From positions 223,270 to 287,269 of the IMG/VR virus record IMGVR_UViG_3300033074_000580: a stretch of DNA of 64,000 bases. One strand, given 5' to 3'. Numbering within the stretch: position 1 is the first letter of the stretch; the number at the start of each line of letters is the position of its first letter. This document shows, in pieces, positions 1 to 64,000 of the stretch. The notes under the pieces are model-generated. The model worked only from the letters and a program-made list of their open reading frames with translations. It was not told the DNA's origin and ran no database searches. Origin of the DNA: a virus (taxonomy: Duplodnaviria > Heunggongvirae > Uroviricota > Caudoviricetes). Both the position numbers and the translations under genes were made by a program.

Positions 1-237
1 TTACCTCATAACACATTATTCGCATATCACGCATATCGTTACATAAAACCAGGTGGTTATTTAATTGTTGAGGATATTTTTAGAAGTACCAATGAAGACG
101 ATTTCGCAAAGAATTTTGAACCGTTAGAGTCGTATTTCCATTCAATGACTTTTATTGTGACCGAACATAAAAATAGATATTCCCCAGGATGGGATAATGA
201 TAAATTACTTGTACTTTGTAGAAACGAAAAAATATGA
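1..237 (+). CDS. Class I SAM-dependent methyltransferase, C-terminal part (5' truncated by window edge)
   Basis: Frame 1 is open from base 1: ...AYRYIKPGGYLIVEDIF...LLVLCRNEKI*, with TGA at 235-237 overlapping the next ATG. Not in the ORF track. Confidence 0.7.
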   Translation, partial: LPHNTLFAYHAYRYIKPGGYLIVEDIFRSTNEDDFAKNFEPLESYFHSMTFIVTEHKNRYSPGWDNDKLLVLCRNEKI

Positions 238-932
238 AAAAATTCTTAGTATTAACCGCAATCACCGGAGGAAAAGATAAATTGTTAGACCCACCACAGG
301 TTTTTGACAATTGTGATTATATTGCATATGTGGATAAGAAAGACGAGACAGTTAAAGTTTGGGAACAAAGAAGTGTATTAGAATTTTCATCCATTGATGG
401 ACTTACTGATAGAAGAAATGCCAAACCATATAAAATTTTATCGTCAATAATGTTCCCTCAATATGAATATATTATTTGGGAAGATGGTAACCACCAATTA
501 AAAAAAGACCCTCAATTGATTATAGATGAGTATGGTGCCGATACCGATATCTTTTTATTTAAACATCCTGATAGAACTTGTTTATATCAAGAGATGGGTG
601 CATGTGTTCATTGGAGATTGGACTATCAACAAAATATTGATAATCAATTCGCGTTCTACAAATCTAAAGGGATGCCAGAATTATTTGGGTTGTTCGAACT
701 TTCGACATTCATAGTAAAAACCACAGATGTAATTAAACAATTACAGTTAATGTGGTGGGAACAAATATGTAGATTTAGTTCAAGAGACCAAATTAGTTTT
801 CCATATTGTATATGGAAATTAGATAAGAAATTAAAAAGAAAAAGATTAAAAGGTTATGCAAACTTATATGCCGTTAAAGGGGATAGTGGTGGTAATGAGT
901 ATTTTGATGACCAAGGAAAACATTTAAGATAA
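234..932 (+). CDS. DUF616 (TOD1/MUCI70-like) putative glycosyltransferase
   Basis: Family-typical motifs TAITGGKD, RRNAKPYKIL, IWEDGN, HPDRTCLYQE and SRDQISFPY. Confidence 0.8.
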   Translation: MKKFLVLTAITGGKDKLLDPPQVFDNCDYIAYVDKKDETVKVWEQRSVLEFSSIDGLTDRRNAKPYKILSSIMFPQYEYIIWEDGNHQLKKDPQLIIDEYGADTDIFLFKHPDRTCLYQEMGACVHWRLDYQQNIDNQFAFYKSKGMPELFGLFELSTFIVKTTDVIKQLQLMWWEQICRFSSRDQISFPYCIWKLDKKLKRKRLKGYANLYAVKGDSGGNEYFDDQGKHLR

Positions 933-935
933 TTT

Positions 936-1532
936 ATGATTACAGTATTATACACATATTTCGGACAAAGAGAAAGAATACAAGGTATTTTAGAACAAGG
1001 ATTGAAAACTGTTATTGTTGATGATTGTTCTAAGGAACCATTAGGACCATTGGATGGTGTTAAGGTTGTTAGGGTAACTGATGACATTAAATGGAATCAA
1101 CCAGGTGCAAGAAATTTAGGATTTCATATTAGCGATGGGTGGATATTATGTGCAGACATTGACCACTTAGTGACTAAAGAAAATATGGAACAATTAGAAA
1201 AGACAGAATTAAAACGTGGTTGTGTTTATTACTTAGGTAGAGAAGATACTAATAGTGTAAACATCTATGTAATCCATAAAGATGACTTTGAAAAGATTGG
1301 TGGGTATGATGAAGACTTCTGTGGTAACTATGGTTATGATGATATACATTTCTATAATAAATGTGTAAGATTATTAGAAGTACATGAGTTAAGACACATT
1401 AAAGCGAAAGTATACGCTAAGGAAAGTTCAAGTGAAGGTGTTAGAGACAGTACACATAATTTAGAAGTAATAAAAAGAAAAGGTGTTGAGTCAACACCAA
1501 GATTAAGATTTAATTGGGAATATGTCAACTAA
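936..1532 (+). CDS. GT-A glycosyltransferase (GT2/GT7 C-terminal type)
   Basis: VIVDDCS, WNQPGARNLG, DxD motif (ADID) and GGYDEDFCGNYGYDD. Confidence 0.85.
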   Translation: MITVLYTYFGQRERIQGILEQGLKTVIVDDCSKEPLGPLDGVKVVRVTDDIKWNQPGARNLGFHISDGWILCADIDHLVTKENMEQLEKTELKRGCVYYLGREDTNSVNIYVIHKDDFEKIGGYDEDFCGNYGYDDIHFYNKCVRLLEVHELRHIKAKVYAKESSSEGVRDSTHNLEVIKRKGVESTPRLRFNWEYVN

Positions 1533-2433
1533 GAAAATTTCATGGATACCAATGTATGATGATGTAAAAAACTTTGCATCAACAAGAATACGTTTGTTCT
1601 ATCCAAATCAATCGATTAACAGATACCATTCTAACAAGTATGAAAGTAATATTGGTTTTGATATCAATTCAGATATACTAATCATTCAAAAAAGAATTGA
1701 TAACCAAACACTTACATATGTTAAAGCATTTGAAGGATTCAAAATATTTGACTTCGATGACCCTGTACACAATAATCCACATTTCAGAGAGATGATGGAA
1801 CATATCGATATTGTTACAACAGATACTTTGGGTAGAAAAGAACATTTCGATTCTTTGGGTACTGGTAAAGAATGTATTGTTATTGAGGATTGTTTGGATT
1901 ATGGTGTTGTTGATATATTAGAAACTCCTGAGGTATCCAATAAAATTGCTTGGTTTGGTAATTATCCAAATGCTCAGTCGATACAATGGATGGTTCCTCA
2001 CATTATTGAAACAAGATTTGAATTAAATTTAATAACTGATGCAAGAAACATAAACGTTCAACCGCCGATTACGAAAACACAATGGGGACTTGATACGTTT
2101 GTAGATGATTTAAGAAAATCAAATGTATGTGCATTATCTCATTTAGGTTCAGATGCTGGTGTAAAGAGTAACAATAAAATGATTGCGTCAATTGCTTGTG
2201 GTGTACCATGTATTGTTAACTCATCAAGAAGTTATGAAGAATTAGCAAAAGAATTCAATTTAGATTATGCGATTGCCAATGACCCACAATCATTAAAAAA
2301 CGCACTTAATATATTAAACAACATCCACAACAGAAGAAGATATCTTAAAGATATTCAACCTTTTATTTTGAACAGTTTAAGTACAAAAGTTATAACCGAA
2401 AAACTGATAAAACTTATTGAACAATATGCATGA
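1522..2433 (+). CDS. GT-B-like glycosyltransferase (GT4-related)
   Basis: ASTRIR, FDFDDP and the C-terminal KSNNKMIASIACGVPCIV nucleotide-binding-type motif. Confidence 0.65.
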   Translation: MSTKKISWIPMYDDVKNFASTRIRLFYPNQSINRYHSNKYESNIGFDINSDILIIQKRIDNQTLTYVKAFEGFKIFDFDDPVHNNPHFREMMEHIDIVTTDTLGRKEHFDSLGTGKECIVIEDCLDYGVVDILETPEVSNKIAWFGNYPNAQSIQWMVPHIIETRFELNLITDARNINVQPPITKTQWGLDTFVDDLRKSNVCALSHLGSDAGVKSNNKMIASIACGVPCIVNSSRSYEELAKEFNLDYAIANDPQSLKNALNILNNIHNRRRYLKDIQPFILNSLSTKVITEKLIKLIEQYA

Positions 2434-2971
2434 TAATGTAAAATATCGTCTTGAGGATTGGTATAAATCAAACAGGATTAGTATCGATTCATCAAAAATT
2501 GCAGATGTGGGTGCGTATAATATAAACGGTTCAACTAAAAATATTATATCACACGCAATTGGTTTTGACATATATGATGGAGAAGGTGTGGATGTGGTTA
2601 TTGAACCTGGCATTATCCCCGAAGAACATATTGGGATATATAATTTTGTGACATCCATAAGTTCATTTCAATTTTGTCCTGAACCAAATCTTTATAAAAA
2701 ACAAATTACCGATTTACTATGTGACGGAGGTTTCTTATTTTTATCTATGTGTTCGGATAAATGTGAGAAGGGACATACCTCATCACCAAACATCTACAAT
2801 TATGGAGATGAAGTACGAATGAGTCTAACAGAAATTCAAAATTTCTTTGAGGAAGATTTCACAATTATCGAACTAACATATTCTTTGGATGGAGGACATT
2901 CAGATATAATTTTAAAAGCAAAAAAGAATGAAAAGAACAGACATTATCAATCACTTAATCAAGAAAAATAA
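2426..2971 (+). CDS. Class I SAM-dependent methyltransferase
   Basis: Motif I ADVGAYNINGS and LLCDGGFLFL. ATG at 2426 preferred over the TTG at 2417. Confidence 0.7.
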   Translation: MHDNVKYRLEDWYKSNRISIDSSKIADVGAYNINGSTKNIISHAIGFDIYDGEGVDVVIEPGIIPEEHIGIYNFVTSISSFQFCPEPNLYKKQITDLLCDGGFLFLSMCSDKCEKGHTSSPNIYNYGDEVRMSLTEIQNFFEEDFTIIELTYSLDGGHSDIILKAKKNEKNRHYQSLNQEK

Positions 2972-3503
2972 TTATAAACGGTATTTAGAAATTGGAGTTA
3001 GAGACCCTGAATCCAATTTAAATCTAATTGATATTGAACATAAGGATGGTGTTGACCCAGCGGGTCGTTGTAACTATCCAATTACATCTGACGATTTCTT
3101 TGAGCAATTAGATGAAAACGTAAAATATGATATTATCTTCATTGATGGTTTACATCTTGATTATCAGGTAGAAAAAGATATCACCAACTCATTAAAACAT
3201 TTAAGTGATGGAGGAACAATTGTGATGCATGACTGTAGTCCAATTAAAGAAGAACATCAAGTGGAAGAATATGTTCTTGGAACTACTTGGAATGGGACAA
3301 CATGGAAGGCATATGTTAAATTCAGAATGACAGACGAAAATTTAAATATGTGTGTTGTCGATACTGACCACGGTGTTGGTATTATTAGTAAAGGTAAACA
3401 AACCTTATTTCCAAAATCAGATGTGTTAGATTTTAAATTATTAGATGAAAATAGAAAAGAAATATTAAATCTTATAACACCGCAACAATTTTTAAATTTA
3501 TGA
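2928..3503 (+). CDS. Methyltransferase (Methyltransf_24-like)
   Basis: YLEIGV, YDIIFIDGLH and GGTIVMHDC. Confidence 0.85.
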   Translation: MKRTDIINHLIKKNNYKRYLEIGVRDPESNLNLIDIEHKDGVDPAGRCNYPITSDDFFEQLDENVKYDIIFIDGLHLDYQVEKDITNSLKHLSDGGTIVMHDCSPIKEEHQVEEYVLGTTWNGTTWKAYVKFRMTDENLNMCVVDTDHGVGIISKGKQTLFPKSDVLDFKLLDENRKEILNLITPQQFLNL

Positions 3504-4621
3504 TACAAGTATTCAAACCAATGATTGACACCGAAAGAATTCTAAATGAATTAAGACCAATTCTTAATTCAGGATGGATTGGATTGGGTCCAAAAACAAA
3601 GGAGTTCGAAACAAAATTATCCGAATATATCGGTTCAAAGTATTTTGTTGCATTGAATAGTGCAACTGCTGGTTTACATTTAGCAGTTAAGTGTTTAAAC
3701 TTACCACCTAAATCTAAAATCATTACAACATCAAATACGTTTGTTAGTACAAACCATGCAATTATGTATGAAGGTCATATTCCAGTATTTTGTGATGTTG
3801 AAAAAATGACCGGTAATATTTGTGCCGATTCTATTGAACAAGCATTACAAGAAGATAACGAAATTAAAGCGATTATCGTTGTTCATATCGGTGGATATAG
3901 TTGTGATATGATTCGTATCAATGAAATTGCCAATCGTTATGGTATTCCTGTTATTGAAGATTGTGCACACGCATTTGGCGGAATGTACAATGGTAAAATG
4001 ATTGGTGATACTGATAACATTTGTGTTTGGAGTTTTCAAGCTGTGAAAAACTTACCAGTTGGGGATGGTGGTGCAATTTCAACAAACAACGAAGAATTAT
4101 ATACTCGTTTAAATAAATTAAGATGGTTAGGTATCAATAAAGATACTGTTTCAAGAAGTAATTTGAATACTGAAAAACCAACATACAATTGGGATTATGA
4201 AGTTGAGGAAGTTGGGTACAAGTATCATTTAACAGATATCGCATCTACAATGGGTATTATTGGTTTAGAAACAATCAATCAAAATAATACGCGTCGTAGA
4301 AGAATTGCACAATATTATTTAGATAGTGTCGAAGGTGCTTTGTTACCTGAATATAAATCGGATAGAGTTTCTTCGTCACACTTTTTACCTTTATTTTTTG
4401 AAGACAGAGATGAGGTTTATGATTTGTTAAAAAACAATGGTGTTTACTGTGGTATGCACTATAAAAGAAATGACAAATATGAACCATTTAGAGAATTTAA
4501 GAAAGTGGGTGGATTGGTAAATGCAGAATGGTACGATAAACATGAATTAACTTTACCGTTACATTTAGGTTTAACGGATGAAGATATTGAATCAATAATT
4601 AAAATAGTAAATAATAGATAA
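3500..4621 (+). CDS. DegT/DnrJ/EryC1/StrS PLP-dependent NDP-sugar aminotransferase
   Basis: NSATAGLHLA, IEDCAHA, SFQAVKNL (PLP lysine) and GDGGA. Confidence 0.95.
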   Translation: MIQVFKPMIDTERILNELRPILNSGWIGLGPKTKEFETKLSEYIGSKYFVALNSATAGLHLAVKCLNLPPKSKIITTSNTFVSTNHAIMYEGHIPVFCDVEKMTGNICADSIEQALQEDNEIKAIIVVHIGGYSCDMIRINEIANRYGIPVIEDCAHAFGGMYNGKMIGDTDNICVWSFQAVKNLPVGDGGAISTNNEELYTRLNKLRWLGINKDTVSRSNLNTEKPTYNWDYEVEEVGYKYHLTDIASTMGIIGLETINQNNTRRRRIAQYYLDSVEGALLPEYKSDRVSSSHFLPLFFEDRDEVYDLLKNNGVYCGMHYKRNDKYEPFREFKKVGGLVNAEWYDKHELTLPLHLGLTDEDIESIIKIVNNR

Positions 4622-5484
4622 TGAACGTATTAGTGACTGGTGGTGCTGGATTTGTTGGTACCAATTTAATTAAAAGATTAGTTAGTGAAGGACACAATGT
4701 TGTTTCCGTTGATAACTATTTTACGGGGTTTAGAACAAATCACGTAGAGGGTGCAAAATATGTTAATGAAGACATATCATTTAGAAAAAGAAATTGGAAC
4801 CCGTATTTGGATGATGGTCAAACTTTTGATGTGGTATATCATTTAGCTGCAATTGCACGTATACAACCATCCTTTAAAAATCCAGTTGGTTATTTTCAAA
4901 CAAATGCAAATGGTACTTTATACATTGCAGATTATTGTGTACAAAATAACATACCACTAATATATGCGGGAAGTAGTTCACACCATAGTGGTAAATTTAA
5001 AAATCCATATACTTTTAGTAAAGATGTTGGTGAAGAGATTATTCAAATGTATCAACAACATTTTAATTTGAAAGCAAGTGTTGCTCGTTTCTATAATGTA
5101 TATGGCCCTCATCATTTGAAGGAGGGTGGATATTGTACTTTAATCGGTAAGTGGGAAAAAGCAATTGAAGACGGTCAACCATTAACAATTTATGGTGATG
5201 GAACTAAGAGAAGGGATTTCACACACATTGAAGATATTGTGGATGGTCTTATTCGAATTAAATCTTATGATAAATGGGGACATATATTCGAATTAGGTAG
5301 AGGTAAGAATTATTCAATCGAGGATATTGCTAAAATGTTCAAACACGAATATGTTTTTACTGATGATAAACCAGGTGAGGCGTTAATAACTTTATGTGAT
5401 AGTTCTGAAGCCAGACTTCAATTAGATTGGGAACCAACTAAAAACATTGAAGATTACATTGTTGAATATTTGAATAATAAGTAA
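4621..5484 (+). CDS. NAD-dependent NDP-sugar epimerase/dehydratase (extended SDR)
   Basis: TGGAGFVG, HLAA, YxxxK (YTFSK), RFYNVYGP and RDFTHIEDIV. Confidence 0.95.
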   Translation: MNVLVTGGAGFVGTNLIKRLVSEGHNVVSVDNYFTGFRTNHVEGAKYVNEDISFRKRNWNPYLDDGQTFDVVYHLAAIARIQPSFKNPVGYFQTNANGTLYIADYCVQNNIPLIYAGSSSHHSGKFKNPYTFSKDVGEEIIQMYQQHFNLKASVARFYNVYGPHHLKEGGYCTLIGKWEKAIEDGQPLTIYGDGTKRRDFTHIEDIVDGLIRIKSYDKWGHIFELGRGKNYSIEDIAKMFKHEYVFTDDKPGEALITLCDSSEARLQLDWEPTKNIEDYIVEYLNNK

Positions 5485-6590
5485 TGAATATAACATTTGT
5501 ATTAGCGGTATATAATAAATTAAATCTAACAAAAGAATGTTATAGATATCTTCGTGATTTATATCCAAACGAACCATTAGTTATAAGTAGTGGTGGTTCT
5601 ACAGATGGAACAAAAGAATGGTTAGAATCTTTGGAGGACAATAATCTTTCATTTATTCATGATGATGATAGATTAACATTTTCTGAAACATATAATGCGG
5701 GTATTAAATTAGTTGATACTGAAAAGCTTGTTTTGATACATAACGATATGGTTATCGGTGAAGGTTTTTTAGAAGCCATTGAACGATTATTACAACCAAA
5801 TATGTTATTGTCTTATACAACAATTGAACCACCAATTTTTGCCGGTCACAAAAGACCTGGTAAAGTTCTATTAGATTTAGGTTCATCGTTCTTAAATTTT
5901 AACACATATCATTTCAACAATTACGTTCAACAATGGAAAAACTCAGATACCCTATATGACGGTGCTGTGTTCTTTATGAGCGGATATAAGAAAATGTTTG
6001 AGGATGTTGGGATGTTTGATGGATTTAGTTTCGCACCTTGTTTTTGTGAAGACGATGATTTTCTTATTCGTGCAAAACTAAAAGGATATGAATTAAAAAC
6101 TTGTGAATCGGCTATCACTTATCATTTTGTTTCACAGACATCAAGATTTAGTGATGATATGAAGAACAATAGACAAATTATTGAAATATCATCCAATAGA
6201 AATTTCGTAAGAAAGTGGGGGATTCCTATTATGTCATTTAATGAATTAAGATATTGGGAAGATAAGGAATTTAAATATAACACATTCACAATGGGATTAT
6301 CTACGAATAATTCCAATAGATTGTTTGAGATTGAGCCATTCTTTGATAAAATCAATTTAGGACGTATTCCTGAAGATTATATTGAGAATGAACAGAAGAA
6401 TACCAGATATGATTTAAGGTCCAAATTTACCCTTACAGATACCGTAGATGTGATGATTTACGAAACCGCACCGTTTACAGATGAGGATGTGTATCTTTTA
6501 TACACTTTAAGATTGTCAATACCTCATTATGAACCGGGTGAATATCAAATAGGAAATATGATGATAGAAATAAGAAAGGGACTTAATTAG
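5484..6590 (+). CDS. GT2-family glycosyltransferase
   Basis: GSTDGT, FSETYNAG, LIHNDM and CEDDDF. Confidence 0.85.
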   Translation: MNITFVLAVYNKLNLTKECYRYLRDLYPNEPLVISSGGSTDGTKEWLESLEDNNLSFIHDDDRLTFSETYNAGIKLVDTEKLVLIHNDMVIGEGFLEAIERLLQPNMLLSYTTIEPPIFAGHKRPGKVLLDLGSSFLNFNTYHFNNYVQQWKNSDTLYDGAVFFMSGYKKMFEDVGMFDGFSFAPCFCEDDDFLIRAKLKGYELKTCESAITYHFVSQTSRFSDDMKNNRQIIEISSNRNFVRKWGIPIMSFNELRYWEDKEFKYNTFTMGLSTNNSNRLFEIEPFFDKINLGRIPEDYIENEQKNTRYDLRSKFTLTDTVDVMIYETAPFTDEDVYLLYTLRLSIPHYEPGEYQIGNMMIEIRKGLN

Positions 6591-6601
6591 TCCCTTTTTT
6601 T
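6575..6601. terminator. Probable bidirectional intrinsic terminator at the convergent strand switch
   Basis: AAAGGGACT-TAATT-AGTCCCTTT perfect 9-bp stem followed by a T run on +, with a weaker A-rich flank serving the minus strand. It overlaps the stop codons of both convergent genes. Confidence 0.75.
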
Positions 6602-7044
6602 ATTAGTTTAAATAACACTTGATAATTGTCTTTCGTTTCTCCGATGTTTTTTAAATCATCTTTAGTGATATCAGGATATTCAATTTCTTTCTCCATCAAC
6701 ATAAGTTTACCCATTTCTTCATCAAATTGAACGTATTTTGGATTTATGGTTTTGGATAATATTTTACCCTCATCGTCCTTATCAATTAACCACATGTTTA
6801 ACTTTATTCCCTTTTCATCCTCCTCACCGTATTTTAAAATCAGTTCATCTTTTATTTTTTCGGTTTTATTTTTTTCCTTTTCGAGAAATTCACTTAAATC
6901 GGTTAATTCATATTTTAATAAAATTGAAATTTTTTGATTTAAAAATCCTTCAAAAATAACGTTACCTGTTTCTTGATTGATGAGTCCGTTAATTTCATCG
7001 TTTAATTGTCTAATTTCTCCTAATGTTAAATTTATCTTATTCAT
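6583..7044 (-). CDS. Hypothetical protein (153 aa, acidic, helical)
   Basis: Clean ORF packed between neighbours; no motif recognised. Confidence 0.75.
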   Translation of the reverse strand: MNKINLTLGEIRQLNDEINGLINQETGNVIFEGFLNQKISILLKYELTDLSEFLEKEKNKTEKIKDELILKYGEEDEKGIKLNMWLIDKDDEGKILSKTINPKYVQFDEEMGKLMLMEKEIEYPDITKDDLKNIGETKDNYQVLFKLIKKGTN

Positions 7045-7058
7045 ATTTTATATGTATT

Positions 7059-8066
7059 TTATATTATTGTTAATAGTGCATATGTCATCATTATTGATAT
7101 CCATATTATCAAAGCCTTCAAATATGTCATAAAACCTGTGTGGAAATATTTTTGACCTATTGGTAGACATTTGTGTGATGGGGATATTAGATATGCGGAG
7201 TATTCTAAAGTGAAAAATAAAACAAAATATTGCATTCCAAATACACTTGTTAATAAACTTACGATACTAGCATATTTTGCAGAAGACCCCAACATAAACG
7301 AGGATAAAAATGATATCATAGATACAATCAATATATATTCAGGTTTATTATATTGTTTAATATACCCTTCAATTACATTATAATATGAACCTATTAAGTT
7401 ACCTAAAATAATAACTAACGCCACAATCCATATCAGTTCCCAATTCACATAATCGAGTAATTTTTTCCAACTATTGGAATAATATACCAACCATAATGTG
7501 AACCCCATAAAGAATCCAAAATAATAATCAGTAAAGAAAACACACATCATAATCGTAGCTAGAAATGGGATAACTACAAGATAGATGTTCTTCCAATCGA
7601 TTGGGTCGTCTTTAACTTCAATATCAATTTCATCTTCATCTAATGATAGAATATAATAACTGATGTATAATCCTGAAATCAATAACAACGGCCAGATATA
7701 AGACATAAACTGCACATAAGTTAATCCTAATACAGCCATAGGTATGATAACAGTCTTCTCCAAGGGTGACCATAAATAATAATGGTGTGTTGCAAGGTAA
7801 TCGATAATACCAAACTTCTTACGTTTTTTATTATCAACTGGTGCAATACTATTCAACATAGATGCTGATAATGCAACACGACCTGGTATTGGTAACACTC
7901 CACCAAATAACGATACTAAGAAGACCACCATCTTCTTTGATTTAACTTTCTGTTCTAAAAGTCTAAAGATGTCCATAAGGTATCCTCTTTCCTTGAGGAT
8001 ACCAGTTACGAACATAATGAATATTAAGTAGACAAGGAATTCTTGTCCTTTGATTAAAATCTCCAT
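7059..8066 (-). CDS. Multi-pass inner-membrane transporter, DUF401 / ion-transporter (IT) superfamily-like
   Basis: Multiple hydrophobic segments, GGVLPIPGRVALSA helical-hairpin-type motif and C-terminal ISPSHKCL...YF resembling the DUF401 SPxHxC motif. Confidence 0.65.
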   Translation of the reverse strand: MEILIKGQEFLVYLIFIMFVTGILKERGYLMDIFRLLEQKVKSKKMVVFLVSLFGGVLPIPGRVALSASMLNSIAPVDNKKRKKFGIIDYLATHHYYLWSPLEKTVIIPMAVLGLTYVQFMSYIWPLLLISGLYISYYILSLDEDEIDIEVKDDPIDWKNIYLVVIPFLATIMMCVFFTDYYFGFFMGFTLWLVYYSNSWKKLLDYVNWELIWIVALVIILGNLIGSYYNVIEGYIKQYNKPEYILIVSMISFLSSFMLGSSAKYASIVSLLTSVFGMQYFVLFFTLEYSAYLISPSHKCLPIGQKYFHTGFMTYLKALIIWISIMMTYALLTII

Positions 8067-8938
8067 CCGAATATAATTGTGGTTCTTGATAATTTTGCGT
8101 CTTGATTTAAACCTGGCATATGTTCAACATTCAAATATGCTTTGTTGGTGAATCGGTATTGTACTAATGGTCCGAGATACCATTCTTGTGAACCACCTTC
8201 ATAGTCATTGTATCTAAACATATGTGAAACACCTAATGTTAAATCATTGTTTAGGATTTTTGCATATGATGCGGTATACGCATATTCACGTTCTTGTTCT
8301 TCTTTAGTACCACCTAAGTTACCTTCATAGATTGCATTGAATCCCCACACACCATTTCTACCTACTCTATCTCCTAACAATAGTTTTGGTTCAATTCCCC
8401 AACGACCATCTAACATTTTGGTTTCCCAATAGATTGTTGGATTACCCCATAGTTTACCCCAATCGGCTAATGCGTATCTGAATTCCCAAGAAAATCCTCT
8501 CCATTTGAATTCCTTATCACCATTATAACCGTCATAAACTGTGTGTGAATATACATCTAATTGAAGTCTCTTACCTAAACCGAATGTGAATTCATCTCTC
8601 ATTCTGATTTGTGCCGGACCATTTCTACGTTGTCTAATATCGAACCACTTCTCATACATTACTGTATTTGGTGGATTCATAATGTAAACACGTGTAGATG
8701 GAAACATTCGAATTGTTGACCAAAGTGGTTGATTGTATTCACCAACTCTTGTCATCAAAGGAACTTTCTTTGCACTAACAACAATTTCTTGTAATTGATT
8801 ATGGAGTGTATCCGTTTGAACTTTTAAGGATTGTTCTGAACCTTTCTGAATTGCACTACTACTATATTGACCATATGACAATGTTGTAGTAAACAATAAC
8901 ACTAACATTAGCGATAGTGTTGTGATTGTTTTTCTCAT
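8054..8938 (-). CDS. Putative outer-membrane beta-barrel protein with Sec signal peptide
   Basis: Start at M26 of the ORF (8938) gives MRKTITTLSLMLVLLFTTTLSYG/Q signal peptide, alternating aromatic beta-strands and a terminal FGWRF barrel signature. Confidence 0.65.
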   Translation of the reverse strand: MRKTITTLSLMLVLLFTTTLSYGQYSSSAIQKGSEQSLKVQTDTLHNQLQEIVVSAKKVPLMTRVGEYNQPLWSTIRMFPSTRVYIMNPPNTVMYEKWFDIRQRRNGPAQIRMRDEFTFGLGKRLQLDVYSHTVYDGYNGDKEFKWRGFSWEFRYALADWGKLWGNPTIYWETKMLDGRWGIEPKLLLGDRVGRNGVWGFNAIYEGNLGGTKEEQEREYAYTASYAKILNNDLTLGVSHMFRYNDYEGGSQEWYLGPLVQYRFTNKAYLNVEHMPGLNQDAKLSRTTIIFGWRF

Positions 8939-9002
8939 TTGTTTTTTGTTTAAGAAAAGTTTATTATTACTCAAATATAAACAAAAAATGTGAGAAATAG
9001 AA

Positions 9003-9665
9003 CTACTTTTCAATTAAAAATATACCGATTCCATTCCAAAAATCTTTTGAGTCTTCTCCGTTTGTGTATAGATTTTTTTGGTATGTTATAAAGGCATTTG
9101 AATCCTCCAACGCTTTGGTTGCACCCTCTTTTTGCCAATTCCAATCGTCAATAATTAAAATACAATTGTTTGACATATAAGGTATTAGATTTTTTATTGT
9201 AGTATATTGGTCATAGTACTTTGTCTCCCCGTCGTAAAAAATAATATCCAACGGACCGATAGTTGAATAATCAAAATCCAAATAATTTGCCCTATAAACG
9301 TTTAATTTTTCTACGTTACCGTATTTTTTGACATTCGATAAGAATTCCTCTTTAGGGTCATTTGATTTGTCCCTTAAATAGAAGTTCATTTTTTGACTAA
9401 CCCCACTTGGCATCAAATATGGCGAACTCCAATTGTCAATTCCAGTTGCGGTTATATTATTACCATATATTGCGGAACAAAATGTAGAACCTCTAAAGAC
9501 ACCGATTTCTAAATAATTGGCACCATCTATGTTACATATATTATTTAATAGACATTTAACTTTATTACTTGTTATCCCATGTATGTTTAATATGTCTAAA
9601 GTAAGTTTAGATACCTCCAATTCTCCCCACTTTACTGAATCGTCAATATGTTTAATGTAATCCAT
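9003..9665 (-). CDS. Methyltransferase (Methyltransf_24-like)
   Basis: YLEIGVFRGST, DIIFYDG and ILIIDDWNW. Confidence 0.85.
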   Translation of the reverse strand: MDYIKHIDDSVKWGELEVSKLTLDILNIHGITSNKVKCLLNNICNIDGANYLEIGVFRGSTFCSAIYGNNITATGIDNWSSPYLMPSGVSQKMNFYLRDKSNDPKEEFLSNVKKYGNVEKLNVYRANYLDFDYSTIGPLDIIFYDGETKYYDQYTTIKNLIPYMSNNCILIIDDWNWQKEGATKALEDSNAFITYQKNLYTNGEDSKDFWNGIGIFLIEK

Positions 9666-10690
9666 TATTTACCTTTTTTATAATCCGCAACAATGTCGCA
9701 ATAATTGCAATCCCAACATTGGAATTTACATTTCTTTATTTTATTTCTCCAACCGTCTAATTCGTCAGATGGTACACCATCCAAATATAATTTAGATGAG
9801 ACAGATAATGTTTCATTACCGGCAACATATCCTTTAACGATATCCATCGTTTCATCCAGTCTATTGAAACTATCTCTACCGTGCATTTTAAACACGTCAA
9901 TGTAGTTTAAAAATTCATCGTATTCCTTTTTGAATGGAGGAATTGTTGCCGCTTTAAAGAAAAATGCATTTATTTCTTTTTCCCATTTATATTCACAAGT
10001 TACTTTTGATATCTCATGTCTAAAGTATGGTAATTCATTATCCAATTTTAAATTATTATATGAGTAGTGTTCATCCATCATAGGACATCTTCCTAAACAA
10101 CCTTCATTGGTTAATAATGCAATTTTTACATATCTTCCGTGTTTTTGTTGAAATTGTAATTGAGCTCTTCGAATATTTTTCAATTCTTCAACATCTCTCA
10201 TTAAGATTCTATCGACATTGACATAATCAAATCCTTGTTCCGCGTTGTACCAGAAATCTTGAGCGGTTGCCACTTTTCTTAATATGGTATTCTTAACCTC
10301 CATATCGGGAAAATGATTTTTAATACCCATAGCAACCCAATGTGCGTGTGCTAAAGTGATACTTCTTAATCCCCTTTCATATAATGGTTTAAGATGTTCA
10401 ATAAACAATTTATAATTGTCAAACTTTGGGGATACATTGACATTATTAAATGTTGCACTAATTTTAATTCCTAACACATCTTGAATTTGAAATGCGTTTT
10501 CAATTACAACATCTCTGTCTTCTTGTTTGAATACTGTACCCATAGCATCTTGTGTAAATGGTGGTATTCTACAAGTGAAATAGATATCATAAATCCATTC
10601 TTTATATTCCTCTAAAAATGGTGCAAATTTACCAACGAAATCTTCTTCAGATAACATTGGATTTAATGGTATTGAAAATATTTTACTCAT
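9665..10690 (-). CDS. U32-family (so-called peptidase U32) Fe-S protein
   Basis: LLTNEGCLGRCP Cys motif, FKMHGR and C-terminal CKFQCWDCNYC cluster. Confidence 0.7.
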   Translation of the reverse strand: MSKIFSIPLNPMLSEEDFVGKFAPFLEEYKEWIYDIYFTCRIPPFTQDAMGTVFKQEDRDVVIENAFQIQDVLGIKISATFNNVNVSPKFDNYKLFIEHLKPLYERGLRSITLAHAHWVAMGIKNHFPDMEVKNTILRKVATAQDFWYNAEQGFDYVNVDRILMRDVEELKNIRRAQLQFQQKHGRYVKIALLTNEGCLGRCPMMDEHYSYNNLKLDNELPYFRHEISKVTCEYKWEKEINAFFFKAATIPPFKKEYDEFLNYIDVFKMHGRDSFNRLDETMDIVKGYVAGNETLSVSSKLYLDGVPSDELDGWRNKIKKCKFQCWDCNYCDIVADYKKGK

Positions 10691-11690
10691 GTTGACTTCC
10701 CTCTAAACATCCACCACAGATACCGTTACATAACGTCTTATAGAAATGACATTCTAAACAGTCTTTTGGTAATGTATAATTTTTATGATTTTCTTTATAT
10801 AATTTATCGAACTCTTGTCTTAATGCTAAGATATTACTTTCACCACTAATATCCAATACATTTTTTATTTTAACTTTATCCTCCAAAGGATAACAATGTA
10901 TCGAACTTCCATCGGGGAAAACATCTAATGGCATAAATCCACATATGGTGTCATATTCCGGTATTTTAAATGTTGCAAACCCTAACGAATTTTCCATGAC
11001 GGATTCAACAGTTTTACCTTCCCACAAACATGGAGGTACTTGACAATCAGATGTTATTTTAATGTCATTATATTTTCCAAATTTTAATATTTTAGTGATT
11101 TCAGAACCCATATCTTTATTATTAACAAGATATGTATTTGTTAAATCTAACCCAACTCTAATTGCGTTAATTTTACCATCTAATTGGTGGTATAACCATT
11201 TTATATATTCGTAGAAATTCTTTTCTTTCCAATTATTTGACATTGTAATGGCCAAATATAATCTTGGGTGATTATCGAATCCCCACGTATTCAAATAAGC
11301 GTCATATATTTCATTGTAATTCTTTTTGAATATAACCATTCGATTCTTCTCGTCTAATTCGGCCGCATTTGGAAATACCCATCTGATATGTCTAATGTTT
11401 TTTATAATAAATTCTCTTGTCGATTTACCAAATAAAAAATTACTAACTAAATTGATTTTCAAACCTTTAGATATAATATGATCAACTATTCCTGTAAAAT
11501 TAGAATGTTGTGTTGGTTCTCCTCCCAATATTGTAATTTCTTCTTTACTTTTATGAAGTTTGTAATGGTCAATTAGTTCATCTATTTTAGATAAAGTCAT
11601 TTCACCTAAAGTATGTTTGGTTCTTGCCTCTTCTTTAGTGAAACAAAAAGAACATCCTTTAGCACATGTACCATTTATAACAAAATTCAT
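10683..11690 (-). CDS. Radical SAM enzyme with C-terminal SPASM-like domain
   Basis: CAKGCSFC (CxxxCxxC), LGGEPT, and C-terminal HCYPL...CLECHFYKTLCNGICGGC. Confidence 0.9.
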   Translation of the reverse strand: MNFVINGTCAKGCSFCFTKEEARTKHTLGEMTLSKIDELIDHYKLHKSKEEITILGGEPTQHSNFTGIVDHIISKGLKINLVSNFLFGKSTREFIIKNIRHIRWVFPNAAELDEKNRMVIFKKNYNEIYDAYLNTWGFDNHPRLYLAITMSNNWKEKNFYEYIKWLYHQLDGKINAIRVGLDLTNTYLVNNKDMGSEITKILKFGKYNDIKITSDCQVPPCLWEGKTVESVMENSLGFATFKIPEYDTICGFMPLDVFPDGSSIHCYPLEDKVKIKNVLDISGESNILALRQEFDKLYKENHKNYTLPKDCLECHFYKTLCNGICGGCLEGSQHE

Positions 11691-12335
11691 CTAAACGTAT
11701 TTAAATTGTCTATTTTTGAGCCAATCAATGTTAGCATCAGGTTCATTGTTAATATCAAATGCAATTCCGACTCTTAAATCACCGTCCCATTTTTTAAACT
11801 CATGTTCAACATATGAGGAGAATATGGAAACTTCACCTGGTTTGTTTTCCAAATCGACAACATTGATACTACTATCAAATATACTGATTTTTTTATTCTT
11901 AAACAAAAAAGTGGTGTATGTTTTTTCTGAAGAATATAGAAAACAATGTCCACTTACCGCATATGGGAATTTTTTAAGACTGATATTGTCCATATGCTTA
12001 TGTAATCCAAGATAATCTCCCTTTCTAAAAATATTTGCCCACATTTTTATGTAAAAATTTTCCCATCCGAAAGTATTGAATATCAATTCTTTAATTTTTA
12101 ATATCAAAGTTTCAGTTTCTTCGATTTCTAAATCTAATAAATTATAATATGTGTGGTAATTTGTAACATTACCTTGATTGACGATTTTCATTGGCAATTT
12201 ACTTCCATCGTCAAGTCCCTTAATGTAAGATTCCCTTTCCAATATTTTATTAGAAAGGGAATTTGTTGTTGTAGAATCAATAAAATCTGATATTATGATA
12301 CCATATTCATACGTTTCTAAATAATTTTCAACCAT
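11691..12335 (-). CDS. 2OG-Fe(II) oxygenase-like protein
   Basis: WANIFRKGDYLGLHKH, FSSYVEH and RVGIAFD, the typical phage HxH...H...R pattern. Confidence 0.75.
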   Translation of the reverse strand: MVENYLETYEYGIIISDFIDSTTTNSLSNKILERESYIKGLDDGSKLPMKIVNQGNVTNYHTYYNLLDLEIEETETLILKIKELIFNTFGWENFYIKMWANIFRKGDYLGLHKHMDNISLKKFPYAVSGHCFLYSSEKTYTTFLFKNKKISIFDSSINVVDLENKPGEVSIFSSYVEHEFKKWDGDLRVGIAFDINNEPDANIDWLKNRQFKYV

Positions 12336-12336
12336 A

Positions 12337-13077
12337 TTAGAAATCCATAGTTAACGTCAGCGGTGAAGTTGGTACATTTTCATCTTGTTGTTGTTGGTAA
12401 CTCATACTAACACCAAATTTTTCATGTTTTAATCTATGGCAATCTGGTATAGTTTGACAAGCTTTAACTCGTTGTTCTAATTGTTGTTGTTCAACAAGTA
12501 AATTTGCCAATTTAATTTTATACGATTCGACGTTTGTTAAAATTTTATTTACCAATGTTTCTCTTGTAATATTTCTACCTGCAGCTAAAATATCAATTAA
12601 AGGTGTTGATGTGGTATTATCTAATTGATATGCCAACGCTTCTCTTTTTTGTTCTTCCCATGTTGCCATTTCCAAATCTGACGCATCGACAATAAGATTT
12701 TTCATTCTTTCTGAAAATCTATCGGCAATTACTTTTAACATAACAAATTTGTTAAATTTAACACCCAATTCTCTATCTTCATTTGTTAAAAAGTATTTAA
12801 CTTTTTCAGATTCCGTTTCACCTGAATTTGCAAATTGTGGGAATTCATCAATAATGTGTGAATTAGTTCGTATTGAAACGTAGTCTTTATAGATATCCGC
12901 AAAAAGATAACCTCTTGCAAATTCTTCAGGAACAACAACTGCGTTCATCTTTTTTAATTCAACTCTATTATCATCATATTCATCAGGAATTCTACCAACG
13001 GTGTAGTTCAAATAACTACCCAATTTAATCACATAACCTGGTGACTCAATACTCATTTTAAAAATAATATGTTTCAT
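12337..13077 (-). CDS. Hypothetical protein with tail-fibre-assembly-like C-terminal helical region
   Basis: TWEEQKREALAY...TPLIDILAAGRNITRETLVNKI resembles fibre-associated chaperone segments of phages. Confidence 0.45.
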   Translation of the reverse strand: MKHIIFKMSIESPGYVIKLGSYLNYTVGRIPDEYDDNRVELKKMNAVVVPEEFARGYLFADIYKDYVSIRTNSHIIDEFPQFANSGETESEKVKYFLTNEDRELGVKFNKFVMLKVIADRFSERMKNLIVDASDLEMATWEEQKREALAYQLDNTTSTPLIDILAAGRNITRETLVNKILTNVESYKIKLANLLVEQQQLEQRVKACQTIPDCHRLKHEKFGVSMSYQQQQDENVPTSPLTLTMDF

Positions 13078-13841
13078 TATAATAATTTTTCATTTAAATC
13101 ATCATTAGCTGTACCAATTTTAAATTGGTCTTTTAATTGCCCATCAATTAAAGTTTGGTTTGTTGCCGCCATACCCATCAAAGTGTTTATATTTCTATCG
13201 ATAGTAACAGTATACGATGATGCCAATGCCATAACTTCTTTTTGTTGTTCAGGTGACATCATTAAAATTGAATCTAAATTACCGGTACCGACTCTACCAT
13301 ATGAAATCATATCCAACATCGCTTGTTTAGCCATACGAACACTCCAATACTCTTTTTCATATTTGTCCTCAAGTAATTGATTGTTGAATATTTCCATTAG
13401 AGATGTACCATCAGGTAATTTACCATCCTCACTTTCAAGAAAATCTCTAATTAAATCAATAAAAATTTGTCTTTCTCTATATGCATCTTTTAAATTTCTA
13501 TTGTATTTTCTCAAATCAATGTGCATATCTTTAATTGCCAATTCAACTAATTCTCTTTTTAATGGTTCCGTAATATATTCTATTTTCTCATGTTCTAATT
13601 CAATTTCAATTTCTTTTTTACGTTTAAGATATTCCATATGTTCCGCGGCATCTTCTCTCGTTCTCAATTCCATTAACCATTGTCTTAATTTAGCGTATGG
13701 TGTAATTTGAGAACCTCCTACGAAATTTTCAGCCTTGTACTTTGGTAATGCAAAACTTAATCCTTCAGCAATTTCTAATAATTTCTTGTCTTCATCACTT
13801 AAATTGTGTGATATTCTTTCGTATTCGAATTTCTTTTCCAT
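13077..13841 (-). CDS. Hypothetical coiled-coil protein
   Basis: Long charged heptad-like helical segment; clean ORF. Confidence 0.7.
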   Translation of the reverse strand: MEKKFEYERISHNLSDEDKKLLEIAEGLSFALPKYKAENFVGGSQITPYAKLRQWLMELRTREDAAEHMEYLKRKKEIEIELEHEKIEYITEPLKRELVELAIKDMHIDLRKYNRNLKDAYRERQIFIDLIRDFLESEDGKLPDGTSLMEIFNNQLLEDKYEKEYWSVRMAKQAMLDMISYGRVGTGNLDSILMMSPEQQKEVMALASSYTVTIDRNINTLMGMAATNQTLIDGQLKDQFKIGTANDDLNEKLL

Positions 13842-13854
13842 ATTTTTTTATTTA

Positions 13855-13883
13855 AATATAATTAAAAATATTGATAAAATCAA
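13855..13883 (-). promoter_or_regulatory. Sigma70-like promoter TTGATT-N17-TATATT upstream of the 254-aa gene
   Basis: Lies in the intergenic gap with a 17-bp spacer, 13 nt before the ATG. Confidence 0.5.
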
Positions 13884-13888
13884 GTTAA

Positions 13889-14998
13889 TTATGCTCTCCA
13901 CCCACATGTGCCTGAAGATGTTCCCGCATTTACACCTGGAGCTAAACCTTGTACACTATTTGAACCTGTATCACTTGCATAATAGAATTTCCAACTTGTA
14001 TTGTTTTGTCCTGTTCCATCATAATTTCCAAGCATGTATTGCCAATCTTGTCCCATTGTGAAGTTTTCCTCACCACAGTTAGCGTGTGGTTTAGCAACAG
14101 TACCGATATTCGTATCATTAGATGTTGTCCATCTTCTTAAATTATATCCACCATTGTATGAACCTTCATTACCCGCATATCCTTTACCTACTTTTGAACT
14201 AATACCTTTTTGTTGTCCATGTGCACCCCATACCGAACCGTTTGAGAATGTTTCGGTGGAAAATGAGAATTTTACACCATTACCCGAATTATATGCATAA
14301 CCGTTGTTCTCATCTGAAAACGCAGACGCACCTTCACTAGAGTTAAAAGAGGTTAAATTAAATCCTGTTATGTTTGTTTCATTTGCAAGATTAAATTTCT
14401 CAACGGATGTGGTACCTCCTGCAACAATATAAGCCATCTCAGTTTCTTTAAACATAACAGCCAAATCCGATCTAGCATTAAATAAATTGAATTTAGTTTG
14501 ATTGGCATATCCAGTATCATTTGACATGTTTACGGCCGAGGTGTATGTTCCATGAACAGTATCTGGACCTTTCCATGCATTATCACTATTAGATGAAAAC
14601 ACAAATAATATTGTTTTACTACACGCACCCTTAGTGTAACTTACGGGATAATCTAACAATTGACCAACGTGTGAAGTTTGGTCTGTTGCTGCCACCGTTT
14701 TATGTACATTTTTCCATGGTGACGAATCTTTATAACCTCCAGCCAAATATCCATAGGCAATAATTTGACGATATTTAAAGGCCAAGTTTGCACTTTGTTG
14801 TGATGATATTCTTTCCCATCCATCGTCATTATTTGATATTGCTGTGTATACCATCATATAACTTCCACTAGGTGAAGTTTCTAAAAATAAAGACCCAATT
14901 GCTGGACTTGTTGGTCTATTTGCTCTTGTGTTCTTCGGACCGGCAATAATTTGTGCCGCTCTTAAAGACCCACTTACTTCCATATTTTCGTATATCAT
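13889..14998 (-). CDS. Virion-type beta-propeller-like repeat protein (paralog A)
   Basis: GYLAGGYKDSSPWK and Gly/aromatic blade-like repeats; clearly paralogous to 15015-16157, both ending CGWRA. Confidence 0.55.
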   Translation of the reverse strand: MIYENMEVSGSLRAAQIIAGPKNTRANRPTSPAIGSLFLETSPSGSYMMVYTAISNNDDGWERISSQQSANLAFKYRQIIAYGYLAGGYKDSSPWKNVHKTVAATDQTSHVGQLLDYPVSYTKGACSKTILFVFSSNSDNAWKGPDTVHGTYTSAVNMSNDTGYANQTKFNLFNARSDLAVMFKETEMAYIVAGGTTSVEKFNLANETNITGFNLTSFNSSEGASAFSDENNGYAYNSGNGVKFSFSTETFSNGSVWGAHGQQKGISSKVGKGYAGNEGSYNGGYNLRRWTTSNDTNIGTVAKPHANCGEENFTMGQDWQYMLGNYDGTGQNNTSWKFYYASDTGSNSVQGLAPGVNAGTSSGTCGWRA

Positions 14999-15014
14999 AT
15001 TTTATAAATATTTT

Positions 15015-16157
15015 CTATGCTCTCCATCCACAATGACCTGATGACATCCCACCGTGTGTTGTTGGATTTAAACCGGAAACGCTTGACGAACCGCTATCGG
15101 TTGCGTAGTAGAATTTCCAACTACCGTTATTTTGTGTGCCATCATAGTTACCTATCATATATTGATGGTCTTGTCCCATTGTAAAATTTTCTTCTCCACA
15201 ATTAGGGTAAGGTTTTGCCACATTACCAATATTTGATTCCGTAGCATAATCCCATCTTCTTAAATTGTATCCACCATTATATGTCCCCTCATTACCGGCA
15301 TATCCTTTACCTACTTTTGAACTAATACCTTTTTGTTGTCCACTAGCACCCCATTGCTGTTTAACAGATATGGTATCTGTTGCAAAAAATAACTTCATAC
15401 CACTTTCCGAACCATAACCGTAACCATAATTTTCGTCCGAAAATCCCGCACAACCTAATGAACTGGTGATTGATGATGTCATCGTAATGTATGGTGCGGC
15501 ATTTGGGTAATAGTTGGAATACATTGTTTCGTTTGTAAAATTAAACTTCTCAACCGCAGCCACCGAACCACCAAATATCCACGCAAATAAACCTTCTTGA
15601 AACAATGTTCCCATTTGGTCTCTAGCATTTGCCAAATCCCATTTTGATTGGTGAGCATATGCTGTTTCATTAACCATGTCGATTCCCGTTGTATATGTAC
15701 CGTGAACTTCCGTTGCCGATTTCCATAAGTTATCTGTATTAACTGACCACATAAATAATTTAGTTGGACTACATCCACCTGATGAGTATGATGATGGATA
15801 ATCCATCAAATCACCCACACTAACTGTTTGGTCTGTTGCGTTGATTGTTCTTTGTACTGTTTTCCATGGTGATGCATCTTTATAACCACCGGCAGTATAT
15901 GAGGTACTAATAATTTGTCTATATTTGAAAGCAATTCTTGAATCATCTTGACTACCAATAGGTTCCCAACCGTTATCAATATTGTTAATTCCATTATAAA
16001 CCATAATGACACTACCACTTGAAGACGTTTCAAGATACAATGAACCTGTATCAGGTGTAGATGGTCGACCACTTCTTGGACCTGCGGGTACAATTAACTG
16101 ACCTTTTATACTTCCTACAGTTAATGACCCACTTTGAACAACGTTTTCTCTTATCAT
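15015..16157 (-). CDS. Virion-type beta-propeller-like repeat protein (paralog B)
   Basis: SYTAGGYKDASPWK; shares QQKGISSKVGKGYAGNEG and NCGEENFTMGQD with paralog A. Confidence 0.55.
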   Translation of the reverse strand: MIRENVVQSGSLTVGSIKGQLIVPAGPRSGRPSTPDTGSLYLETSSSGSVIMVYNGINNIDNGWEPIGSQDDSRIAFKYRQIISTSYTAGGYKDASPWKTVQRTINATDQTVSVGDLMDYPSSYSSGGCSPTKLFMWSVNTDNLWKSATEVHGTYTTGIDMVNETAYAHQSKWDLANARDQMGTLFQEGLFAWIFGGSVAAVEKFNFTNETMYSNYYPNAAPYITMTSSITSSLGCAGFSDENYGYGYGSESGMKLFFATDTISVKQQWGASGQQKGISSKVGKGYAGNEGTYNGGYNLRRWDYATESNIGNVAKPYPNCGEENFTMGQDHQYMIGNYDGTQNNGSWKFYYATDSGSSSVSGLNPTTHGGMSSGHCGWRA

Positions 16158-16163
16158 ATATAA

Positions 16164-16192
16164 AATATACCAAAATTAACCGATAATTACAA
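16164..16192 (-). promoter_or_regulatory. Sigma70-like promoter TTGTAA-N17-TATATT upstream of the 380-aa gene
   Basis: 17-bp spacer, 6 nt before the ATG; the -35 box overlaps the end of the upstream gene. Confidence 0.4.
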
Positions 16193-19100
16193 CCCTTCCT
16201 GTTCTCGATGTTGTAAAAGTTATATCAACAACATTCACCGATGTTGTTACAATTGATGATGGCCAGAACATATTATCACTACTATCATAAACGAATACCG
16301 CAACATCTTTACTACCTAAATTATGTGTAACTGATACTGACGATACGTTACTGAAAGTTGTTGAATATTTTGTGGATAATTTTTTCCAACTTGTCCATGT
16401 TCCACTATTTTTACCTCTTACCCAAACTTGACCTGAACGATAATCACCGTAAAATTGATGTTGCCAACTTGAATTATATGCTTGGCCATACAACGCACCG
16501 TCTGATGCATTTCCAGATGGATTACCTGATGAACCATCAATATTTGTTACATAACCAACTACGTTAGCATCTACACTATTGGCATTCAATCCGTTATTTG
16601 AATTTGTATTAACAAAATCAACTCCATCGATTTGATTTGCACTTGTTGCTGTTGATGCATTACCCGATAAAGCACCTGAGAAGGTTGGGGCGGTGATAGT
16701 ACCTGTTGAGGTTATATCTCCGTTATCCATGTCCATAATAACCCTATTAGTACCTCCACCAACAAATCTAAATTCATTACCTGTTCCGTACCATCTTAGT
16801 CCCCATGCATTTGCTGCAGTTGCGTGTGATGGATAATAATCTTCAGAAATACCCCATAAATCAACGTCTAAATCACCTGTTGCTGCGGAAATGAAACCTC
16901 CTGATAAAATAGGTCTATTAGCAATTTCACTAGGGAATGTTTTTTGTCCCGTTATTGTTTCATCACCTGCCTTTGCAACATATAATGCCGCTGATGGTGA
17001 CGTACCTGAACTACCACTAGAACCTGAAGAACCTGACGTTCCACTTGTACCTGAAGTACCATTTATCCCTGATGTTCCTGAGCTACCAGAAGAACCTGAT
17101 GAACCACTTGTTCCTGAACTTCCACTAGACCCTGATGTACCAGATGAACCGCTAGAACCTGAAGTTCCACTTGTTCCTGAAGAACCACTAGACCCCGAAC
17201 TACCTGATGTACCACTAGAACCTGAAGTTCCGCTTGTACCAGACGTACCACTAGAACCTGAACTACCACTTGTTCCACTACTTCCCGAACTACCAGATGT
17301 ACCTGAACTACCATTACTTCCAGAACTACCAGATGTACCCGCAGTTCCACTACTTCCTGAAGAGCCACTAGTTCCCGATGTTCCTGATGAACCTGAACTA
17401 CCTGACGTACCACTGGTTCCTGAAGAGCCCGAGCTACCTGAAGTTCCACTTGTTCCTGAAGAACCTGAACTACCTGATGTACCACTTGTACCGGAACTTC
17501 CACTACTTCCTGAACTACCGGATGTACCAGATGAACCCGAACTACCTGACGTACCACTGGTTCCTGAAGAGCCGGAACTACCTGAAGTACCACTTGTACC
17601 GGAAGTTCCGCTTGTACCCGAAGTTCCACTAGTACCTGATGTTGCTGCCGTATATGAACTACCGTTAATATATAATGAACCCGTTACTGATAAACTACCC
17701 GACACACCAATTGCACCACCACTTTCTGAAATTATCGAATCTCCAATGTGATCACCACCAATTGATTTTGGAATTTTACCGCTGGTTAATGTTTGTTCTT
17801 CACCTAATGAACCCGTATTTCTCGGACCCATTATTAACATCGCACCGTTATAGTTAGAACCACTAGCATTTTGATAAACCCATCTATTATTTAAACTATC
17901 CCACGATAAAGACGCTGTTGCAGTTGAACTACCGCTATCGTATACTTTAATACCTCCAAATCTTTCAGATGGTTCATTTACGTTTACTGATATGTAAGAT
18001 GTTAAAACATTTAATTGTGATGATGTTACATATGTTATTGATGATGAACCCAATACAGTTAAGTCTTGAGTTACCCATAATGAACCTGTTATATATTGAT
18101 TTCCTACTAATTTTAAATTGTTACCATCAAATGTTAAATTTGATTCGACAGTTACATTTGGTGAACTTCCATCTAAAGTAAGAAGTCCGTTATCTTGTGT
18201 TCCTGTCATGGTTACGGTACCTGAAGAACCGCTTGACCCGGATGTTCCTGAAGTTCCAGATGTTCCGCTAGACCCTGAGCTACCACTTGTTCCCGATGAA
18301 CCACTAGAACCTGACGTTCCCGAAGAACCACTAGAACCCGACGTTCCACTTGTTCCAGAAGTTCCACTAGAACCTGAGGTACCACTACTACCAGATGAAC
18401 CACTGGTTCCTGAAGTTCCACTAGAACCGGATGAACCTGACGTTCCACTTGTTCCACTACTTCCTGAACTACCTGATGTGCCACTTGTACCCGAAGAACC
18501 GGATGTACCACTAGACCCTGAACTACCTGATGTTCCTGAAGTACCTGAAGAACCATCACTTCCTGAAGTGCCGCTAGTACCTGCGGTTCCGCTAGACCCT
18601 GAGCTTCCACTCGTACCTGATGTACCTGAACTACCGCTAGAACCTGAAGTACCAGATGTACCTGAACTACCACTAGAACCCGAAGAACCACTTGTTCCTG
18701 AAGAACCGCTTGACCCCGAAGTTCCAGATGTTCCGCTTGTACCTGAAGAACCGCTAGACCCTGATGTACCTGAACTACCACTAGAACCCGATGTGCCCGA
18801 TGAACCCGAACTACCGCTCGTACCTGAAGTTCCACTAGAACCAGATGAACCTGATGTTCCACTACTTCCTGAACTACCAGATGTTCCTGACGTACCACTT
18901 GTTCCGGATGTTGCGGCGTTATATGATGTACCGTTAATAACAACGTCACCCGTCACATAAATTGAACCGGTAACAAACGTATCATCGTTTATCCTTAATC
19001 CAACACCATCATAAATTTGTGCGTTGGTATTTCCGTCTGAAATCTTATTTAATTGTAATCCTGTTACACCACTTGCAGGTATGTTATATAAACCATTACC

Positions 19101-19325
19101 ATCACCTCTAAAACTACCGGTAAATGAACCGGTGTTATATGATGATGTAAAATCGTTAAACGATGTGGTTAATGTGTAGTTAGCAGCATGTGATGCGGAT
19201 ATTGCATTTGATGTCGTACCACTAATTACGGCATTTATAATACCGTCAACCGTTAAATCTCCCGCAATGTGACTATCTCCTGCAACTTCGAGTGAACCCG
19301 ATATTATGGCGTCAAAAATATTCAT
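16176..19325 (-). CDS. Tail-fibre-like protein (1049 aa) with two Gly-(Ser/Thr)-Ser repeat blocks and a pyocin-knob-like C-terminal region
   Basis: (SG[TS])n blocks, QFYGDYRSGQVWVRGKNSGTWTSWKKL knob-type motif and a terminal THNLG module. Confidence 0.75.
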   Translation of the reverse strand: MNIFDAIISGSLEVAGDSHIAGDLTVDGIINAVISGTTSNAISASHAANYTLTTSFNDFTSSYNTGSFTGSFRGDGNGLYNIPASGVTGLQLNKISDGNTNAQIYDGVGLRINDDTFVTGSIYVTGDVVINGTSYNAATSGTSGTSGTSGSSGSSGTSGSSGSSGTSGTSGSSGSSGTSGSSGSSGTSGSSGSSGTSGTSGTSGSSGSSGTSGSSGSSGSSGTSGTSGSSGSSGTSGTSGSSGSSGTAGTSGTSGSDGSSGTSGTSGSSGSSGTSGSSGTSGTSGSSGSSGTSGTSGSSGSSGTSGTSGSSGSSGTSGSSGTSGTSGTSGSSGSSGTSGSSGSSGTSGSSGSSGTSGTSGTSGSSGSSGTVTMTGTQDNGLLTLDGSSPNVTVESNLTFDGNNLKLVGNQYITGSLWVTQDLTVLGSSSITYVTSSQLNVLTSYISVNVNEPSERFGGIKVYDSGSSTATASLSWDSLNNRWVYQNASGSNYNGAMLIMGPRNTGSLGEEQTLTSGKIPKSIGGDHIGDSIISESGGAIGVSGSLSVTGSLYINGSSYTAATSGTSGTSGTSGTSGTSGTSGSSGSSGTSGTSGSSGSSGTSGSSGSSGSSGTSGTSGSSGSSGTSGTSGSSGSSGTSGTSGSSGSSGTSGTSGSSGSSGTAGTSGSSGSNGSSGTSGSSGSSGTSGSSGSSGTSGTSGTSGSSGTSGSSGSSGSSGTSGTSGSSGSSGTSGSSGSSGTSGSSGSSGSSGTSGINGTSGTSGTSGSSGSSGSSGTSPSAALYVAKAGDETITGQKTFPSEIANRPILSGGFISAATGDLDVDLWGISEDYYPSHATAANAWGLRWYGTGNEFRFVGGGTNRVIMDMDNGDITSTGTITAPTFSGALSGNASTATSANQIDGVDFVNTNSNNGLNANSVDANVVGYVTNIDGSSGNPSGNASDGALYGQAYNSSWQHQFYGDYRSGQVWVRGKNSGTWTSWKKLSTKYSTTFSNVSSVSVTHNLGSKDVAVFVYDSSDNMFWPSSIVTTSVNVVDITFTTSRTGRVVIIG
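16998..17639 (-). repeat. Gly-X-Y (G-S/T-S) coding repeat block, about 71 triplets
   Basis: Gly at every third residue, read from the translation. Confidence 0.95.
18216..18908 (-). repeat. Gly-X-Y (G-S/T-S) coding repeat block, about 77 triplets
   Basis: Gly at every third residue; rare Ala/Asp substitutions only at the Y position. Confidence 0.95.
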
Positions 19326-19346
19326 CTAATATAATGTTATACTTAG

Positions 19347-19354
19347 ATAAATAC
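19347..19354 (-). promoter_or_regulatory. GTATTTAT motif upstream of the fibre gene (candidate late promoter)
   Basis: The same 8-mer recurs at 33380, 57643 and 62953, each about 18-37 nt upstream of an ATG on the coding strand. Confidence 0.55.
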
Positions 19355-19381
19355 TTGATTATTTGTATCTAAAACGGAAAA

Positions 19382-21499
19382 TTAGAACAATAACTTATCA
19401 ATCTCTTTTATTACGTCTTGTGAGGTGATATTTTTAGAACATTCAAACTGTCTATCTGTGTTTTTATGTACTGGACACCAATTCCAATCACTCATATCAA
19501 AATCGTAATTATTCCAACAACTATTACAAACATCTTTATTTATTATTCGACTAATACCCTCGAATGGTTCGGTATATACGTCGGTAAAACCAGATATTAA
19601 AATTGTTGGGGTTCCACATGCCCAAGATACCCAACTTAGTCCACTACTAACACCTATAAAAAGTTCCGATTCTTGTAAAATTTTAATAATATCATCCAAT
19701 GGACCTTCGGGTTGTTTGGTGACACCTATTGGAGTTTTATTCCCCATAAAACCATCCTCTTCTTTGGATAATAATCTAACCTCATACCCTTTATCTAACA
19801 AATAATTGGTAATGTCTTGCCATCCGTTTGGATTATTCCAATACTTACATTGTGCTGTTGAATGTATTCCAATACAAACCCTTTTTTTAACATCCTTACC
19901 TAATTTTTTAAGTTTAGGTCTAACTTCAACATAGTCTAAACCTAAAATATCGGAAGCCATTTTAGTTAATGGTTCTTTCTTAGGGTCGGTTGGGTGAGAT
20001 GTAAAATCTATTCCGTTTCTATTTTCTTTATAGAACATTCCCAACCTATACATTCCATATAAGTTATTCACACTAGTACCTGGTTCAACAAATTGTATTT
20101 TAGGATATTGATTTTGGAATAGTTTATTATGGAAAGTGGAACAAACAACCTCACAGTTATGTTTCTTTCTAAATTCCTCAACATATCCCATATATGCGAT
20201 GTTGTCTCCCAATGATTTTGTTTCAAATGAAATAAGAAATTTTTGTTTCTTTGGGTTGAACTTGTATTCTAATTTATAATCATTATCAAGACCTTTTACT
20301 TTAATAATCCACTCAACATAATATTTTATTGAACATTTTGCCCAATGATTACTCTTCATATTTAACTCATATTCAACCTTATCATTTTTTGGGTTAATAA
20401 ACTCAACGTGATAATTTGAATTGGTGTCGTTCAAAATTTCAATAAATGGACCATCAATAAAATTTAAATTAACTTTGGTGTTCTTTTGGTCTTTGTATAC
20501 TGTTTTTTTCTCGACTTTATTTAATCTTTTTATTTCTTCGTTTAACGTTTCGGAAAATACTTTTACTCCTTGATATAAAACCTCAACAACTCCACCTTCT
20601 ATGTATTTCCCCACACTTTCTAAATGATATTGACCCTTTTGAATATTAAAAAATCTACCAACATTGTTATAACGTATTTCAACTAAATAATCTTTATCCG
20701 CTGGTTTACCATCAAAACCTGATATGAAATGAATGTAGGTATCATCACCATCAAAACCAAGATATGTTTGAAATCTTGCACCATTTCTTAAAATTCCGTT
20801 TCTATTCCATGCAGCAAATAAATTCAATTCCTCATTGTTTGGGATGTATTTGCTCACAAATACGTTATTGGTTATTTTTTTAATTGATTGGAACAATTGT
20901 TTTTCTAATTGCCAAGAATCGGGTTTGTTCTTAAAATATTCTTCTTTTGAATTGATTAAATTCACCATTTCAATTGCAACATCCGTCTTAATTGAGAAAA
21001 TGTATGCAGCACAATATGGATTTTCTTGATTTGTGGAACCTCTGTCGTATTCATATATTACAGCATCGTGATGTCTTATATACTCAAGAAACGATTGTCG
21101 ATACTGTGTTGTGTTTGGTAAATTATCATATTCTAAGAAATGAATATATTTTTTACCTAACTGTTTAACTAAATTAAAAGCGTTCTTTATGGTTAACCAA
21201 ATGGCATAATCATGATGAAATTTATTTCTGTTTACAATTTTATAATCATTAGTATCCGTCCACCTATCACTTTGAATTTCATATAATTCAAAATCTTTTT
21301 CCAACAAAATATCGTTATTACCATCGTAGATATAGTAATCAACCATTTTTTGTACATTTGGATTAACAGGATAGTGACCACACAAAATTATTGGACAATT
21401 AAATTCCTTTAAACTTACTATTAGTTCTTTTAAAGTATTTTCTTTTTCAATTGTGTCTAACCAACAATCGATGACAAATACATCTTCGTTAAATTCCAT
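19382..21499 (-). CDS. Aah/TibC-like (autotransporter O-heptosyltransferase family) protein O-glycosyltransferase with an extra N-terminal GT-A-like domain
   Basis: IKYYVEWIIKV beta-domain motif, SLGDNIAYMGYVEEFRKKHNCEVVC, FIGVSSGLSWVSW...ISGFT and the four-Cys iron site VCNSCWN...WCPVHK...QFECSK. Confidence 0.85.
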   Translation of the reverse strand: MEFNEDVFVIDCWLDTIEKENTLKELIVSLKEFNCPIILCGHYPVNPNVQKMVDYYIYDGNNDILLEKDFELYEIQSDRWTDTNDYKIVNRNKFHHDYAIWLTIKNAFNLVKQLGKKYIHFLEYDNLPNTTQYRQSFLEYIRHHDAVIYEYDRGSTNQENPYCAAYIFSIKTDVAIEMVNLINSKEEYFKNKPDSWQLEKQLFQSIKKITNNVFVSKYIPNNEELNLFAAWNRNGILRNGARFQTYLGFDGDDTYIHFISGFDGKPADKDYLVEIRYNNVGRFFNIQKGQYHLESVGKYIEGGVVEVLYQGVKVFSETLNEEIKRLNKVEKKTVYKDQKNTKVNLNFIDGPFIEILNDTNSNYHVEFINPKNDKVEYELNMKSNHWAKCSIKYYVEWIIKVKGLDNDYKLEYKFNPKKQKFLISFETKSLGDNIAYMGYVEEFRKKHNCEVVCSTFHNKLFQNQYPKIQFVEPGTSVNNLYGMYRLGMFYKENRNGIDFTSHPTDPKKEPLTKMASDILGLDYVEVRPKLKKLGKDVKKRVCIGIHSTAQCKYWNNPNGWQDITNYLLDKGYEVRLLSKEEDGFMGNKTPIGVTKQPEGPLDDIIKILQESELFIGVSSGLSWVSWACGTPTILISGFTDVYTEPFEGISRIINKDVCNSCWNNYDFDMSDWNWCPVHKNTDRQFECSKNITSQDVIKEIDKLLF

Positions 21500-22155
21500 T
21501 ATCTTTTTGTTATTATTATAATTCCATTAAGGAAGTTTATAGATTCAATATCAATTCTACACATTGAAACATTATGTGAATTCTCGATTAACCAATCTTC
21601 TCTTCTTGCATGTACGTTTGGTTTATTATAATTCATTAAGCCTCTAAAGTTAACATCGTCAACAAGAGACTTAAAGTTTTCAATACTTGTATCAGGTTTT
21701 AAATAACCTCCTTCATATTCAGGCCAATATGCGGTACCGCAATCCTCCACAACATATATTCCACCAGATTTCACATGGTCAAATAAACATTCAAATGAAA
21801 AATTAACATGTGAATTCATATGCGAACCATCATCGATAATTAAATCAAATGGACCATACATTTTTGAAATGTTTGATAGGAAATTCGCATCGTATTGTGA
21901 ACCTATTTCAACCCTTATGTTTTCTTCTTCGTATTGTTTACAATCGGGGTTAATATCAATACCTAAAATCTTCGAACGATAGAAATAATCTTTCCACGTT
22001 TTTAATGATTTTCCATTTAAAACCCCAATTTCTAATATGTTTAATTCATCATATCTATTAAATGGTAGATATTTTTCATATTTAACACAATAGTTGTGTA
22101 TTTCAGAACTCTTATCTGTTCCGTGTTGTTTTGCAATTCTGTCTAAATTACTCAT
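21499..22155 (-). CDS. Class I SAM methyltransferase (sugar O-methyltransferase-like)
   Basis: LEIGVLNGKSL, GSQYD, FDLIIDDGSH and GGIYVVED. Confidence 0.85.
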   Translation of the reverse strand: MSNLDRIAKQHGTDKSSEIHNYCVKYEKYLPFNRYDELNILEIGVLNGKSLKTWKDYFYRSKILGIDINPDCKQYEEENIRVEIGSQYDANFLSNISKMYGPFDLIIDDGSHMNSHVNFSFECLFDHVKSGGIYVVEDCGTAYWPEYEGGYLKPDTSIENFKSLVDDVNFRGLMNYNKPNVHARREDWLIENSHNVSMCRIDIESINFLNGIIIITKR

Positions 22156-24872
22156 CTTGTAAAGTATATCATTTGTAGATTATCATTCCCACCCATAAAC
22201 ATTAGGTAAGAATTAAATCCGAGTTTATTCATCCTATCAATTAAATCCTGTCTTAAAATTTCATCATAATTAAAATGACTATGGTGATATTCCATAGAGA
22301 TGGTTTTAACTTTCATTAAATTCTCGTTACTAATTCCATTCAATGCATGAATCTCCGCACCTTCAATATCAACTTTAAGAAAATCAATTTTATCAACTAA
22401 TCCAGTCTCAAAAAGATAATTTAACGTATATGTTTGAACTTTATATTTTTTAGCACCTTCTTGTGTATAAAATAAATTAGAACCTCCCAAATGTGTGCTT
22501 TCATGTAATGTCATCTCACCCATTTCGTTTGATGCCGCCGCGTTAAACAAAACAGAACGTGGGTCAGCATTTAATGAAAGTAATTTGAAATAACGTCTAT
22601 CAGGTTCAAAGGATATAACTCTACTTGCACCTTGACTATATGCCCATCTATTAAAGACTCCAATGTTACCCCCCAAATCAACAACCACATCACCTTCGTT
22701 TATTGTTCTTTCTCTATTTTTATAATAATCTCTTAAATTGTAGATTTCATGAAATATGGCTGGAGCCCACCCAAATTTTTCCGCCACTTCCATTGTCGAA
22801 CCCTCATATTCAGTTAATGATTCAAAGTTATCTAATTTATAAACGCCAGTATAAAAACATTTTGATTTATAAAATGAATTATCTCTTTTCATTTTAATAA
22901 ATTCAATCATCTTATCTGATATGTCCGCGTTTTTGTTACCGTGAAAATATATTATGTTTGATTTATCCTGAGGAATAGATTGGTATCCAAATATTCTATC
23001 AAAATTTTGTGGACCATCTTCATTCCAAAACTTATAGAAATGGTGTAGGGTTTCATTTGTGTTACCTAAATCTCCATCATAACCAGACGTGTCGAAATTT
23101 GAAAGTGGTAAATGATTTGTATAATCAAGAGTCCATCTCAATCCGTTATCAATACCTTCATCATTCCATAAAAAATATTTTCCATATTCTTCAGGATTTT
23201 CTTTCATCAAAGTTCTATATTCAGTTAATATCTGATAAAAAAATGATTTTGAACCATCATTGTAAATGTAGAAACAGATGTGCATGTATGGTTGTTTTTT
23301 ATCAACCTTCCATTTTTTTGCCAACTCTTCATTAAATAATTGTGACTTGTCGTCATCATAGATTCCAAAAAATTCTTCTTGGACATGTATATCGGATAAC
23401 GGATATCTTCCTACTTGATTAAAATATTTTTTTACATCATCGATGTTATAATTTACAACAACATCCCCATCAATCCATATGTAATAATCAAATCCTTCAT
23501 TTAGAGATTCAATACATGCATATTGTTTCCAATACCATTTATCGTGTTCTGAAATTTTTGGTGGTGTTATTTTTCTTTTGATTACATTTGGATAATCAAA
23601 TGGTACATCGCAATCAACTCCGTAAACAATTATCTTTTGATTTGAAAACTCTAATAACGATTGTACTAACTTTTCAATCACCGGCATGTAACCAATGTTT
23701 CCCGTTGTAACAAATGCAAATGATTTAATTCTTGATTCTAATATTTTAGATGCATTTTGTGCAATTGTATCCCAATTAAAATTTTTATGTATTTCTTTTG
23801 ACTCTTCTCTCGACTTTATTAAAATTGCAGTATAGTAATTGTAGGACTCCATCATTTTAGATGCTAAGTCTTGGAAATTTGGTTCACAATATTCACCAAC
23901 AACATCTCTATCCCCAATATTTGCTTGTCTCATATGGGATATTGATACCGCAATACCTTTATTTTGTGCAAATTGTAATTGACCACCATATTCGGAATAA
24001 ATTGATGGTGTTCCACAAGCCATGGCCTCAATTAAAGGCAAATTCCAACCCTCACTTCTGGCACATGACACAAACACATCACCTTCTTGTAGATATTTCA
24101 CATATTCTTCCCTACTTGGAAATTCAATATATTTGACGTTTTTATAAAGTAGTTTGTGTTTATTTACTCTTTCTTCTGTTGAGTTCATTCCGTCTGATGC
24201 ATATGGATTTTCAACAGAGGCTATCAACTCAACATCGTCATAATCTTTGAATGTTTCACCAAATGTTCGTATAATTTCCGTTGTTGATTTTCTATAATCC
24301 CATCTACCAAATAATAAAAATCTAAATTTATCTTTCTTTGGGAATTTTTCAATTGGTTTAAATGTTTCAACATCAACACCTTCAGGAACAATACTTATTT
24401 TTTCTTTAGGATATCCTTGTTCAATTAAAGAATCATATTGCCATTGAGTAGGTACCCACACTTCATCGAAATAATGTAATCTTTGGAAGAATTTATCGGG
24501 ATAACGAGTTGATTCCCATACGTTATATGCTATCTTATAACCCTCGTAATTTTCGTAGAAATATTCATTGTCCATTTCAACCAACACAATATGAATATCA
24601 GGTACATAATTACCGTCATAATTGTATAATGGAAAATCGGTGGTTGTATTATCGGTGTTAATCAACGTTTGTTGATATAACATGTTTTTCATTTCTTCGG
24701 TAATGTATGGTTCGTCGTCATGAGCATTTAGTCTATACCCTTTCCATCCACTACCAATTGTTAAATTTCTAACTTTTACCGTATGGTATTTGTTCAATGC
24801 AGTAAAAAAAGACCTTGCATGGTTAGCATATCCCGTGGTCCCAATAAATGATGTGTGTGCAAGTATTTTCAT
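22152..24872 (-). CDS. Three-domain fusion: GT4 glycosyltransferase + GT-A-like domain + FkbM methyltransferase
   Basis: N-terminal GTTGYA...EGWNLPLIEAMACG; central YYIWIDGD; C-terminal VVDLGGNIG...FLKVDIEGAE. Confidence 0.85.
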   Translation of the reverse strand: MKILAHTSFIGTTGYANHARSFFTALNKYHTVKVRNLTIGSGWKGYRLNAHDDEPYITEEMKNMLYQQTLINTDNTTTDFPLYNYDGNYVPDIHIVLVEMDNEYFYENYEGYKIAYNVWESTRYPDKFFQRLHYFDEVWVPTQWQYDSLIEQGYPKEKISIVPEGVDVETFKPIEKFPKKDKFRFLLFGRWDYRKSTTEIIRTFGETFKDYDDVELIASVENPYASDGMNSTEERVNKHKLLYKNVKYIEFPSREEYVKYLQEGDVFVSCARSEGWNLPLIEAMACGTPSIYSEYGGQLQFAQNKGIAVSISHMRQANIGDRDVVGEYCEPNFQDLASKMMESYNYYTAILIKSREESKEIHKNFNWDTIAQNASKILESRIKSFAFVTTGNIGYMPVIEKLVQSLLEFSNQKIIVYGVDCDVPFDYPNVIKRKITPPKISEHDKWYWKQYACIESLNEGFDYYIWIDGDVVVNYNIDDVKKYFNQVGRYPLSDIHVQEEFFGIYDDDKSQLFNEELAKKWKVDKKQPYMHICFYIYNDGSKSFFYQILTEYRTLMKENPEEYGKYFLWNDEGIDNGLRWTLDYTNHLPLSNFDTSGYDGDLGNTNETLHHFYKFWNEDGPQNFDRIFGYQSIPQDKSNIIYFHGNKNADISDKMIEFIKMKRDNSFYKSKCFYTGVYKLDNFESLTEYEGSTMEVAEKFGWAPAIFHEIYNLRDYYKNRERTINEGDVVVDLGGNIGVFNRWAYSQGASRVISFEPDRRYFKLLSLNADPRSVLFNAAASNEMGEMTLHESTHLGGSNLFYTQEGAKKYKVQTYTLNYLFETGLVDKIDFLKVDIEGAEIHALNGISNENLMKVKTISMEYHHSHFNYDEILRQDLIDRMNKLGFNSYLMFMGGNDNLQMIYFTR

Positions 24873-24879
24873 TATGTAA

Positions 24880-24908
24880 AATATATGAAAAATACTTCAA
24901 ATTAACAA
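24880..24908 (-). promoter_or_regulatory. Sigma70-like promoter TTGTTA-N17-TATATT upstream of the 906-aa gene
   Basis: 17-bp spacer, 7 nt before the ATG. Confidence 0.45.
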
Positions 24909-25952
24909 CTATATGAGGTTTTTATTTGCAACAATAAACTCGTGGAAATTATGATATACTTGAGGGTCTCCGTGTATTTTAATCACTTCTTTTATAAATT
25001 CAGAATGTTCTGGATGATTCGGGTCCCATATTTTTTCTTTTAAAAATTCTTCCTCTGTGAATGTCCCCCAATTATTTATCTTTACAAACAACACCAAAAG
25101 TTTTTTACCGAATATATCTTTCATTATGTCAACAAACATTCTCATTTCTTTATAGTTCTTTTGTTGGGTTACAAAGGATAACTTTACCAATTTTAAAGAT
25201 TTTATTGTACTTATGAATTTTAAATTTTCAATTAACCTATCCCACTTACCGTTTAATCTAACTTTGGTTTCATATGTTTCTTTTGTTGCAGCATCAATAC
25301 TAATTTCACAGGAACCAACATAATTGTGGACATTTGGCATCGTTTCCCACATTTCTTTGGACCAATTAGATGCGTTGGTGTGGAAATGGATATTTTTTAA
25401 TTTAGGGAATTTTAGTGGGTCAAAATTTCGTAGAAAGTTTCTATATGAAACCGATGCAAAGGGGTCTCCACTAGCACTTAAATATAATTCTTCAACATCA
25501 TTACCAAACACATTTTCAATATCACTAATCGTATTTTTAACCTCTTCGATTTTTTCTTTATCTGCAGTATAAACAGATTTTCTACATGATGGACATTTGT
25601 AATTGCAAGTTCTATCAAAATCGAAATCAATCCTACTAGGACTTTTTTCTGAAAAGAAATTCTCAGGTAACTTTGATTTATGTATGATTGGACCTTTATC
25701 ATCTACTTCATTGTATCTAAGTAGGTGACTCAAATATGGACATTGTTCGGTGTCGCAGAATTTATAAGAGCCATCGGTTACGGATTCTCTGATTTGTTTT
25801 GCAATATCCGAATTCCAAATATCCTCAACCTTAGTATCTACCGGTATGTATTTTAATAACCATTCAGGAACACACAAAGCATGGAAATACTCATGCATTT
25901 CCAATATTTTAAATGGATTTAAACATATATAATTTTTTAAATCTGGTTTCAT
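24909..25952 (-). CDS. Radical SAM enzyme with N-terminal SPASM/twitch-like Cys region (subgroup A)
   Basis: CNYKCPSC, SGDPFAS, IHFHTNA and N-terminal CLNPF...GSYKFC...CP. Confidence 0.9.
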   Translation of the reverse strand: MKPDLKNYICLNPFKILEMHEYFHALCVPEWLLKYIPVDTKVEDIWNSDIAKQIRESVTDGSYKFCDTEQCPYLSHLLRYNEVDDKGPIIHKSKLPENFFSEKSPSRIDFDFDRTCNYKCPSCRKSVYTADKEKIEEVKNTISDIENVFGNDVEELYLSASGDPFASVSYRNFLRNFDPLKFPKLKNIHFHTNASNWSKEMWETMPNVHNYVGSCEISIDAATKETYETKVRLNGKWDRLIENLKFISTIKSLKLVKLSFVTQQKNYKEMRMFVDIMKDIFGKKLLVLFVKINNWGTFTEEEFLKEKIWDPNHPEHSEFIKEVIKIHGDPQVYHNFHEFIVANKNLI

Positions 25953-26434
25953 ATAATGTTCTTATTTACCAATCTAAACCAAGTTATTAAACTATATCTT
26001 TCACCCTCAATAACAGGTAAAACCCTATGTAATATTTTCTTATCCATCATGACAGATAAGTTTGGTTGTGGTTTTAATATTTTAATTTCATTATTTATGA
26101 CATATTCAAATTCTCCACCAATATAATCATCATTTATATAAGTAACGATGGTTAAATCACTCTCATCTCTATGATATGAATCATTTTGGTTTGTTTTTTC
26201 GGTAATTTTATTTATAAAAATTCCATTATGTTGAATGTGGTAATCTATTCCAACAACGTCTAACATCTTCATTTTAAATTCATCTAAATTAGTATCGTCA
26301 TATAGATGCATACTATTATAAAACCAATTTAAACCATCAGGGATTGTTTTGTTGTTTTTAACAAATGATTTACATTTAGTTAAAATGTATTCCATTTCAT
26401 TATCATCCAATAAATTAGAAAATGTTTTTATCAT
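25949..26434 (-). CDS. 2OG-Fe(II) oxygenase (prolyl-4-hydroxylase-like)
   Basis: YHRD, YINDDYIGGEF and HRVLPVIEGERYSLITW. Confidence 0.85.
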   Translation of the reverse strand: MIKTFSNLLDDNEMEYILTKCKSFVKNNKTIPDGLNWFYNSMHLYDDTNLDEFKMKMLDVVGIDYHIQHNGIFINKITEKTNQNDSYHRDESDLTIVTYINDDYIGGEFEYVINNEIKILKPQPNLSVMMDKKILHRVLPVIEGERYSLITWFRLVNKNII

Positions 26435-26984
26435 TTATTTTTTTAAGTGGATTTAGACTTATGTTGCCAGCAATTAAAATTCTATCCTTGCTGAAATTAT
26501 GTATCGTTCTTGGTGTATGTAATAAATCTGGTGGAAAAATATATATGTCTCCTTCCTCCGGTAAAAATTCATGTTCTATGTTGTCTTCCGTTTTAAATGA
26601 AATTTTACCATCACTATCAGGTACTTGTATATAGAAACAAAATGTCCAATCGGTTTTTATTCTTGAATCTCCGTCAATTAAATCTATATGTGTATGATAT
26701 AATTCAACCTCTGAATTATTGTTAACTATATACACCCAATTTTGAATCGCATGTTCTCTACTTCTCTTATTTTCTATCTTCTCACATGATTGAATAACTA
26801 TATTATTTAATAATTCTAATTCGGTACAATTAAATGGGATATAGAAAAAATGGTTTCTATCAGTTTTATGTGTTTTTTTTAATTCAATTACTTGATATGC
26901 TCTTTCAACATACCCCTTCATTAACGGGGTATTGAATTTTATCTTATATATTGAATATTTTTTACTTAAAACAATTTTTTCCAT
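26415..26984 (-). CDS. 2OG-Fe(II) oxygenase-like protein
   Basis: YHTH, FCFYIQVP, IFPPDLLHTP and RILIAGNI. Confidence 0.75.
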   Translation of the reverse strand: MEKIVLSKKYSIYKIKFNTPLMKGYVERAYQVIELKKTHKTDRNHFFYIPFNCTELELLNNIVIQSCEKIENKRSREHAIQNWVYIVNNNSEVELYHTHIDLIDGDSRIKTDWTFCFYIQVPDSDGKISFKTEDNIEHEFLPEEGDIYIFPPDLLHTPRTIHNFSKDRILIAGNISLNPLKKINDKNIF

Positions 26985-28027
26985 TATATGATGTTTTTTT
27001 CTTTTTTTAAATGTTTTAAAACAATGTCATGCATATTATGAAAAGAATTATGTTTCTTGTCAATTTTTAGTAGTTGTAATAAAAATAAATTAAACATTGG
27101 GTGGTCCTCTTTGAATACTTCCTTTTCTTTAAATTCTTCTTCTGTGAATGTTCCCCAATTATCAATTCTTTTAAAATAAATTCTTGCTTTATTTTTGAAT
27201 ATTTCAGACATCAAATTATAGAATTCTTCCATTTCCATAAAGTTAGTGTCCTGTACAATCATAGATATTCTTTTCTCACCTATTGGTAAGGTTGATATGA
27301 ATTTAAGGTTTTCTATAAGAGTATCCCAATTACCTCCCCTTCTAACAATCTCATATGTGTCTTTTGTTGCGGCATCAATACTAATTTCAATGATTCTTAT
27401 CATTGAATGTATTTTACTCATTTTATTCCACATATCTTGATTTAATAAAATAGCGTTAGTGTGTAAATGGATGTCATTTACATTTGGGTATTTTGTTCTA
27501 TCAAATTGAGTTAATAATTTACGAAATGATTTCGAAGCAAATGGGTCTGCAGTACCAGATAGATATAGTCCCTTTAGTTTCTCACCATATGTGGATTCAA
27601 TTTCTTTTATTGTTACATCAATCTCGCTAATTTCTTCCGAATTTGCCATTATTGATTCCTTCCTACAACTTGGACACGAAAGATTACAACTCCTATCAAA
27701 TGAATAGTTTATTATCTTTGGATTACTATAATCGTTTTTTGAAAACTCTTCTTTAGTAATAAAAAACCCTCTATCTACCGTACCTTGATTTACTAACTCA
27801 GATAATACTGGGCAAAGTTCTTCGACACAATGTGAATATGACCCGTCTAATATGGATTCCTGTACCTCTTTTAAAGTATCACTCTCCCATACTGTTGACA
27901 CATCTTTAATATCACTAAGTTTTGTTGGTAACCATGCGGGACAACAACTATAAACCCCCATATGATGGACCTCCATATATTCAAAGGGAACTTTACATAT
28001 ATAATGTTTTCTTAAATCTAACTTCAT
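26984..28027 (-). CDS. Radical SAM enzyme with N-terminal SPASM/twitch-like region (subgroup A)
   Basis: CNLSCPSC, ADPFAS, IHLHTNA and SCCPAWLP. Confidence 0.9.
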   Translation of the reverse strand: MKLDLRKHYICKVPFEYMEVHHMGVYSCCPAWLPTKLSDIKDVSTVWESDTLKEVQESILDGSYSHCVEELCPVLSELVNQGTVDRGFFITKEEFSKNDYSNPKIINYSFDRSCNLSCPSCRKESIMANSEEISEIDVTIKEIESTYGEKLKGLYLSGTADPFASKSFRKLLTQFDRTKYPNVNDIHLHTNAILLNQDMWNKMSKIHSMIRIIEISIDAATKDTYEIVRRGGNWDTLIENLKFISTLPIGEKRISMIVQDTNFMEMEEFYNLMSEIFKNKARIYFKRIDNWGTFTEEEFKEKEVFKEDHPMFNLFLLQLLKIDKKHNSFHNMHDIVLKHLKKEKNII

Positions 28028-28785
28028 TAAATTAAAATTTTATTTTCAACACTTATTATGTAATCCCTTGGGACAATTGGGTTATTGTATTTTAATGCTC
28101 CGCAGTGATGTTTATATGAATTACCAGTTGCACCTAAATGTGGGGTTAAATAACTTCTACTTAAGTTCAAATGATTTGCACACAAGGTTACCAAATATTG
28201 TCCTCCCACCATTGTTGCAACATCCACATCAACCTCATTTGTTTTTATAATTTCATTTAAGAAATTGTTGTATTTTTTCCATTGGTCGACGTAAAACTTT
28301 CTATCTGAATCATTTTTAAAATAAAGAATCCCACATGAGAATACGGGTTTTCTTTTATCACACCAAACATCAATTATTTTGTCAATATCTAATTTTGTAA
28401 ATTGATTTATTACAGGTTCATACTCATCTTTCCAATTTGCAACCTCATATGTGTCAAACATTACGTCGTCATTCATGGGTGGTAATTTGGAGTGTAGAAT
28501 TACATCTCCATCAATTAAAACAAAATCATCGTCTCTTTCTTCACACGCTTTTATCTTATAACAATCCCATTGTATTGAATTTTCGTAGTGGTCGTAAATG
28601 TGTATTTCGTCAACAATTTTTTCAAAGTATTTTGCAGAAAATGAATCGGTATAAATTACACAATAATATCCCAATCGTTTTGCCGATTGGATGGACAATA
28701 TGTAATAATTGATTAGTATTCTTTTTCTCTCCTCGGTTTTATTGCCAACTTTGGCTAAAATATTATATGTCCAAACTAATTTCAT
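28027..28785 (-). CDS. Hypothetical protein, possible GT-A fold
   Basis: FVLIDGDVILH DxD-like motif. Confidence 0.4.
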   Translation of the reverse strand: MKLVWTYNILAKVGNKTEERKRILINYYILSIQSAKRLGYYCVIYTDSFSAKYFEKIVDEIHIYDHYENSIQWDCYKIKACEERDDDFVLIDGDVILHSKLPPMNDDVMFDTYEVANWKDEYEPVINQFTKLDIDKIIDVWCDKRKPVFSCGILYFKNDSDRKFYVDQWKKYNNFLNEIIKTNEVDVDVATMVGGQYLVTLCANHLNLSRSYLTPHLGATGNSYKHHCGALKYNNPIVPRDYIISVENKILI

Positions 28786-29483
28786 AGTATCGTTTTAGAT
28801 GGTGGTTGAACCGAATCATAATGTACGATTGCATTAAAAAACGGTTGTAACTCAGTAAAATATAACGAAATTCCAGTTAAATTACAAGCTAATGATATAA
28901 TGAGACTTTCAACCGCACCATTTAAATTTTTACCATGTCTATCTTTAGGTTGTCTATTTATGGTTCTGTTGTTTATTGATTCCCAATTAGATATGAATTC
29001 TTTTCTTTTATTTTCATCTCTAATTTTTAAAACAAAGACATATTCATCAAAAAAACCGATGTTAGATTCGTTAGCACCACATTCTGTTAACGCCGTTCCA
29101 TATTGATTTAAATCATCAAACGGTGTTGAGCTTTTTAATATTTGATTTATAGATATTTTATATCCTCTGATGAATTGTAAACCACCAAACCACTTTACAT
29201 ATAATCCATCTTCAATGTTTTCGAATTGGTTGTGGTCAATATTTGTTTTTAAATCAATATCTGTGTCAAAACATATTACCGTGTCGTGTTTTTTAAATGC
29301 CTCAAGTATTGGAATTCTTTTTTTGTTAAAATTAAACGTAGTTTTATCCACAATTGAGTTATCCGTTACAAATGTTTCATCATCCGTTAATACGTAAAAT
29401 TCTGTATTGATTTTACTTATCAAATTTTTACATTCATTAACGTGTTCTTTACCGTATGCAATTGAACAAACCCCAACACTCAT
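28782..29483 (-). CDS. Hypothetical protein, possible GT-A fold
   Basis: VICFDTDID DxD-like motif; similar layout to 48493-49221. Confidence 0.4.
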   Translation of the reverse strand: MSVGVCSIAYGKEHVNECKNLISKINTEFYVLTDDETFVTDNSIVDKTTFNFNKKRIPILEAFKKHDTVICFDTDIDLKTNIDHNQFENIEDGLYVKWFGGLQFIRGYKISINQILKSSTPFDDLNQYGTALTECGANESNIGFFDEYVFVLKIRDENKRKEFISNWESINNRTINRQPKDRHGKNLNGAVESLIISLACNLTGISLYFTELQPFFNAIVHYDSVQPPSKTIL

Positions 29484-30109
29484 ATAAAATTTATTTTATT
29501 AGTATTTAAATCTTTTAAAAGTAACTCACTTAAATCTTTATGTCCATTTTCACTTATGTGTATATCGTGAATTTCTCCATTGGTTTCGGTTTCAATTCTT
29601 TCCAATAAATGATAACTGTTGAATTCCTCAAATGGTGACCAAAATAGTAATTTGTTTTTATTTAAAACTTGTTTTATAATTAACTCCCAAGTTTTGATTT
29701 CTTCTAAATATTTTGGGTTCATTCTATTTACAAAAATTTCAGTTATCGTTTGTTTAGATATGTTTTCAAATTGATTGAGTTTTTTTAAATAATCATCATT
29801 ACCGTAATAAAATTCAACCCATTCGTTTTTGTCGTTTACAAGCCTAAAACGAATAACGTTTGTCCATTGAACAATAACAACATCATCTTCTTTTATTTTT
29901 TTAAAAGTCTCACATATTTTTTGAAAAATAAATTGATTGTTTGTCCCTGATTTGGAGTAATTTATTAAATTAAGATTTAATTTATCACTTATCAATTCAC
30001 CATAAGTTTTTGGTATGTATCCTTTCCATTTAACATAATTTATTGCCCAATGAGCTTTAGTGTTAAAAGATTCACTATTACTACAACCATAAACAAAAAG
30101 ATTTGGCAT
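29480..30109 (-). CDS. SGNH/GDSL-hydrolase-like protein
   Basis: VYGCSN block I, SGTNN and DIHISENGH block V. Confidence 0.65.
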   Translation of the reverse strand: MPNLFVYGCSNSESFNTKAHWAINYVKWKGYIPKTYGELISDKLNLNLINYSKSGTNNQFIFQKICETFKKIKEDDVVIVQWTNVIRFRLVNDKNEWVEFYYGNDDYLKKLNQFENISKQTITEIFVNRMNPKYLEEIKTWELIIKQVLNKNKLLFWSPFEEFNSYHLLERIETETNGEIHDIHISENGHKDLSELLLKDLNTNKINFI

Positions 30110-30666
30110 TAGATAAGGGAAGGTTTAGTTAAAGATTTTACCTGTTCATAATTAACCCATATTACCAATGAAAACCTAGTTCCACCTTCTACCATTGTTA
30201 CCTCGTGTAGGACTTCTGGTTTAAACATAATCGCATTACCGATGGTTCTAATCATTGTGTGTGGTTGATTATCAATTAGGTATCTAAAATCACCACCAAC
30301 ATAATCACTATCGTCACTTAATTGTGTGACGATACAGAAAAATCTCTTTTCCCCTTCAATTGGTAAATCGTTATGGAGAAAAATGAAATTACCCTTTTCA
30401 TATTTCAATATTCCAGCATCTAACTCATCCGCAATAAGTTCATAACCGAAACTATTGATTGAATTGTTTAATTTTTGATAATATGGTGAATCATTTTTTA
30501 ATTTAAAATATGACGCTTTGTTATATCTTTTGTTTTGGATGACAATATCCTCAACTTCACCTAAACCTCTTTTTACTAATAGTTTGGCCTCCATCCATTC
30601 GTCCGCCTTGTTTTTTATATCTTCACATTCATCTTTAGTGAAAACAATACCTTCGTAATTTATCAT
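30109..30666 (-). CDS. 2OG-Fe(II) oxygenase (PKHD/P4H-like)
   Basis: LHND, DYVGGDF and HEVTMVEGGTRFSLVIW. Confidence 0.85.
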   Translation of the reverse strand: MINYEGIVFTKDECEDIKNKADEWMEAKLLVKRGLGEVEDIVIQNKRYNKASYFKLKNDSPYYQKLNNSINSFGYELIADELDAGILKYEKGNFIFLHNDLPIEGEKRFFCIVTQLSDDSDYVGGDFRYLIDNQPHTMIRTIGNAIMFKPEVLHEVTMVEGGTRFSLVIWVNYEQVKSLTKPSLI

Positions 30667-31301
30667 AGTATTGAATTTTGATTGTAAGGACTTTTATTTG
30701 TACCCACCTTTATTTGTTCTAATATCCAATTTGCCAAATCTAAATGACCTTTCTCAGAATAGTGAAAATCAACAACCTCACCATTTGTTTCTTCGGTTAT
30801 TGATTGATATTGTGTGTTGTTGTGCCAAGTCCAATGAATAACTATTGAATCTGATAATGCTCTGTTAATAAGTTTTATCCAACTATCAATTTCTGTTAAC
30901 CATAATTGATTTTCTCTATTGGTGAAAACATCTAAAATAGTTTCGTCTTTTACTCCGTTTACATAAGGTAATCCTCTCGCAACCCTTGAACTTTTAACGG
31001 GTAATGCCGTTCTCCATTTTTGTGTTGCAGTATCAACCAGTCTAAACCTAACAGGTTCACTCCAATTGATAACTATAATATCTTGATTGATTTCGTTTAT
31101 ATTGTTACACAAGGTTTGAAATATTGTGTAATTATCCATTCCGTAACTCTCAGCAAAATTTTTAACAGGTAATCCTAATTGTTCACCTAATATTTCGTGA
31201 TAAGTTTTTGGTACGTATCCTTTCCAATCTGTATATGTGTTATTATTGGAAAGAATACGTTTGTCGGTGAAGCTATCACCAAACACCCAAATATTTTTCA
31301 T
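30663..31301 (-). CDS. SGNH/GDSL-hydrolase-like protein
   Basis: VFGDSFT and DFHYSEKGH; paralog of 29480-30109 (shared WKGYxPKTY and ETNGE). Confidence 0.7.
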   Translation of the reverse strand: MKNIWVFGDSFTDKRILSNNNTYTDWKGYVPKTYHEILGEQLGLPVKNFAESYGMDNYTIFQTLCNNINEINQDIIVINWSEPVRFRLVDTATQKWRTALPVKSSRVARGLPYVNGVKDETILDVFTNRENQLWLTEIDSWIKLINRALSDSIVIHWTWHNNTQYQSITEETNGEVVDFHYSEKGHLDLANWILEQIKVGTNKSPYNQNSIL

Positions 31302-31310
31302 AACATTCTA

Positions 31311-31457
31311 TTAAGAGTGTGCGTTCTTCAAATATTGAATAAAATTACTTACAACTGTGTTTACTTTTTGTTTTTTAGTTGCATCCGTTAACAAAGTAAG
31401 TGTTCTTGTTTGTGATTGGACTAAAGTAATTTTTTTGTAAATTGTCTTTGATGCCAT
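31311..31457 (-). CDS. Small ORF, 48 aa (MASKTIYKKITLVQSQTRTLTLLTDATKKQKVNTVVSNFIQYLKNAHS)
   Basis: Translated by hand; fills the gap between flanking genes exactly. Absent from the ORF track. Confidence 0.6.
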   Translation of the reverse strand: MASKTIYKKITLVQSQTRTLTLLTDATKKQKVNTVVSNFIQYLKNAHS

Positions 31458-31463
31458 GGTATA

Positions 31464-33356
31464 TTATTTGTTGTGTACTAATATGTTATTTGCGTAGAAA
31501 TTGTGATTATCTGCTACGGTTATGATGTAAGTTTGAGTGTCAACTTCAGGTAATCTTTGTAATTTATTCAATACTGATGTTGTACCATCATATAAATTAA
31601 CCACATCGTCACTTTCAAGTGCTTTAATATCTCTACCTAAATTATATCTTTGAATTGTTAATCCTGGGTGATATGATGCCAAATTTAAACCATTTACATA
31701 TATCGGATGGTCTTGTGTACATGTTAATGTTAACATAACATCTTCCTCTCTAGGTTCAGTTGCCTTAATGAGTACTTTATCGAATGTATATTTTACCAAA
31801 TCATTATGAATTGGTTGTTTTAAATCGATTACCTCTTTAGGTTCAATTTCGTTTGTTGTTTCATTATATGACATTACTTGGTCACCAATTTGTACATCCT
31901 CAATGTTCTTCTCTGTACCATCAGCCATTCTTACTTTGGTACCTGCCTTAAAGCAACTACCTGAAATACCTAAGTTGTGAGTAATATAGAATGTTAATAA
32001 GTTACCGTTACTTAAAATAAAGTTATCGACATCTTCCATGTTCATGTTGTATATTGGTTGTTCTTCGTCGTAAATATTTAAATTTATTTGACTTATTGGA
32101 TTTAATCCCGTTTGACCAATTACTGAGTAATTACTGTTTAATTCAGATACTCTAACGTATTGGATTTTATCTTCTAATTGATTGTAAACCAACATTCTTG
32201 CTTCACCACCAATCACAATATCAGAACCGTCTTGGAATACAATTTCTGTCATGTCATTTGCAAATGTTGTTGCTTCGAATTTACCTACCAATACAGATGA
32301 AGTTAAATAAGAACCTTCAGGTAATGTTGAACCTGTAACATACCATTGTCTCAACACATCATAATCATCGGTATTAGGTGAACCCGCAACATAATACGAT
32401 TTGTATGTGTTACCTAAAACAACATCTTTAACTTGAACCTCATTTCCATCAACATCTAAAATGGTTTCATTTTCTAAAAGTCCGTGGTTTGTGTTTTTAA
32501 TTGTATTGGTCGCGTATTCGTAATAATGTTTACTTTCGATTAAATTATCAATACGACTATCGTCATATGTAATTGATGTTGGTAAGTCTAATACTGAATC
32601 AATTTCATATTGTGCAACATAACATACATCTAAATTAGACCCATATACAATTTGGAAACTACGGATAGAACTTACAGTTCCTTTTGTAATTTGTGATTGT
32701 GGGATGTGGTATTGTTGTAAAATATTGTCAGATGTTGCAATTCTGTCAATGAAACTTTCATATCTCACTAAAGAACCCGAATCTGAATTACCTATTTTAT
32801 AGAACTTATGCGGTTGGTGCGCTTCCAACACTGTTTTTGTAACAATATCGGGTAAATTACTACCGTTAAATTGGTTAGTATCTAAAGTATTGTAACTACC
32901 GTAATATGATGATGAGTGGTAGAAATTTGTAATAGAACCACTATCACCAGCATCGGCAAATAGTTTTAATAGGTTTAATGTTCCTTTAGCATATTCGGAG
33001 TCCAAAATAGCCGACTCATCATAAGCAAATCTAATGATAAACTTGTTTGTCGAATCTGTTGGTGATGTTGGAAATATGGAATCTGCGGCAACTATGTGTT
33101 CGGTAAAAGAGGTGATAAACGGTGCATTTGCCGTTAATGCCTCTGATAAACTTGAAATGATATCTTTTTGGATGTCATATTTGTACACCACTTCCACCTC
33201 CGTAATATTATTTGCACTTAACACACTAATAAAGTCGGTCCAATCAAAAACCCACTTTTGTGACTCCAATATACCAGTATCGGTGTTAATTTCAATTAGA
33301 CGTAGATTGTCGTCCTTGTCTGTTACGAAATCCGCCGAAAAAAAAGTTCCTTTCAT
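31464..33356 (-). CDS. Circularly permuted ATP-grasp-like protein fused to two tandem Hint (intein-like) domains
   Basis: N-terminal SADF...LIEINTDT, then IVTK and LQQY. Degenerate Hint at aa ~292-461 ending THN; intact Hint at aa 468-629 (CFKAGT...TQDHP...LVHN-K-stop). Confidence 0.7.
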   Translation of the reverse strand: MKGTFFSADFVTDKDDNLRLIEINTDTGILESQKWVFDWTDFISVLSANNITEVEVVYKYDIQKDIISSLSEALTANAPFITSFTEHIVAADSIFPTSPTDSTNKFIIRFAYDESAILDSEYAKGTLNLLKLFADAGDSGSITNFYHSSSYYGSYNTLDTNQFNGSNLPDIVTKTVLEAHQPHKFYKIGNSDSGSLVRYESFIDRIATSDNILQQYHIPQSQITKGTVSSIRSFQIVYGSNLDVCYVAQYEIDSVLDLPTSITYDDSRIDNLIESKHYYEYATNTIKNTNHGLLENETILDVDGNEVQVKDVVLGNTYKSYYVAGSPNTDDYDVLRQWYVTGSTLPEGSYLTSSVLVGKFEATTFANDMTEIVFQDGSDIVIGGEARMLVYNQLEDKIQYVRVSELNSNYSVIGQTGLNPISQINLNIYDEEQPIYNMNMEDVDNFILSNGNLLTFYITHNLGISGSCFKAGTKVRMADGTEKNIEDVQIGDQVMSYNETTNEIEPKEVIDLKQPIHNDLVKYTFDKVLIKATEPREEDVMLTLTCTQDHPIYVNGLNLASYHPGLTIQRYNLGRDIKALESDDVVNLYDGTTSVLNKLQRLPEVDTQTYIITVADNHNFYANNILVHNK

Positions 33357-33379
33357 ATATATAAAATATTTTACTAACT

Positions 33380-33387
33380 ATAAATAC
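33380..33387 (-). promoter_or_regulatory. GTATTTAT motif (candidate late promoter) upstream of the ATP-grasp/Hint gene
   Basis: AAGTATTTATAG, identical over 12 nt to the copy at about 57643. Confidence 0.55.
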
Positions 33388-33416
33388 TTATTATCCCATT
33401 TAAATTTAACATTATA

Positions 33417-33444
33417 AGTATACGAAATCCTGAGGAAGAATCAA
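33417..33444 (-). promoter_or_regulatory. Sigma70-like promoter TTGATT-N16-TATACT
   Basis: Intergenic; shares TTTCGTATA with the 49228-49255 copy. Confidence 0.4.
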
Positions 33445-33447
33445 TTC

Positions 33448-33657
33448 TTAGTCCCTTTTTATTCCGTATTTTATCCATTTATACCACACTCTTTCATGTA
33501 AAAAATAGATAATGGGTTTAATTATTAACTCACCCAATCCAACTAAACCCGCCCATTTAATTGGTAAACCGGCACATGTTGCCAATATGACGGTAGTTAT
33601 CGTACCAATTATTCTGTAGCTAATGGTTTTAGCTAAATGTCGTTTATAGTGAACCAT
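33448..33657 (-). CDS. DUF2061 small membrane protein
   Basis: RHLAKTISYRIIGT...YFLHERVW. Start at M7 avoids most of the overlap with the upstream gene. Confidence 0.85.
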   Translation of the reverse strand: MVHYKRHLAKTISYRIIGTITTVILATCAGLPIKWAGLVGLGELIIKPIIYFLHERVWYKWIKYGIKRD

Positions 33658-33985
33658 TTCTAATGTTTGTTCCACTTATTACTGCAATTTCGGGTGGTGG
33701 TTCGTGATAGATAACTTCATAACCCACACCTCGACCGTAGTTTACTGATTCAATGTCGGGAATTACTGAAATGAACAATTTACCCGTTTGTAATAAATCA
33801 CTCAATTCTACTTTTAAATTATCAAAAACCTCTTTTGATGTTTTGGGATTGTTTTCGTCAACCTCCACATCTCTAATAGCTATCCAAACGTTTTTACCTT
33901 TGTTTAATTGTTGGTCAATTAACCATCTGTGTCCTTCGTGCCATGTCTGCCATCTTCCGATGAACAATGCATACTTTTTACTCAT
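33644..33985 (-). CDS. Minimal HxGH nucleotidyltransferase (cytidylyltransferase-like)
   Basis: FIGRWQTWHEGH and C-terminal ISGTNIR (KMSKS-equivalent). Confidence 0.8.
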   Translation of the reverse strand: MSKKYALFIGRWQTWHEGHRWLIDQQLNKGKNVWIAIRDVEVDENNPKTSKEVFDNLKVELSDLLQTGKLFISVIPDIESVNYGRGVGYEVIYHEPPPEIAVISGTNIRNGSL

Positions 33986-34419
33986 ATATTTAATTTTCTT
34001 CTTAGATTTAGGAATGTATTATATTCTGTACTTTTTGTTGTGTCACAGTCTATGAAGTTTTCTATTGGTGGTTCATAATCTACGACGTGAAATTTCTCCT
34101 TACCTCTTTCCTCGGTTGTATGTACATAAATTTCAGTTAGGTTTTCACCCATTTTTTGTTTGAATTCTTCTCTTTGTTCTTTGTATGGTGACACAAAAGA
34201 AACAACCACGGTATTCCCTTTATGGTGTAGAAATTGAGCAATGTTTTGTGCCCTTTCAACATTTTTTATCCTACCCTCCCTACTAAAGTCTTTGTCTTGG
34301 AAACAATCTCTCAAATCATCACCATCGATGTGTACACTTTTAGATGGGAACGATGCCATTATCCATGTTGCTAAGGTAGTTTTACCTGCTCCGGGTTGAC
34401 CGGTTAACCAATATATCAT
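33982..34419 (-). CDS. cysC: Adenylyl-sulfate (APS) kinase
   Basis: WLTGQPGAGKTT P-loop, IDGDDLR, VVSFVSPY and YEPP. Confidence 0.9.
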   Translation of the reverse strand: MIYWLTGQPGAGKTTLATWIMASFPSKSVHIDGDDLRDCFQDKDFSREGRIKNVERAQNIAQFLHHKGNTVVVSFVSPYKEQREEFKQKMGENLTEIYVHTTEERGKEKFHVVDYEPPIENFIDCDTTKSTEYNTFLNLRRKLNI

Positions 34420-34424
34420 ATTAT

Positions 34425-34453
34425 AATATAATAAAAAAATTCGAAAAGTCCAA
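34425..34453 (-). promoter_or_regulatory. Sigma70-like promoter TTGGAC-N17-TATATT upstream of cysC
   Basis: Lies in the intergenic gap with a 17-bp spacer, 5 nt before the ATG. Confidence 0.55.
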
Positions 34454-34456
34454 ATT

Positions 34457-34573
34457 TTAATGATTATAAATGAAAGGGTCTCTTTTTTTAAGTTCTTCTA
34501 ATTTTTTCTTAAATCTTTTTTTTCTTTTCCTCTCTTCAATTAGGTTGAGAATCCATTGTATCAATCTTTTCAT
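34457..34573 (-). CDS. Small basic ORF, 38 aa (MKRLIQWILNLIEERKRKKRFKKKLEELKKRDPFIYNH)
   Basis: Translated by hand; starts 2 nt after the carbamoyltransferase stop. Absent from the ORF track. Confidence 0.65.
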   Translation of the reverse strand: MKRLIQWILNLIEERKRKKRFKKKLEELKKRDPFIYNH

Positions 34574-34575
34574 AA

Positions 34576-36243
34576 CTATTTGTATAATAAGTAATTACCT
34601 ATTAAAAGGAAGTCCATTTCTGTTTCATAAAACATATCGACAGCATCTTTTGGTGTTAAAACCATGGTCTTATCTTTAACGTTCATAGATGTGTTTAACA
34701 ATATAGGATAACCTGTTTGTCTTTCGAATTCTTTCAATATTGAATGTACGAAAGTGTTCTTATAAACAGTTTGTATTCTGGCACTTCCGTCAATATGTGT
34801 AATTGCGGGTAGTTTATCTTTATATTCAGACTTAACTTGAACCACTTGATTCATATATGGCACATCATCAGTAACGTGAAAATATATGTGTTGTGATTCT
34901 TTTGTCACCATCGGTCCAAAAGGTCTAAAGTTTTCTCTTTTTTTGATGACTTTGTTGATTTTGTCTTTCATTTCAGGTCTTGTGGGGTCAGCAAGAATAC
35001 TACGATTACCTAACGCCCTTGCACCAAATTCGATGTGACCGTGAAAACATCCCACAACCTTACCGTCTTTTAAAAGTTTTGCAACATTCCTAAATAAAGT
35101 TTCTTCTGTTTTGAATTTTAAGTATTTCCTATTCTTTATTGCAGTTAAAATGTCGTTATAGAAAAACTCTGGACCCATAAATGGGTTTTTAGTAATTCTA
35201 TCTTTTAATAATTTATTCTTAACCAAATAATGTAAACAAGCACCAACACAAGAACCGGCATCTGAAGGTGCGGGTGGAATCCATAGATTGTTAAAGTGTG
35301 AATTTTTTACTATTTTACCATTTAAGGTTCCGTTATATGCACAACCACCACCTAAACAAAGATTACCATTATCGTTTATGATTGATATTGCTTTTATTAT
35401 TTTAAAGAAAATCTCTTCGTATACTTTTTGAATCCCCGCAGCTAAATCCATATGATATGGTTCTATCGACTCATCGGGTAATCTGGGGTCCATGTCTAAT
35501 AGTTCGGATAATTTATAATTAAACATTTCGTTGGTTGATTTATCCCAACTGAACACATTCATATTACATTCTAACTTACTATTTTTAAATGAAATTAACT
35601 GTTCTATTTTATCCTTATAAACATTTGGATTACCGTATGGTGCCAATCCCATCACTTTATATTCACCTTCATTTGGTTTAAATCCTAAAAATGACGTCAT
35701 TGCAGAATAAAATAAACCAACAGAGTGTGGGTAGGTTGCCATTGGGATATAGTTAATTCCAAATTTGTCTGCTAACCCCATAGACAATGTATCTTCTTCC
35801 CCGACACCATCAACCGATAGTACTATTGAACTATCGAAATTAGATGTATAAAATGAATAATATTGGTGTGATAGATGATGTTCAGAATAAAAGATATTAT
35901 CCCCATATTGTGACAATTTCTTTTTTAAATCCCAAGTATTCTTCTTTATCTTTATTAACGATTTTAATGAATATAATGGATTTTTAAATAATTGTGGTTT
36001 GATGTTATTAAGAACTCTCTTTAGTTTTAACTTTGGGTCTTCATAATAACAAATCATTTCAACATCTTTTTTAGTTATTTTAAATTTCTTAAAGATGTAG
36101 TCTAATGTATTAACGGGAAATGAGCTGTCGTGTTTTATTCCTGTAAACTTTTCTTCCTCACACGCAAAAATAAGTTGTCCATTTCTAAATAAACAAGCCG
36201 ATGAATCATGATAATAAGCTGATATTCCAATTACATACCCCAT
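34576..36243 (-). CDS. O-carbamoyltransferase (NodU/CmcH/TobZ family)
   Basis: GISAYYHDSSA, EHHLSH, DGVGE, EYKVMGLAPYG, LGGGCAYN, GARALGNRSIL, RENFRPF and LLNTS. Confidence 0.95.
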   Translation of the reverse strand: MGYVIGISAYYHDSSACLFRNGQLIFACEEEKFTGIKHDSSFPVNTLDYIFKKFKITKKDVEMICYYEDPKLKLKRVLNNIKPQLFKNPLYSLKSLIKIKKNTWDLKKKLSQYGDNIFYSEHHLSHQYYSFYTSNFDSSIVLSVDGVGEEDTLSMGLADKFGINYIPMATYPHSVGLFYSAMTSFLGFKPNEGEYKVMGLAPYGNPNVYKDKIEQLISFKNSKLECNMNVFSWDKSTNEMFNYKLSELLDMDPRLPDESIEPYHMDLAAGIQKVYEEIFFKIIKAISIINDNGNLCLGGGCAYNGTLNGKIVKNSHFNNLWIPPAPSDAGSCVGACLHYLVKNKLLKDRITKNPFMGPEFFYNDILTAIKNRKYLKFKTEETLFRNVAKLLKDGKVVGCFHGHIEFGARALGNRSILADPTRPEMKDKINKVIKKRENFRPFGPMVTKESQHIYFHVTDDVPYMNQVVQVKSEYKDKLPAITHIDGSARIQTVYKNTFVHSILKEFERQTGYPILLNTSMNVKDKTMVLTPKDAVDMFYETEMDFLLIGNYLLYK

Positions 36244-36264
36244 TAGTTATAATTATCCTAAAAA

Positions 36265-37497
36265 TCATTTAAAACTCTCCTCCAACCATGGACATACTTC
36301 TCTGTAGTCGGTGTTATTTATTTCATCAAATCTCTTTAAAGTTTCCTCTAAAGAAATGTTCATATATTGTTTCTTGGACATTAAATGATTGTAAACTTCC
36401 TCGTCATTTGTCACCTTCAAATAGTTAATAAAATCATTTAAAAGTCGAGTTAATAGGTGGATATTATCGTATTTTAAATTATTCAGCCCATTCTGATAAA
36501 ACTCAACTAAACCTTTTTTAGTCTCTTCACTTAAAGCACCCGGTGCAAAATAAAACGGTTGGGTTACTGTATGAAATCTTATGTTATTTGGGTGTAGGTA
36601 TTGACTACCAACATATTCAATAAAATCAAACGAATGATACATATTGATTGTTGATATTGTATAATCTATTTGAATAATAAAGTTCGGGTGTTGATTTTTA
36701 AAATCCACTAATGTTCTTAAATTTTTAAAGAATCTATCTGAATTAAATCCAGGTCTTTGATACTCACCTATTTTACCATAACCGTCACATGAACAAGATA
36801 TGTTAATGAATTTAAATTTCTTTAACTTATCTAATATGTTAATTCCTTTATATGTTAGAGTCGATAAATTTGTGTTTATCAAAACCGTTACTTTACTAGC
36901 TTGTTCATCTGTAAATTTATCTAATAATTCAAATGTGGATGGTGTTATGAAAGGTTCTCCACCTGCAAGATAAATTTTACGAATTGTGTTAATATTCTCG
37001 TCTGAAAATTTACTAATACCATTCTCCCCCGCAGTTATAATTCTTGGATTTTCGTTTTGATATTCAGGTTTATCCAGAATATAACCCCAATAATCATACC
37101 AACTCGATGAAGAACCATGATAACACATTCTACATCTAAAATTACAATGATTTGAAAGTCTTAAATCCGTATAAACAATTTTGTTTACACTATAATCGTC
37201 ATTAACTAAATCGGGTTCCTGTATCTGTTGATGAAACTCCTGATTGATGTTGGTACGATGAACATTTTTATAGATAAAACATTCGGCACATTCTGTTGGT
37301 TGTTTTCCATCCAACATTTCTTTTCTAATCCTTTTATATGGTTCACTATTGATTACCTCATCCACAGTATTGAAATCTTTAAAGTTTATATTTTCTTTAA
37401 ATGGATATGCGATACAACATGGATGTAATGTACCATCTGGAAACACATAAATCGACCCAAAGGGTAAATAACAAAATGTTTCAGGATTTATTTTCAC
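36265..37497 (-). CDS. Radical SAM enzyme with N-terminal twitch/SPASM domain (subgroup B)
   Basis: FCYLPF...HPCC...CAEC; CNFRCRMC; AGGEP. Confidence 0.9.
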   Translation of the reverse strand: MKINPETFCYLPFGSIYVFPDGTLHPCCIAYPFKENINFKDFNTVDEVINSEPYKRIRKEMLDGKQPTECAECFIYKNVHRTNINQEFHQQIQEPDLVNDDYSVNKIVYTDLRLSNHCNFRCRMCYHGSSSSWYDYWGYILDKPEYQNENPRIITAGENGISKFSDENINTIRKIYLAGGEPFITPSTFELLDKFTDEQASKVTVLINTNLSTLTYKGINILDKLKKFKFINISCSCDGYGKIGEYQRPGFNSDRFFKNLRTLVDFKNQHPNFIIQIDYTISTINMYHSFDFIEYVGSQYLHPNNIRFHTVTQPFYFAPGALSEETKKGLVEFYQNGLNNLKYDNIHLLTRLLNDFINYLKVTNDEEVYNHLMSKKQYMNISLEETLKRFDEINNTDYREVCPWLEESFK

Positions 37498-38786
37498 TAT
37501 ATTAAATTTACAACAGGTTTAGTTTCTTGTTTTGGATTGAAGTCTTGGAATTCTGTAAACACTCCAAAGAAGTCATCACCTCTATATGTGTCAACAACAT
37601 CGGTCATTTTAAGGAAGTGTTGAAATTCCTCCTCAGAACGGTCTTGGTTAAGTAATCCAAGTATAAACTCAAACTGTTCGATATCTTTTTGTGCCTCATT
37701 ATCATATGGATAAGTTTCTCTAATCCAATCCATAATTTTTGCGTATTTTTCTCTTAAGATAACCTTATGATTTTCAGGTAAATTACGAATCTGCATATGT
37801 GCCGGATGTGTTAATAGATTAACATGCATATGTCCCGTTTTAATATAACCCGCAGTAACAAACTCTTTGTATAAATCAATAATGGTGTAACTATTCATGA
37901 TATTGATGGTGGGGACAATAGCAAAATAGATATCAGGTAATTCTCTTAGAATATCAATTCTATTTTGTACAACTTGTGACCATTTTGAACCATTTCTTAG
38001 ATATTCACCTCTTGCGCCATATCCATCAATACTTGCAGTAACCTCAATACGTTTAAAGTGTTTCCACATTTCAACAAGATTATAGTTTTTATATTGAATC
38101 TTTGTTAAATTAGTGGTAATCCAAATTGAAATGTTTTTGGCGTAACCCTTATCGATACAATATTGTAAAATTTCGTAGTGTTTATCTTGTGTTAATGGTT
38201 CACCACCAGCAAAGAATAAAACATCTACATTATGTAATTGACTTAGGATAAATTCGTAGTCATCACTATCAATTGACTGACTATATGGTTGTCCCAAATC
38301 TTTAAAATTGGTGAAACCCAATTCCTTATATTCTTTATATAAAGACGAGGAGTAACTTGGATTACAGATACGACACTTTAAATTACATTTATTATCAAAA
38401 CGTAAGTCAATCATTTTAAAGTTAACTTCTTTTAATGAAAAATCGTCATTCGTATTTGCAACAATGTCATCGATATATTTCATAAAATGATTATTCAAAT
38501 TGTAACGATAACTGTCAGTTATACTCTTACCTTTGGATACTTCTTCTCTGTACCAACAAATTTGGCACGCATCTATTTTTTCACCATTCCATAAAGCTCT
38601 TCTTACTTCTTTGGCAACATCTGAATTATATGCGTCCTTAATTGGTATACCTTGTTTTAATTGTCCAAATACTTGGTGGTCTTCTTGTTTATAAAGACAA
38701 CAAGGGATTATGTTACCAAATGTACTTAAATGTGTGGACACCCACGGTGCCACACAAAAGGTTTCTTCATTAAAATTCTTATCCAT
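37497..38786 (-). CDS. Radical SAM enzyme with N-terminal twitch/SPASM domain (subgroup B)
   Basis: FCVAPW...IPCC...CQIC; CNLKCRIC; AGGEP. Confidence 0.9.
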   Translation of the reverse strand: MDKNFNEETFCVAPWVSTHLSTFGNIIPCCLYKQEDHQVFGQLKQGIPIKDAYNSDVAKEVRRALWNGEKIDACQICWYREEVSKGKSITDSYRYNLNNHFMKYIDDIVANTNDDFSLKEVNFKMIDLRFDNKCNLKCRICNPSYSSSLYKEYKELGFTNFKDLGQPYSQSIDSDDYEFILSQLHNVDVLFFAGGEPLTQDKHYEILQYCIDKGYAKNISIWITTNLTKIQYKNYNLVEMWKHFKRIEVTASIDGYGARGEYLRNGSKWSQVVQNRIDILRELPDIYFAIVPTINIMNSYTIIDLYKEFVTAGYIKTGHMHVNLLTHPAHMQIRNLPENHKVILREKYAKIMDWIRETYPYDNEAQKDIEQFEFILGLLNQDRSEEEFQHFLKMTDVVDTYRGDDFFGVFTEFQDFNPKQETKPVVNLI

Positions 38787-40269
38787 TTAAATCGTTTTGA
38801 CTTTGTGAATTATTTTGTCTTGCTAAGTTACGTTTCATAATATCTGGTTTATATTCACCAGTTTCCCATCCTTCCATACCACCACCTGATAATTTAACGT
38901 CAGGAATATACTCATCAACTTGAATTGAATCATACCATTCAATTAACATTGGGAAAGTTTCTCTAAAGTTTTTACCTCTTCTCTTATCATATTGTTCGTA
39001 GAAACTTTTGAAGTCGTGGAAGTGTTTATCCTTATCAAACTCAGCTCTTGCGTGACCTTGGTCAACAACATCAATATAATCAATTACTCTTTGTGTTTGA
39101 GTGATTTCATGTTCTAATAGTAAACCAGAATCTCTATTTTTATCTAACCAAACTTGAATCTTTTCTTTTGCCTCCATTTTAATGTGGTCAGGTAAATTCA
39201 ATGGTGACATAAAACCTGGCCATCTTAAGAAATTCAAATCCAATGTTGGTTTATTTGGTCCGTATTTTTTCTTTAATTCTAACATGTCATCCATAAATTC
39301 TGTGATAGACATTAAAGATAAACCAGTAACTGTCATCATAATAACGATTTGTCTAATGTTAGCCTCCTCAATCATTCTGATTACATTATTTCTCCATTTT
39401 TCATACTTTAAACCATCTCTCAAATATTCCGCATGTGCACCATATGATTCATTACTTGTGTAAATGTCAAATGATTCAATATCTAACGTATTAGTGGTTT
39501 CAATTAACTTATCTATCAACTCATCTTTAACACCTAAGTTAGAGTTAATGGATAGATTTAATTTAGGATATGGTTGTCCTTTAATTTGGTCTAAGAATCT
39601 CCAAAAGTTATGACTTGTTGAAGGTTCTCCTCCAGTGATTCTTAACGTTTGTAAATCTTTAGATAAGTCTGGCCACCATTTTAAAAATGCTTCAACATAC
39701 GGATTCTCACCAATAAATTTAGTTTCAGGGTCAGCCCAAGAACCATTTTGTTGGTAGGCACCTGCGGTCAATGTTTTAAATTTTTGATATGGTCCATGTT
39801 TATCAATATCTCTACCCCAAGTTGTTGAATAACTTGGATTACAATATGAACATGCAAAATTACAACTTCTATCAAATGATAATTCAACTGTTCTTAAATT
39901 TACATTTGCGTCCCAAGGTGTGTCTTTTAATATGTCAATATCTTCATGTTTGTATTCCATACTTCTGTAGACTCTATCAGAGATATTGTTTCTTCCAATA
40001 TCTTCAACTTTCCAACAGTATGAACATTCGGCAGGTCGTGTACCTTCCAACATCATCTTTCTCATTTTCTTTTTATGAGATGTATTGTGTAATGCCGATG
40101 GGTTTGTTTTTATTTCATCCACATCAATCGGGTGTGGTAATGGTAAAAAACAAGAACGACTATAACCACTACCTAAATCGATAGTTGCGTTATACCATTT
40201 TGCGGGACAGAAACTACAGCTTACTGAGTTTAATTTTTCCTCTTTAAATTTTAATAATCTTTCTGACAT
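38779..40269 (-). CDS. Radical SAM enzyme with N-terminal twitch-like domain
   Basis: FCPAKW...ECSYCW; CNFACSYC; TGGEP. Confidence 0.9.
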   Translation of the reverse strand: MSERLLKFKEEKLNSVSCSFCPAKWYNATIDLGSGYSRSCFLPLPHPIDVDEIKTNPSALHNTSHKKKMRKMMLEGTRPAECSYCWKVEDIGRNNISDRVYRSMEYKHEDIDILKDTPWDANVNLRTVELSFDRSCNFACSYCNPSYSTTWGRDIDKHGPYQKFKTLTAGAYQQNGSWADPETKFIGENPYVEAFLKWWPDLSKDLQTLRITGGEPSTSHNFWRFLDQIKGQPYPKLNLSINSNLGVKDELIDKLIETTNTLDIESFDIYTSNESYGAHAEYLRDGLKYEKWRNNVIRMIEEANIRQIVIMMTVTGLSLMSITEFMDDMLELKKKYGPNKPTLDLNFLRWPGFMSPLNLPDHIKMEAKEKIQVWLDKNRDSGLLLEHEITQTQRVIDYIDVVDQGHARAEFDKDKHFHDFKSFYEQYDKRRGKNFRETFPMLIEWYDSIQVDEYIPDVKLSGGGMEGWETGEYKPDIMKRNLARQNNSQSQNDLNG

Positions 40270-40270
40270 A

Positions 40271-41524
40271 TTATACTAGACTTTTAGGTATGTTATATAT
40301 TTTAGCTAATTCAGGGAAAGTTACATGAAATTGTTCATTTCTTAACTCGTCCAATTCTTTTGTTTGTCTTTTAAATTCTAACCAATCATTTGTTTCACCT
40401 TTAGTTGGTAATTTCAACATGTTAATTACCTTTTCTGCTTGATAAAGAAGGTTTGTTATAAACTCTCTATCTTTACCGTCAATTGACGCATCTCTAAGTA
40501 ACTCTTCTCTTCTTCTTGCCAACTCTGGTTCCAATATTGCCAATATTTTTGGTTTATATTCATCAGGCATGTAACCGATGTGTAAGTGTCTCGGATTGTG
40601 AACAAATGCTATCATAAGTTTTATTTTAGATTCAATTGCAAAATCCACAATATCGAAAACATATAACACATTTAACATTGAAATTGTTGAACATATTTCA
40701 AAAATAACTTCAGTTCCACAATCTTTTAATTTTTCTTGGTAATTTCTAATGTTTTCTTTTACATTTTCCCAATTTGCATAATATCTTAAAAATTCAAATC
40801 TTTTTCCAACACCGTCTAAACTAAAACCAATACGAATTTGTTGAAAATTCTTCATCAATTCAACATACTTGTCGTTTATGATTGTTCCGTTAGTATTGAA
40901 ACTCATTTGTTGTCTTTGTGCATATCCATTTTCAACACATTCTTGAATAATTTCCCATTGTTTTTTCATTAACATGGGTTCACCTCCATAAATGTCCACA
41001 GTTCTTACTGTTGGTAGAACTCTTCTTAATTCTTTCCACACTAAACTATCATCAGTAAATGCTCTTGAATATTTTATAACATAATCATCCAATTCTTTTT
41101 CTGTAATATGTGGTTCCAAAACTTTATGGAAATTTCTCCATTTGGACGATGCGGAAATGTGACAAATTCTACAAGATAGATTACAAGTGTTACCCAAATT
41201 CAATTCTAAAAAGAATAAATCGTTTTGGTCTCTTTCAGGAAACGCATTAAAGGTATCATTATCTCTTTGTCTTTTACTTACAAATCCAGCATCTTCGGCA
41301 TCCCAACATACTTTACATGCGGGGTGTCTAACATCATTTGCAAAATCTTTTAACATTTCTTGTCTTGTGACACTATTCAACGCATCATCTATCGTATGTT
41401 TACTAGCAACCATTAAATCCCCATTTTCATCTTTAAAAGGGTGATTAAATGTGTGACAACATGCAAAGTATGTACCTGCCGTTGCAATTCTAAGACCATT
41501 TGTAAGGTTCTTACACTCTATCAT
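40271..41524 (-). CDS. Radical SAM enzyme with N-terminal twitch-like domain (subgroup B)
   Basis: ACC...ACKVCW; CNLSCRIC; YGGEP. Confidence 0.9.
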   Translation of the reverse strand: MIECKNLTNGLRIATAGTYFACCHTFNHPFKDENGDLMVASKHTIDDALNSVTRQEMLKDFANDVRHPACKVCWDAEDAGFVSKRQRDNDTFNAFPERDQNDLFFLELNLGNTCNLSCRICHISASSKWRNFHKVLEPHITEKELDDYVIKYSRAFTDDSLVWKELRRVLPTVRTVDIYGGEPMLMKKQWEIIQECVENGYAQRQQMSFNTNGTIINDKYVELMKNFQQIRIGFSLDGVGKRFEFLRYYANWENVKENIRNYQEKLKDCGTEVIFEICSTISMLNVLYVFDIVDFAIESKIKLMIAFVHNPRHLHIGYMPDEYKPKILAILEPELARRREELLRDASIDGKDREFITNLLYQAEKVINMLKLPTKGETNDWLEFKRQTKELDELRNEQFHVTFPELAKIYNIPKSLV

Positions 41525-42537
41525 AATATTGTTAAATTATGTCTTATATTATTTGATTTTGGTAGTCTATTATAAATCTCTACCATATCCTTATATTCGG
41601 GGTGTTGTGGATTACCCACATCTTTTAATTTAAAAACAGAATCACTAAATGTACCCCAATTTACAATTCTATTAAAAAACACCATCCAATTTATTGGTGT
41701 CTCATCAAATATCTCTTCTGACATTTTATAGAACATTTCCATTTCTTTATAATTGGAATCTTGAACCACGAATGACATAGTAAGATATTCTAAACTTGGG
41801 ATTTTGGCAATGTATTTCAAATTCGTTTGAATATCTTCCCATTTACCTCCCAATCTTACCTTCTCATATGTTTCCTTTGTTGCTGCATCAACAGATATTT
41901 CCGCAGACTTAACAAATTTAGATATTCTACCCATACGAGTCCAATTAGATTCGTTCCAAAGTGTTCCATTTGTGTGTAAATGAATACTTTTTAAATTAGG
42001 ATATAAACTTGGGTCAAAGTCCATCATCCATTTTCTAAACGTTCTTGAAAAGAATGGGTCGCCAGAACCGGTACATTCGATATGTTCAAGATTCTCCGCC
42101 AAGTGAGTTTCAATGTTTTCTAAAATCAATTCGGTTCTATCTCTTTGTTCTCCCTCATAGTTAATTTTCTCCACTCGACAAGTTGGACATTGTAAATTAC
42201 AACTTTGGTCAAAATTAAATTTAACACTTTTAGGAACCGGATAATCGTATTGTTCTTTTATTTTTAAAAACTCTTCTTTTGGCATGAATCCCTCACTCTT
42301 ACCTTCTTTCAATCCAGTTAATTTAGGACATCTTGCTTCGATACAATATTTGTAACTACCATCTAACATACTTTCCCTAACTTGATTCGCTAAGGGTGAA
42401 TTCCATATGTCCGCAATGTTATTCGGGTCACCTAAATTTACGGGTAACCAATTTGGACAACACATATAAGTTTTGTAGTCAAAGAACTCAGTAAACTCAA
42501 ACGGCTGTAAACAAACAAAATCTTTTTTATTTAACAT
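41521..42537 (-). CDS. Radical SAM enzyme (subgroup A)
   Basis: MCCPNWLP; CNLQCPTC; GSGDPFFS; IHLHTNG. Confidence 0.9.
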   Translation of the reverse strand: MLNKKDFVCLQPFEFTEFFDYKTYMCCPNWLPVNLGDPNNIADIWNSPLANQVRESMLDGSYKYCIEARCPKLTGLKEGKSEGFMPKEEFLKIKEQYDYPVPKSVKFNFDQSCNLQCPTCRVEKINYEGEQRDRTELILENIETHLAENLEHIECTGSGDPFFSRTFRKWMMDFDPSLYPNLKSIHLHTNGTLWNESNWTRMGRISKFVKSAEISVDAATKETYEKVRLGGKWEDIQTNLKYIAKIPSLEYLTMSFVVQDSNYKEMEMFYKMSEEIFDETPINWMVFFNRIVNWGTFSDSVFKLKDVGNPQHPEYKDMVEIYNRLPKSNNIRHNLTIL

Positions 42538-43901
42538 TAGTATACGTTTTTCTTATCATCAATCGTTTTAGGTACTTCAACTTGTTGCTCTGGTAAACTT
42601 CTATCTCTAAAGAACGATTCTTCAGTTTCGTAGTTTTTTATCGTCGCTCTAATTTCTTTAAACCAATCTTTATATTGTGGGTTAATATCTAAGAAATTTT
42701 CATTTCTTCTTACATCTAAAATTGTTGTTACTCTTACTAATTCTCTTCTACTAATTTGAAGCTGTAATAAATCAACATTGAAATCGGAATATAAGAAATT
42801 AACCCAAGCTGTGATGGCGTTGTTAATTGCGTTTTTATATGGTCCATTAGGTAAACTATCACCATAATTTTCTAACTTTCTCATCAACTCTTCTTTCAAA
42901 TCTTCAGGAAGAATTCTAATGTCATAACATTGTGGGTCCGTTAGAAAATTATTGAATACGATATATTCTGGTTTAATTCCTAAATTAACAATCGTATCAA
43001 ATAAATCGGTAACATGAAATACGTTAATGATACTAACTGTTGGTGACACAAATACCTCAACACCACTACTTAAAGCGGTTTTAATATTGTTATGTACATC
43101 ATTCCATTTTGTACCGTTACGTGCTAATTCTGCAACAGGTCCAACAGCATCTAATGAGGCGAATAATTGAACCTTACCTTTAGGGTTATCAATAAATGGT
43201 TTCCACAGTTTTTGTAAATCCCATTTTTTAAATTGGATATGACTAAAATTGGTGTTGTATCGTAATAGTACGTCAGTTCTACCTGCTGCGATTAACTTTT
43301 CAAGTATGATATAATGTTCATCCATGATAAGTGGTTCACCTCCAGCAAAATAAATCTCTTCAACTTCATAAATGAATTTATCAACATAGTTCATGATGTC
43401 TTCTTTAGACTCACTTCTGAAGTTCATTAAACCATTGAATGATTTACCGTGTAATGCCATTTCATCGTCTACCCATTTACTGCTTGCAAATGTTCCACAC
43501 ATTCTACATTTGAAATTACAAATATTTGAAAATCTGAAATCCCAATATTTTAATGTGAATGTGTTACTGTGTCCTGTTTCGGGGTCTGTTTGACTAACTA
43601 AATTATCAACATCTTTTCTAAACTTATCAGTAAGATTAACTCTCGGACTAACCGCACCATTATCTTCCATCATATAACATCTGTTACAAAGCATTGGTCT
43701 TTCACCTTTTAACATTTTTTTACGAATGTTCTTCATAACAAATCCATTCCACACTTCTTCCAAAGTATCTTCTTTAGTGTTACCAATTGGCATATCATGT
43801 GGAGTCATGCAACAAGGTTGTATATTACCGTTTGGTTGAATCATTAAATGATTCCACGGTAAAATACAAAAAGTATCACTTACTGGTGTTTTTTTGTTCA
43901 T
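42537..43901 (-). CDS. Radical SAM enzyme with N-terminal twitch/SPASM domain (subgroup B)
   Basis: FCILPW...QPCC...CNRC; CNFKCRMC; AGGEP. Confidence 0.9.
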   Translation of the reverse strand: MNKKTPVSDTFCILPWNHLMIQPNGNIQPCCMTPHDMPIGNTKEDTLEEVWNGFVMKNIRKKMLKGERPMLCNRCYMMEDNGAVSPRVNLTDKFRKDVDNLVSQTDPETGHSNTFTLKYWDFRFSNICNFKCRMCGTFASSKWVDDEMALHGKSFNGLMNFRSESKEDIMNYVDKFIYEVEEIYFAGGEPLIMDEHYIILEKLIAAGRTDVLLRYNTNFSHIQFKKWDLQKLWKPFIDNPKGKVQLFASLDAVGPVAELARNGTKWNDVHNNIKTALSSGVEVFVSPTVSIINVFHVTDLFDTIVNLGIKPEYIVFNNFLTDPQCYDIRILPEDLKEELMRKLENYGDSLPNGPYKNAINNAITAWVNFLYSDFNVDLLQLQISRRELVRVTTILDVRRNENFLDINPQYKDWFKEIRATIKNYETEESFFRDRSLPEQQVEVPKTIDDKKNVY

Positions 43902-43902
43902 A

Positions 43903-44742
43903 TTAGATTAGTACTATTTTATCTCTAAGAATATTCCACTTAGAGTAATCATTAAAGTCAATATACGAAAAATTATCCAATTTTTCAAACATGTACTCAG
44001 GATTTTTTAAATCAACCACCCAATTACTTGATGCTAAGTTATCATATAATTTTTCGTATTCCCAAAACCAACTATATTCTATTCGAGTATCTGCAACTTC
44101 TTTAATTCTAACATTACACGTTGAGTCCCATTTGAAATGATGTACTTGTGTGAATACAATATCAATTGGCATACGTTTTCTGTGCCATCTACCCCAACTA
44201 TTTTTATTGTATCCAAAATCGGCATAATGTTGTCCTGACGTAATGTCTTGAGAACCTAACATTAAAGTTACTTTATTTGGACATGCGTTTGACATTGGGT
44301 ACCTAAAAAATCCCGCATATGGGAATAACTTGTGGATATCACTATCTCTTTCCACAATTGGGAATGTTCCTCCGTCACCCAATCTATCTAAAAATCCACC
44401 AGTAACAAATGTAAATTTATTATCTTCACATTCTTTGATTATATCCCTTATATCATATGGATATACTTGAAGTTCGTCATCGTCAGAAACAATCCACCAT
44501 TCGTCAGGTTTGGTACGTTTAATCTCATTATACATCTCTGTCACCTTGTTCCAATTATATTTTGGTTCGGTTACAACTAAAAATGGTTCAATTCCTAACT
44601 CTTTTACTTCTTCTAATATCCCATCTCCTTCGTGTTGTCTATAAACACCAACATATACTTTATCCACAATACTTTCATAGTGTTTTAACATATGTGGTAA
44701 TATATGTGTATTTCTTCCTACAACTGTAACTAAATTAAGCAT
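43903..44742 (-). CDS. GT2-like glycosyltransferase (GT-A)
   Basis: MLKHY, WWIVSDDDEL, and KVTL...GQH motif. Confidence 0.7.
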   Translation of the reverse strand: MLNLVTVVGRNTHILPHMLKHYESIVDKVYVGVYRQHEGDGILEEVKELGIEPFLVVTEPKYNWNKVTEMYNEIKRTKPDEWWIVSDDDELQVYPYDIRDIIKECEDNKFTFVTGGFLDRLGDGGTFPIVERDSDIHKLFPYAGFFRYPMSNACPNKVTLMLGSQDITSGQHYADFGYNKNSWGRWHRKRMPIDIVFTQVHHFKWDSTCNVRIKEVADTRIEYSWFWEYEKLYDNLASSNWVVDLKNPEYMFEKLDNFSYIDFNDYSKWNILRDKIVLI

Positions 44743-46147
44743 TGTTTGTTGTCATTTTTACATTTATGAATTTGGTGTTTGAATATAATGATTCATCGAT
44801 GTTATCAATCTCCAAAACATTCATAATTTGACTTAAACCATCTTCTTTATAATTTATTTTTCCTTGTTGCATTTCTGTAACAAATCTTCTTTCGTTTCTT
44901 GCGGTAGTCTCACCTTTTTTCCATCTGCCATTAACAAATCCCTCATCTTCATGTGGTAAACAATAAAACGAACCTTCTCTTCTATATGGTAATATGTTTT
45001 CAATAACCTCAATATCTTCTTCAGTTGTTAACACATTATTATAAATTGATTCATCATTAAATGTCATAATTGTATCATTCGAATCAAATACATCATTTAT
45101 GTTTTCAAAAAACCTATTGTACATTTTTACCTCGGCAATTTTACCTTTATAAAATGTGTTTGAATGATTGCAAAATCCAATCAAGAATGGTTTAATGGAA
45201 TCATGTGATTTTAATTCACCGTGAACAGGAAATGGTTCATTTTGTTTAATTCCATTCATTTGACAAATCAATTCATCATTTATATAAAAATAGATTTGAC
45301 TTTTTTCTTTTGAATATGATAAAGTAACCCAAGTCCATAGATGTTCAAATCTTTTTGCCCAATTATAAATTGGATGGTTTGACTTATCGTGGTATAACAT
45401 TGTCACCGCTCTTGAATTGTTAAATGATAAACCCCAAGTCCATGACCCGTCTTTTCTTAATAGTGGATACTCTATGAATCTTTTTTCTAAATCACCAACC
45501 AACCAAATTGGTACTTTATTTTCTTGTTGTTCTGCATTAAATAAAATTGATATGGTATGGTCATCTCTTAACGCAGAACTTATTTCCCTATTAGTTGGAA
45601 TTGCAACGTATGAGTTCTCACCAGTAAAATTTAAAACCTTCTTATTTTCATATTTTTTAAAAACTTTACCAGTTGTCATTCCCTCATAATAACATCTCCA
45701 AAAAAGGTCATCGTCTTCCTGACCCCAATCCCAATATTCATTTGAATAACCATTGGTTTCATAGGCTTGTTCTTTTGTGAATAGAACCACACCACCAAAG
45801 TATTGGTCGTAACCTAATCCATAATTATATTTTGATAATTTTGTTGCAATATGTATTGGGTTTTCTTCGGGATACGAATAATCCCCACCAATGTGACCTT
45901 CAATGTTATATGATAACATATCAACATCGTGCCAAGCAATGTAATCACAACCATCTTCAAATGCAACATGAGCTGCGATATTTTTCATTGCACCTCTGTT
46001 AAATAATTTGTCATCTATCTGATGTCCAACATAAAATGTATGTTCAATTCCTTGTTCAGTTAATTGTTTAGAAAGATGTGGTATCAATCTTTCAACATGT
46101 TCTTTTCTATTTCTGTATGGTATACATACACCTAATTTATGACTCAT
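44735..46147 (-). CDS. GT7 (beta-1,4-galactosyltransferase-like) enzyme with inserted LamG domain
   Basis: IPYRNR, FNRG, HDVD, YFGG, NGYSNEYWDWGQEDDD; then a LamG segment; then the GT7 tail (PHEDEG...DGL). Confidence 0.85.
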   Translation of the reverse strand: MSHKLGVCIPYRNRKEHVERLIPHLSKQLTEQGIEHTFYVGHQIDDKLFNRGAMKNIAAHVAFEDGCDYIAWHDVDMLSYNIEGHIGGDYSYPEENPIHIATKLSKYNYGLGYDQYFGGVVLFTKEQAYETNGYSNEYWDWGQEDDDLFWRCYYEGMTTGKVFKKYENKKVLNFTGENSYVAIPTNREISSALRDDHTISILFNAEQQENKVPIWLVGDLEKRFIEYPLLRKDGSWTWGLSFNNSRAVTMLYHDKSNHPIYNWAKRFEHLWTWVTLSYSKEKSQIYFYINDELICQMNGIKQNEPFPVHGELKSHDSIKPFLIGFCNHSNTFYKGKIAEVKMYNRFFENINDVFDSNDTIMTFNDESIYNNVLTTEEDIEVIENILPYRREGSFYCLPHEDEGFVNGRWKKGETTARNERRFVTEMQQGKINYKEDGLSQIMNVLEIDNIDESLYSNTKFINVKMTTNNA

Positions 46148-47565
46148 ATTGATACTACTACGTGTGTTTCTCCGTTTAAATTTGAATTACTTATTTCTCG
46201 ATATTTACAATTGTTTAATCCGTCTTCTTTTGTGTTTCGATAACCTTTAGCAACTTCATTGTAATATCTTAATTGATTATATCTTGTCGTGATATCTTTC
46301 CACGCACTTTTAACATATCCATTTTCTTCATGCCTCACCAGTCTAAATGTTGAGTCTCTCCTGTATGGTACATCGATTATTTTACTATCTTCATGTGTAA
46401 ATCCAACAATTTCACAATTAACAATTTTACCGTCATTTCCATTACCTGACAAATCCATCAATTTGTAATCTTTAATAAATTTACAATCATAATACATTTT
46501 TAAATTGTTTTGGGATTGGTAATCACCAAATGGTTGTGTTAATGCAAAATATTGATTCGTTGAAATTTCTTTAATTTCATTCTCGGTTAATATTTTATTA
46601 AACGCAGCGAATGATGTGATAACCCCTTTAAAAAATTTAGGGTCCACATCATTATTTGGGTTTGTACAACCCAAAAATAATTTTTCAACCCTTCTATAAT
46701 TGTATAATCTATCTTCAAATATTTTTGTTCCAACCAACTCACCGTCCTGATACATTGAAAATGTTTTTTGTTTAGGGTCAATCGTTACACATATTGAAGT
46801 TTTATAGTTTGTTTTAATATTTGAATTGATATACATAATGTTTTCATTTGCATCATACATTTCAAAATTATATCTCGAATATGAATTATAATTTACTGTT
46901 AAATCAAATCCCGGTATACCAAATACGGAATAGGTGTCATCATATTTTTCATGATTTAATGTTAAATCATCCGGATAAAAATTAACAAAGAATGTAACAG
47001 GTTCAACAAAGTTTATATTATTTTTTAATTCAACATAAGCATCATTTCCATTAAATCTCAATGCCGCAGTGTTACCACCCATCATTTTGATTTCTTTTTT
47101 ATCTAATTCAATACCACTAATTTTACATCTATGTAATAAATCAGTATCTTCATATCCCCAACCCCAATATTCATTAGAATATCCATTTATTTCTTCAAAT
47201 GCACTCATTGGGAATATAGTTACACCTCCGAAATAATCATCAAATATGATTCTTGTGAAATCACCATCAGGTTCAAAATTTGTTGCTAAATGTATGGGAA
47301 CATCCGAATATGAATAGTCAACATCAACAGGTAACATATCCACATCATGAAATACAACGTAATCACAATTTAATTTCTTGGCATATTTAAACCCAATGTT
47401 TAATAATTTACCTCTATTAAATGTTTTTGCGTCATCTTGGTCAACAATTATAATTTCAAATTTTATTTTTTTTGAATTTAAATAATTTCTGATTGCAGAT
47501 TTGAAATTTATTAGTTGTTGATAACGTCTTCTATATGGAACTACAACACCTAATTTCTTATCCAT
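46144..47565 (-). CDS. GT7 (beta-1,4-galactosyltransferase-like) enzyme with inserted LamG domain (tandem paralog)
   Basis: VPYRRR, FNRGKLLNIG, FHDVD, NGYSNEYWGWGYED; LamG insert; GT7 tail (RHEENG...DGLN). Confidence 0.85.
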   Translation of the reverse strand: MDKKLGVVVPYRRRYQQLINFKSAIRNYLNSKKIKFEIIIVDQDDAKTFNRGKLLNIGFKYAKKLNCDYVVFHDVDMLPVDVDYSYSDVPIHLATNFEPDGDFTRIIFDDYFGGVTIFPMSAFEEINGYSNEYWGWGYEDTDLLHRCKISGIELDKKEIKMMGGNTAALRFNGNDAYVELKNNINFVEPVTFFVNFYPDDLTLNHEKYDDTYSVFGIPGFDLTVNYNSYSRYNFEMYDANENIMYINSNIKTNYKTSICVTIDPKQKTFSMYQDGELVGTKIFEDRLYNYRRVEKLFLGCTNPNNDVDPKFFKGVITSFAAFNKILTENEIKEISTNQYFALTQPFGDYQSQNNLKMYYDCKFIKDYKLMDLSGNGNDGKIVNCEIVGFTHEDSKIIDVPYRRDSTFRLVRHEENGYVKSAWKDITTRYNQLRYYNEVAKGYRNTKEDGLNNCKYREISNSNLNGETHVVVSI

Positions 47566-47761
47566 CTATTGTTGGGTCTTTTGGTTTTGTTGTTTTATGC
47601 CATTCAGCTAAATAATATTGAACCCTATCCCCCCATTCACCTTTATCGATTTCTTCGAACCATAATGTAAGAGCGTCTAATGAGTTTGCAATCTTTTCAA
47701 GTGCCTTTACTTTTCTTTGTTCAAGTAGTAATTGCTCTTGGTCTTTTTCTTCCTGTGTCAT
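47558..47761 (-). CDS. Hypothetical protein (67 aa)
   Basis: Clean ORF packed in the operon. Confidence 0.65.
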   Translation of the reverse strand: MTQEEKDQEQLLLEQRKVKALEKIANSLDALTLWFEEIDKGEWGDRVQYYLAEWHKTTKPKDPTIDG

Positions 47762-47767
47762 ATTGAA

Positions 47768-48496
47768 CTATTTTTTTCTGTTAATAATCGTAATTCCGCT
47801 TGATGATGGTTTTGTAGGTAATATACGAAAATTAAACAAATTTATCAAGTTCCACTCAGGATTTTCCTGTAATTCTTCAATTAGTTTTGATGGTCCGTCA
47901 AACCTATGATGATAAGGTTTAGATTCTTCTGAAACAATAAGACTTTCTTCATAATCTTTATCTGTGTCGTGTATAATAATGATACCATTTTCTGACAAAA
48001 TGGTTGAATATAAATCAAAATCTAATTTTACTCCTTCATATGAATGGTCACCATCTATGAATAGTACATCGATTTTTATATCTTGTGGAACAAAGAAATT
48101 ATAGTATGCATTTTCAGATGTTTCTTTAATAAAACGTGGACCAAACTCTCTTCTATAAAATGATTCTTCGTCACTAACAGTTGATGGCCCACCGATATTG
48201 TTACAAGGGTCAACTAAATAAGTTGCACCAATGTCTCCCCAATTTGGATTGTCATTCCCTTCAAATATTTGTTGGTAATGTAACTCTTGTCTGGCAAGTG
48301 TCATGATACGTGGAATGAATCCACCACCAGAACCAATACAAACACAAGTTTTAGCTCTCATGTGTTGAATGATTGAATATACTAACAAACCATCACCCAT
48401 ATGCATATCGGTTGCACCGTGTGTCCATCGATATGGAATCGGTTTGTCTTCGTCAGTTGTGACATTTCGTTTAATATATCCGTAATTTCCTATCAT
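47768..48496 (-). CDS. Methyltransferase (Methyltransf_24-like)
   Basis: CVCIGSGGG, IDVLFIDGDHSYEGV and GIIIIHD. ATG at 48496 overlaps the upstream TGA. Confidence 0.85.
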   Translation of the reverse strand: MIGNYGYIKRNVTTDEDKPIPYRWTHGATDMHMGDGLLVYSIIQHMRAKTCVCIGSGGGFIPRIMTLARQELHYQQIFEGNDNPNWGDIGATYLVDPCNNIGGPSTVSDEESFYRREFGPRFIKETSENAYYNFFVPQDIKIDVLFIDGDHSYEGVKLDFDLYSTILSENGIIIIHDTDKDYEESLIVSEESKPYHHRFDGPSKLIEELQENPEWNLINLFNFRILPTKPSSSGITIINRKK

Positions 48497-49221
48497 TTCA
48501 TCCAATCAGGCCAAAATTCTGGTCTTGTATATTTTCTACTTACACTTATCATTTTATCTTTTGTTAATTCATACAATTCTTCGTCCTTCTGAATTACACT
48601 ATTCGATAATTTAGTGGCAATTGACATTGATATTCCTTCGCCCGCACCGCACACTTGTTTATTCATTGTTAAATCTGAAAAATCTTTAGCTATTTGTAGT
48701 TTTTCATAGTGATGATAAAATTCTTTACTATTAAATCCTTCTAAATTAAAAACTAAGAAATACTCCCAAATCATTTCCATATCAGTAAATGTTGGGTGTA
48801 ATTTTTCAGCATATGTTTTGTATGAATTCCACTCTAAATTATCTGTAATGATTTCTTTTACAAATTGTTTTTTTGCCGGATGATTCAATAATGTATCAAC
48901 ATATGAAATACCATTTTTAAAATTATATGTTTTTAAGGTATCAAAAATAGAATAATCCGTAATATGTAAATCTGCATCTAACAATAATGCAATATCATGA
49001 TATCGATGTATGTATTTGACTATGGTTAATTTATCATGATATGATTTTATTTCGTTAGTGTATTCAATTACATTAACAAAATAGTCATTAAACTTTTCAG
49101 TTTCGTTTGTTAGAATATACACAGGTATATTCCTATTGGTTAATTCTATAATTTTTTCTTTTGTTCCCTTAAAATAATAATCTTCTCCGAAACAAAAAAT
49201 CCCTACACCTATATTGTTCAT
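48493..49221 (-). CDS. Hypothetical protein, possible GT-A fold
   Basis: YILTNE...YHDK...LLLDAD DxD-like motif. Confidence 0.45.
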   Translation of the reverse strand: MNNIGVGIFCFGEDYYFKGTKEKIIELTNRNIPVYILTNETEKFNDYFVNVIEYTNEIKSYHDKLTIVKYIHRYHDIALLLDADLHITDYSIFDTLKTYNFKNGISYVDTLLNHPAKKQFVKEIITDNLEWNSYKTYAEKLHPTFTDMEMIWEYFLVFNLEGFNSKEFYHHYEKLQIAKDFSDLTMNKQVCGAGEGISMSIATKLSNSVIQKDEELYELTKDKMISVSRKYTRPEFWPDWMK

Positions 49222-49227
49222 AGGTAT

Positions 49228-49255
49228 AATATACGAAAAATTAAATAAATTTCAA
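49228..49255 (-). promoter_or_regulatory. Sigma70-like promoter TTGAAA-N16-TATATT at the start of the enzyme block
   Basis: 6 nt before the ATG of the 242-aa gene, at the boundary between structural and enzyme genes. Confidence 0.45.
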
Positions 49256-49378
49256 ATTTAAACTGAAACTAATTGCGTCAGACTCATTTATAAATGGTTC
49301 ACTTGTTTTAATTTCACCATTTTCTTCGAATCTAACATACCATACTTGTCCTTCTTTAAAAATTTCTACATTACTCAT
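49241..49378 (-). CDS. Small ORF, 45 aa (MSNVEIFKEGQVWYVRFEENGEIKTSEPFINESDAISFSLNLKFI)
   Basis: Translated by hand; overlaps the upstream stop and fills the gap. Confidence 0.55.
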   Translation of the reverse strand: MSNVEIFKEGQVWYVRFEENGEIKTSEPFINESDAISFSLNLKFI

Positions 49379-49760
49379 TTGGATATGGATTAGGGTTTTC
49401 AATTATCGCTAGTGGTCTATTTTCGATAGTCCATGTTTGTGTATCTTCGTGCCATATTGTTGCCTTATCTTCATCAACCACAGGTCTTTCAATAGGTGGG
49501 TCCCATTGTCCTAATGTTTCATTTAATACCCAAGATTCAAATGGTTTTGGGGGTAAAAATATATCCAACGTTTCATTATATGTATATCCAACACCCGCAA
49601 ACATTTTTCTAATATTTCCATTATAAGATGTTTGTATCCATCTACCACCTAAATTTAAATCTTCTGAAAGATAATCTTGACCTCTATGTTCTTCTTCGTT
49701 TGGTACAACCAAAACTTGTAGAACTACATTGTTCTCATCTATTTGTGCAAAATGTGCCAT
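49371..49760 (-). CDS. Conserved phage-type hypothetical protein, typically downstream of glycine-rich virion proteins
   Basis: MAHFAQID...WIQTSYNG...FAGVGYTY...PPKPFESW...W.PP.P motifs. Confidence 0.7.
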   Translation of the reverse strand: MAHFAQIDENNVVLQVLVVPNEEEHRGQDYLSEDLNLGGRWIQTSYNGNIRKMFAGVGYTYNETLDIFLPPKPFESWVLNETLGQWDPPIERPVVDEDKATIWHEDTQTWTIENRPLAIIENPNPYPNE

Positions 49761-49761
49761 A

Positions 49762-51429
49762 TTATTTAAATTTATATCTTATTACAACTATTCCCGAACC
49801 ACCGTCACCACCTTTGTTATTTGCGTTGTAGTGTGAACCACCTCCACCGCCACCTCCGGTATTTGTTCCTCCATTACCACCAGGTACGTTTGCCCATGAA
49901 CAACATGCACCGTTTTGACCGGAATTACCCCAAGTTAATGCCTGTGAACCACCTGATGTGATACCTAATGCACCACCACCACCTCCACCGAGACCACCAT
50001 CACCACCTGTCCCTAGTGAATAACTAGCACCACCACCGCCACCACCCCAATAGAATGGTTTACCTAATATATTAACTAATTTACCCGCACCTCCATTTGG
50101 TCTTGCGGTACCTGAAACTCCGACAGCACCCGCGCCTCCTCCACCGCCAGAATAATATTGTCCACCTGAACCACCGCCATTATAACCTTGGTTTCCTGTA
50201 CCTCCTCTACCTGTATTTCCGTCACTATAACCACTAGCACCTCCTCCATTACCTCCGGTACCTCCATAACCATAATCGGGCGTATAACCAAAATAAGAAC
50301 TTGCACCATATCCACCTCCATTTGCGGTAAATCCATTAAATGAACTGTTACCTCCAGCAGTTGCTCTAATCGTATATTGGTGTCCACCTGGTTGTCCGTT
50401 AGTACTCGCAGCGGGTGCACCTGCACCTCCACCACCAACAGTTACTGTATATGAACCTGTACCTAACACCATTGTTCCATTAAGTACGGCACCACCACCG
50501 CCACCACCACCCATATCCATTCCTCCTCCACCGCCACCTCCGACGATAAGATAATCTACAGTAAGTGAATCTCCTTTATAACCGGTTACAGTAAATGTAC
50601 CCGAACTTGTAAATCTATGTATTCTCCACTCACCAACTTCAGTAATTAAATTACCTCCAGTTGCAATTACTCTTTGATGTTTAAATGAATTACCTTCGAG
50701 TGTTATTGTTCTACTATCTAATTTATTATTTTGATTCAATAATAGTGCTTGTAATGTTGGTTGTGTTCCATCACAAATATCGACTCTTGGATTGAAAAAT
50801 TGTAATCTTGTTGTACTATCACCACAATAATAATGATATGTTCTATGATATGTACTCGTTGAACTAGCACCCCATTTTAAGTCACCTCCACTAATATTAC
50901 ATTGGTTAATTCCCATTGCTTTAGTTAGAGAATAAATGGAATTATTCGAAACGGTCCAAAATCCCGTATCTGGATGTGGAATAGTACTCGTATATGAATA
51001 TGGAAAAATGTGCCCAACAACCAAATACCATTGGTTTTGAGTTAGTCCACCAGCACTTCCACAGTGCCAATATGGATTACACATTTGACTACTTGTTCCT
51101 AATGCATTAGGACATTCGCTACCACCTGCAGTACCTAAATAAAAAGTCCCTCCACCTGTTGATGATGTTCTTTTTACCCAAACCGAGAATCTATATAATT
51201 TAGTAATGTCAATTGCAAATGAGTCTGAATTCCATCCACCATCCGCACCTCCATCACCTGAAGCTCTTGTTTCCCAAACAACCGCACTATTACCCCATGG
51301 GTCTGTACCAATAACTCTTTCGTTTTCACCCGTGTTACCATTCTGTCCATAACCCGATGAACCGCCCGAACCTGTGGTCCATGTTTTAGGGTCTGTGAGT
51401 AAACTTTTCTTTATAAAATATGTTGACAT
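49762..51429 (-). CDS. Glycine-rich virion structural protein with N-terminal jelly-roll/CBM-like domain
   Basis: HRFTSSGTF, DYLIVGGGGGGG and terminal GGSGIVVIRY. Confidence 0.7.
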   Translation of the reverse strand: MSTYFIKKSLLTDPKTWTTGSGGSSGYGQNGNTGENERVIGTDPWGNSAVVWETRASGDGGADGGWNSDSFAIDITKLYRFSVWVKRTSSTGGGTFYLGTAGGSECPNALGTSSQMCNPYWHCGSAGGLTQNQWYLVVGHIFPYSYTSTIPHPDTGFWTVSNNSIYSLTKAMGINQCNISGGDLKWGASSTSTYHRTYHYYCGDSTTRLQFFNPRVDICDGTQPTLQALLLNQNNKLDSRTITLEGNSFKHQRVIATGGNLITEVGEWRIHRFTSSGTFTVTGYKGDSLTVDYLIVGGGGGGGMDMGGGGGGGAVLNGTMVLGTGSYTVTVGGGGAGAPAASTNGQPGGHQYTIRATAGGNSSFNGFTANGGGYGASSYFGYTPDYGYGGTGGNGGGASGYSDGNTGRGGTGNQGYNGGGSGGQYYSGGGGGAGAVGVSGTARPNGGAGKLVNILGKPFYWGGGGGGASYSLGTGGDGGLGGGGGGALGITSGGSQALTWGNSGQNGACCSWANVPGGNGGTNTGGGGGGGSHYNANNKGGDGGSGIVVIRYKFK

Positions 51430-52220
51430 TATATTGCAAATCTTTGTCTTCCGTTATTATATAGTGTTAAAACTTCCGATGCTGTTAATGCGACATTATA
51501 CATTTGCATTACAGGTATATAACCTTTAAATGGACTTGTTGGTGTGCCAGGTGCATTTCTTGCACCAAATCTTAAATCATTTGAATAAACATTACCAATT
51601 GCACCAGTTAATGCCGCATTATATACTTCCACACCATTTACATATAGTCTTTGATATGATTGGTCATATGTTACCATTGCATGATACCATTGATTTATAT
51701 TAAATGCAGTATTTCCCACCCATGCCCAGTTTGGCCTAAATGCATATGAAATATATCCACCACCGGCAGATAATTCAAACTCATTTTCTTTATTAAAGAT
51801 TATTCTATCGTTTATTGTACCAACTTCCGTTGAATAAAACCACGCACCTATTGATATTACTCCGGTACTTGGTGCTAATGTACTTGTATGTGTGACGTTT
51901 ACGTAACTATTTGAACCGTTAAAATAAAACGATGGTCCTGATGCTAAATTTGATGTTGATATATTATAAATTGCACCGTCATGACCGTATCCACTTAAAT
52001 CAACCAATTTATTATTACAATTGGTACATCCAGGGTTTGACGAATAATATTGACATCCGTATCCACAATCATAATAGTATCCCGTATTATCAAATGATGA
52101 TGCATTTGATGTATCAAAATGTAAAACTAACCCACGTGTTTCAATACTCGGGGCATTCTGGGTATCTCCAGAAGAACTAAAATTTCCCGATAATGTATTT
52201 CCACCAATTATAATTCCCAT
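51429..52220 (-). CDS. LamG/concanavalin-A-like virion protein with Cys-rich insert
   Basis: GLVLHFD...FNGSNSYV...WYHAMVTYD...LYVNG...YNVALTASEV; YYDCGYGCQ insert. Confidence 0.85.
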   Translation of the reverse strand: MGIIIGGNTLSGNFSSSGDTQNAPSIETRGLVLHFDTSNASSFDNTGYYYDCGYGCQYYSSNPGCTNCNNKLVDLSGYGHDGAIYNISTSNLASGPSFYFNGSNSYVNVTHTSTLAPSTGVISIGAWFYSTEVGTINDRIIFNKENEFELSAGGGYISYAFRPNWAWVGNTAFNINQWYHAMVTYDQSYQRLYVNGVEVYNAALTGAIGNVYSNDLRFGARNAPGTPTSPFKGYIPVMQMYNVALTASEVLTLYNNGRQRFAI

Positions 52221-52230
52221 AAACTATTTT

Positions 52231-53409
52231 TTATATACTAAATCTTCCTCTTGTTGCTTGAAAATTTTCAGCAATTTCAAATGGATGTAGTACTCTATTA
52301 TACATTCTTACTATATATATCTCACCATAGAAAGGTTCTGATGTTCCGTTAACATCAAGGCCAATTCTCCAGTTAATGTTAGCAGGTACTGAACCTGTTA
52401 ATACCGTTGTTTTTGTTAAAACAGCATTTCTATAAACTTTTACGACACCATTTTTATCTCTACTACAAGTCAATTGATAAACTGTATTATTATATGATGC
52501 ACCGTAATCTGCCTCATAAGCATTTCCTTGTATATATACTCCACCACTAAACATCCATATACCATTACCATATCCAGGACCATAATTACTAATTAAAACT
52601 CCCGTATTTGTTGACATTCTTTTATACCAAACTTCAATTGTCCACGGATTTAAACCCGATAACTCACTAAAATATGTGTTAAAGTCTAAAGCACTATTTG
52701 AACCGTTAAACATAAACGCACCACCATAATTTGAATTCCAAGTTGTGTTACTATTTTTAATTACACTATTTCCACTTTGACTCATATCAATTACTGCATC
52801 GCCATTTGTTCCATTTATCCAATCTCCCGCCATTGAACCTCCCGATTGTATCATCGGCATAGTTACTTCCCATGTTGAGTTACTTCCTCCTGATGTTCCA
52901 CCATACGATATGATGTAAAATGTACCTGATGTGGATGATGCACTTATTGTATGTGAGACTCTTTGCCAAACACCAACCTTGTCGGCCGCTTGACTAATAC
53001 CTGTTGCAGTATCACCTTGACCAAATCCACTCACATAAACCGTAGCACCATTATTTCCTGAACCACTTAAGTACCAACGATACCACGCCGAAAATGTGTA
53101 TGTTCCTGTTGATGGAAGTGATATACTTTTATAAATTCCATTCCAAGAACCTCTATTTATCATTTTGTAACCTACTGTATTAAATTCAGTTACAAATTGA
53201 CCGTCATTACCATAACTATAGGAGCCCCATCCATTCATGTGAATCGCATCTGATATTATATTAGTATACTCATTTGTTGGTGGAAATGAATCTTTATCTG
53301 CAGCGTCTAAATGGCATATCATACCATCGATGTTTACTTTACTTTTGAAAACACCTGTACTATTGATATCACTTGAACTAATAACGTTACCATTTACGAT
53401 ATATGCCAT
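52231..53409 (-). CDS. LamG-like virion protein with inserted carbohydrate-binding-like domain
   Basis: CHLDAAD...YTFSAWY...FNGSNS...YNRVLHPFEIAENF. Confidence 0.8.
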   Translation of the reverse strand: MAYIVNGNVISSSDINSTGVFKSKVNIDGMICHLDAADKDSFPPTNEYTNIISDAIHMNGWGSYSYGNDGQFVTEFNTVGYKMINRGSWNGIYKSISLPSTGTYTFSAWYRWYLSGSGNNGATVYVSGFGQGDTATGISQAADKVGVWQRVSHTISASSTSGTFYIISYGGTSGGSNSTWEVTMPMIQSGGSMAGDWINGTNGDAVIDMSQSGNSVIKNSNTTWNSNYGGAFMFNGSNSALDFNTYFSELSGLNPWTIEVWYKRMSTNTGVLISNYGPGYGNGIWMFSGGVYIQGNAYEADYGASYNNTVYQLTCSRDKNGVVKVYRNAVLTKTTVLTGSVPANINWRIGLDVNGTSEPFYGEIYIVRMYNRVLHPFEIAENFQATRGRFSI

Positions 53410-53410
53410 A

Positions 53411-56400
53411 TTACTCTAATTCGTCTAATCTGAATTTAAATTTCTTTCCGTTTCTATTATTGATAATATAAAGATTTTCTTCACCTTCTTGTATAGTCCA
53501 GTTGCCGGATGTTCCATCAATGTCATTTCCTTCAGGTTTATTCATGTTACTTAAGTGTAAGTCATTGGTATAAACGTTAGCCCAACCCATTGATGCGGAG
53601 CCTAAGTTATATGAGTTATTTGAATGTGGTAAAATGTTTCCTCTGAATACCGATGCATTACCTTCCGCCCCTAACCAAACATATGGTGTTCCATTTGCCG
53701 CAACATACATACCCCATCCACTTGCGTTTGTCATGTTAACTGCCGTTGTTGAACCGTTTGTATTAGTATAACCAACACCGTACATATTATTCAATGATGA
53801 TGCGGTTGGAACATATGAACCCCCAATTGTATAAATCGCACCTGTTGATGTTCCTGTTTCGGAACTAGAATAGTTTCCGTTTAAATATGCCGTTGCCGCA
53901 GATGTACGATATATCGGACCTGCTAATGTTAAACTAGAAAATGTTGGACTATTTGACGTTCCTAAATTTTGGTTAATATTATATGTATTTGCAAATGACG
54001 TACCACTTGAACCAGATGTACCAGAAGAACCAGATGTTCCATTAGAACCTGGAGACCCATTAGCTCCTGAAGTACCTGATGAACCTGAACTTCCTGATGT
54101 TCCACTACTTCCTGATGTTCCATTTGAACCAGGTGAACCATTTATCCCCGAAGTACCACTAGTCCCTGAAGAACCTGAACTACCCGAGGAACCAGATGTG
54201 CCACTAGTACCTGATGTACCCGAAGTACCACTTGTTCCTGATGAACCATTAGAACCTGAAGTTCCACTACTTCCACTAGAACCGGACGTTCCACTTGTTC
54301 CCGAAGAACCATTAGAGCCGGATGTTCCACTACTTCCAGACGAACCTGAACTACCTGATGTACCGCTCGTACCTGAACTTCCAGACGAACCTGAAGTTCC
54401 CGAACTTCCACTACTTCCTGAAGTACCACTAGTACCTGAACTACCGCTAGTACCTGAAGAACCTGAACTTCCACTCGTACCTGAACTACCCGATGAACCC
54501 GAGGTTCCACTTGTTCCTGAAGAACCCGCATTACCTGTTCTATTAAACTCAATCACTAATTGTGCTCCGTTAGTTGGTAATGTTCCCGATATATAAGAAA
54601 CAGGTATTTTATAATATCCTGTTGCCACAGTAACCGCACCATTTACTTGAAATTGGTTTACTATTGTGCCTGTGTCTCTACTAACAATTGTAATTATACC
54701 TCTTGATGAAGTTGTTGTTGAATCATCCCAAGTGTCGTACCATGTGGTTCTTGTGCCACCTAATTGGTCAGCGTTATCTATAAAAATTGTTGTTACGGAG
54801 GCAATTGTTACGTTATTATATGCAATTAAACCCGCACCTGGGTCCGCATCAGTTGTGGTTGTTGAGAAGTTATATCTAACTCCTCCCGCAACTCCTGAAC
54901 TACCGGACGAACCACTTGTTCCTGATGAACCGGATGTACCAGAAGAACCCGAAGAACCACTTGTTCCTGAAGAACCAGATGAACCGGATGTACCAGATGT
55001 TCCACTTGTTCCTGAAGAACCAGATGAACCGGATGTACCAGAAGAACCTGAGGAACCTGAGGAACCACTAGTTCCTGAAGAACCTGAGGAACCACTAGTT
55101 CCTGAAGAACCTGAACTTCCACTTGTACCTGATGTACCACTAGTTCCTGATGTTCCTCTTGTACCAGAAGAACCACTTGAACCAGACGTTCCACTCGTAC
55201 CTGAACTACCCGATGAACCCGAGGTTCCACTTGTTCCTGATGTGCCACTTGTTCCTGATGAACCTGCGGTTAATAAATTTGTACCAACCCCTGTAGCTAA
55301 TGTTGAAATGTCCCAATATCCTCCTCTGTTTGTTCCTCCTTGTTCAAATAATCTAACTTTATTTTGAAAAACGTCAAAACTTATCCCACCAACTAATGTC
55401 GTGTTTGTTTGTGCCTTAACCAAATTTAATTGACCACCTTCATCACCGCTTGAGAATGTTGATGTTATTTCACCTGTTACTTTTAACGTGCCCGTAACTT
55501 CTGTATTTGAATTTATTGAAACTAAAGTACCCGTATCTGTGATATTTGAATCGGCGATATGATGTGTACCCGAACCTTTTTGTATTTTATTGTTTGCAGG
55601 ATATGTTGGTGAACCTTTTGTTGAATATTCAGGTCCAAATATGGTAACTGCATAATCAACAGTTGATGAACTATATTCATACGCCCAATCATTTGTTAAA
55701 CTATCAAAATAGAAAGATGAGGTAGTATTTGAACCGGAGTCAAAAACGTTTAATCCACCATATCTAACTGCAGGTGATGATGCATTTACTGATATGAAAT
55801 TATTTTGAACATTTAATTGTGATGCAGTTGCATATGTAATTGAAGAGGAACCTATTACCAATAAGTTATCAGTAATTGTTAATGAACCCGTTATATGTGT
55901 ATTAGAATTAACTCTAAATAAACTTCCGTCGTATGTTAAATTTGATTCTACTGTAACATTAGGTGATGAACCATTTAATGTCAACAAACCATTATCTTGG
56001 GTTCCGGTCATTGTTACGGTACCCGAACTTCCACTACTACCTGACGAACCAGACGTTCCACTAGTTCCTGAAGTACCTCTTGTTCCTGATGAACCAGATG
56101 AACCACTAGTTCCTGAAGAACCGGATGAACCACTAGTTCCAGACGTTCCACTGGTTCCTGATGAACCAGATGAACCACTAGTTCCTGAAGAACCGGATGA
56201 ACCCGACGTACCTGAAGAACCACTAGTTCCTGATGAACCTGAACTTCCACTTGTACCGGAACTTCCACTACTACCTGACGAACCAGACGTTCCACTTGTT
56301 CCTGATGAACCACTAAAACCTGATGTTCCACTTGTTCCGGAAGAACCTCCACTTCCACTTGTACCAGATGAACCTGAAGAACCTGATGTTCCACTTGTTC

Positions 56401-57625
56401 CTGATGAACCGTTTGATCCTGAAGTCCCACTAGTTCCTGAACTACCAGATGAACCACTAGAACCCGAGGTTCCACTACTACCTGAAGAACCGCTTGTTCC
56501 TGAAGAACCGCTTGTTCCTGAAGAACCTGAAGTTCCACTAGTTCCTGATGAACCGGATGTTCCAGAAGTACCCGAACTACCCGATGAACCTGATGTTCCA
56601 CTACTTCCATTAGAACCTGAAGTACCACTAGACCCTGAAGAACCAGAAGTTCCACTCGTACCTGATGTACCACTTGAACCTGAACTACCAGATGTTCCGC
56701 TAGACCCTGATGAACCGGAAGACCCCGATGTACCGGAAGTACCACTTGAACCACTTGAACCTGATGAACCACTAGAACCTGATGTGCCAGAACTACCAGA
56801 TGTACCGCTCGTACCTGAACTTCCAGATGAACCTGAAGTACCACTTGTTCCTGAACTACCAGACGAACCACTAGTTCCTGAAGTGCCGCTTGAACCATTA
56901 CTTCCTGACGAACCTGAAGTTCCGCTAGTCCCTGATGAACCAGATGAACCACTTGTACCAGAACTGCCAGATGTACCACTAGTTCCTGAAGAACCTGATG
57001 TTCCACTTGTTCCTGAGGTTGCCGCGTTATATGATGTTCCGTTAATTACAACATCACCCTGAACTTTTACAGAACCTGTAACAATTTGGTCGGCTGTAAA
57101 TGTATTTGATTGTGCTTTTTGAGCGTAATATGTTTGATTTGTTTGTAATGTATTGATGTCGTTCGATTGTTGAGCTTGTGATGCGGTAATCGAACTATTA
57201 AATGAATCTTGGGATGATGTGAATGAATAAAATTCTGTTGAATTTAATTTACCTGTTCCAACAAGTTCGTTGTTTAAATAGATTGAACCTGATATTTGTA
57301 CTGAACCCGTAAATTGATGTACGTCCGCCAAGGTGTCACCAAATGCACTTGAACCACTAGCATAACTTGTGGTCATGAATGTAACCGATGAACTTACAAT
57401 ATAACTTTCCGCAATTATTGAACCTGTAACAGTTAAATTACCTTTAATTGTGGTATCCGTATTAACTTCAAAACCGTTACCTTGTGATATTGAGGCAGTA
57501 ACACTACCATCTGCTATTTGTGAAAGATTTAATCCCGTTACACCCGTTGCTGGTATATTTGATAAACCACTTGCATCACCAACAAATGAACCCGAAATTA
57601 ACTCTAACGAACCGTATATCTCCAT
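53411..57625 (-). CDS. Tail-fibre-like protein (1404 aa) with three Gly-(Ser/Thr)-Ser repeat blocks
   Basis: (SG[TS])n blocks separated by globular modules; C-terminal NVYTNDLHLSN...WTIQEGEENLYIINNRNGKKFKF motif typical of phage fibre termini. Confidence 0.75.
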   Translation of the reverse strand: MEIYGSLELISGSFVGDASGLSNIPATGVTGLNLSQIADGSVTASISQGNGFEVNTDTTIKGNLTVTGSIIAESYIVSSSVTFMTTSYASGSSAFGDTLADVHQFTGSVQISGSIYLNNELVGTGKLNSTEFYSFTSSQDSFNSSITASQAQQSNDINTLQTNQTYYAQKAQSNTFTADQIVTGSVKVQGDVVINGTSYNAATSGTSGTSGSSGTSGTSGSSGTSGSSGSSGTSGTSGSSGSNGSSGTSGTSGSSGSSGTSGTSGSSGSSGTSGTSGSSGTSGSSGSSGSSGSSGTSGTSGSSGSSGSSGTSGSSGSSGTSGTSGTSGSSGSSGTSGSNGSSGTSGSSGSSGTSGTSGSSGTSGTSGSSGTSGSSGTSGSSGSSGTSGSSGSSGSSGTSGTSGSNGSSGTSGTSGSSGSSGTSGSGGSSGTSGTSGFSGSSGTSGTSGSSGSSGSSGTSGSSGSSGTSGSSGTSGSSGSSGTSGSSGSSGTSGTSGTSGSSGSSGTSGSSGSSGTRGTSGTSGTSGSSGSSGSSGTVTMTGTQDNGLLTLNGSSPNVTVESNLTYDGSLFRVNSNTHITGSLTITDNLLVIGSSSITYATASQLNVQNNFISVNASSPAVRYGGLNVFDSGSNTTSSFYFDSLTNDWAYEYSSSTVDYAVTIFGPEYSTKGSPTYPANNKIQKGSGTHHIADSNITDTGTLVSINSNTEVTGTLKVTGEITSTFSSGDEGGQLNLVKAQTNTTLVGGISFDVFQNKVRLFEQGGTNRGGYWDISTLATGVGTNLLTAGSSGTSGTSGTSGTSGSSGSSGTSGTSGSSGSSGTRGTSGTSGTSGTSGSSGSSGTSGSSGSSGTSGSSGSSGSSGTSGSSGSSGTSGTSGTSGSSGSSGTSGSSGSSGTSGSSGTSGSSGSSGVAGGVRYNFSTTTTDADPGAGLIAYNNVTIASVTTIFIDNADQLGGTRTTWYDTWDDSTTTSSRGIITIVSRDTGTIVNQFQVNGAVTVATGYYKIPVSYISGTLPTNGAQLVIEFNRTGNAGSSGTSGTSGSSGSSGTSGSSGSSGTSGSSGTSGTSGSSGSSGTSGSSGSSGTSGTSGSSGSSGSSGTSGSNGSSGTSGTSGSSGSSGTSGSNGSSGTSGTSGTSGTSGTSGSSGSSGSSGTSGTSGINGSPGSNGTSGSSGTSGSSGSSGTSGANGSPGSNGTSGSSGTSGSSGTSFANTYNINQNLGTSNSPTFSSLTLAGPIYRTSAATAYLNGNYSSSETGTSTGAIYTIGGSYVPTASSLNNMYGVGYTNTNGSTTAVNMTNASGWGMYVAANGTPYVWLGAEGNASVFRGNILPHSNNSYNLGSASMGWANVYTNDLHLSNMNKPEGNDIDGTSGNWTIQEGEENLYIINNRNGKKFKFRLDELE
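53996..54535 (-). repeat. Gly-X-Y coding repeat block, about 60 triplets (includes GIN, GSP, GSN, GAN variants)
   Basis: Gly register preserved throughout. Confidence 0.95.
54893..55267 (-). repeat. Gly-X-Y coding repeat block, about 41 triplets
   Basis: Gly register preserved. Confidence 0.95.
56018..57016 (-). repeat. Gly-X-Y coding repeat block, about 111 triplets (longest in the window)
   Basis: Gly register preserved; variants GSN, GSG, GFS and GTR. Confidence 0.95.
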
Positions 57626-57642
57626 TAAATTATAGTTTAACT

Positions 57643-57650
57643 ATAAATAC
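57643..57650 (-). promoter_or_regulatory. GTATTTAT motif (candidate late promoter) upstream of the 1404-aa fibre gene
   Basis: AAGTATTTATAG, about 18 nt upstream of the ATG. Confidence 0.55.
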
Positions 57651-57676
57651 TTGTTTAATGGGTTATAGATTAAATA

Positions 57677-58462
57677 TTAGCAAGGAGTACAACCCGGGTC
57701 GTAATTATATTGTTGACATCCGTATCCACAATCATAATATACTTCAAATTTTTGTCTAGTTGCTTGATAATTTTGTAAAATTTCTTGGGCGGATAATACT
57801 CTATTATATACCATCACTGTATGTATATTACCCAACCAAGGGTATGATGTTTGTGTTCCTGCACCATTTGGGTCGTTCCCAATTGTAAATGTATATGTTG
57901 GTGTTGTTGTTGAGCCTCCGTTTAAATTTGTACTTACTAACATTAACCATCCCGCATTGTACAATGTGTAACTATCGGTTGATACTGTTGATGTATTAAC
58001 CCAAACAGTTGACCCGTCTTCTTGGTGGTAGTGTCCAGATGCATTTGGCATAGCATAAAGGTCAATATATGAATCACTATCAGAATGACCCATCAATTTT
58101 TGCCAACCGGCGACAGATGTAACTCTAGCCCACGCAATTGTTGTGTATCCATTACCTCCATTACCACTTTTAAATGCCTTACCAAATGATGAATTATTAC
58201 AATAAAATTTATTACCAGTACCCGTACTATTACCATTAAAATTACCAAATCCTATTGATGGACTCCATGTAATATTACCTTGCATCGTAAAATGATTTGA
58301 CTGACCACTCAAATCATACCAAGTACTTCCAGAACCATTGTAAGAATCTGATATATTGGCATCCAAATATAAAACTAATCCACTTTTAACAATAGATGTT
58401 GAATTGTTTAATTTTGCGGTTAAATTACCGAATGTGTTTCCTCCTATATTAAATGGTGCCAT
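57677..58462 (-). CDS. LamG-like virion protein with C-terminal Cys-rich tail
   Basis: GLVLYLDA...YNRVLSAQEILQNY, ending YYDCGYGCQQYNYDPGCTPC. Confidence 0.85.
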   Translation of the reverse strand: MAPFNIGGNTFGNLTAKLNNSTSIVKSGLVLYLDANISDSYNGSGSTWYDLSGQSNHFTMQGNITWSPSIGFGNFNGNSTGTGNKFYCNNSSFGKAFKSGNGGNGYTTIAWARVTSVAGWQKLMGHSDSDSYIDLYAMPNASGHYHQEDGSTVWVNTSTVSTDSYTLYNAGWLMLVSTNLNGGSTTTPTYTFTIGNDPNGAGTQTSYPWLGNIHTVMVYNRVLSAQEILQNYQATRQKFEVYYDCGYGCQQYNYDPGCTPC

Positions 58463-58467
58463 AAATT

Positions 58468-59226
58468 TTATTTTCCAAATCTTCTACTTTCTGATTGATA
58501 ATTCTGTAAAACTTCAGAAGCGGTTAAAACTCTATTATAATGTCTAAAAGTTGCCATTTGTCCAATCCATCTTGAATTTGTGTTTGCATGTCCTAAACCC
58601 CATCTACCTGTTGATGAGGGGTTTGAACTCGGTATTGCTGTTATTGAAACTGTTTGTCTTAATGTACCATTAAAATAAATTTTAGATTCAACACCTGAAT
58701 TCCACGTTACACAATAATGACCCCATACGTTTGTAGGGTGAGTCGACGACCAACTACCTATTGAATTATCATTACCACAACAACCTGAGGTGTTTCCTAA
58801 TCTAAAATATAAAGTACTACCAGCGCCGTATGGTCCTAACCACCACCAATCACTCGCATTTGCGGTATCATCCGAACGATTTATAAAAATACCAGTAGCG
58901 GCATCCCATGACGTAGGCCTCATCCAAAACTCACATGTACCGACTGATTTAGAAAAATTGGTTAGGGGTACTTGAATACCCGGTGAACCTGTTCCGGTAC
59001 TTGAATTGCTAAATGCACCTCCATATGTTGTAACGAAAGAATAATCACTTAATGTTGCATTATTACCGTTTCCTGTAAAATCTGTTATTGTTGTGCTACT
59101 ACCAGGATATGAATCCGCGATACCCGCATCATAATACCAAACCAATCCACTTGTAACAAATTTAGTCGAATTGTTTAGTTTTGCACTTAATGAAATTATT
59201 TGATTTCCGTTTATATCTACTGGCAT
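58468..59226 (-). CDS. LamG-like virion protein
   Basis: GLVWYYDAG...WGHYCVTWN...IYFNG...YNRVLTASEVLQNY. Confidence 0.85.
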   Translation of the reverse strand: MPVDINGNQIISLSAKLNNSTKFVTSGLVWYYDAGIADSYPGSSTTITDFTGNGNNATLSDYSFVTTYGGAFSNSSTGTGSPGIQVPLTNFSKSVGTCEFWMRPTSWDAATGIFINRSDDTANASDWWWLGPYGAGSTLYFRLGNTSGCCGNDNSIGSWSSTHPTNVWGHYCVTWNSGVESKIYFNGTLRQTVSITAIPSSNPSSTGRWGLGHANTNSRWIGQMATFRHYNRVLTASEVLQNYQSESRRFGK

Positions 59227-59232
59227 CCTTAA

Positions 59233-59541
59233 TTAGTTTATAAATTGTTCATTCCATTCGGAATTATGCATTATTTCATTTATTTCATCTACTGTTAATA
59301 TTTCCGATTTAGACGTCACATTATTTAAACAATTTGGGAGACTTCCTCTAAATTTTATAAATGTTTTTTCTCCATTAAGTGAATATCTTAACTCATCTTG
59401 ATTGTTATCAAATATTTCATTAAAGTCAATTTTATTCATTTCACTAACATCAAATATAACAAATGACATCGGATTATCAATTGTATTTGATTTAATAATT
59501 CTATCCGGATTTATTTCCGGAAAATCAAATTCTTCTAACAT
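59233..59541 (-). CDS. Conserved phage-type hypothetical protein
   Basis: IDFNE...LRYSLNGEKTFIKF...EW motif, typical of genes next to fibre/LamG genes. Confidence 0.65.
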   Translation of the reverse strand: MLEEFDFPEINPDRIIKSNTIDNPMSFVIFDVSEMNKIDFNEIFDNNQDELRYSLNGEKTFIKFRGSLPNCLNNVTSKSEILTVDEINEIMHNSEWNEQFIN

Positions 59542-59544
59542 ATA

Positions 59545-62500
59545 TTAAAGTTTTTTTGGTGGAGCTGTTAATGGGTCAACTTCCTGTAACATGAATTTAA
59601 ACACCTTATTTGTTTTATTATTATATAAGAATAAATCTTCTTCTCCTTCAACTATTGTGTAATCACCAATACCATTTGACATTGATAAGTCAGAAGTATA
59701 AACTGTACTCCAACGATTTGATGCACCACCTAAATCTTGGGAACCGTTTGTTCCGGGTATTAAATTACCCGCTCCCGTTATTTCAACGTCAGTCGAACCT
59801 CCTCTTTGAAATAATAATCTCGCAGTTGAATATGCTCTATTTATGTAGGCTATTTCACTACCAGCAATATCATAGGTAATAGCTAAATGACTACTTGTAC
59901 TTGGTCTACCGAATTTAGTTGTTGTTACAAATGTTGAATCATATGTATGTTTCATACCCATATGATATGTGTCATTATGGTCAACTAAAAATTGTCCGTT
60001 AACGGTTGTTGCATATGCTTGTAATGTACCGGCTTGGGTTGTATTACCCGAACCATCAACTTTCCATTGTATTGAACCTCCTCTAGCACCAATTACAAAG
60101 TGTCTAACCTCGGCAGAACCACTATCGGTTAGTCTACCTCTTTCAATGAAAATACCATTCGCAGTATCTGCCGAAGTATTATTTTGATTTACATATATTG
60201 AGGTTCTATTGTATGTACCTGTATTTGAGGTTCCTGTAAATTCAAATGGTGTTGTTGAACTCATCGTTAACGATGCGGAAGTTGAATTTCCTCTACTAGT
60301 TACGGTTTGTAATGTATCCGTTTCCGATGTGACAGCATATGAACCAATATTACCTGAATGTATGACAGGATATTCCGTTCCAGAACTATTAACCCATTTT
60401 AAAGTTCTACCTCTAAATTGATAATCTCCTGTATCGGTTGGCTCTCCCCAAAACACTTTTTTACCACTTTCATAATTATAAACCCCTGAATTGGTTGAAT
60501 CTGCACTAATATGTGGAATTCTCCAATAACCACTACTAACCGATACTTTGTAAGGTGGTGTGGTTATACCTGTATAATCACCGCCAGCATTACCATACAC
60601 CGATGTAAATAATAAAGTTCCTGTCATTGTATCACCAGCTTTCGCTACATACGCAGCCGCTGAAGGTGACGTACCTGAAGAACCGCTAGAACCAGATGTT
60701 CCACTAGAACCCGAATTTCCTGAAGAACCACTAGTACCTGAAGAACCTGAATTACCACTACTTCCTGAAGTACCACTACTTCCAGAAGAACCGGAAGTTC
60801 CAGATGAACCACTAGAACCTGAAGTACCAGATGAACCACTAGAACCCGAAGTACCACTTGTTCCTGAAGAACCACTAGACCCCGAAGTTCCTGAAGTACC
60901 ACCAGTACCTGAACTACCGCTAGTACCTGAAGAACCTGAACTTCCACTCGTACCTGAACTACCACTAGTTCCTGATGTACCACTAGTTCCCGATGTTGCT
61001 GCAGAATAAGACGTACCGTTAATTACAATATCTGAAGTTATTCTTAACGTACCTGTAATATTGGTATCAGAATCAATAGTTACTAATGTACCAGTATCGG
61101 TGATATTACTATCAAGTAAATGATGGTGACCGTGTGCTTTAGTTATTTTATTTTCAGTTAGATATGTTGGGGTTCCTTTTGTGTTAAATTCAGGACCAAA
61201 TAAAGCCACCGCATAATCCACCGTGGATGAACTATATTCATATGCCCAATCGTTTGTTAAACTATCAAAATAAAATGATGCAGTCGTGTTCGACCCAGAG
61301 TCAAAAACGTTTAATCCACCATATCTAACGGCGGGAGATGACGCATTAACGGATATAAAATTGTTCTGTACATTCAAATAAGACGCCGTCGAATAAACAA
61401 TTGAAGATGTACCAAGAACCATTAAATTGTCTGTTATTATTAACGAACCCGTTATTTCTGTATTTGAATTAACTTTAAATGTTGTACCATCGTATGTTAA
61501 GTTATCTTCAACTGTCACATTAGGAGAAGAACCATTTAAAGTTAAAAGACCATTATTTTGTACACCTGTCATTGTTACGGTACCACTACTTCCAGAGGAA
61601 CCGGATGTTCCGCTTGTTCCTGACGTACCTGCAGTACCAGAAGAACCTGAGGTTCCTGATGAACCACTTGAACCGGATGTACCGCTAGTACCTGAAGAAC
61701 CTGATGAACCACTTGTTCCCGAAGATCCACTTGAACCGGACGTACCTGATGTACCACTAGTTCCTGATGAACCCGATGTGCCGCTAGTTCCTGATGAACC
61801 TGAACTACCTGACGTTCCACTACTTCCTGAATTACCAGATGTTCCTGACGTACCACTAGTTCCTGACGTACCAGAAGTTCCAGATGAACCACTAGAACCT
61901 GAAGTACCACTAGTTCCAGATGAACCGTCACTACCAGACGTTCCACTGGTTCCTGAAGAACCGGATATTCCACTAGTCCCTGAAGACCCTGAACTACCCG
62001 AAGTTCCACTTGTTCCGGACGAACCTGAAGTACCACTAGTACCTGAAGTACCTGATGTTGCGGCAGAATATGATGTTCCGTTGATTATTAAATCGCCAGT
62101 TAATCTAACTGAACCAGTAACATCTAAATCATCGCCAACAATAACTTTAGTTCCACCTGAACTTCTAATTTTATTACCATCTTGTAATTGTAATGTTCCT
62201 CTTACATCAATTAAACCGGTTGTTGGGTCTAACAATAGATTACCCCCACCTGATGATTTTAATTGAATGTCGCCGTCAGCGGATTGTAAAGTAATGGTAT
62301 CAGTACCATCTTCTAAAATTTTAAAAGATTGACCATTATCTGTTGTAATTTGTAATTCTTGTGTTGTACTACCAAGAACTTTTGTACCATCAATATATAG
62401 TGATGCTGATGATAAATATAAATCTCTAAATTGATACGTTGGTGTTCCTAAATCAAAAACATTATTGTGAGTAGGAATAAGTGACCCACTAATATATTGG

Positions 62501-62916
62501 TCTCCTTTAAACGTATTAGAACCAGTTGTTGCAAAGGTACTCGAAATTGAATTAAATGATGACGTAAACGAATTAAAATTTGTAGTTAAATTAGTAATTG
62601 ACGAATTTTGATTACCGTCTAATATTACTTGAGATTGGGTATATGAATTAAATGTTGTTTCATCTAATTTACCAGTACCAATTGCACTACCATTCAATGT
62701 AATTGAACCCGTAATGTTTACACTACCTGTGAATTGATGGGTATCATCTGAGGAGTTACCAAAGATTGATGAACCTGATTCATATAGTATTGATGCAGTA
62801 GTAATTGACGCATGAAATTCGTCAACCGTTAGGGTTCCTCTTACACGTAAATCTTGTTCGATTTCCGCAGAGCCGGACACTTTAAGTCCGTTCTTAATTA
62901 TAAATTCGTTTGCCAT
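59545..62916 (-). CDS. Tail-fibre-like protein (1123 aa) with two Gly-(Ser/Thr)-Ser repeat blocks
   Basis: (SG[TS])n blocks; modules shared with the other two fibres; C-terminal RWSTVYTSDL...YTIVEGEEDLFLYNNKTNKVFKF. Confidence 0.75.
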   Translation of the reverse strand: MANEFIIKNGLKVSGSAEIEQDLRVRGTLTVDEFHASITTASILYESGSSIFGNSSDDTHQFTGSVNITGSITLNGSAIGTGKLDETTFNSYTQSQVILDGNQNSSITNLTTNFNSFTSSFNSISSTFATTGSNTFKGDQYISGSLIPTHNNVFDLGTPTYQFRDLYLSSASLYIDGTKVLGSTTQELQITTDNGQSFKILEDGTDTITLQSADGDIQLKSSGGGNLLLDPTTGLIDVRGTLQLQDGNKIRSSGGTKVIVGDDLDVTGSVRLTGDLIINGTSYSAATSGTSGTSGTSGSSGTSGTSGSSGSSGTSGISGSSGTSGTSGSDGSSGTSGTSGSSGSSGTSGTSGTSGTSGTSGNSGSSGTSGSSGSSGTSGTSGSSGTSGTSGTSGSSGSSGTSGSSGSSGTSGTSGSSGSSGTSGSSGTAGTSGTSGTSGSSGSSGTVTMTGVQNNGLLTLNGSSPNVTVEDNLTYDGTTFKVNSNTEITGSLIITDNLMVLGTSSIVYSTASYLNVQNNFISVNASSPAVRYGGLNVFDSGSNTTASFYFDSLTNDWAYEYSSSTVDYAVALFGPEFNTKGTPTYLTENKITKAHGHHHLLDSNITDTGTLVTIDSDTNITGTLRITSDIVINGTSYSAATSGTSGTSGTSGSSGTSGSSGSSGTSGSSGTGGTSGTSGSSGSSGTSGTSGSSGSSGTSGSSGSSGTSGSSGSSGTSGSSGNSGSSGTSGSSGNSGSSGTSGSSGSSGTSPSAAAYVAKAGDTMTGTLLFTSVYGNAGGDYTGITTPPYKVSVSSGYWRIPHISADSTNSGVYNYESGKKVFWGEPTDTGDYQFRGRTLKWVNSSGTEYPVIHSGNIGSYAVTSETDTLQTVTSRGNSTSASLTMSSTTPFEFTGTSNTGTYNRTSIYVNQNNTSADTANGIFIERGRLTDSGSAEVRHFVIGARGGSIQWKVDGSGNTTQAGTLQAYATTVNGQFLVDHNDTYHMGMKHTYDSTFVTTTKFGRPSTSSHLAITYDIAGSEIAYINRAYSTARLLFQRGGSTDVEITGAGNLIPGTNGSQDLGGASNRWSTVYTSDLSMSNGIGDYTIVEGEEDLFLYNNKTNKVFKFMLQEVDPLTAPPKKL
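60667..60993 (-). repeat. Gly-X-Y coding repeat block, about 36 triplets
   Basis: Gly register preserved. Confidence 0.95.
61579..62055 (-). repeat. Gly-X-Y coding repeat block, about 53 triplets
   Basis: Gly register preserved. Confidence 0.95.
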
Positions 62917-62952
62917 ATTTAATTAGTTTCACTATCCACTAATGTGTTACTA

Positions 62953-62960
62953 ATAAATAC
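62953..62960 (-). promoter_or_regulatory. GTATTTAT motif (candidate late promoter) upstream of the 1123-aa fibre gene
   Basis: In the 73-bp intergenic gap, about 37 nt upstream of the ATG. Confidence 0.5.
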
Positions 62961-62989
62961 CGAATTGATGAATTAAATTGAATTTAATT

Positions 62990-64000
62990 TTAAGAACACC
63001 CTAAGGCTCTATACATTGCTTCAATTGTCCACGTTCCTGATGTTACAACCGCATTTAAAACACCCGCATTTGAAACGGTAAATGTAACATTTGATGTATT
63101 CCCTAAATCTGCCGTGGATGTTTCAGTAAAACTACTATTGTAGTTATCCCAAACCGCCGATATAACCCCCGCTCTCATATTTCCACCACTCTTAACAACA
63201 TAATCAATGTTTGCTCCGTCATAACCTGTCATTGTGAATATTTGTGAAGTACCTGTTGATACTGTTACACATCTCGCATCAATCTTTGCGTTTTTAATAA
63301 GTTGTGAACCATTAAATGCGTTAGAACCTGTTGTTGCATAACCATAGTTATATACTTGAATACTACTACTAACAATTCCACTACCCGCAGTACTAATATT
63401 TGAGAAGTTAATTGACCCACTAATAATATGTCCACCCTTAGCAACATTCAAATGACCGGCAACAGGGGTTGTAAATCCAACTTCAATATTGTTTGAATCA
63501 ATAGACGTTACTCTATCTGGCATTATGATGTTTTTGTTAACATCATAAATTGTTACAATTGGGTAATCCGCACCCATATCATGTTGTAATGACCATGTTG
63601 TTGCAGATGTAAAGAATTGTGTCATTCCACCAGGACCTGTGCCTAATGAAGCAACTGCCTTTCCTGTTTGTGCAGATGGGAATGTAATTGTTGTTGTTGA
63701 ACTATCAACCATTATTACTTCAGATGGTATCATTACTTTACCATTTGAATCATACACTTGTACAATTGGATATCTTTGTCCTAAATTGTGATTAAAACTC
63801 CACGTAGCTGCCGCACTTGTTTGGTTTAATGTTGCATATCCACCATCACTAAGACCTGAACCACCACCAACACTTATTGAATTGATTCTATAGTCTAATG
63901 ATGAAGAAATTTCTGTTAAATCAAATGTTAATTCTTTAACATATCCATTACCATTCGTATCAACAGTTGATGATGAAATGTGTATTCCACCTAAACCAAT
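62990..64000 (-). CDS. Virion/tail protein, C-terminal part (5' truncated by window edge)
   Basis: The frame stays open to base 64000. Contains repeated TWS.NHNLG...YP.V.VYD modules also found at the end of the 1049-aa fibre. Confidence 0.75.
   Translation of the reverse strand: MGLGGIHISSSTVDTNGNGYVKELTFDLTEISSSLDYRINSISVGGGSGLSDGGYATLNQTSAAATWSFNHNLGQRYPIVQVYDSNGKVMIPSEVIMVDSSTTTITFPSAQTGKAVASLGTGPGGMTQFFTSATTWSLQHDMGADYPIVTIYDVNKNIIMPDRVTSIDSNNIEVGFTTPVAGHLNVAKGGHIISGSINFSNISTAGSGIVSSSIQVYNYGYATTGSNAFNGSQLIKNAKIDARCVTVSTGTSQIFTMTGYDGANIDYVVKSGGNMRAGVISAVWDNYNSSFTETSTADLGNTSNVTFTVSNAGVLNAVVTSGTWTIEAMYRALGCS

Follow-up and report, generated by a model that had tools for sequence, protein, structure and literature searches.

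Does a bacteriophage that encodes long collagen-like fibres almost devoid of proline also encode the enzymes that coat them with sugar? We addressed this question in a 64,000-nucleotide window (the whole stretch of DNA analysed, to which all positions below refer) of the 323,865-bp (324-kb) genome of an uncultured phage. A profile search revealed a T4-type major capsid protein in this genome, and the Terminase_6C profile had no match anywhere in it. A megablast comparison of a 24.6 kb query with 50,697 phage records gave zero matches, indicating that a cultured close relative is absent. An earlier note on this DNA had read positions 16176–62916 as one system, in which a glycosylation and glycan-tailoring cluster serves three fibres. 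Most of its enzyme list was borne out, as TibC/Aah-like, GT7 (two), GT2, GT4, DegT, epimerase, carbamoyltransferase and APS kinase proteins were found, together with a DUF616 enzyme, whose family is currently named TOD1/MUCI70. Conversely, Pfam backed five of the seven methyltransferase domains claimed, the SGNH proteins came down to a single weak SGNH/GDSL match (E 1e-3, under the cut-off), and TOD1, DegT, the epimerase and one GT2 sit at 234–6590, outside the region to which they had been assigned. This large island of glycan enzymes should not be annotated as a single pathway.

Translations and a regular-expression census revealed exactly seven uninterrupted Gly-X-Y blocks of at least eight triplets in the whole genome. 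All were confined to three minus-strand fibre genes and comprised 451 triplets, in agreement with the seven blocks and about 450 triplets reported earlier. The X position was occupied by Ser in 225 and Thr in 215 triplets (440/451; the other 11 being N, I, F, V, G or A) and the Y position by Ser in 423/451 (the other 28 being N, A, V, D, G, R or P), so that X is almost always Ser or Thr and Y almost always Ser, as had been noticed. The Gly register was likewise never broken: 39 substitutions were found at X/Y as against none at Gly, and no two blocks were split by one broken triplet. Since the Ser codons were mixed (AGY and TCN; the Gly codons were GGT, GGA, GGG and GGC) and the DNA repeat units were just 60–85% alike according to Tandem Repeats Finder, the pattern is maintained by selection at the protein level rather than by recent DNA slippage, which upholds the suggestion that the register is under selection. 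Matches to Pfam Collagen (PF01391) were strong (E 1e-35 to 1e-85; 121–279 bits vs a cut-off of 27.2). The usual collagen stabilisers, Pro/Hyp and charged X/Y pairs, were nearly absent, with 2 Pro and 4 charged residues among the 902 X/Y residues of the seven blocks.

The three fibre genes were identified from their translations and Pfam Collagen matches. Fibre 1 (1049 aa; 16176..19325, minus strand) consists of an N-terminal domain, block 1 (77 triplets; 18213–18905), a putative trimer domain of ~185 aa (aa 372–555), block 2 (71 triplets; 16998–17636) and a distal C-terminal domain. Fibre 2 (1404 aa; 53411..57625, minus strand) carries three blocks of 111, 43 and 60 triplets (56015–57013, 54878–55264 and 53996–54535), and fibre 3 (1123 aa; 59545..62916, minus strand) carries two of 53 and 36 triplets (61576–62052 and 60667–60990). 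The trimer domain immediately after block 1 is conserved in all three proteins, and fibres 2 and 3 have a post-collagen domain and the final ~70 aa in common. In a PHROGs search, the C-terminus of fibre 2 matched phrog_892 ‘tail fiber protein’ (E 6.6e-12), that of fibre 1 gave weak matches to virion structural and tail fibre families, and neither the shared post-collagen domain nor the fibre N-terminal domains had a match. The tail fibre family matches and the placement among virion genes suggest, with modest confidence, that the three genes encode tail-fibre proteins.

We used a predicted structure of three copies of fibre 1 aa 330–575 to look at the stalk. The predicted trimer scored 0.85, compared with 0.00 for the best control; the runs had 90% or more of their contacts in common, with a pLDDT of 81 or higher. 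The mark for this score was reached by 21/30 proteins solved as one-chain pairs and by 0/23 solved as single chains, benchmark counts that apply only roughly to three-copy models. Inter-chain contacts were predicted on Gly 339, 342, 348 through 369, 564, 567 and 570. From this model we infer that the stalk would be a triple helix, and the prediction may mirror collagen geometry learned by the model.

Directly upstream of fibre 1 lies a compact group of enzyme genes. The gene next to the fibre (19382..21499, minus strand), which stops 56 nt ahead of it, encodes a 705-aa protein, hereafter the two-headed glycosyltransferase, with a GT-A fold (aa 1–220; from a predicted structure, pLDDT 83.5), a beta-sandwich (aa 243–331) and a TibC/Aah-type (BAHT) GT-B domain that includes an iron finger (aa 342–702). 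The earlier call of an Aah/TibC-like protein O-glycosyltransferase was right, as the protein matched the equivalog model TIGR04414 with 292.4 bits (cut-off 200; E 4.7e-87) and chain residues 39–386 of the TibC structure 4rap with E 5e-54; its homologues number 306. The next gene (21499..22155, minus strand) encodes a 218-aa Methyltransf_24-type methyltransferase (PF13578, E 1.4e-7), overlaps the start/stop codons of both neighbouring genes and is syntenic in 16 TibC loci. In relatives, 895–908-aa forms fuse methyltransferase Pfam domains in front of the two-headed glycosyltransferase (PF01075). Upstream of it, a 906-aa protein (22152..24872, minus strand) combines, according to profile matches, a GT4 domain (aa ~114–378) with an FkbM-family methyltransferase domain (aa 729–886); 36/80 viral loci have a homologue of this protein no more than 10 kb from TibC. 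The 347-aa radical SAM protein that follows (24909..25952, minus strand; twitch-domain and maturase-like matches, all under their cut-offs) is an uncertain member of the module. A homologue of its paralogue group, with this gene as its best match, was found upstream of GT4/FkbM in 13 relatives and directly adjacent in 9 of these.

The residues on which TibC depends are known: Asp110 is the catalytic base, Thr226 and Lys230 are beta-phosphate ligands, and Trp305 contacts the heptose, while Cys339/342/358/370 and Phe368 are also required (PMC4358343). In the two-headed glycosyltransferase, the alignment showed all of these to be kept (D432, T548/K552, W623, C658/661/675/687 and F685), so the active site is intact. 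The TibC dodecamer needs the four-Cys iron finger and a hydrophobic beta-hairpin thumb tip, Phe265 and Val266 (PMC4358343), which corresponds to the likewise hydrophobic F584-M585. The required residues were kept almost throughout 80 phage homologues; the exceptions were Thr226, which was Lys once and Ser once, and two truncated matches without some columns, one of which was without the Asp110 column. The sugar donor may differ. Arg286 of TibC makes the adenine-specific contact that is the basis of ADP-sugar use (PMC4358343); it aligns with I604 (by alignment only) and is Ile, Val or Leu across the whole clade of this enzyme (loci L004–L027), as against Arg in 54/56 loci of other phage clades (Ala in L029 and Thr in L037). 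Since this contact is aliphatic in the clade, the donor may be something other than an ADP-sugar. A profile search of the phage genome for gmhA and for domains I and II of hldE gave no match, and a phage-encoded ADP-heptose pathway was rejected.

We next consider the linkage between the enzyme and the repeat. The order of operon plus fibre is kept in ~20 related phages. In 15 loci of the clade sharing at least 49% identity, the next same-strand ORF, 48–86 nt downstream, encodes a collagen-like protein that is rich in Ser/Thr and free of Pro. The clade’s other nine comprise four that are truncated no more than 0.5 kb from the gene, two with one intervening gene, two with the fibre upstream and one (L021) with no such fibre within 5.7 kb. 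In a second clade, of 1020–1277-aa fusions, Ser/Thr collagen-like fibres lie 0.4–1.3 kb downstream. When fibre adjacency was mapped onto a tree, the label required 3 changes, compared with a mean of 8.7 after shuffling, and 0/500 shuffles were as low. For the reverse test, Ser/Thr-rich collagen records were sampled as viral records found solely through a (Gly-Ser/Thr-like)x10 DNA pattern, among the matches listed. TibC was present in 15/44 of these listed matches but in 0/45 records with other collagen (Fisher p 6e-6; total DNA similar). GT2, the negative control, showed no bias (10/44 among the matches listed vs 12/45), and its enrichment with Ser/Thr collagen was rejected. Among 22 related records that carry the GT7 cassette described below, TibC, GT4/FkbM and the repeats all occurred in exactly the same 3, and in a TibC-less relative the homologous 1546-aa fibre had no Gly-X-Y run as long as four triplets. 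These counts contain related and near-identical contigs (G094 and G095 are one example), which means that the rows outnumber the independent events. Bacterial TibC homologues beside collagen-like genes were also sought and rejected, with a collagen run nearby in 0/70 loci; the best bacterial homologues in 185,579 species genomes were 30–38% identical, and the TibC clade of this phage appears to be phage-specific. The co-occurrence of these fibres with TibC-like genes that the earlier note had proposed to test thus stands, whereas that with GT7 does not: Ser/Thr collagen was found within 10 kb in just 1/25 viral loci carrying the GT7-LamG cassette.

Together, the adjacency, the reverse test with its controls and the co-variation within a lineage make the Ser/Thr hydroxyls of the stalks the best candidate acceptors. 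An operon related to the one that glycosylates serines of bacterial adhesins comes and goes with fibres of this kind in many phages, which makes a sugar coat on the fibres probable. We hold with moderate confidence, on these comparative grounds, that a module of GT4/FkbM, the Methyltransf_24 protein and the two-headed glycosyltransferase O-glycosylates the stalks. The three genes would give rise to trimeric tail-fibre-type virion proteins whose stalks are the long Gly/Ser/Thr collagen-register segments, and the phage-specific module would act in the cytoplasm of the infected cell. The TibC-type domain would link the first sugar to a Ser or Thr residue; extension of the glycan would fall to the GT-A and GT4 domains, and its capping to the two methyltransferases. 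Both this order and the role of the fibres as acceptors are what we infer. Fibres 2 and 3 share the repeat and the junction motif with fibre 1 and would be acted on in trans. Their distance from the module, 32–40 kb, counts against this reading, and the methyltransferase/GT-A/TibC gene fusions in relatives count for it.

Alternatively, the fibres could be unglycosylated, with stalks that fold or stay flexible unaided while Ser/Thr hydroxyls supply hydration or networks of hydrogen bonds; the TibC module, merely located in the fibre region, would then act on another phage or host protein. We regard this as unlikely. The earlier note had itself counted it against glycosylation if phages with the repeats commonly lack the glycosyltransferase cluster, and this is half the case: TibC was absent from 29/44 repeat records (among the matches listed) and from 3/6 that were at least 84% complete, so the repeat is able to exist without the enzyme. 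The repeat was not found near 49/80 phage TibC genes, so the enzyme family has further acceptors. The collagen-like fibre EPclA of an E. coli O157:H7 prophage, which is periodic acid-Schiff negative and unglycosylated, is stable up to a melting temperature of 42 C (PMC3368898). However, EPclA has Pro at about half of its X positions and many charged pairs (PMC3368898), unlike the 2 Pro and 4 charged residues per 902 X/Y here, although EPclA and EPclB resemble our proteins in being of the phage tail-fibre type and in carrying trimerisation domains, putative in our case, on either side of the collagen domain. An uninvolved module also sits poorly with its immediate same-strand adjacency to the fibre in two separate clades, with the lack of TibC in the 45 records with other collagen types while GT2 was unbiased, and with the exactly shared presence and absence of TibC, GT4/FkbM and the repeat in the 22 relatives. 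At the other extreme, the whole 47-kb stretch, including its radical SAM enzymes and 2OG oxygenases, could be one integrated system for fibre O-glycosylation and glycan tailoring, as the earlier note had it. The genes do share one strand, are separated by very short gaps and all lie between or next to the three fibre genes, and a close relative retains most of the gene order (L330 and L005 on one contig). We nevertheless consider this very unlikely: this part of the claim is unsupported, while that concerning the acceptors is the best reading. The GT7-LamG cassette (43903–48505) is conserved in the 25 viral loci mentioned above and occurs without repeats, TibC or GT4/FkbM in 19 records, including a 100%-complete 213-kb genome; GT7 was therefore rejected as a fibre partner. 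GT2 was not enriched with Ser/Thr fibres, and relatives swap other island genes around the conserved core. For the radical SAM array, carbamoyltransferase, APS kinase, DegT and epimerase, the sole link to the fibres was a shared variable island. The GT7-LamG cassette, the radical SAM array, the carbamoyltransferase with APS kinase, the 2OG oxygenases and the DegT/epimerase/GT2 group are separate modules.

The form of the stalk is a further point on which readings diverge. Glycosylated stalks could be extended and mucin-like, or of polyglycine-II type, with the period of three reflecting another packing. The near lack of Pro and of charge favouring a triple helix would suit this, Gly/Ser-rich sequences are classic flexible linkers, and some antifreeze proteins and phage adhesins contain bundles of polyglycine-II type built from Gly-X-X repeats. 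Conversely, the blocks run for up to 111 unbroken triplets without a turn motif and with no Gly change in 451, the conserved trimer domain stands right after block 1 in all three fibres, the predicted trimer puts all contacts on Gly on both sides of that domain, and the Pfam Collagen matches are strong; we thus think such a form improbable. For the triple-helical stalk, we put forward as no more than a tentative possibility that dense O-glycosylation replaces Pro/Hyp and charge pairs as the stabiliser, such that a donor-switched phage branch of TibC would produce hyperglycosylated, methyl-capped virion stalks.

Several known systems resemble this one in part. The phage enzyme shares with TibC/Aah (BAHT; TIGR04414; PDB 4rap, 4rb4; PMC4358343) its family, catalytic Asp, Thr/Lys, Trp, iron-finger Cys and thumb tip, and it adjoins a long repetitive Ser-rich protein just as TibC adjoins tibA. 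It differs in the GT-A domain and beta-sandwich fused in front, in the aliphatic residue at Arg286 with no gmhA/hldE in the phage genome, and in its neighbour, a collagen-register fibre instead of the beta-helix autotransporters that are the known TibC acceptors. BclA of the Bacillus anthracis exosporium has a collagen-like region with O-glycans on Thr and dedicated neighbouring enzymes. It is likewise a surface filament whose collagen-like region is poor in classic stabilisers; it differs in having Gly-Pro-Thr triplets, in using other glycosyltransferase families and in being a spore rather than a virion protein. The BclA-type feature seen here, at the level of genes alone, is the presence of neighbouring glycosyltransferases that co-vary with the repeat. 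Mimivirus bears self-made glycans on its virus fibres. A virus-encoded surface-fibre glycan in Mimivirus, and O-glycosylated Thr that stabilises a Pro-poor triple helix in Riftia, are parallels from a eukaryotic virus and an animal, with unrelated enzymes and no BAHT-type transferase. Both BclA-type glycosylated bacterial collagen-like proteins (refs 40–41) and the glycosyl-Thr of Riftia cuticle collagen (‘Sweet is stable’, Bann 2000) appear as citations in PMC3368898. As cited in PMC12619734, mycobacteriophage glycosyltransferases decorate the phages’ own structural proteins (Freeman et al. 2023, PMC10527164), with capsid and tail-tube subunits modified on their C-terminal tails. Phage-encoded enzymes with own structural proteins as targets would be the common element; enzymes, acceptor architecture and host phylum differ.

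No paper linking TibC-type enzymes to collagen-like fibres of phages turned up in a literature search, whose incomplete coverage leaves absence unproven. If true, our reading would add a second, widespread form of virion-protein glycosylation in bacteriophages after that of the mycobacteriophage capsid and tail, and would give the TibC/Aah family an acceptor class beyond autotransporters. A fibre fragment and three genes would also provide a compact natural test of whether sugar alone can support a proline-free collagen helix, a question relevant to collagen biophysics and recombinant collagen design. Since public viromes are rich in the Ser/Thr repeat (at least 44 viral records in the pattern scan) and metagenomes contain hundreds of members of the enzyme clade, such biology would be broad, extending beyond one contig.

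Finally, we scanned for expression signals. Scans for sigma-70 signals and for terminators did no better than chance, just one gap contained the Bacteroidota −7 word TAnnTTTG, and the T4 late promoter TATAAATA was not enriched (4 copies vs 14 expected). A promoter-like word, RGTATTTAT, precedes the start of fibre 1 by 22 nt (19347..19355, minus strand) and also occurs upstream of fibre 2 (57643–57651) and fibre 3 (62953–62961); the window holds four copies, all on the minus strand and all in intergenic gaps. Genome-wide, 10/19 copies lie 14–37 nt upstream of the ATG of large non-overlapping ORFs (280–1404 aa). LamG proteins are encoded on both sides of the fibre genes.

The window corresponds to bases 223,270-287,269 of a single virus record of 323,865 bp (32% G+C; CheckV completeness estimate, 97%) that encodes a T4-type major capsid protein; freshwater samples contain this lineage. 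No cultured phage with DNA-level similarity to it was found in a collection of 50,697 phage records. In the window, genes at 234-6590 lie on the plus strand; from 6583 to the end every gene is on the minus strand, and these genes are very closely spaced.

A whole-genome census of Gly-X-Y blocks that run for eight or more triplets without a break returned exactly seven, with 451 triplets in total, confined to three minus-strand fibre genes: fibre 1 (16176-19325; 1049 aa; blocks of 77 and 71 triplets), fibre 2 (53411-57625; 1404 aa; 111, 43, and 60 triplets), and fibre 3 (59545-62916; 1123 aa; 53 and 36 triplets). Ser (225 triplets) and Thr (215 triplets) together filled 97.6% of the X positions, and Ser filled 93.8% of the Y positions. 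All 39 substitutions in the blocks affected X or Y and none affected Gly, and no pair of blocks was split by one broken triplet; the probability of zero Gly changes would be about (2/3)^39 if changes were spread evenly over the three positions. Ser was encoded by both AGY and TCN codons, Gly by all four of its codons, and the repeat DNA units were merely 60-85% alike (Tandem Repeats Finder), indicating at the level of sequence that the regularity is maintained in the protein and ruling out a recent slippage product. These data reproduce the seven Gly-(Ser/Thr)-Ser blocks of about 450 triplets in three fibre genes reported in the earlier note and agree with its proposal that the unbroken Gly register is under selection. 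The Pfam Collagen model matched the blocks with E values of 1e-35 to 1e-85. In contrast to the prophage collagen-like fibre EPclA, which is Pro- and charge-rich and unglycosylated (PMC3368898), the stalks contained two Pro and four charged residues among 902 X/Y positions.

The three fibres shared a junction motif, I-N-G-T/S-S-Y-x-A-A-T-S-G, directly ahead of the blocks and a domain of about 185 aa right behind block 1 (residues 372-555, 538-718, and 448-630 of fibres 1, 2, and 3, respectively; 50-79% identity). The last ~70 residues were common to fibres 2 and 3, the distal domains differed, and the C-terminus of fibre 2 matched a tail fibre in PHROGs (E 6.6e-12). When residues 330-575 of fibre 1 were modelled in three copies, the trimer scored 0.85 versus 0.00 for the best control, with at least 90% contact agreement between runs and a pLDDT of at least 81; the mark for this score was reached by 21 of 30 proteins whose solved structures are pairs of one chain and by 0 of 23 with single-chain structures, counts that apply only roughly to three copies. 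Within the modelled collagen segments, confident contacts between chains coincided exactly with Gly positions (339, 342, 348, 351 through 369, 564, 567, and 570), the pattern that a triple helix would show if Gly lay along its axis. Directly downstream of fibre 1, two paralogous genes (13889-14998 and 15015-16157; 57% identical) matched phrog_1417, a family of unknown function (E 1e-46), and may encode accessory or assembly proteins for the fibre.

The gene that ends 56 nt upstream of fibre 1 (19382-21499, minus strand) encodes a 705-aa enzyme, which scored 292 bits against the NCBIfam equivalog model for Aah/TibC O-heptosyltransferases (cut-off 200) and matched the TibC crystal structure with an E value of 5e-54, bearing out its previous designation as Aah/TibC-like. 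Mapping of the residues required in TibC, taken from the structural paper (PMC4358343), showed that the catalytic Asp110, the phosphate ligands Thr226 and Lys230, Trp305, the four iron-finger cysteines, and Phe368 (TibC numbering) were all present. The same residues were retained across 80 phage homologues with few exceptions (Lys at Thr226 in locus L021, Ser at this position in L063, and some columns missing from two truncated matches). The thumb tip, Phe-Met, kept its hydrophobic character, and Pro300 of TibC was replaced by Ser, as it is in Aah. Judged by these matches and residues, the enzyme is a real member of the Aah/TibC family with an intact active site. The adenine-contact residue Arg286 was Ile (I604) here and Ile, Val, or Leu across the fibre-linked clade that includes the window (L004-L027); it was retained in 54 of 56 loci of the other phage TibC clades (Ala in L029 and Thr in L037). 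This replacement may point to a changed nucleotide-sugar donor in the fibre-linked clade. Neither gmhA nor hldE, which serve ADP-heptose synthesis, was found in the phage genome.

Residues 1-340 of the enzyme, previously unannotated, were modelled by AlphaFold from 24 homologues (mean pLDDT, 83.5); the model has the fold of GT-A nucleotide-sugar transferases and, behind it, a beta-sandwich. Fold-search matches included SpsA, alpha-1,3-galactosyltransferase, TarS, and the chlorovirus capsid glycosyltransferase 2p6w, and an invariant E-x-D followed a beta-strand in this N-terminal part. The protein is thus predicted to carry two glycosyltransferase heads. Upstream of this two-headed enzyme lie a Methyltransf_24 gene and a 906-aa GT4/FkbM-methyltransferase gene; in relatives, methyltransferase domains were fused ahead of the enzyme. 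As a member of the BAHT (Aah/TibC) family, the phage enzyme has a new fused head, an altered nucleotide contact, and a new type of neighbour. Its best bacterial homologues (185,579 species genomes) were 30-38% identical, with no collagen run near them in any of 70 loci, and no pairing of TibC-type enzymes with phage collagen-like fibres was found in the literature searched.

We examined the link between TibC and Ser/Thr collagen in both directions. Among 80 viral loci encoding a TibC relative, Ser/Thr-rich, Pro-free collagen blocks were present in 31; most phage TibC genes had no such repeat nearby. In the clade of the window (49-81% identity; two-headed form of ~720 aa), the next same-strand ORF, 48-86 nt downstream, was a fibre with such blocks in 15 loci. 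The other nine comprised four loci cut less than 0.5 kb from the gene, two with one gene between, two with the fibre upstream, and one single-domain form without a fibre. The order GT4/FkbM, methyltransferase, TibC, fibre was found in 16 loci of this clade, three of which end just before the fibre, and in four further loci no separate methyltransferase gene was detected. In a second clade, well separated from the first and made up of 1020-1277-aa fusions, fibres of this kind lay 0.4-1.3 kb downstream. Loci with less than 5 kb of flank on either side were kept for the tree only if positive; on the resulting maximum-likelihood tree (35 non-identical rows), the fibre-neighbour trait requires three changes, compared with a mean of 8.7 after shuffling, and none of 500 shuffles was as low.

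Conversely, we searched IMG/VR with a DNA pattern that encodes ten triplets of the form Gly-(Ser/Thr-like)-(Ser/Thr-like), a repeat type that is common in this database, and examined 44 records among the matches listed. TibC was present in 15 of these 44 (in 10 of which it lay no more than 7 kb from the repeat), versus 0 of 45 control records obtained with a generic Gly-X-Y pattern (X/Y less than 45% Ser/Thr; Fisher p 6e-6); the compared contigs are fragments, partly related to one another, and the DNA totals of the two sets were similar (2.57 and 2.39 Mb). GT2 was equally frequent in both (10/44 among the matches listed and 12/45), so the bias is specific to TibC. In 22 records carrying the GT7-LamG cassette of the window (38779-48505; a methyltransferase gene, a GT2-like gene, two GT7 galactosyltransferase-like genes with LamG, and a radical SAM gene), TibC, GT4/FkbM, and the repeat pattern occurred in exactly the same three records and were absent from the other 19, one of which is a 100%-complete 213-kb genome. 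Since two of the three positive records are near-copies, they represent two events, not three. A relative without TibC and GT4/FkbM (L333, 1-4638) encodes a clearly homologous 1546-aa fibre that kept the N-terminal, post-collagen, and C-terminal domains (48-65% identity) and had no Gly-X-Y run of even four triplets. Nevertheless, neither TibC nor the Ser/Thr repeat strictly requires the other: 29 of the 44 repeat-bearing records among the matches listed were without TibC, and three of the six of those that are at least 84% complete.

The best explanation of these observations, and one that we consider reasonably probable, is that Ser/Thr residues of the collagen-like stalks would be O-glycosylated by the adjacent module of GT4/FkbM, methyltransferase, and GT-A/TibC enzymes. 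Glycosylated Thr in collagen has precedents in BclA and Riftia collagen. Virion glycosylation has a precedent in mycobacteriophages, as described in PMC12619734.

In L333 and L342 (428-5326), the N-terminal, middle, and C-terminal domains of 1546-1633-aa fibres were homologous to those of fibres 2 and 3, and ~350 aa of non-collagen sequence took the place of the collagen block, which makes the collagen stalk a swappable module.

The GT7-LamG cassette was conserved in 25 viral loci (L330-L354; 32-67% identity) independently of collagen-like fibres and TibC, with Ser/Thr collagen within 10 kb in one of them. It persists where repeat and TibC are both absent, and we rejected it as a part of the fibre system. 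The six-gene radical SAM array, the carbamoyltransferase, the APS kinase, the four 2OG oxygenases, and the DegT/epimerase/GT2 group showed no tie to the fibres beyond a shared variable island. Thus, of the earlier note, which had placed GT7, GT2, DegT, epimerase, carbamoyltransferase, and APS kinase genes with the fibres and the TibC-like enzyme in a single 47-kb system for fibre O-glycosylation and glycan tailoring and had proposed co-occurrence with TibC and GT7 as a check, the observations are confirmed and the TibC-fibre link is supported, the GT7 link is rejected, and the single system is not supported. A fibre-linked module of four genes, accompanied by several independent cassettes, describes the stretch better.

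Among the other island genes, six tandem radical SAM genes (36265-43901) include four in which Pfam placed a SPASM iron-sulfur domain N-terminally (aa ~4-78), before the radical SAM core, reversing the usual order; one of these matches (40271-41524) was below the Pfam cut-off (E 0.007). Three more radical SAM genes are located at 10683, 24909, and 26984. Four 2OG-Fe(II) oxygenases lie beside the collagen-like genes (11691-12335, 25949-26434, 26415-26984, and 30109-30666), three of them of the prolyl-hydroxylase-like PF13640 type, of which one (26415-26984) scored just under the Pfam cut-off; because the collagen-like genes are almost without proline or lysine, the usual collagen residues cannot be their substrate. 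A 630-aa protein (31464-33356) has an unannotated N-terminal part of 460 aa and a C-terminal Hint/intein-like domain (aa ~465-629) with overlapping Pfam AXH, Hom_end_hint, and Hint matches. At 7059-9013, a gene for a DUF401-like membrane transporter precedes a 319-aa gene without a family match; both lie inside a ~9.6-kb stretch (6583-16157). Most relatives are without this stretch and have just 2-4 kb between the fibre and the convergent GT2 gene.

The T4 late word TATAAATA was not enriched. The word RGTATTTAT occurred at 19347-19355, 33380-33388, 57643-57651, and 62953-62961, all on the minus strand, and each copy precedes a start codon by 18-37 nt: those of the three fibre genes and of the Hint-domain gene. 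Its count in the window was at chance (4 versus 4.1 expected), and every copy fell on the coding strand in an intergenic gap. Of 19 copies in the genome, 10 preceded the ATG of a large ORF (280-1404 aa, non-overlapping) by 14-37 nt, making RGTATTTAT a candidate late or structural promoter.

Follow-up and report, generated by a model that had tools for sequence, protein, structure and literature searches.

What a protein glycosyltransferase of the family known from autotransporter adhesins is doing in a phage genome, directly beside a fibre gene, is the question raised by one gene in the 64,000-nucleotide stretch of phage DNA analysed here (the window). The gene (P0001; 19382..21499, minus strand) has a reading frame that is open throughout 705 aa and encodes a two-enzyme protein with a GT-A-fold domain, a beta-sandwich and a domain of TibC/Aah type (BAHT). 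The original prediction had read it as an Aah/TibC-like enzyme lying upstream of its substrate, with an extra GT-A-like domain and a doubtful sugar donor. The observation was confirmed, and the interpretation of the layout, the GT-A domain and the donor was supported as a matter of comparison, not of biochemistry. Megablast of window positions 15000-25000 against a phage collection gave no match, and a PHROGs search found no family for P0001. Most likely, judging from the comparisons below, the phage sugar-coats its own fibres.

The family of the C-terminal part is clear. Residues 342-705 (19385..20476, minus strand) were assigned by profile, alignment and model to a BAHT domain with a beta-barrel, a GT-B core, a thumb and a four-Cys iron finger. 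In the HMM comparison that had been proposed as a check, this region scored 292.4 bits (E 4.7e-87) with the Aah/TibC profile TIGR04414, the curated cut-off of which is 200 bits, and covered positions 11-373 of the 374 in the profile. With phmmer, TibC (PDB 4rap) was matched at E 5e-54, with 34% identity across the entire TibC chain, and WaaC at only E 0.12. The AF2 model of the domain (pLDDT 94) superposed on TibC with Z 40.6 and an rmsd of 2.2 Å over 354 residues, starting at model residue 1, and on the LPS GT9 enzymes WaaC and 3tov with Z 19.6 and 20.8, so that the concern that the structure might align better with enzymes of LPS synthesis was not borne out. By profile, alignment and predicted structure, the domain is a homologue of TibC and Aah.

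The functional residues of TibC (PMC4358343) were transferred to P0001 via the high-confidence phmmer alignment. The catalytic base Asp-110 corresponds to D432, the beta-phosphate binders Thr-226 and Lys-230 to T548 and K552, and W305, the Trp at O4 of the sugar (heptose in TibC), to W623; these four residues are kept in at least 231 of 241 homologues. The thumb contacts F265, V266 and F368 correspond to F584, M585 and F685, and the iron-finger residues C339, C342, C358 and C370 to C658, C661, C675 and C687. The four predicted iron-finger Cys are invariant in a 54-sequence alignment, C658 and C661 are found in 240 of the 241 homologues, and the mapped catalytic, phosphate, sugar, thumb and Cys positions are near-invariant as a set among these close homologues. 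The family motifs from which the enzyme had been recognised were all found, YYVEW at 393-397, SLGD at 429-432, CNSCWN at 658-663, WCP at 674-676 and FEC at 685-687. TibC forms a ring dodecamer via its beta-hairpin thumb (Phe-265, Val-266, Phe-368) and back-to-back dimers; its iron finger is a four-Cys 1Fe-0S site, and the beta-barrel and iron finger are BAHT-specific additions implicated in dimer formation, the finger also in substrate recognition (PMC4358343). A homodimer prediction for the phage domain (2 x 364 aa) scored 0.00 and was given no weight either way.

The rest of the protein comprises an N-terminal domain (residues 1-237; 20789..21499, minus strand) and an all-beta sandwich (residues 240-331; 20507..20782, minus strand), visible in the secondary structure of the model, which joins both catalytic parts. 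The motif HFLEYD, from which an additional GT-A-like domain had been suspected, lies at residues 120-125, and the fold was upheld by the AF2 model (pLDDT 93), VIA and Foldseek: as modelled, residues 1-237 adopt a GT-A-type sugar-transferase or nucleotide-diphospho-sugar transferase fold with Asp-125 in 'EYD'. No Pfam, NCBIfam or PHROG family matched this domain. VIA gave a Z of about 15 to IspD, mannosylglycerate synthase, GlmU and hyaluronan synthase, with Z 12.5-15.2 for solved GT-A enzymes and up to 15.4 for nucleotidyltransferases of the same fold. As the scores are equal, the fold cannot tell glycosyltransferases from sugar nucleotidyltransferases, which counts against the reading of the protein as part of a fibre glycosylation pathway. 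Rather than being a second glycosyltransferase, the domain could accordingly act as a sugar-phosphate nucleotidyltransferase and supply the fused BAHT domain with its activated donor, and the phage genome lacks a canonical NTP_transferase, which speaks in favour of this. We consider such a role unlikely. The first 30 residues of P0001 contain neither Gly nor Arg, so that the Gly-rich signature loop of nucleotidyltransferases is not seen in this stretch. E123-Y124-D125 follow the strand 118-123, with D125 invariant in 61 sequences; the invariant Asp closes the beta-strand as in DxD motifs, although the fold alone fits nucleotidyltransferases equally well. The top Foldseek matches are glycosyltransferases (GT6, GT43 and PBCV-1 A64R, E about 1e-5). 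Within a family of 407 representatives the domain is repeatedly fused to other glycosyltransferases and sugar methyltransferases, the partners being GT4, FkbM, Methyltransf_24, sulfotransferase and BAHT domains.

The gene is the last of a three-gene, five-module cassette. Immediately upstream is a Methyltransf_24 methyltransferase of 218 aa (21499..22155, minus strand), on the last base of which the P0001 gene begins, and upstream of that a 906-aa protein with a GT4 glycosyltransferase and an FkbM methyltransferase (22152..24872, minus strand), the gene for which overlaps the next by 4 bp. The same modules also occur in single chains. Methyltransf_24 is joined to GT-A and BAHT domains in P0267, P0274 and P0280, and the module order in P0267, GT4-FkbM-MT24-GT-A-BAHT, is that of the three consecutive window genes. 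In its GT4 part, the 906-aa protein shares 50-57% identity with the N-termini of P0267 and P0275, both of which carry GT-A and BAHT domains on one chain with it. The middle part of the 906-aa protein was considered as a second copy of the N-terminal domain and rejected, as BLASTP found no significant similarity (best E 0.08).

The proposed acceptor is encoded on the other side of the enzyme gene. Fibre 1 (P0002; 16176..19325, minus strand) has the 1049 aa previously reported, and the gap of 56 bp is also correct, as the stop codon of P0001 ends at 19382 and the fibre gene, in the same orientation, begins at 19325. The description of a Ser/Thr-repeat fibre had to be amended as regards the repeat, which is in strict Gly-X-Y collagen register (Pfam Collagen, E 2.7e-61), with collagen-like blocks at residues 141-371 and 564-776, 148 Gly-(Ser/Thr)-Ser triplets and no Pro. 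Two plus-strand ORFs inside this gene (16891-17751 and 18118-18960) were rejected as shadows of the repeat. Further candidate acceptors are fibre 2 (P0003, 1404 aa; 53411..57625, minus strand), with three collagen-like blocks and 214 triplets, and fibre 3 (P0004, 1123 aa; 59545..62916, minus strand), with two blocks and 89 triplets. Together the three fibres have seven uninterrupted Gly-X-Y blocks with 451 triplets and about 860 Ser/Thr. X is Ser in 225 triplets and Thr in 215, Y is Ser in 423 of the 451, and only two Pro were found in total; Pro/Hyp or charged X/Y residues, the usual stabilisers of the helix, are not present as such in blocks where X and Y are mostly Ser or Thr. Fibres 2 and 3 lie 34-40 kb from the enzyme gene and only fibre 1 adjoins it, which counts against glycosylation of the fibres by this enzyme.

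The 56-bp spacer (19326..19381, minus strand) is without a terminator-like hairpin and contains AAGTATTTAT at 19347-19356. The same word precedes the starts of fibre 2 and of a 630-aa Hint protein by about 20-25 nt, and for this reason may be a late-promoter element. Fibre 1 thus appears to have a promoter-like word of its own upstream, which speaks against taking its co-transcription with the enzyme gene for granted. Scans of positions 14500-26500 for sigma-70 promoters and terminators found no more than in shuffles.

The pairing of enzyme and collagen-like gene was found to recur. When BAHT domains were clustered at 60% identity, 12 of 33 clusters, from phages and bacterial chromosomes, were paired with a G-(S/T)-(S/T) collagen-like gene, and 21 had no collagen-like neighbour within 3 kb. 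In a near clade, of 54-81% identity, 57-68 bp separate the enzyme gene from the start of the G(S/T)S gene downstream of it (loci L002-L005, L007, L008, L010-L015, L018 and L025), and L023 and L024, at about 50% identity, show the same arrangement. In a clade at 40-43% identity the fibre gene is one or two genes downstream and the N-terminal extension of the enzyme is different. The pairing persists across domain architectures, kingdoms and gene orders, with the partner immediately after the enzyme gene, one or two genes further on, or ahead of it. Bacterial partner proteins are 150-330 aa long, and their G-(S/T)-(S/T) blocks comprise 12-39 triplets. A G(S/T)S-type ORF was present within 6 kb at 17 of the 30 nearest bacterial loci and at none of 50 more distant 'QER' loci, and the pairing is never present in the bacterial 'QER' cluster of 67 members, which indicates that it is specific to some branches and not a universal background. 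The acceptor of a TIGR04414-type enzyme, an autotransporter passenger next door, is not what is found at this locus, where the neighbour is a collagen-like fibre; an autotransporter beta-domain was looked for in the whole phage genome and not found. The earlier suggestion that the enzyme-substrate layout has been redeployed for a phage fibre is consistent with the recurrent pairing, and the basis of the link between enzyme and substrate is gene neighbourhood and gene fusions only.

The target might instead lie on the host. The window amounts to one large island of genes for sugar and radical-SAM enzymes, an observation that counts against the fibre reading. It encodes many glycosyltransferases, a DegT aminotransferase, a 4,6-dehydratase/epimerase and a carbamoyltransferase, and sets of sugar enzymes in aquatic phages are commonly read as host-surface modification genes (PMC7029224). 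As LPS heptosyltransferases are also the closest non-BAHT relatives of the enzyme, it and its neighbours could modify a host surface or protein (LPS core, capsule or adhesin), for example against superinfection, with the fibre gene merely adjoining. This seems improbable, because the match to TibC is far stronger than that to LPS enzymes in both sequence and structure, because the BAHT-specific beta-barrel and iron finger are retained, and because the G(S/T)S pairing recurs in unrelated phage architectures and in bacteria.

There is a slim chance that the enzyme glycosylates a virion protein outside the collagen-like triplets, either in Ser-rich non-collagen parts of the fibres or in another structural protein. 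In the cultured Microcystis phage Mel-JY01 an FkbM-GT-A-BAHT fusion adjoins a Ser-rich 'structural protein', a neighbourhood that also speaks for the fibre as acceptor; this protein is without Gly-X-Y blocks and shares the N-terminal motif 'FGDT..D..H.FTGS' with fibres 2 and 3, and the target of TibC is Ser within beta-strand-loop-strand repeats (PMC4358343), not Gly-X-Y chains. The G-(S/T)-(S/T) block is nevertheless the feature shared by neighbours across the 12 paired enzyme clusters, including the bacterial ones. Least probable of all is that the adjacency is functionless, a synteny inherited within a hypervariable fibre and sugar island, with the cassette acting on a small molecule or making a glycan that is free or linked to lipid. 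In its favour, many of the loci that show the pairing are closely related, so that the pairing counts are not independent, most clusters are unpaired and the fibre genes carry their own upstream word, but the pairing outlasts changes of domain architecture, gene order and kingdom and, being never found in the 'QER' cluster, is branch-specific.

The donor is a separate matter. The lack of heptose-pathway genes first noted in the window extends to the 324-kb genome as a whole (97% complete), from which gmhA, rfaE domain II (adenylyltransferase) and a sugar nucleotidyltransferase (NTP_transferase) are all absent; gmhA is also absent from nine related records. In TibC, Arg-286 contacts adenine N1, which is the stated basis of ADP-sugar specificity, although the structure is at 3.9 Å and its authors call the contact weak (PMC4358343). 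The corresponding position, in a high-confidence alignment block, is Ile-604 in P0001 and is V, L or I in 234 of 241 near homologues; among homologous ORFs, Arg is kept there in 73 of 95 from bacteria and in 54 of 94 from viruses. The doubt over the donor stands, given the missing heptose pathway and an Ile at the adenine-reading position, and with this position aliphatic throughout the clade the donor may be a non-ADP nucleotide-sugar. Delivery of the sugar probably differs from that in TibC, and a heptose as the transferred sugar is possible, if somewhat doubtful.

On balance we think it fairly likely, from these comparisons, that P0001 forms the final module in an assembly line for protein O-glycosylation, encoded by the phage and directed at its own collagen-like fibres. 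Late in infection, the BAHT domain would use a nucleotide-sugar supplied by the host to attach the first sugar to Ser/Thr hydroxyls in the Gly-(Ser/Thr)-Ser triplets of the three fibres. The fused GT-A domain, the GT4-FkbM protein and the Methyltransf_24 enzyme would then extend and methylate the glycan, and the resulting dense coat would stabilise and/or shield a collagen-like triple helix that lacks proline. A bolder version, which we advance tentatively and think rather unlikely in full, is that acceptor and donor have both changed in a large branch of the TibC/Aah family that extends across environmental phages and some bacteria. A ring enzyme would processively load sugar from a non-ADP nucleotide-sugar on almost all Ser/Thr of Gly-(Ser/Thr)-Ser chains without proline, the GT-A, GT4 and methyltransferase modules would finish the glycan and only glycosylated chains would fold into a stable triple helix, giving a glycan-dependent collagen made entirely by a virus.

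To our knowledge, BAHT enzymes have so far been described solely in pathogens, as virulence-associated modifiers of autotransporter adhesins. Here they occur in hundreds of phage proteins and are paired with a collagen nearly without proline. Literature searches found no paper on a pairing of BAHT enzymes with collagen-like fibres in phage, nothing on heptosyltransferase, collagen-like and phage in combination, nothing on Mel-JY01, and only reviews, none concerning phage enzymes, for autotransporter heptosyltransferase and phage; where collagen-like phage proteins and glycosylation were both mentioned, no link was made between them. If the fibre reading is correct, tailed phages themselves encode a full pathway for O-glycosylation of the proteins in their host-recognition fibres, which bears on host range, on virion resistance to proteases and grazers and on immune recognition of phages. 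Pro-free Gly-Ser-Ser "collagens" are common in metagenomes, and their stability would be accounted for. For this branch the automatic name "autotransporter strand-loop-strand O-heptosyltransferase" would be wrong, and glyco-engineering would gain a set of soluble cytoplasmic enzymes whose acceptor is simple and repetitive. With Arg naturally replaced by an aliphatic residue at the adenine-reading position, the donor specificity of the family can be tested directly.

The nearest known systems are TibC-TibA and Aah-AIDA-I (PDB 4rap/4rb4). P0001 shares with these enzymes the beta-barrel, GT-B core, thumb residues, four-Cys finger, catalytic Asp, beta-phosphate Thr/Lys and sugar-O4 Trp, as well as the position of the enzyme gene directly upstream of a gene for a repeat-rich, Ser-rich surface protein. 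It differs in being encoded by a phage without an autotransporter or an ADP-heptose pathway, in having Ile in place of Arg-286, in carrying an extra 340 aa (the GT-A-fold domain and beta-sandwich) and in belonging to a cassette with a GT4 and two methyltransferases. The neighbour is also a Gly-X-Y collagen-like fibre and not a beta-helix; the acceptor of TibC is a folded beta-helix, very unlike a Gly-X-Y chain in shape.

Viruses that glycosylate their own proteins are already known. PBCV-1 A064R is likewise a virus-encoded multi-module enzyme, in which chlorovirus glycosyltransferase domains and a methyltransferase build the capsid glycan of the virus's own structural protein in the cytoplasm, and PDB 2p73, which we take to be its first domain, was among the Foldseek matches of the N-terminal domain. 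A064R is without a BAHT/GT9 module, no sequence relationship beyond the GT-A fold is detectable, and it extends N-linked capsid glycans, whereas the proposed target of P0001 is Ser/Thr of a collagen-like fibre. Mycobacteriophages also decorate their own structural proteins (capsid and tail-tube) with phage-encoded glycosyltransferases, which are of other families, without a BAHT module and without a collagen-like acceptor. Virion glycosylation in this group is mentioned in PMC11256854.

For the acceptor, a parallel is BclA of the Bacillus anthracis exosporium, also a prokaryotic collagen-like (Gly-X-Thr) filament protein. Its collagen-like region is densely O-glycosylated with an oligosaccharide that is methylated and capped by an amino-deoxy-sugar (PMC10050317), and the window likewise encodes a DegT aminotransferase, a dehydratase and methyltransferases. 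BclA differs in its Pro-rich (GPT) repeats, in glycosyltransferases that are not BAHT enzymes and in being a spore surface protein rather than a virion fibre. The cuticle collagen of Riftia pachyptila is an animal, extracellular protein made by different enzymes. Its thermal stability, to which galactosylated Thr contributes, is attributed to this O-glycosylated Thr rather than to hydroxyproline (cited in PMC10141479). As an analogy of mechanism only, it provides a physical precedent for a glycan-stabilised, Pro-poor triple helix.

The gene at 19382-21499 (-) has 705 open codons and its product, P0001, is in its C-terminal half (residues 342-705) a genuine homologue of TibC and Aah, the bacterial autotransporter heptosyltransferases (BAHT). 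The NCBIfam model TIGR04414 (hepto_Aah_TibC) matched residues 342-702 over profile positions 11-373 of 374 with 292.4 bits (E 4.7e-87; curated cut-off 200 bits), which bears out the family assignment of the original prediction, while LPS heptosyltransferase models reached merely 11-24 bits. Comparison with the sequences of solved structures gave E 5e-54 for TibC (4rap/4rb4) over residues 361-703 and E 0.12 for WaaC. An AlphaFold2 model of residues 342-705, computed from a 54-sequence alignment (A3) with a mean pLDDT of 94, superposed on TibC from the beta-barrel onward with Z 40.6 (354 residues at 34% identity, rmsd 2.2 A), compared with Z 20.8 for the GT9 protein 3tov, 19.6 for WaaC and 19.1 for WaaF, and the alternative of a small-molecule or LPS enzyme of family GT9 thus fits no better. 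All motifs that had been read from the sequence were found in P0001: YYVEW (393-397), SLGD (429-432), CNSCWN (658-663), WCP (674-676), FEC (685-687) and, in the N-terminal half, HFLEYD (120-125).

In TibC the catalytic base is Asp-110, the beta-phosphate is contacted by Thr-226 and Lys-230 and heptose O4 by Trp-305, iron is held by Cys-339/342/358/370, the thumb contact is made by Phe-265, Val-266 and Phe-368, and stereoselectivity is determined by Pro-300, which is Ser-294 in AAH (PMC4358343). When these residues were mapped by phmmer alignment, with posteriors at the top level in the blocks used, the counterparts in P0001 were D432, T548, K552 and W623 for base, phosphate and heptose contacts, C658/661/675/687 for the iron site, F584, M585 and F685 for the thumb and S618 for Pro-300. 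The D, T, K and W and the first two Cys are near-invariant in 241 homologues (>=48% identity) and all four Cys are invariant in alignment A3. Arg-286, which hydrogen-bonds adenine N1 and was given by the authors as the basis of ADP specificity (PMC4358343), aligns with I604. In the 241 homologues the position is Val in 96, Leu in 77 and Ile in 61 and is never Arg, whereas of a wider set of homologous ORFs 73 of 95 from bacteria and 54 of 94 from viruses retain the Arg within a TibC-like tripeptide 'QER', so that its loss is a property of the branch. This clade-wide absence against retention elsewhere rules out an alignment artefact.

The source record (323,865 bp, rated 97% complete by CheckV, the window being its 223270-287269) carries no gmhA, rfaE adenylyltransferase domain or NTP_transferase-type sugar nucleotidyltransferase, which extends to the whole phage genome the earlier failure to see a heptose-pathway gene in the window. 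Nine related viral records, one of them a 335-kb relative that is 100% complete, likewise lack gmhA. As the phage lacks these genes the first sugar must derive from the host pool and, since Arg-286 is Ile in P0001, a non-ADP nucleotide-sugar would appear on sequence grounds at least as likely a donor as ADP-heptose. The ligand structure of TibC has a resolution of 3.9 A, and the Arg-286 contact is termed weak by the authors (PMC4358343). The 335-kb relative (L011) has, besides its two-domain gene, a stand-alone 376-aa BAHT gene with Ile at the Arg-286 position; a scan of the present genome, in contrast, found neither a second BAHT gene nor a second gene for the N-terminal domain.

Residues 1-341 matched no Pfam, NCBIfam or PHROG family, and an exhaustive profile search recovered 407 cluster representatives (E <= 1e-3), some stand-alone (~330-350 aa) and others forming part of proteins as long as 1851 aa. 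The sole invariant residue in a 61-sequence alignment is Asp-125, the last residue of 'EYD', which comes right behind strand 118-123, with L23, N62, A99, S169 and E199 conserved at >=90%. The model (pLDDT 93) consists of an alpha/beta domain (1-237) and a beta-sandwich (240-331). Residues 1-237 were placed by VIA-align in the nucleotide-diphospho-sugar transferase fold (Z 12.5-15.4), with matches to the GT-A enzymes mannosylglycerate synthase, chlorovirus and Xenopus hyaluronan synthases, ArnC, TarP and glycogenin and also to the sugar nucleotidyltransferases IspD and GlmU. The top Foldseek matches were glycosyltransferases: GT6 alpha-3-GalT, BoGT6a, GT43 GlcAT-P, UGGT and PBCV-1 A64R, the last a capsid-glycosylating enzyme. 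Together these matches support at fold level the 'GT-A-like' domain that had been proposed, and the domain is more probably a glycosyltransferase than a nucleotidyltransferase.

Directly downstream of P0001 lies the gene of fibre 1 (16176-19325 (-), 1049 aa), and the predicted gap of 56 bp holds, the P0001 stop codon ending at 19382 and the next same-strand start lying at 19325, with no terminator-like hairpin in the spacer. In fibre 1 a strict Gly-X-Y register is kept through two blocks (Pfam Collagen E 2.7e-61). Its paralogues are fibre 2 (53411-57625 (-), 1404 aa) and fibre 3 (59545-62916 (-), 1123 aa), and a genome-wide scan found no further collagen-like fibre gene. The three combined have seven blocks and 451 triplets, with X being Ser in 225 and Thr in 215 and Y being Ser in 423; the repeats hold ~860 Ser/Thr and two Pro in total. 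G+C is ~30% across the window and ~40% at these repeat-rich genes. Outside the repeats the C-terminal parts gave modest matches to virion-structural or tail-fibre PHROGs (E 1e-6 for fibre 1, 6.6e-12 for fibre 2), which make 'fibre' a reasonable, not a proven, name. Immediately downstream of fibre 1 are two paralogues of PHROG 1417 (13889-14998 (-) and 15015-16157 (-); 369 and 380 aa), the products of which may accompany the fibre or serve in its assembly. The window has three copies of the word AAGTATTTAT (0.8 expected), at 19347-19356, 57643-57652 and 33380-33389, all (-), each ~20-25 nt ahead of the start codon of fibre 1, fibre 2 and a 630-aa Hint-domain protein respectively; fibre 3 has GGTATTTAT in the equivalent place, and AAGTATTTAT may be a late-promoter element. 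The Hint-domain protein (31464-33356 (-)) matches Hint, intein-splicing and AXH modules at ~465-629, and its N-terminal 460 aa matched no family.

The pairing of enzyme and fibre was surveyed in eighty viral loci with a BAHT-domain relative, in which just 6% of ORFs >=200 aa have >=24% Ser+Thr. Within the near clade (54-81% identity, same N-terminal domain) a G(S/T)S collagen-like gene lies 57-68 bp downstream in L002-L005, L007, L008, L010-L015, L018 and L025 and elsewhere within the locus in L016, L017/L022 and L020, the sequence of the other loci ending too early to judge. The pairing is also found in L023/L024 (~50% identity) and, with one or two genes between, in a clade at 40-43% identity, the proteins of which (1013-1018 aa) carry another extension of 650 aa. 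Two tandem BAHT-type genes precede the fibre gene in L053-L055 and L060 of that clade (about 10000-12160), a 1013-1018-aa protein with the 'QER' Arg followed directly by a 296-aa BAHT-like ORF with Ala there. On bacterial genome contigs a G-(S/T)-(S/T) collagen-like ORF lies within 6 kb at 17 of the 30 loci nearest to the phage enzyme, among them one on a Methylococcales contig of 2.7 Mb and one on an Arenicellales chromosome of 5.2 Mb, compared with 0/50 for the 'QER' loci further away (Victivallales, Selenomonadales, Paraburkholderia). Pairing within 3 kb occurs in 12 of 33 enzyme-domain clusters (60% identity) and in none of a 67-member 'QER' cluster, these counts being of loci that are not phylogenetically independent. 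The pairing nevertheless persists across changed architecture, gene order and kingdom. The closest 'bacterial' match (57% identity) is on JBIIER010000003.1, a 238-kb scaffold binned as Pseudobdellovibrionaceae (L083), which may come from a jumbo phage, placed in a MAG by the binning, and not from a bacterial chromosome; a GTT/GTS collagen-like gene adjoins its enzyme gene. In the cultured Microcystis phage Mel-JY01 a 1226-aa FkbM-N-domain-BAHT fusion, with 'methyltransferase FkbM' as its sole annotation, has as its neighbour a Ser-rich 'structural protein' in which an N-terminal motif of fibres 2 and 3 recurs.

Upstream of P0001 are genes for a Methyltransf_24 enzyme (21499-22155 (-), 218 aa), overlapping by 1 bp, and a GT4 plus FkbM protein (22152-24872 (-), 906 aa), overlapping the former by 4 bp. 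P0267, a 1488-aa protein from another metagenome, joins GT4, FkbM, Methyltransf_24, N-terminal domain and GT9/BAHT in the order of the three window genes. Similar fusions are seen in P0275 and P0251, and P0257 adds a sulfotransferase; the GT4 part of the window protein shares 50-57% identity with the N-terminal ends of P0267 and P0275. Such gene fusions link the five catalytic modules as a single functional unit. The two-domain (~705-711 aa) or methyltransferase-extended (~895-911 aa) architecture is common to at least 590 proteins, the JGI name, where given, being 'autotransporter strand-loop-strand O-heptosyltransferase'.

Later sugars could be supplied and tailored by other window genes, which encode GT2-type, TOD1/MUCI70-like and GT7-like transferases, a DegT aminotransferase, a 4,6-dehydratase/epimerase, further methyltransferases and a carbamoyltransferase. 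A divergently oriented block (234-6590 (+): TOD1/MUCI70-like and GT2-type transferases, methyltransferase, DegT aminotransferase and 4,6-dehydratase/epimerase) and, further along, a NodU/CmcH-type carbamoyltransferase (34576-36243 (-)) amount together to the gene set for making an amino-deoxy sugar with methyl and carbamoyl groups. In the products of tandem genes at 44735-46147 (-) and 46144-47565 (-), Glyco_transf_7N/7C, to which the animal beta-1,4-galactosyltransferases belong, occurs together with a laminin-G/concanavalin-like lectin domain, a pairing unusual for a phage. Six consecutive radical-SAM genes, two with an N-terminal SPASM domain, occupy 36265-43901 (-), and two more lie at 10683-11690 (-) and 26984-28027 (-); this set, unusually dense and beside fibre and sugar genes, could have sugars or peptides as substrates. 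The island also contains, at scattered positions, four small 2OG-Fe(II) oxygenase genes (25949-26984, 30109-30666 and 11691-12335, all (-)), which recall collagen prolyl/lysyl hydroxylases; the fibre repeats, however, are almost without Pro or Lys.

In the mechanism proposed, the BAHT domain would act in the cytoplasm and add the first sugar to Ser/Thr in the Gly-(Ser/Thr)-Ser triplets, extension and capping of the glycan would fall to the GT-A, GT4 and methyltransferase modules, and the glycan coat would stabilise or shield a proline-less triple helix. Its observed base is the homology, the catalytic and iron-finger residues, the GT-A fold, the gene order, the recurring pairing and the fusions. 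TibC and Aah act on autotransporter adhesins; an autotransporter beta-domain is absent from the whole phage genome. A physical precedent is Riftia collagen, the thermal stability of which is credited to galactosylated Thr (PMC10141479). No paper was found connecting BAHT enzymes to phages or collagen-like proteins. The enzyme family is already known, as is, in general terms, the glycosylation of virions by enzymes that the virus encodes; new here are the acceptor class, the architecture and a probable change of donor.
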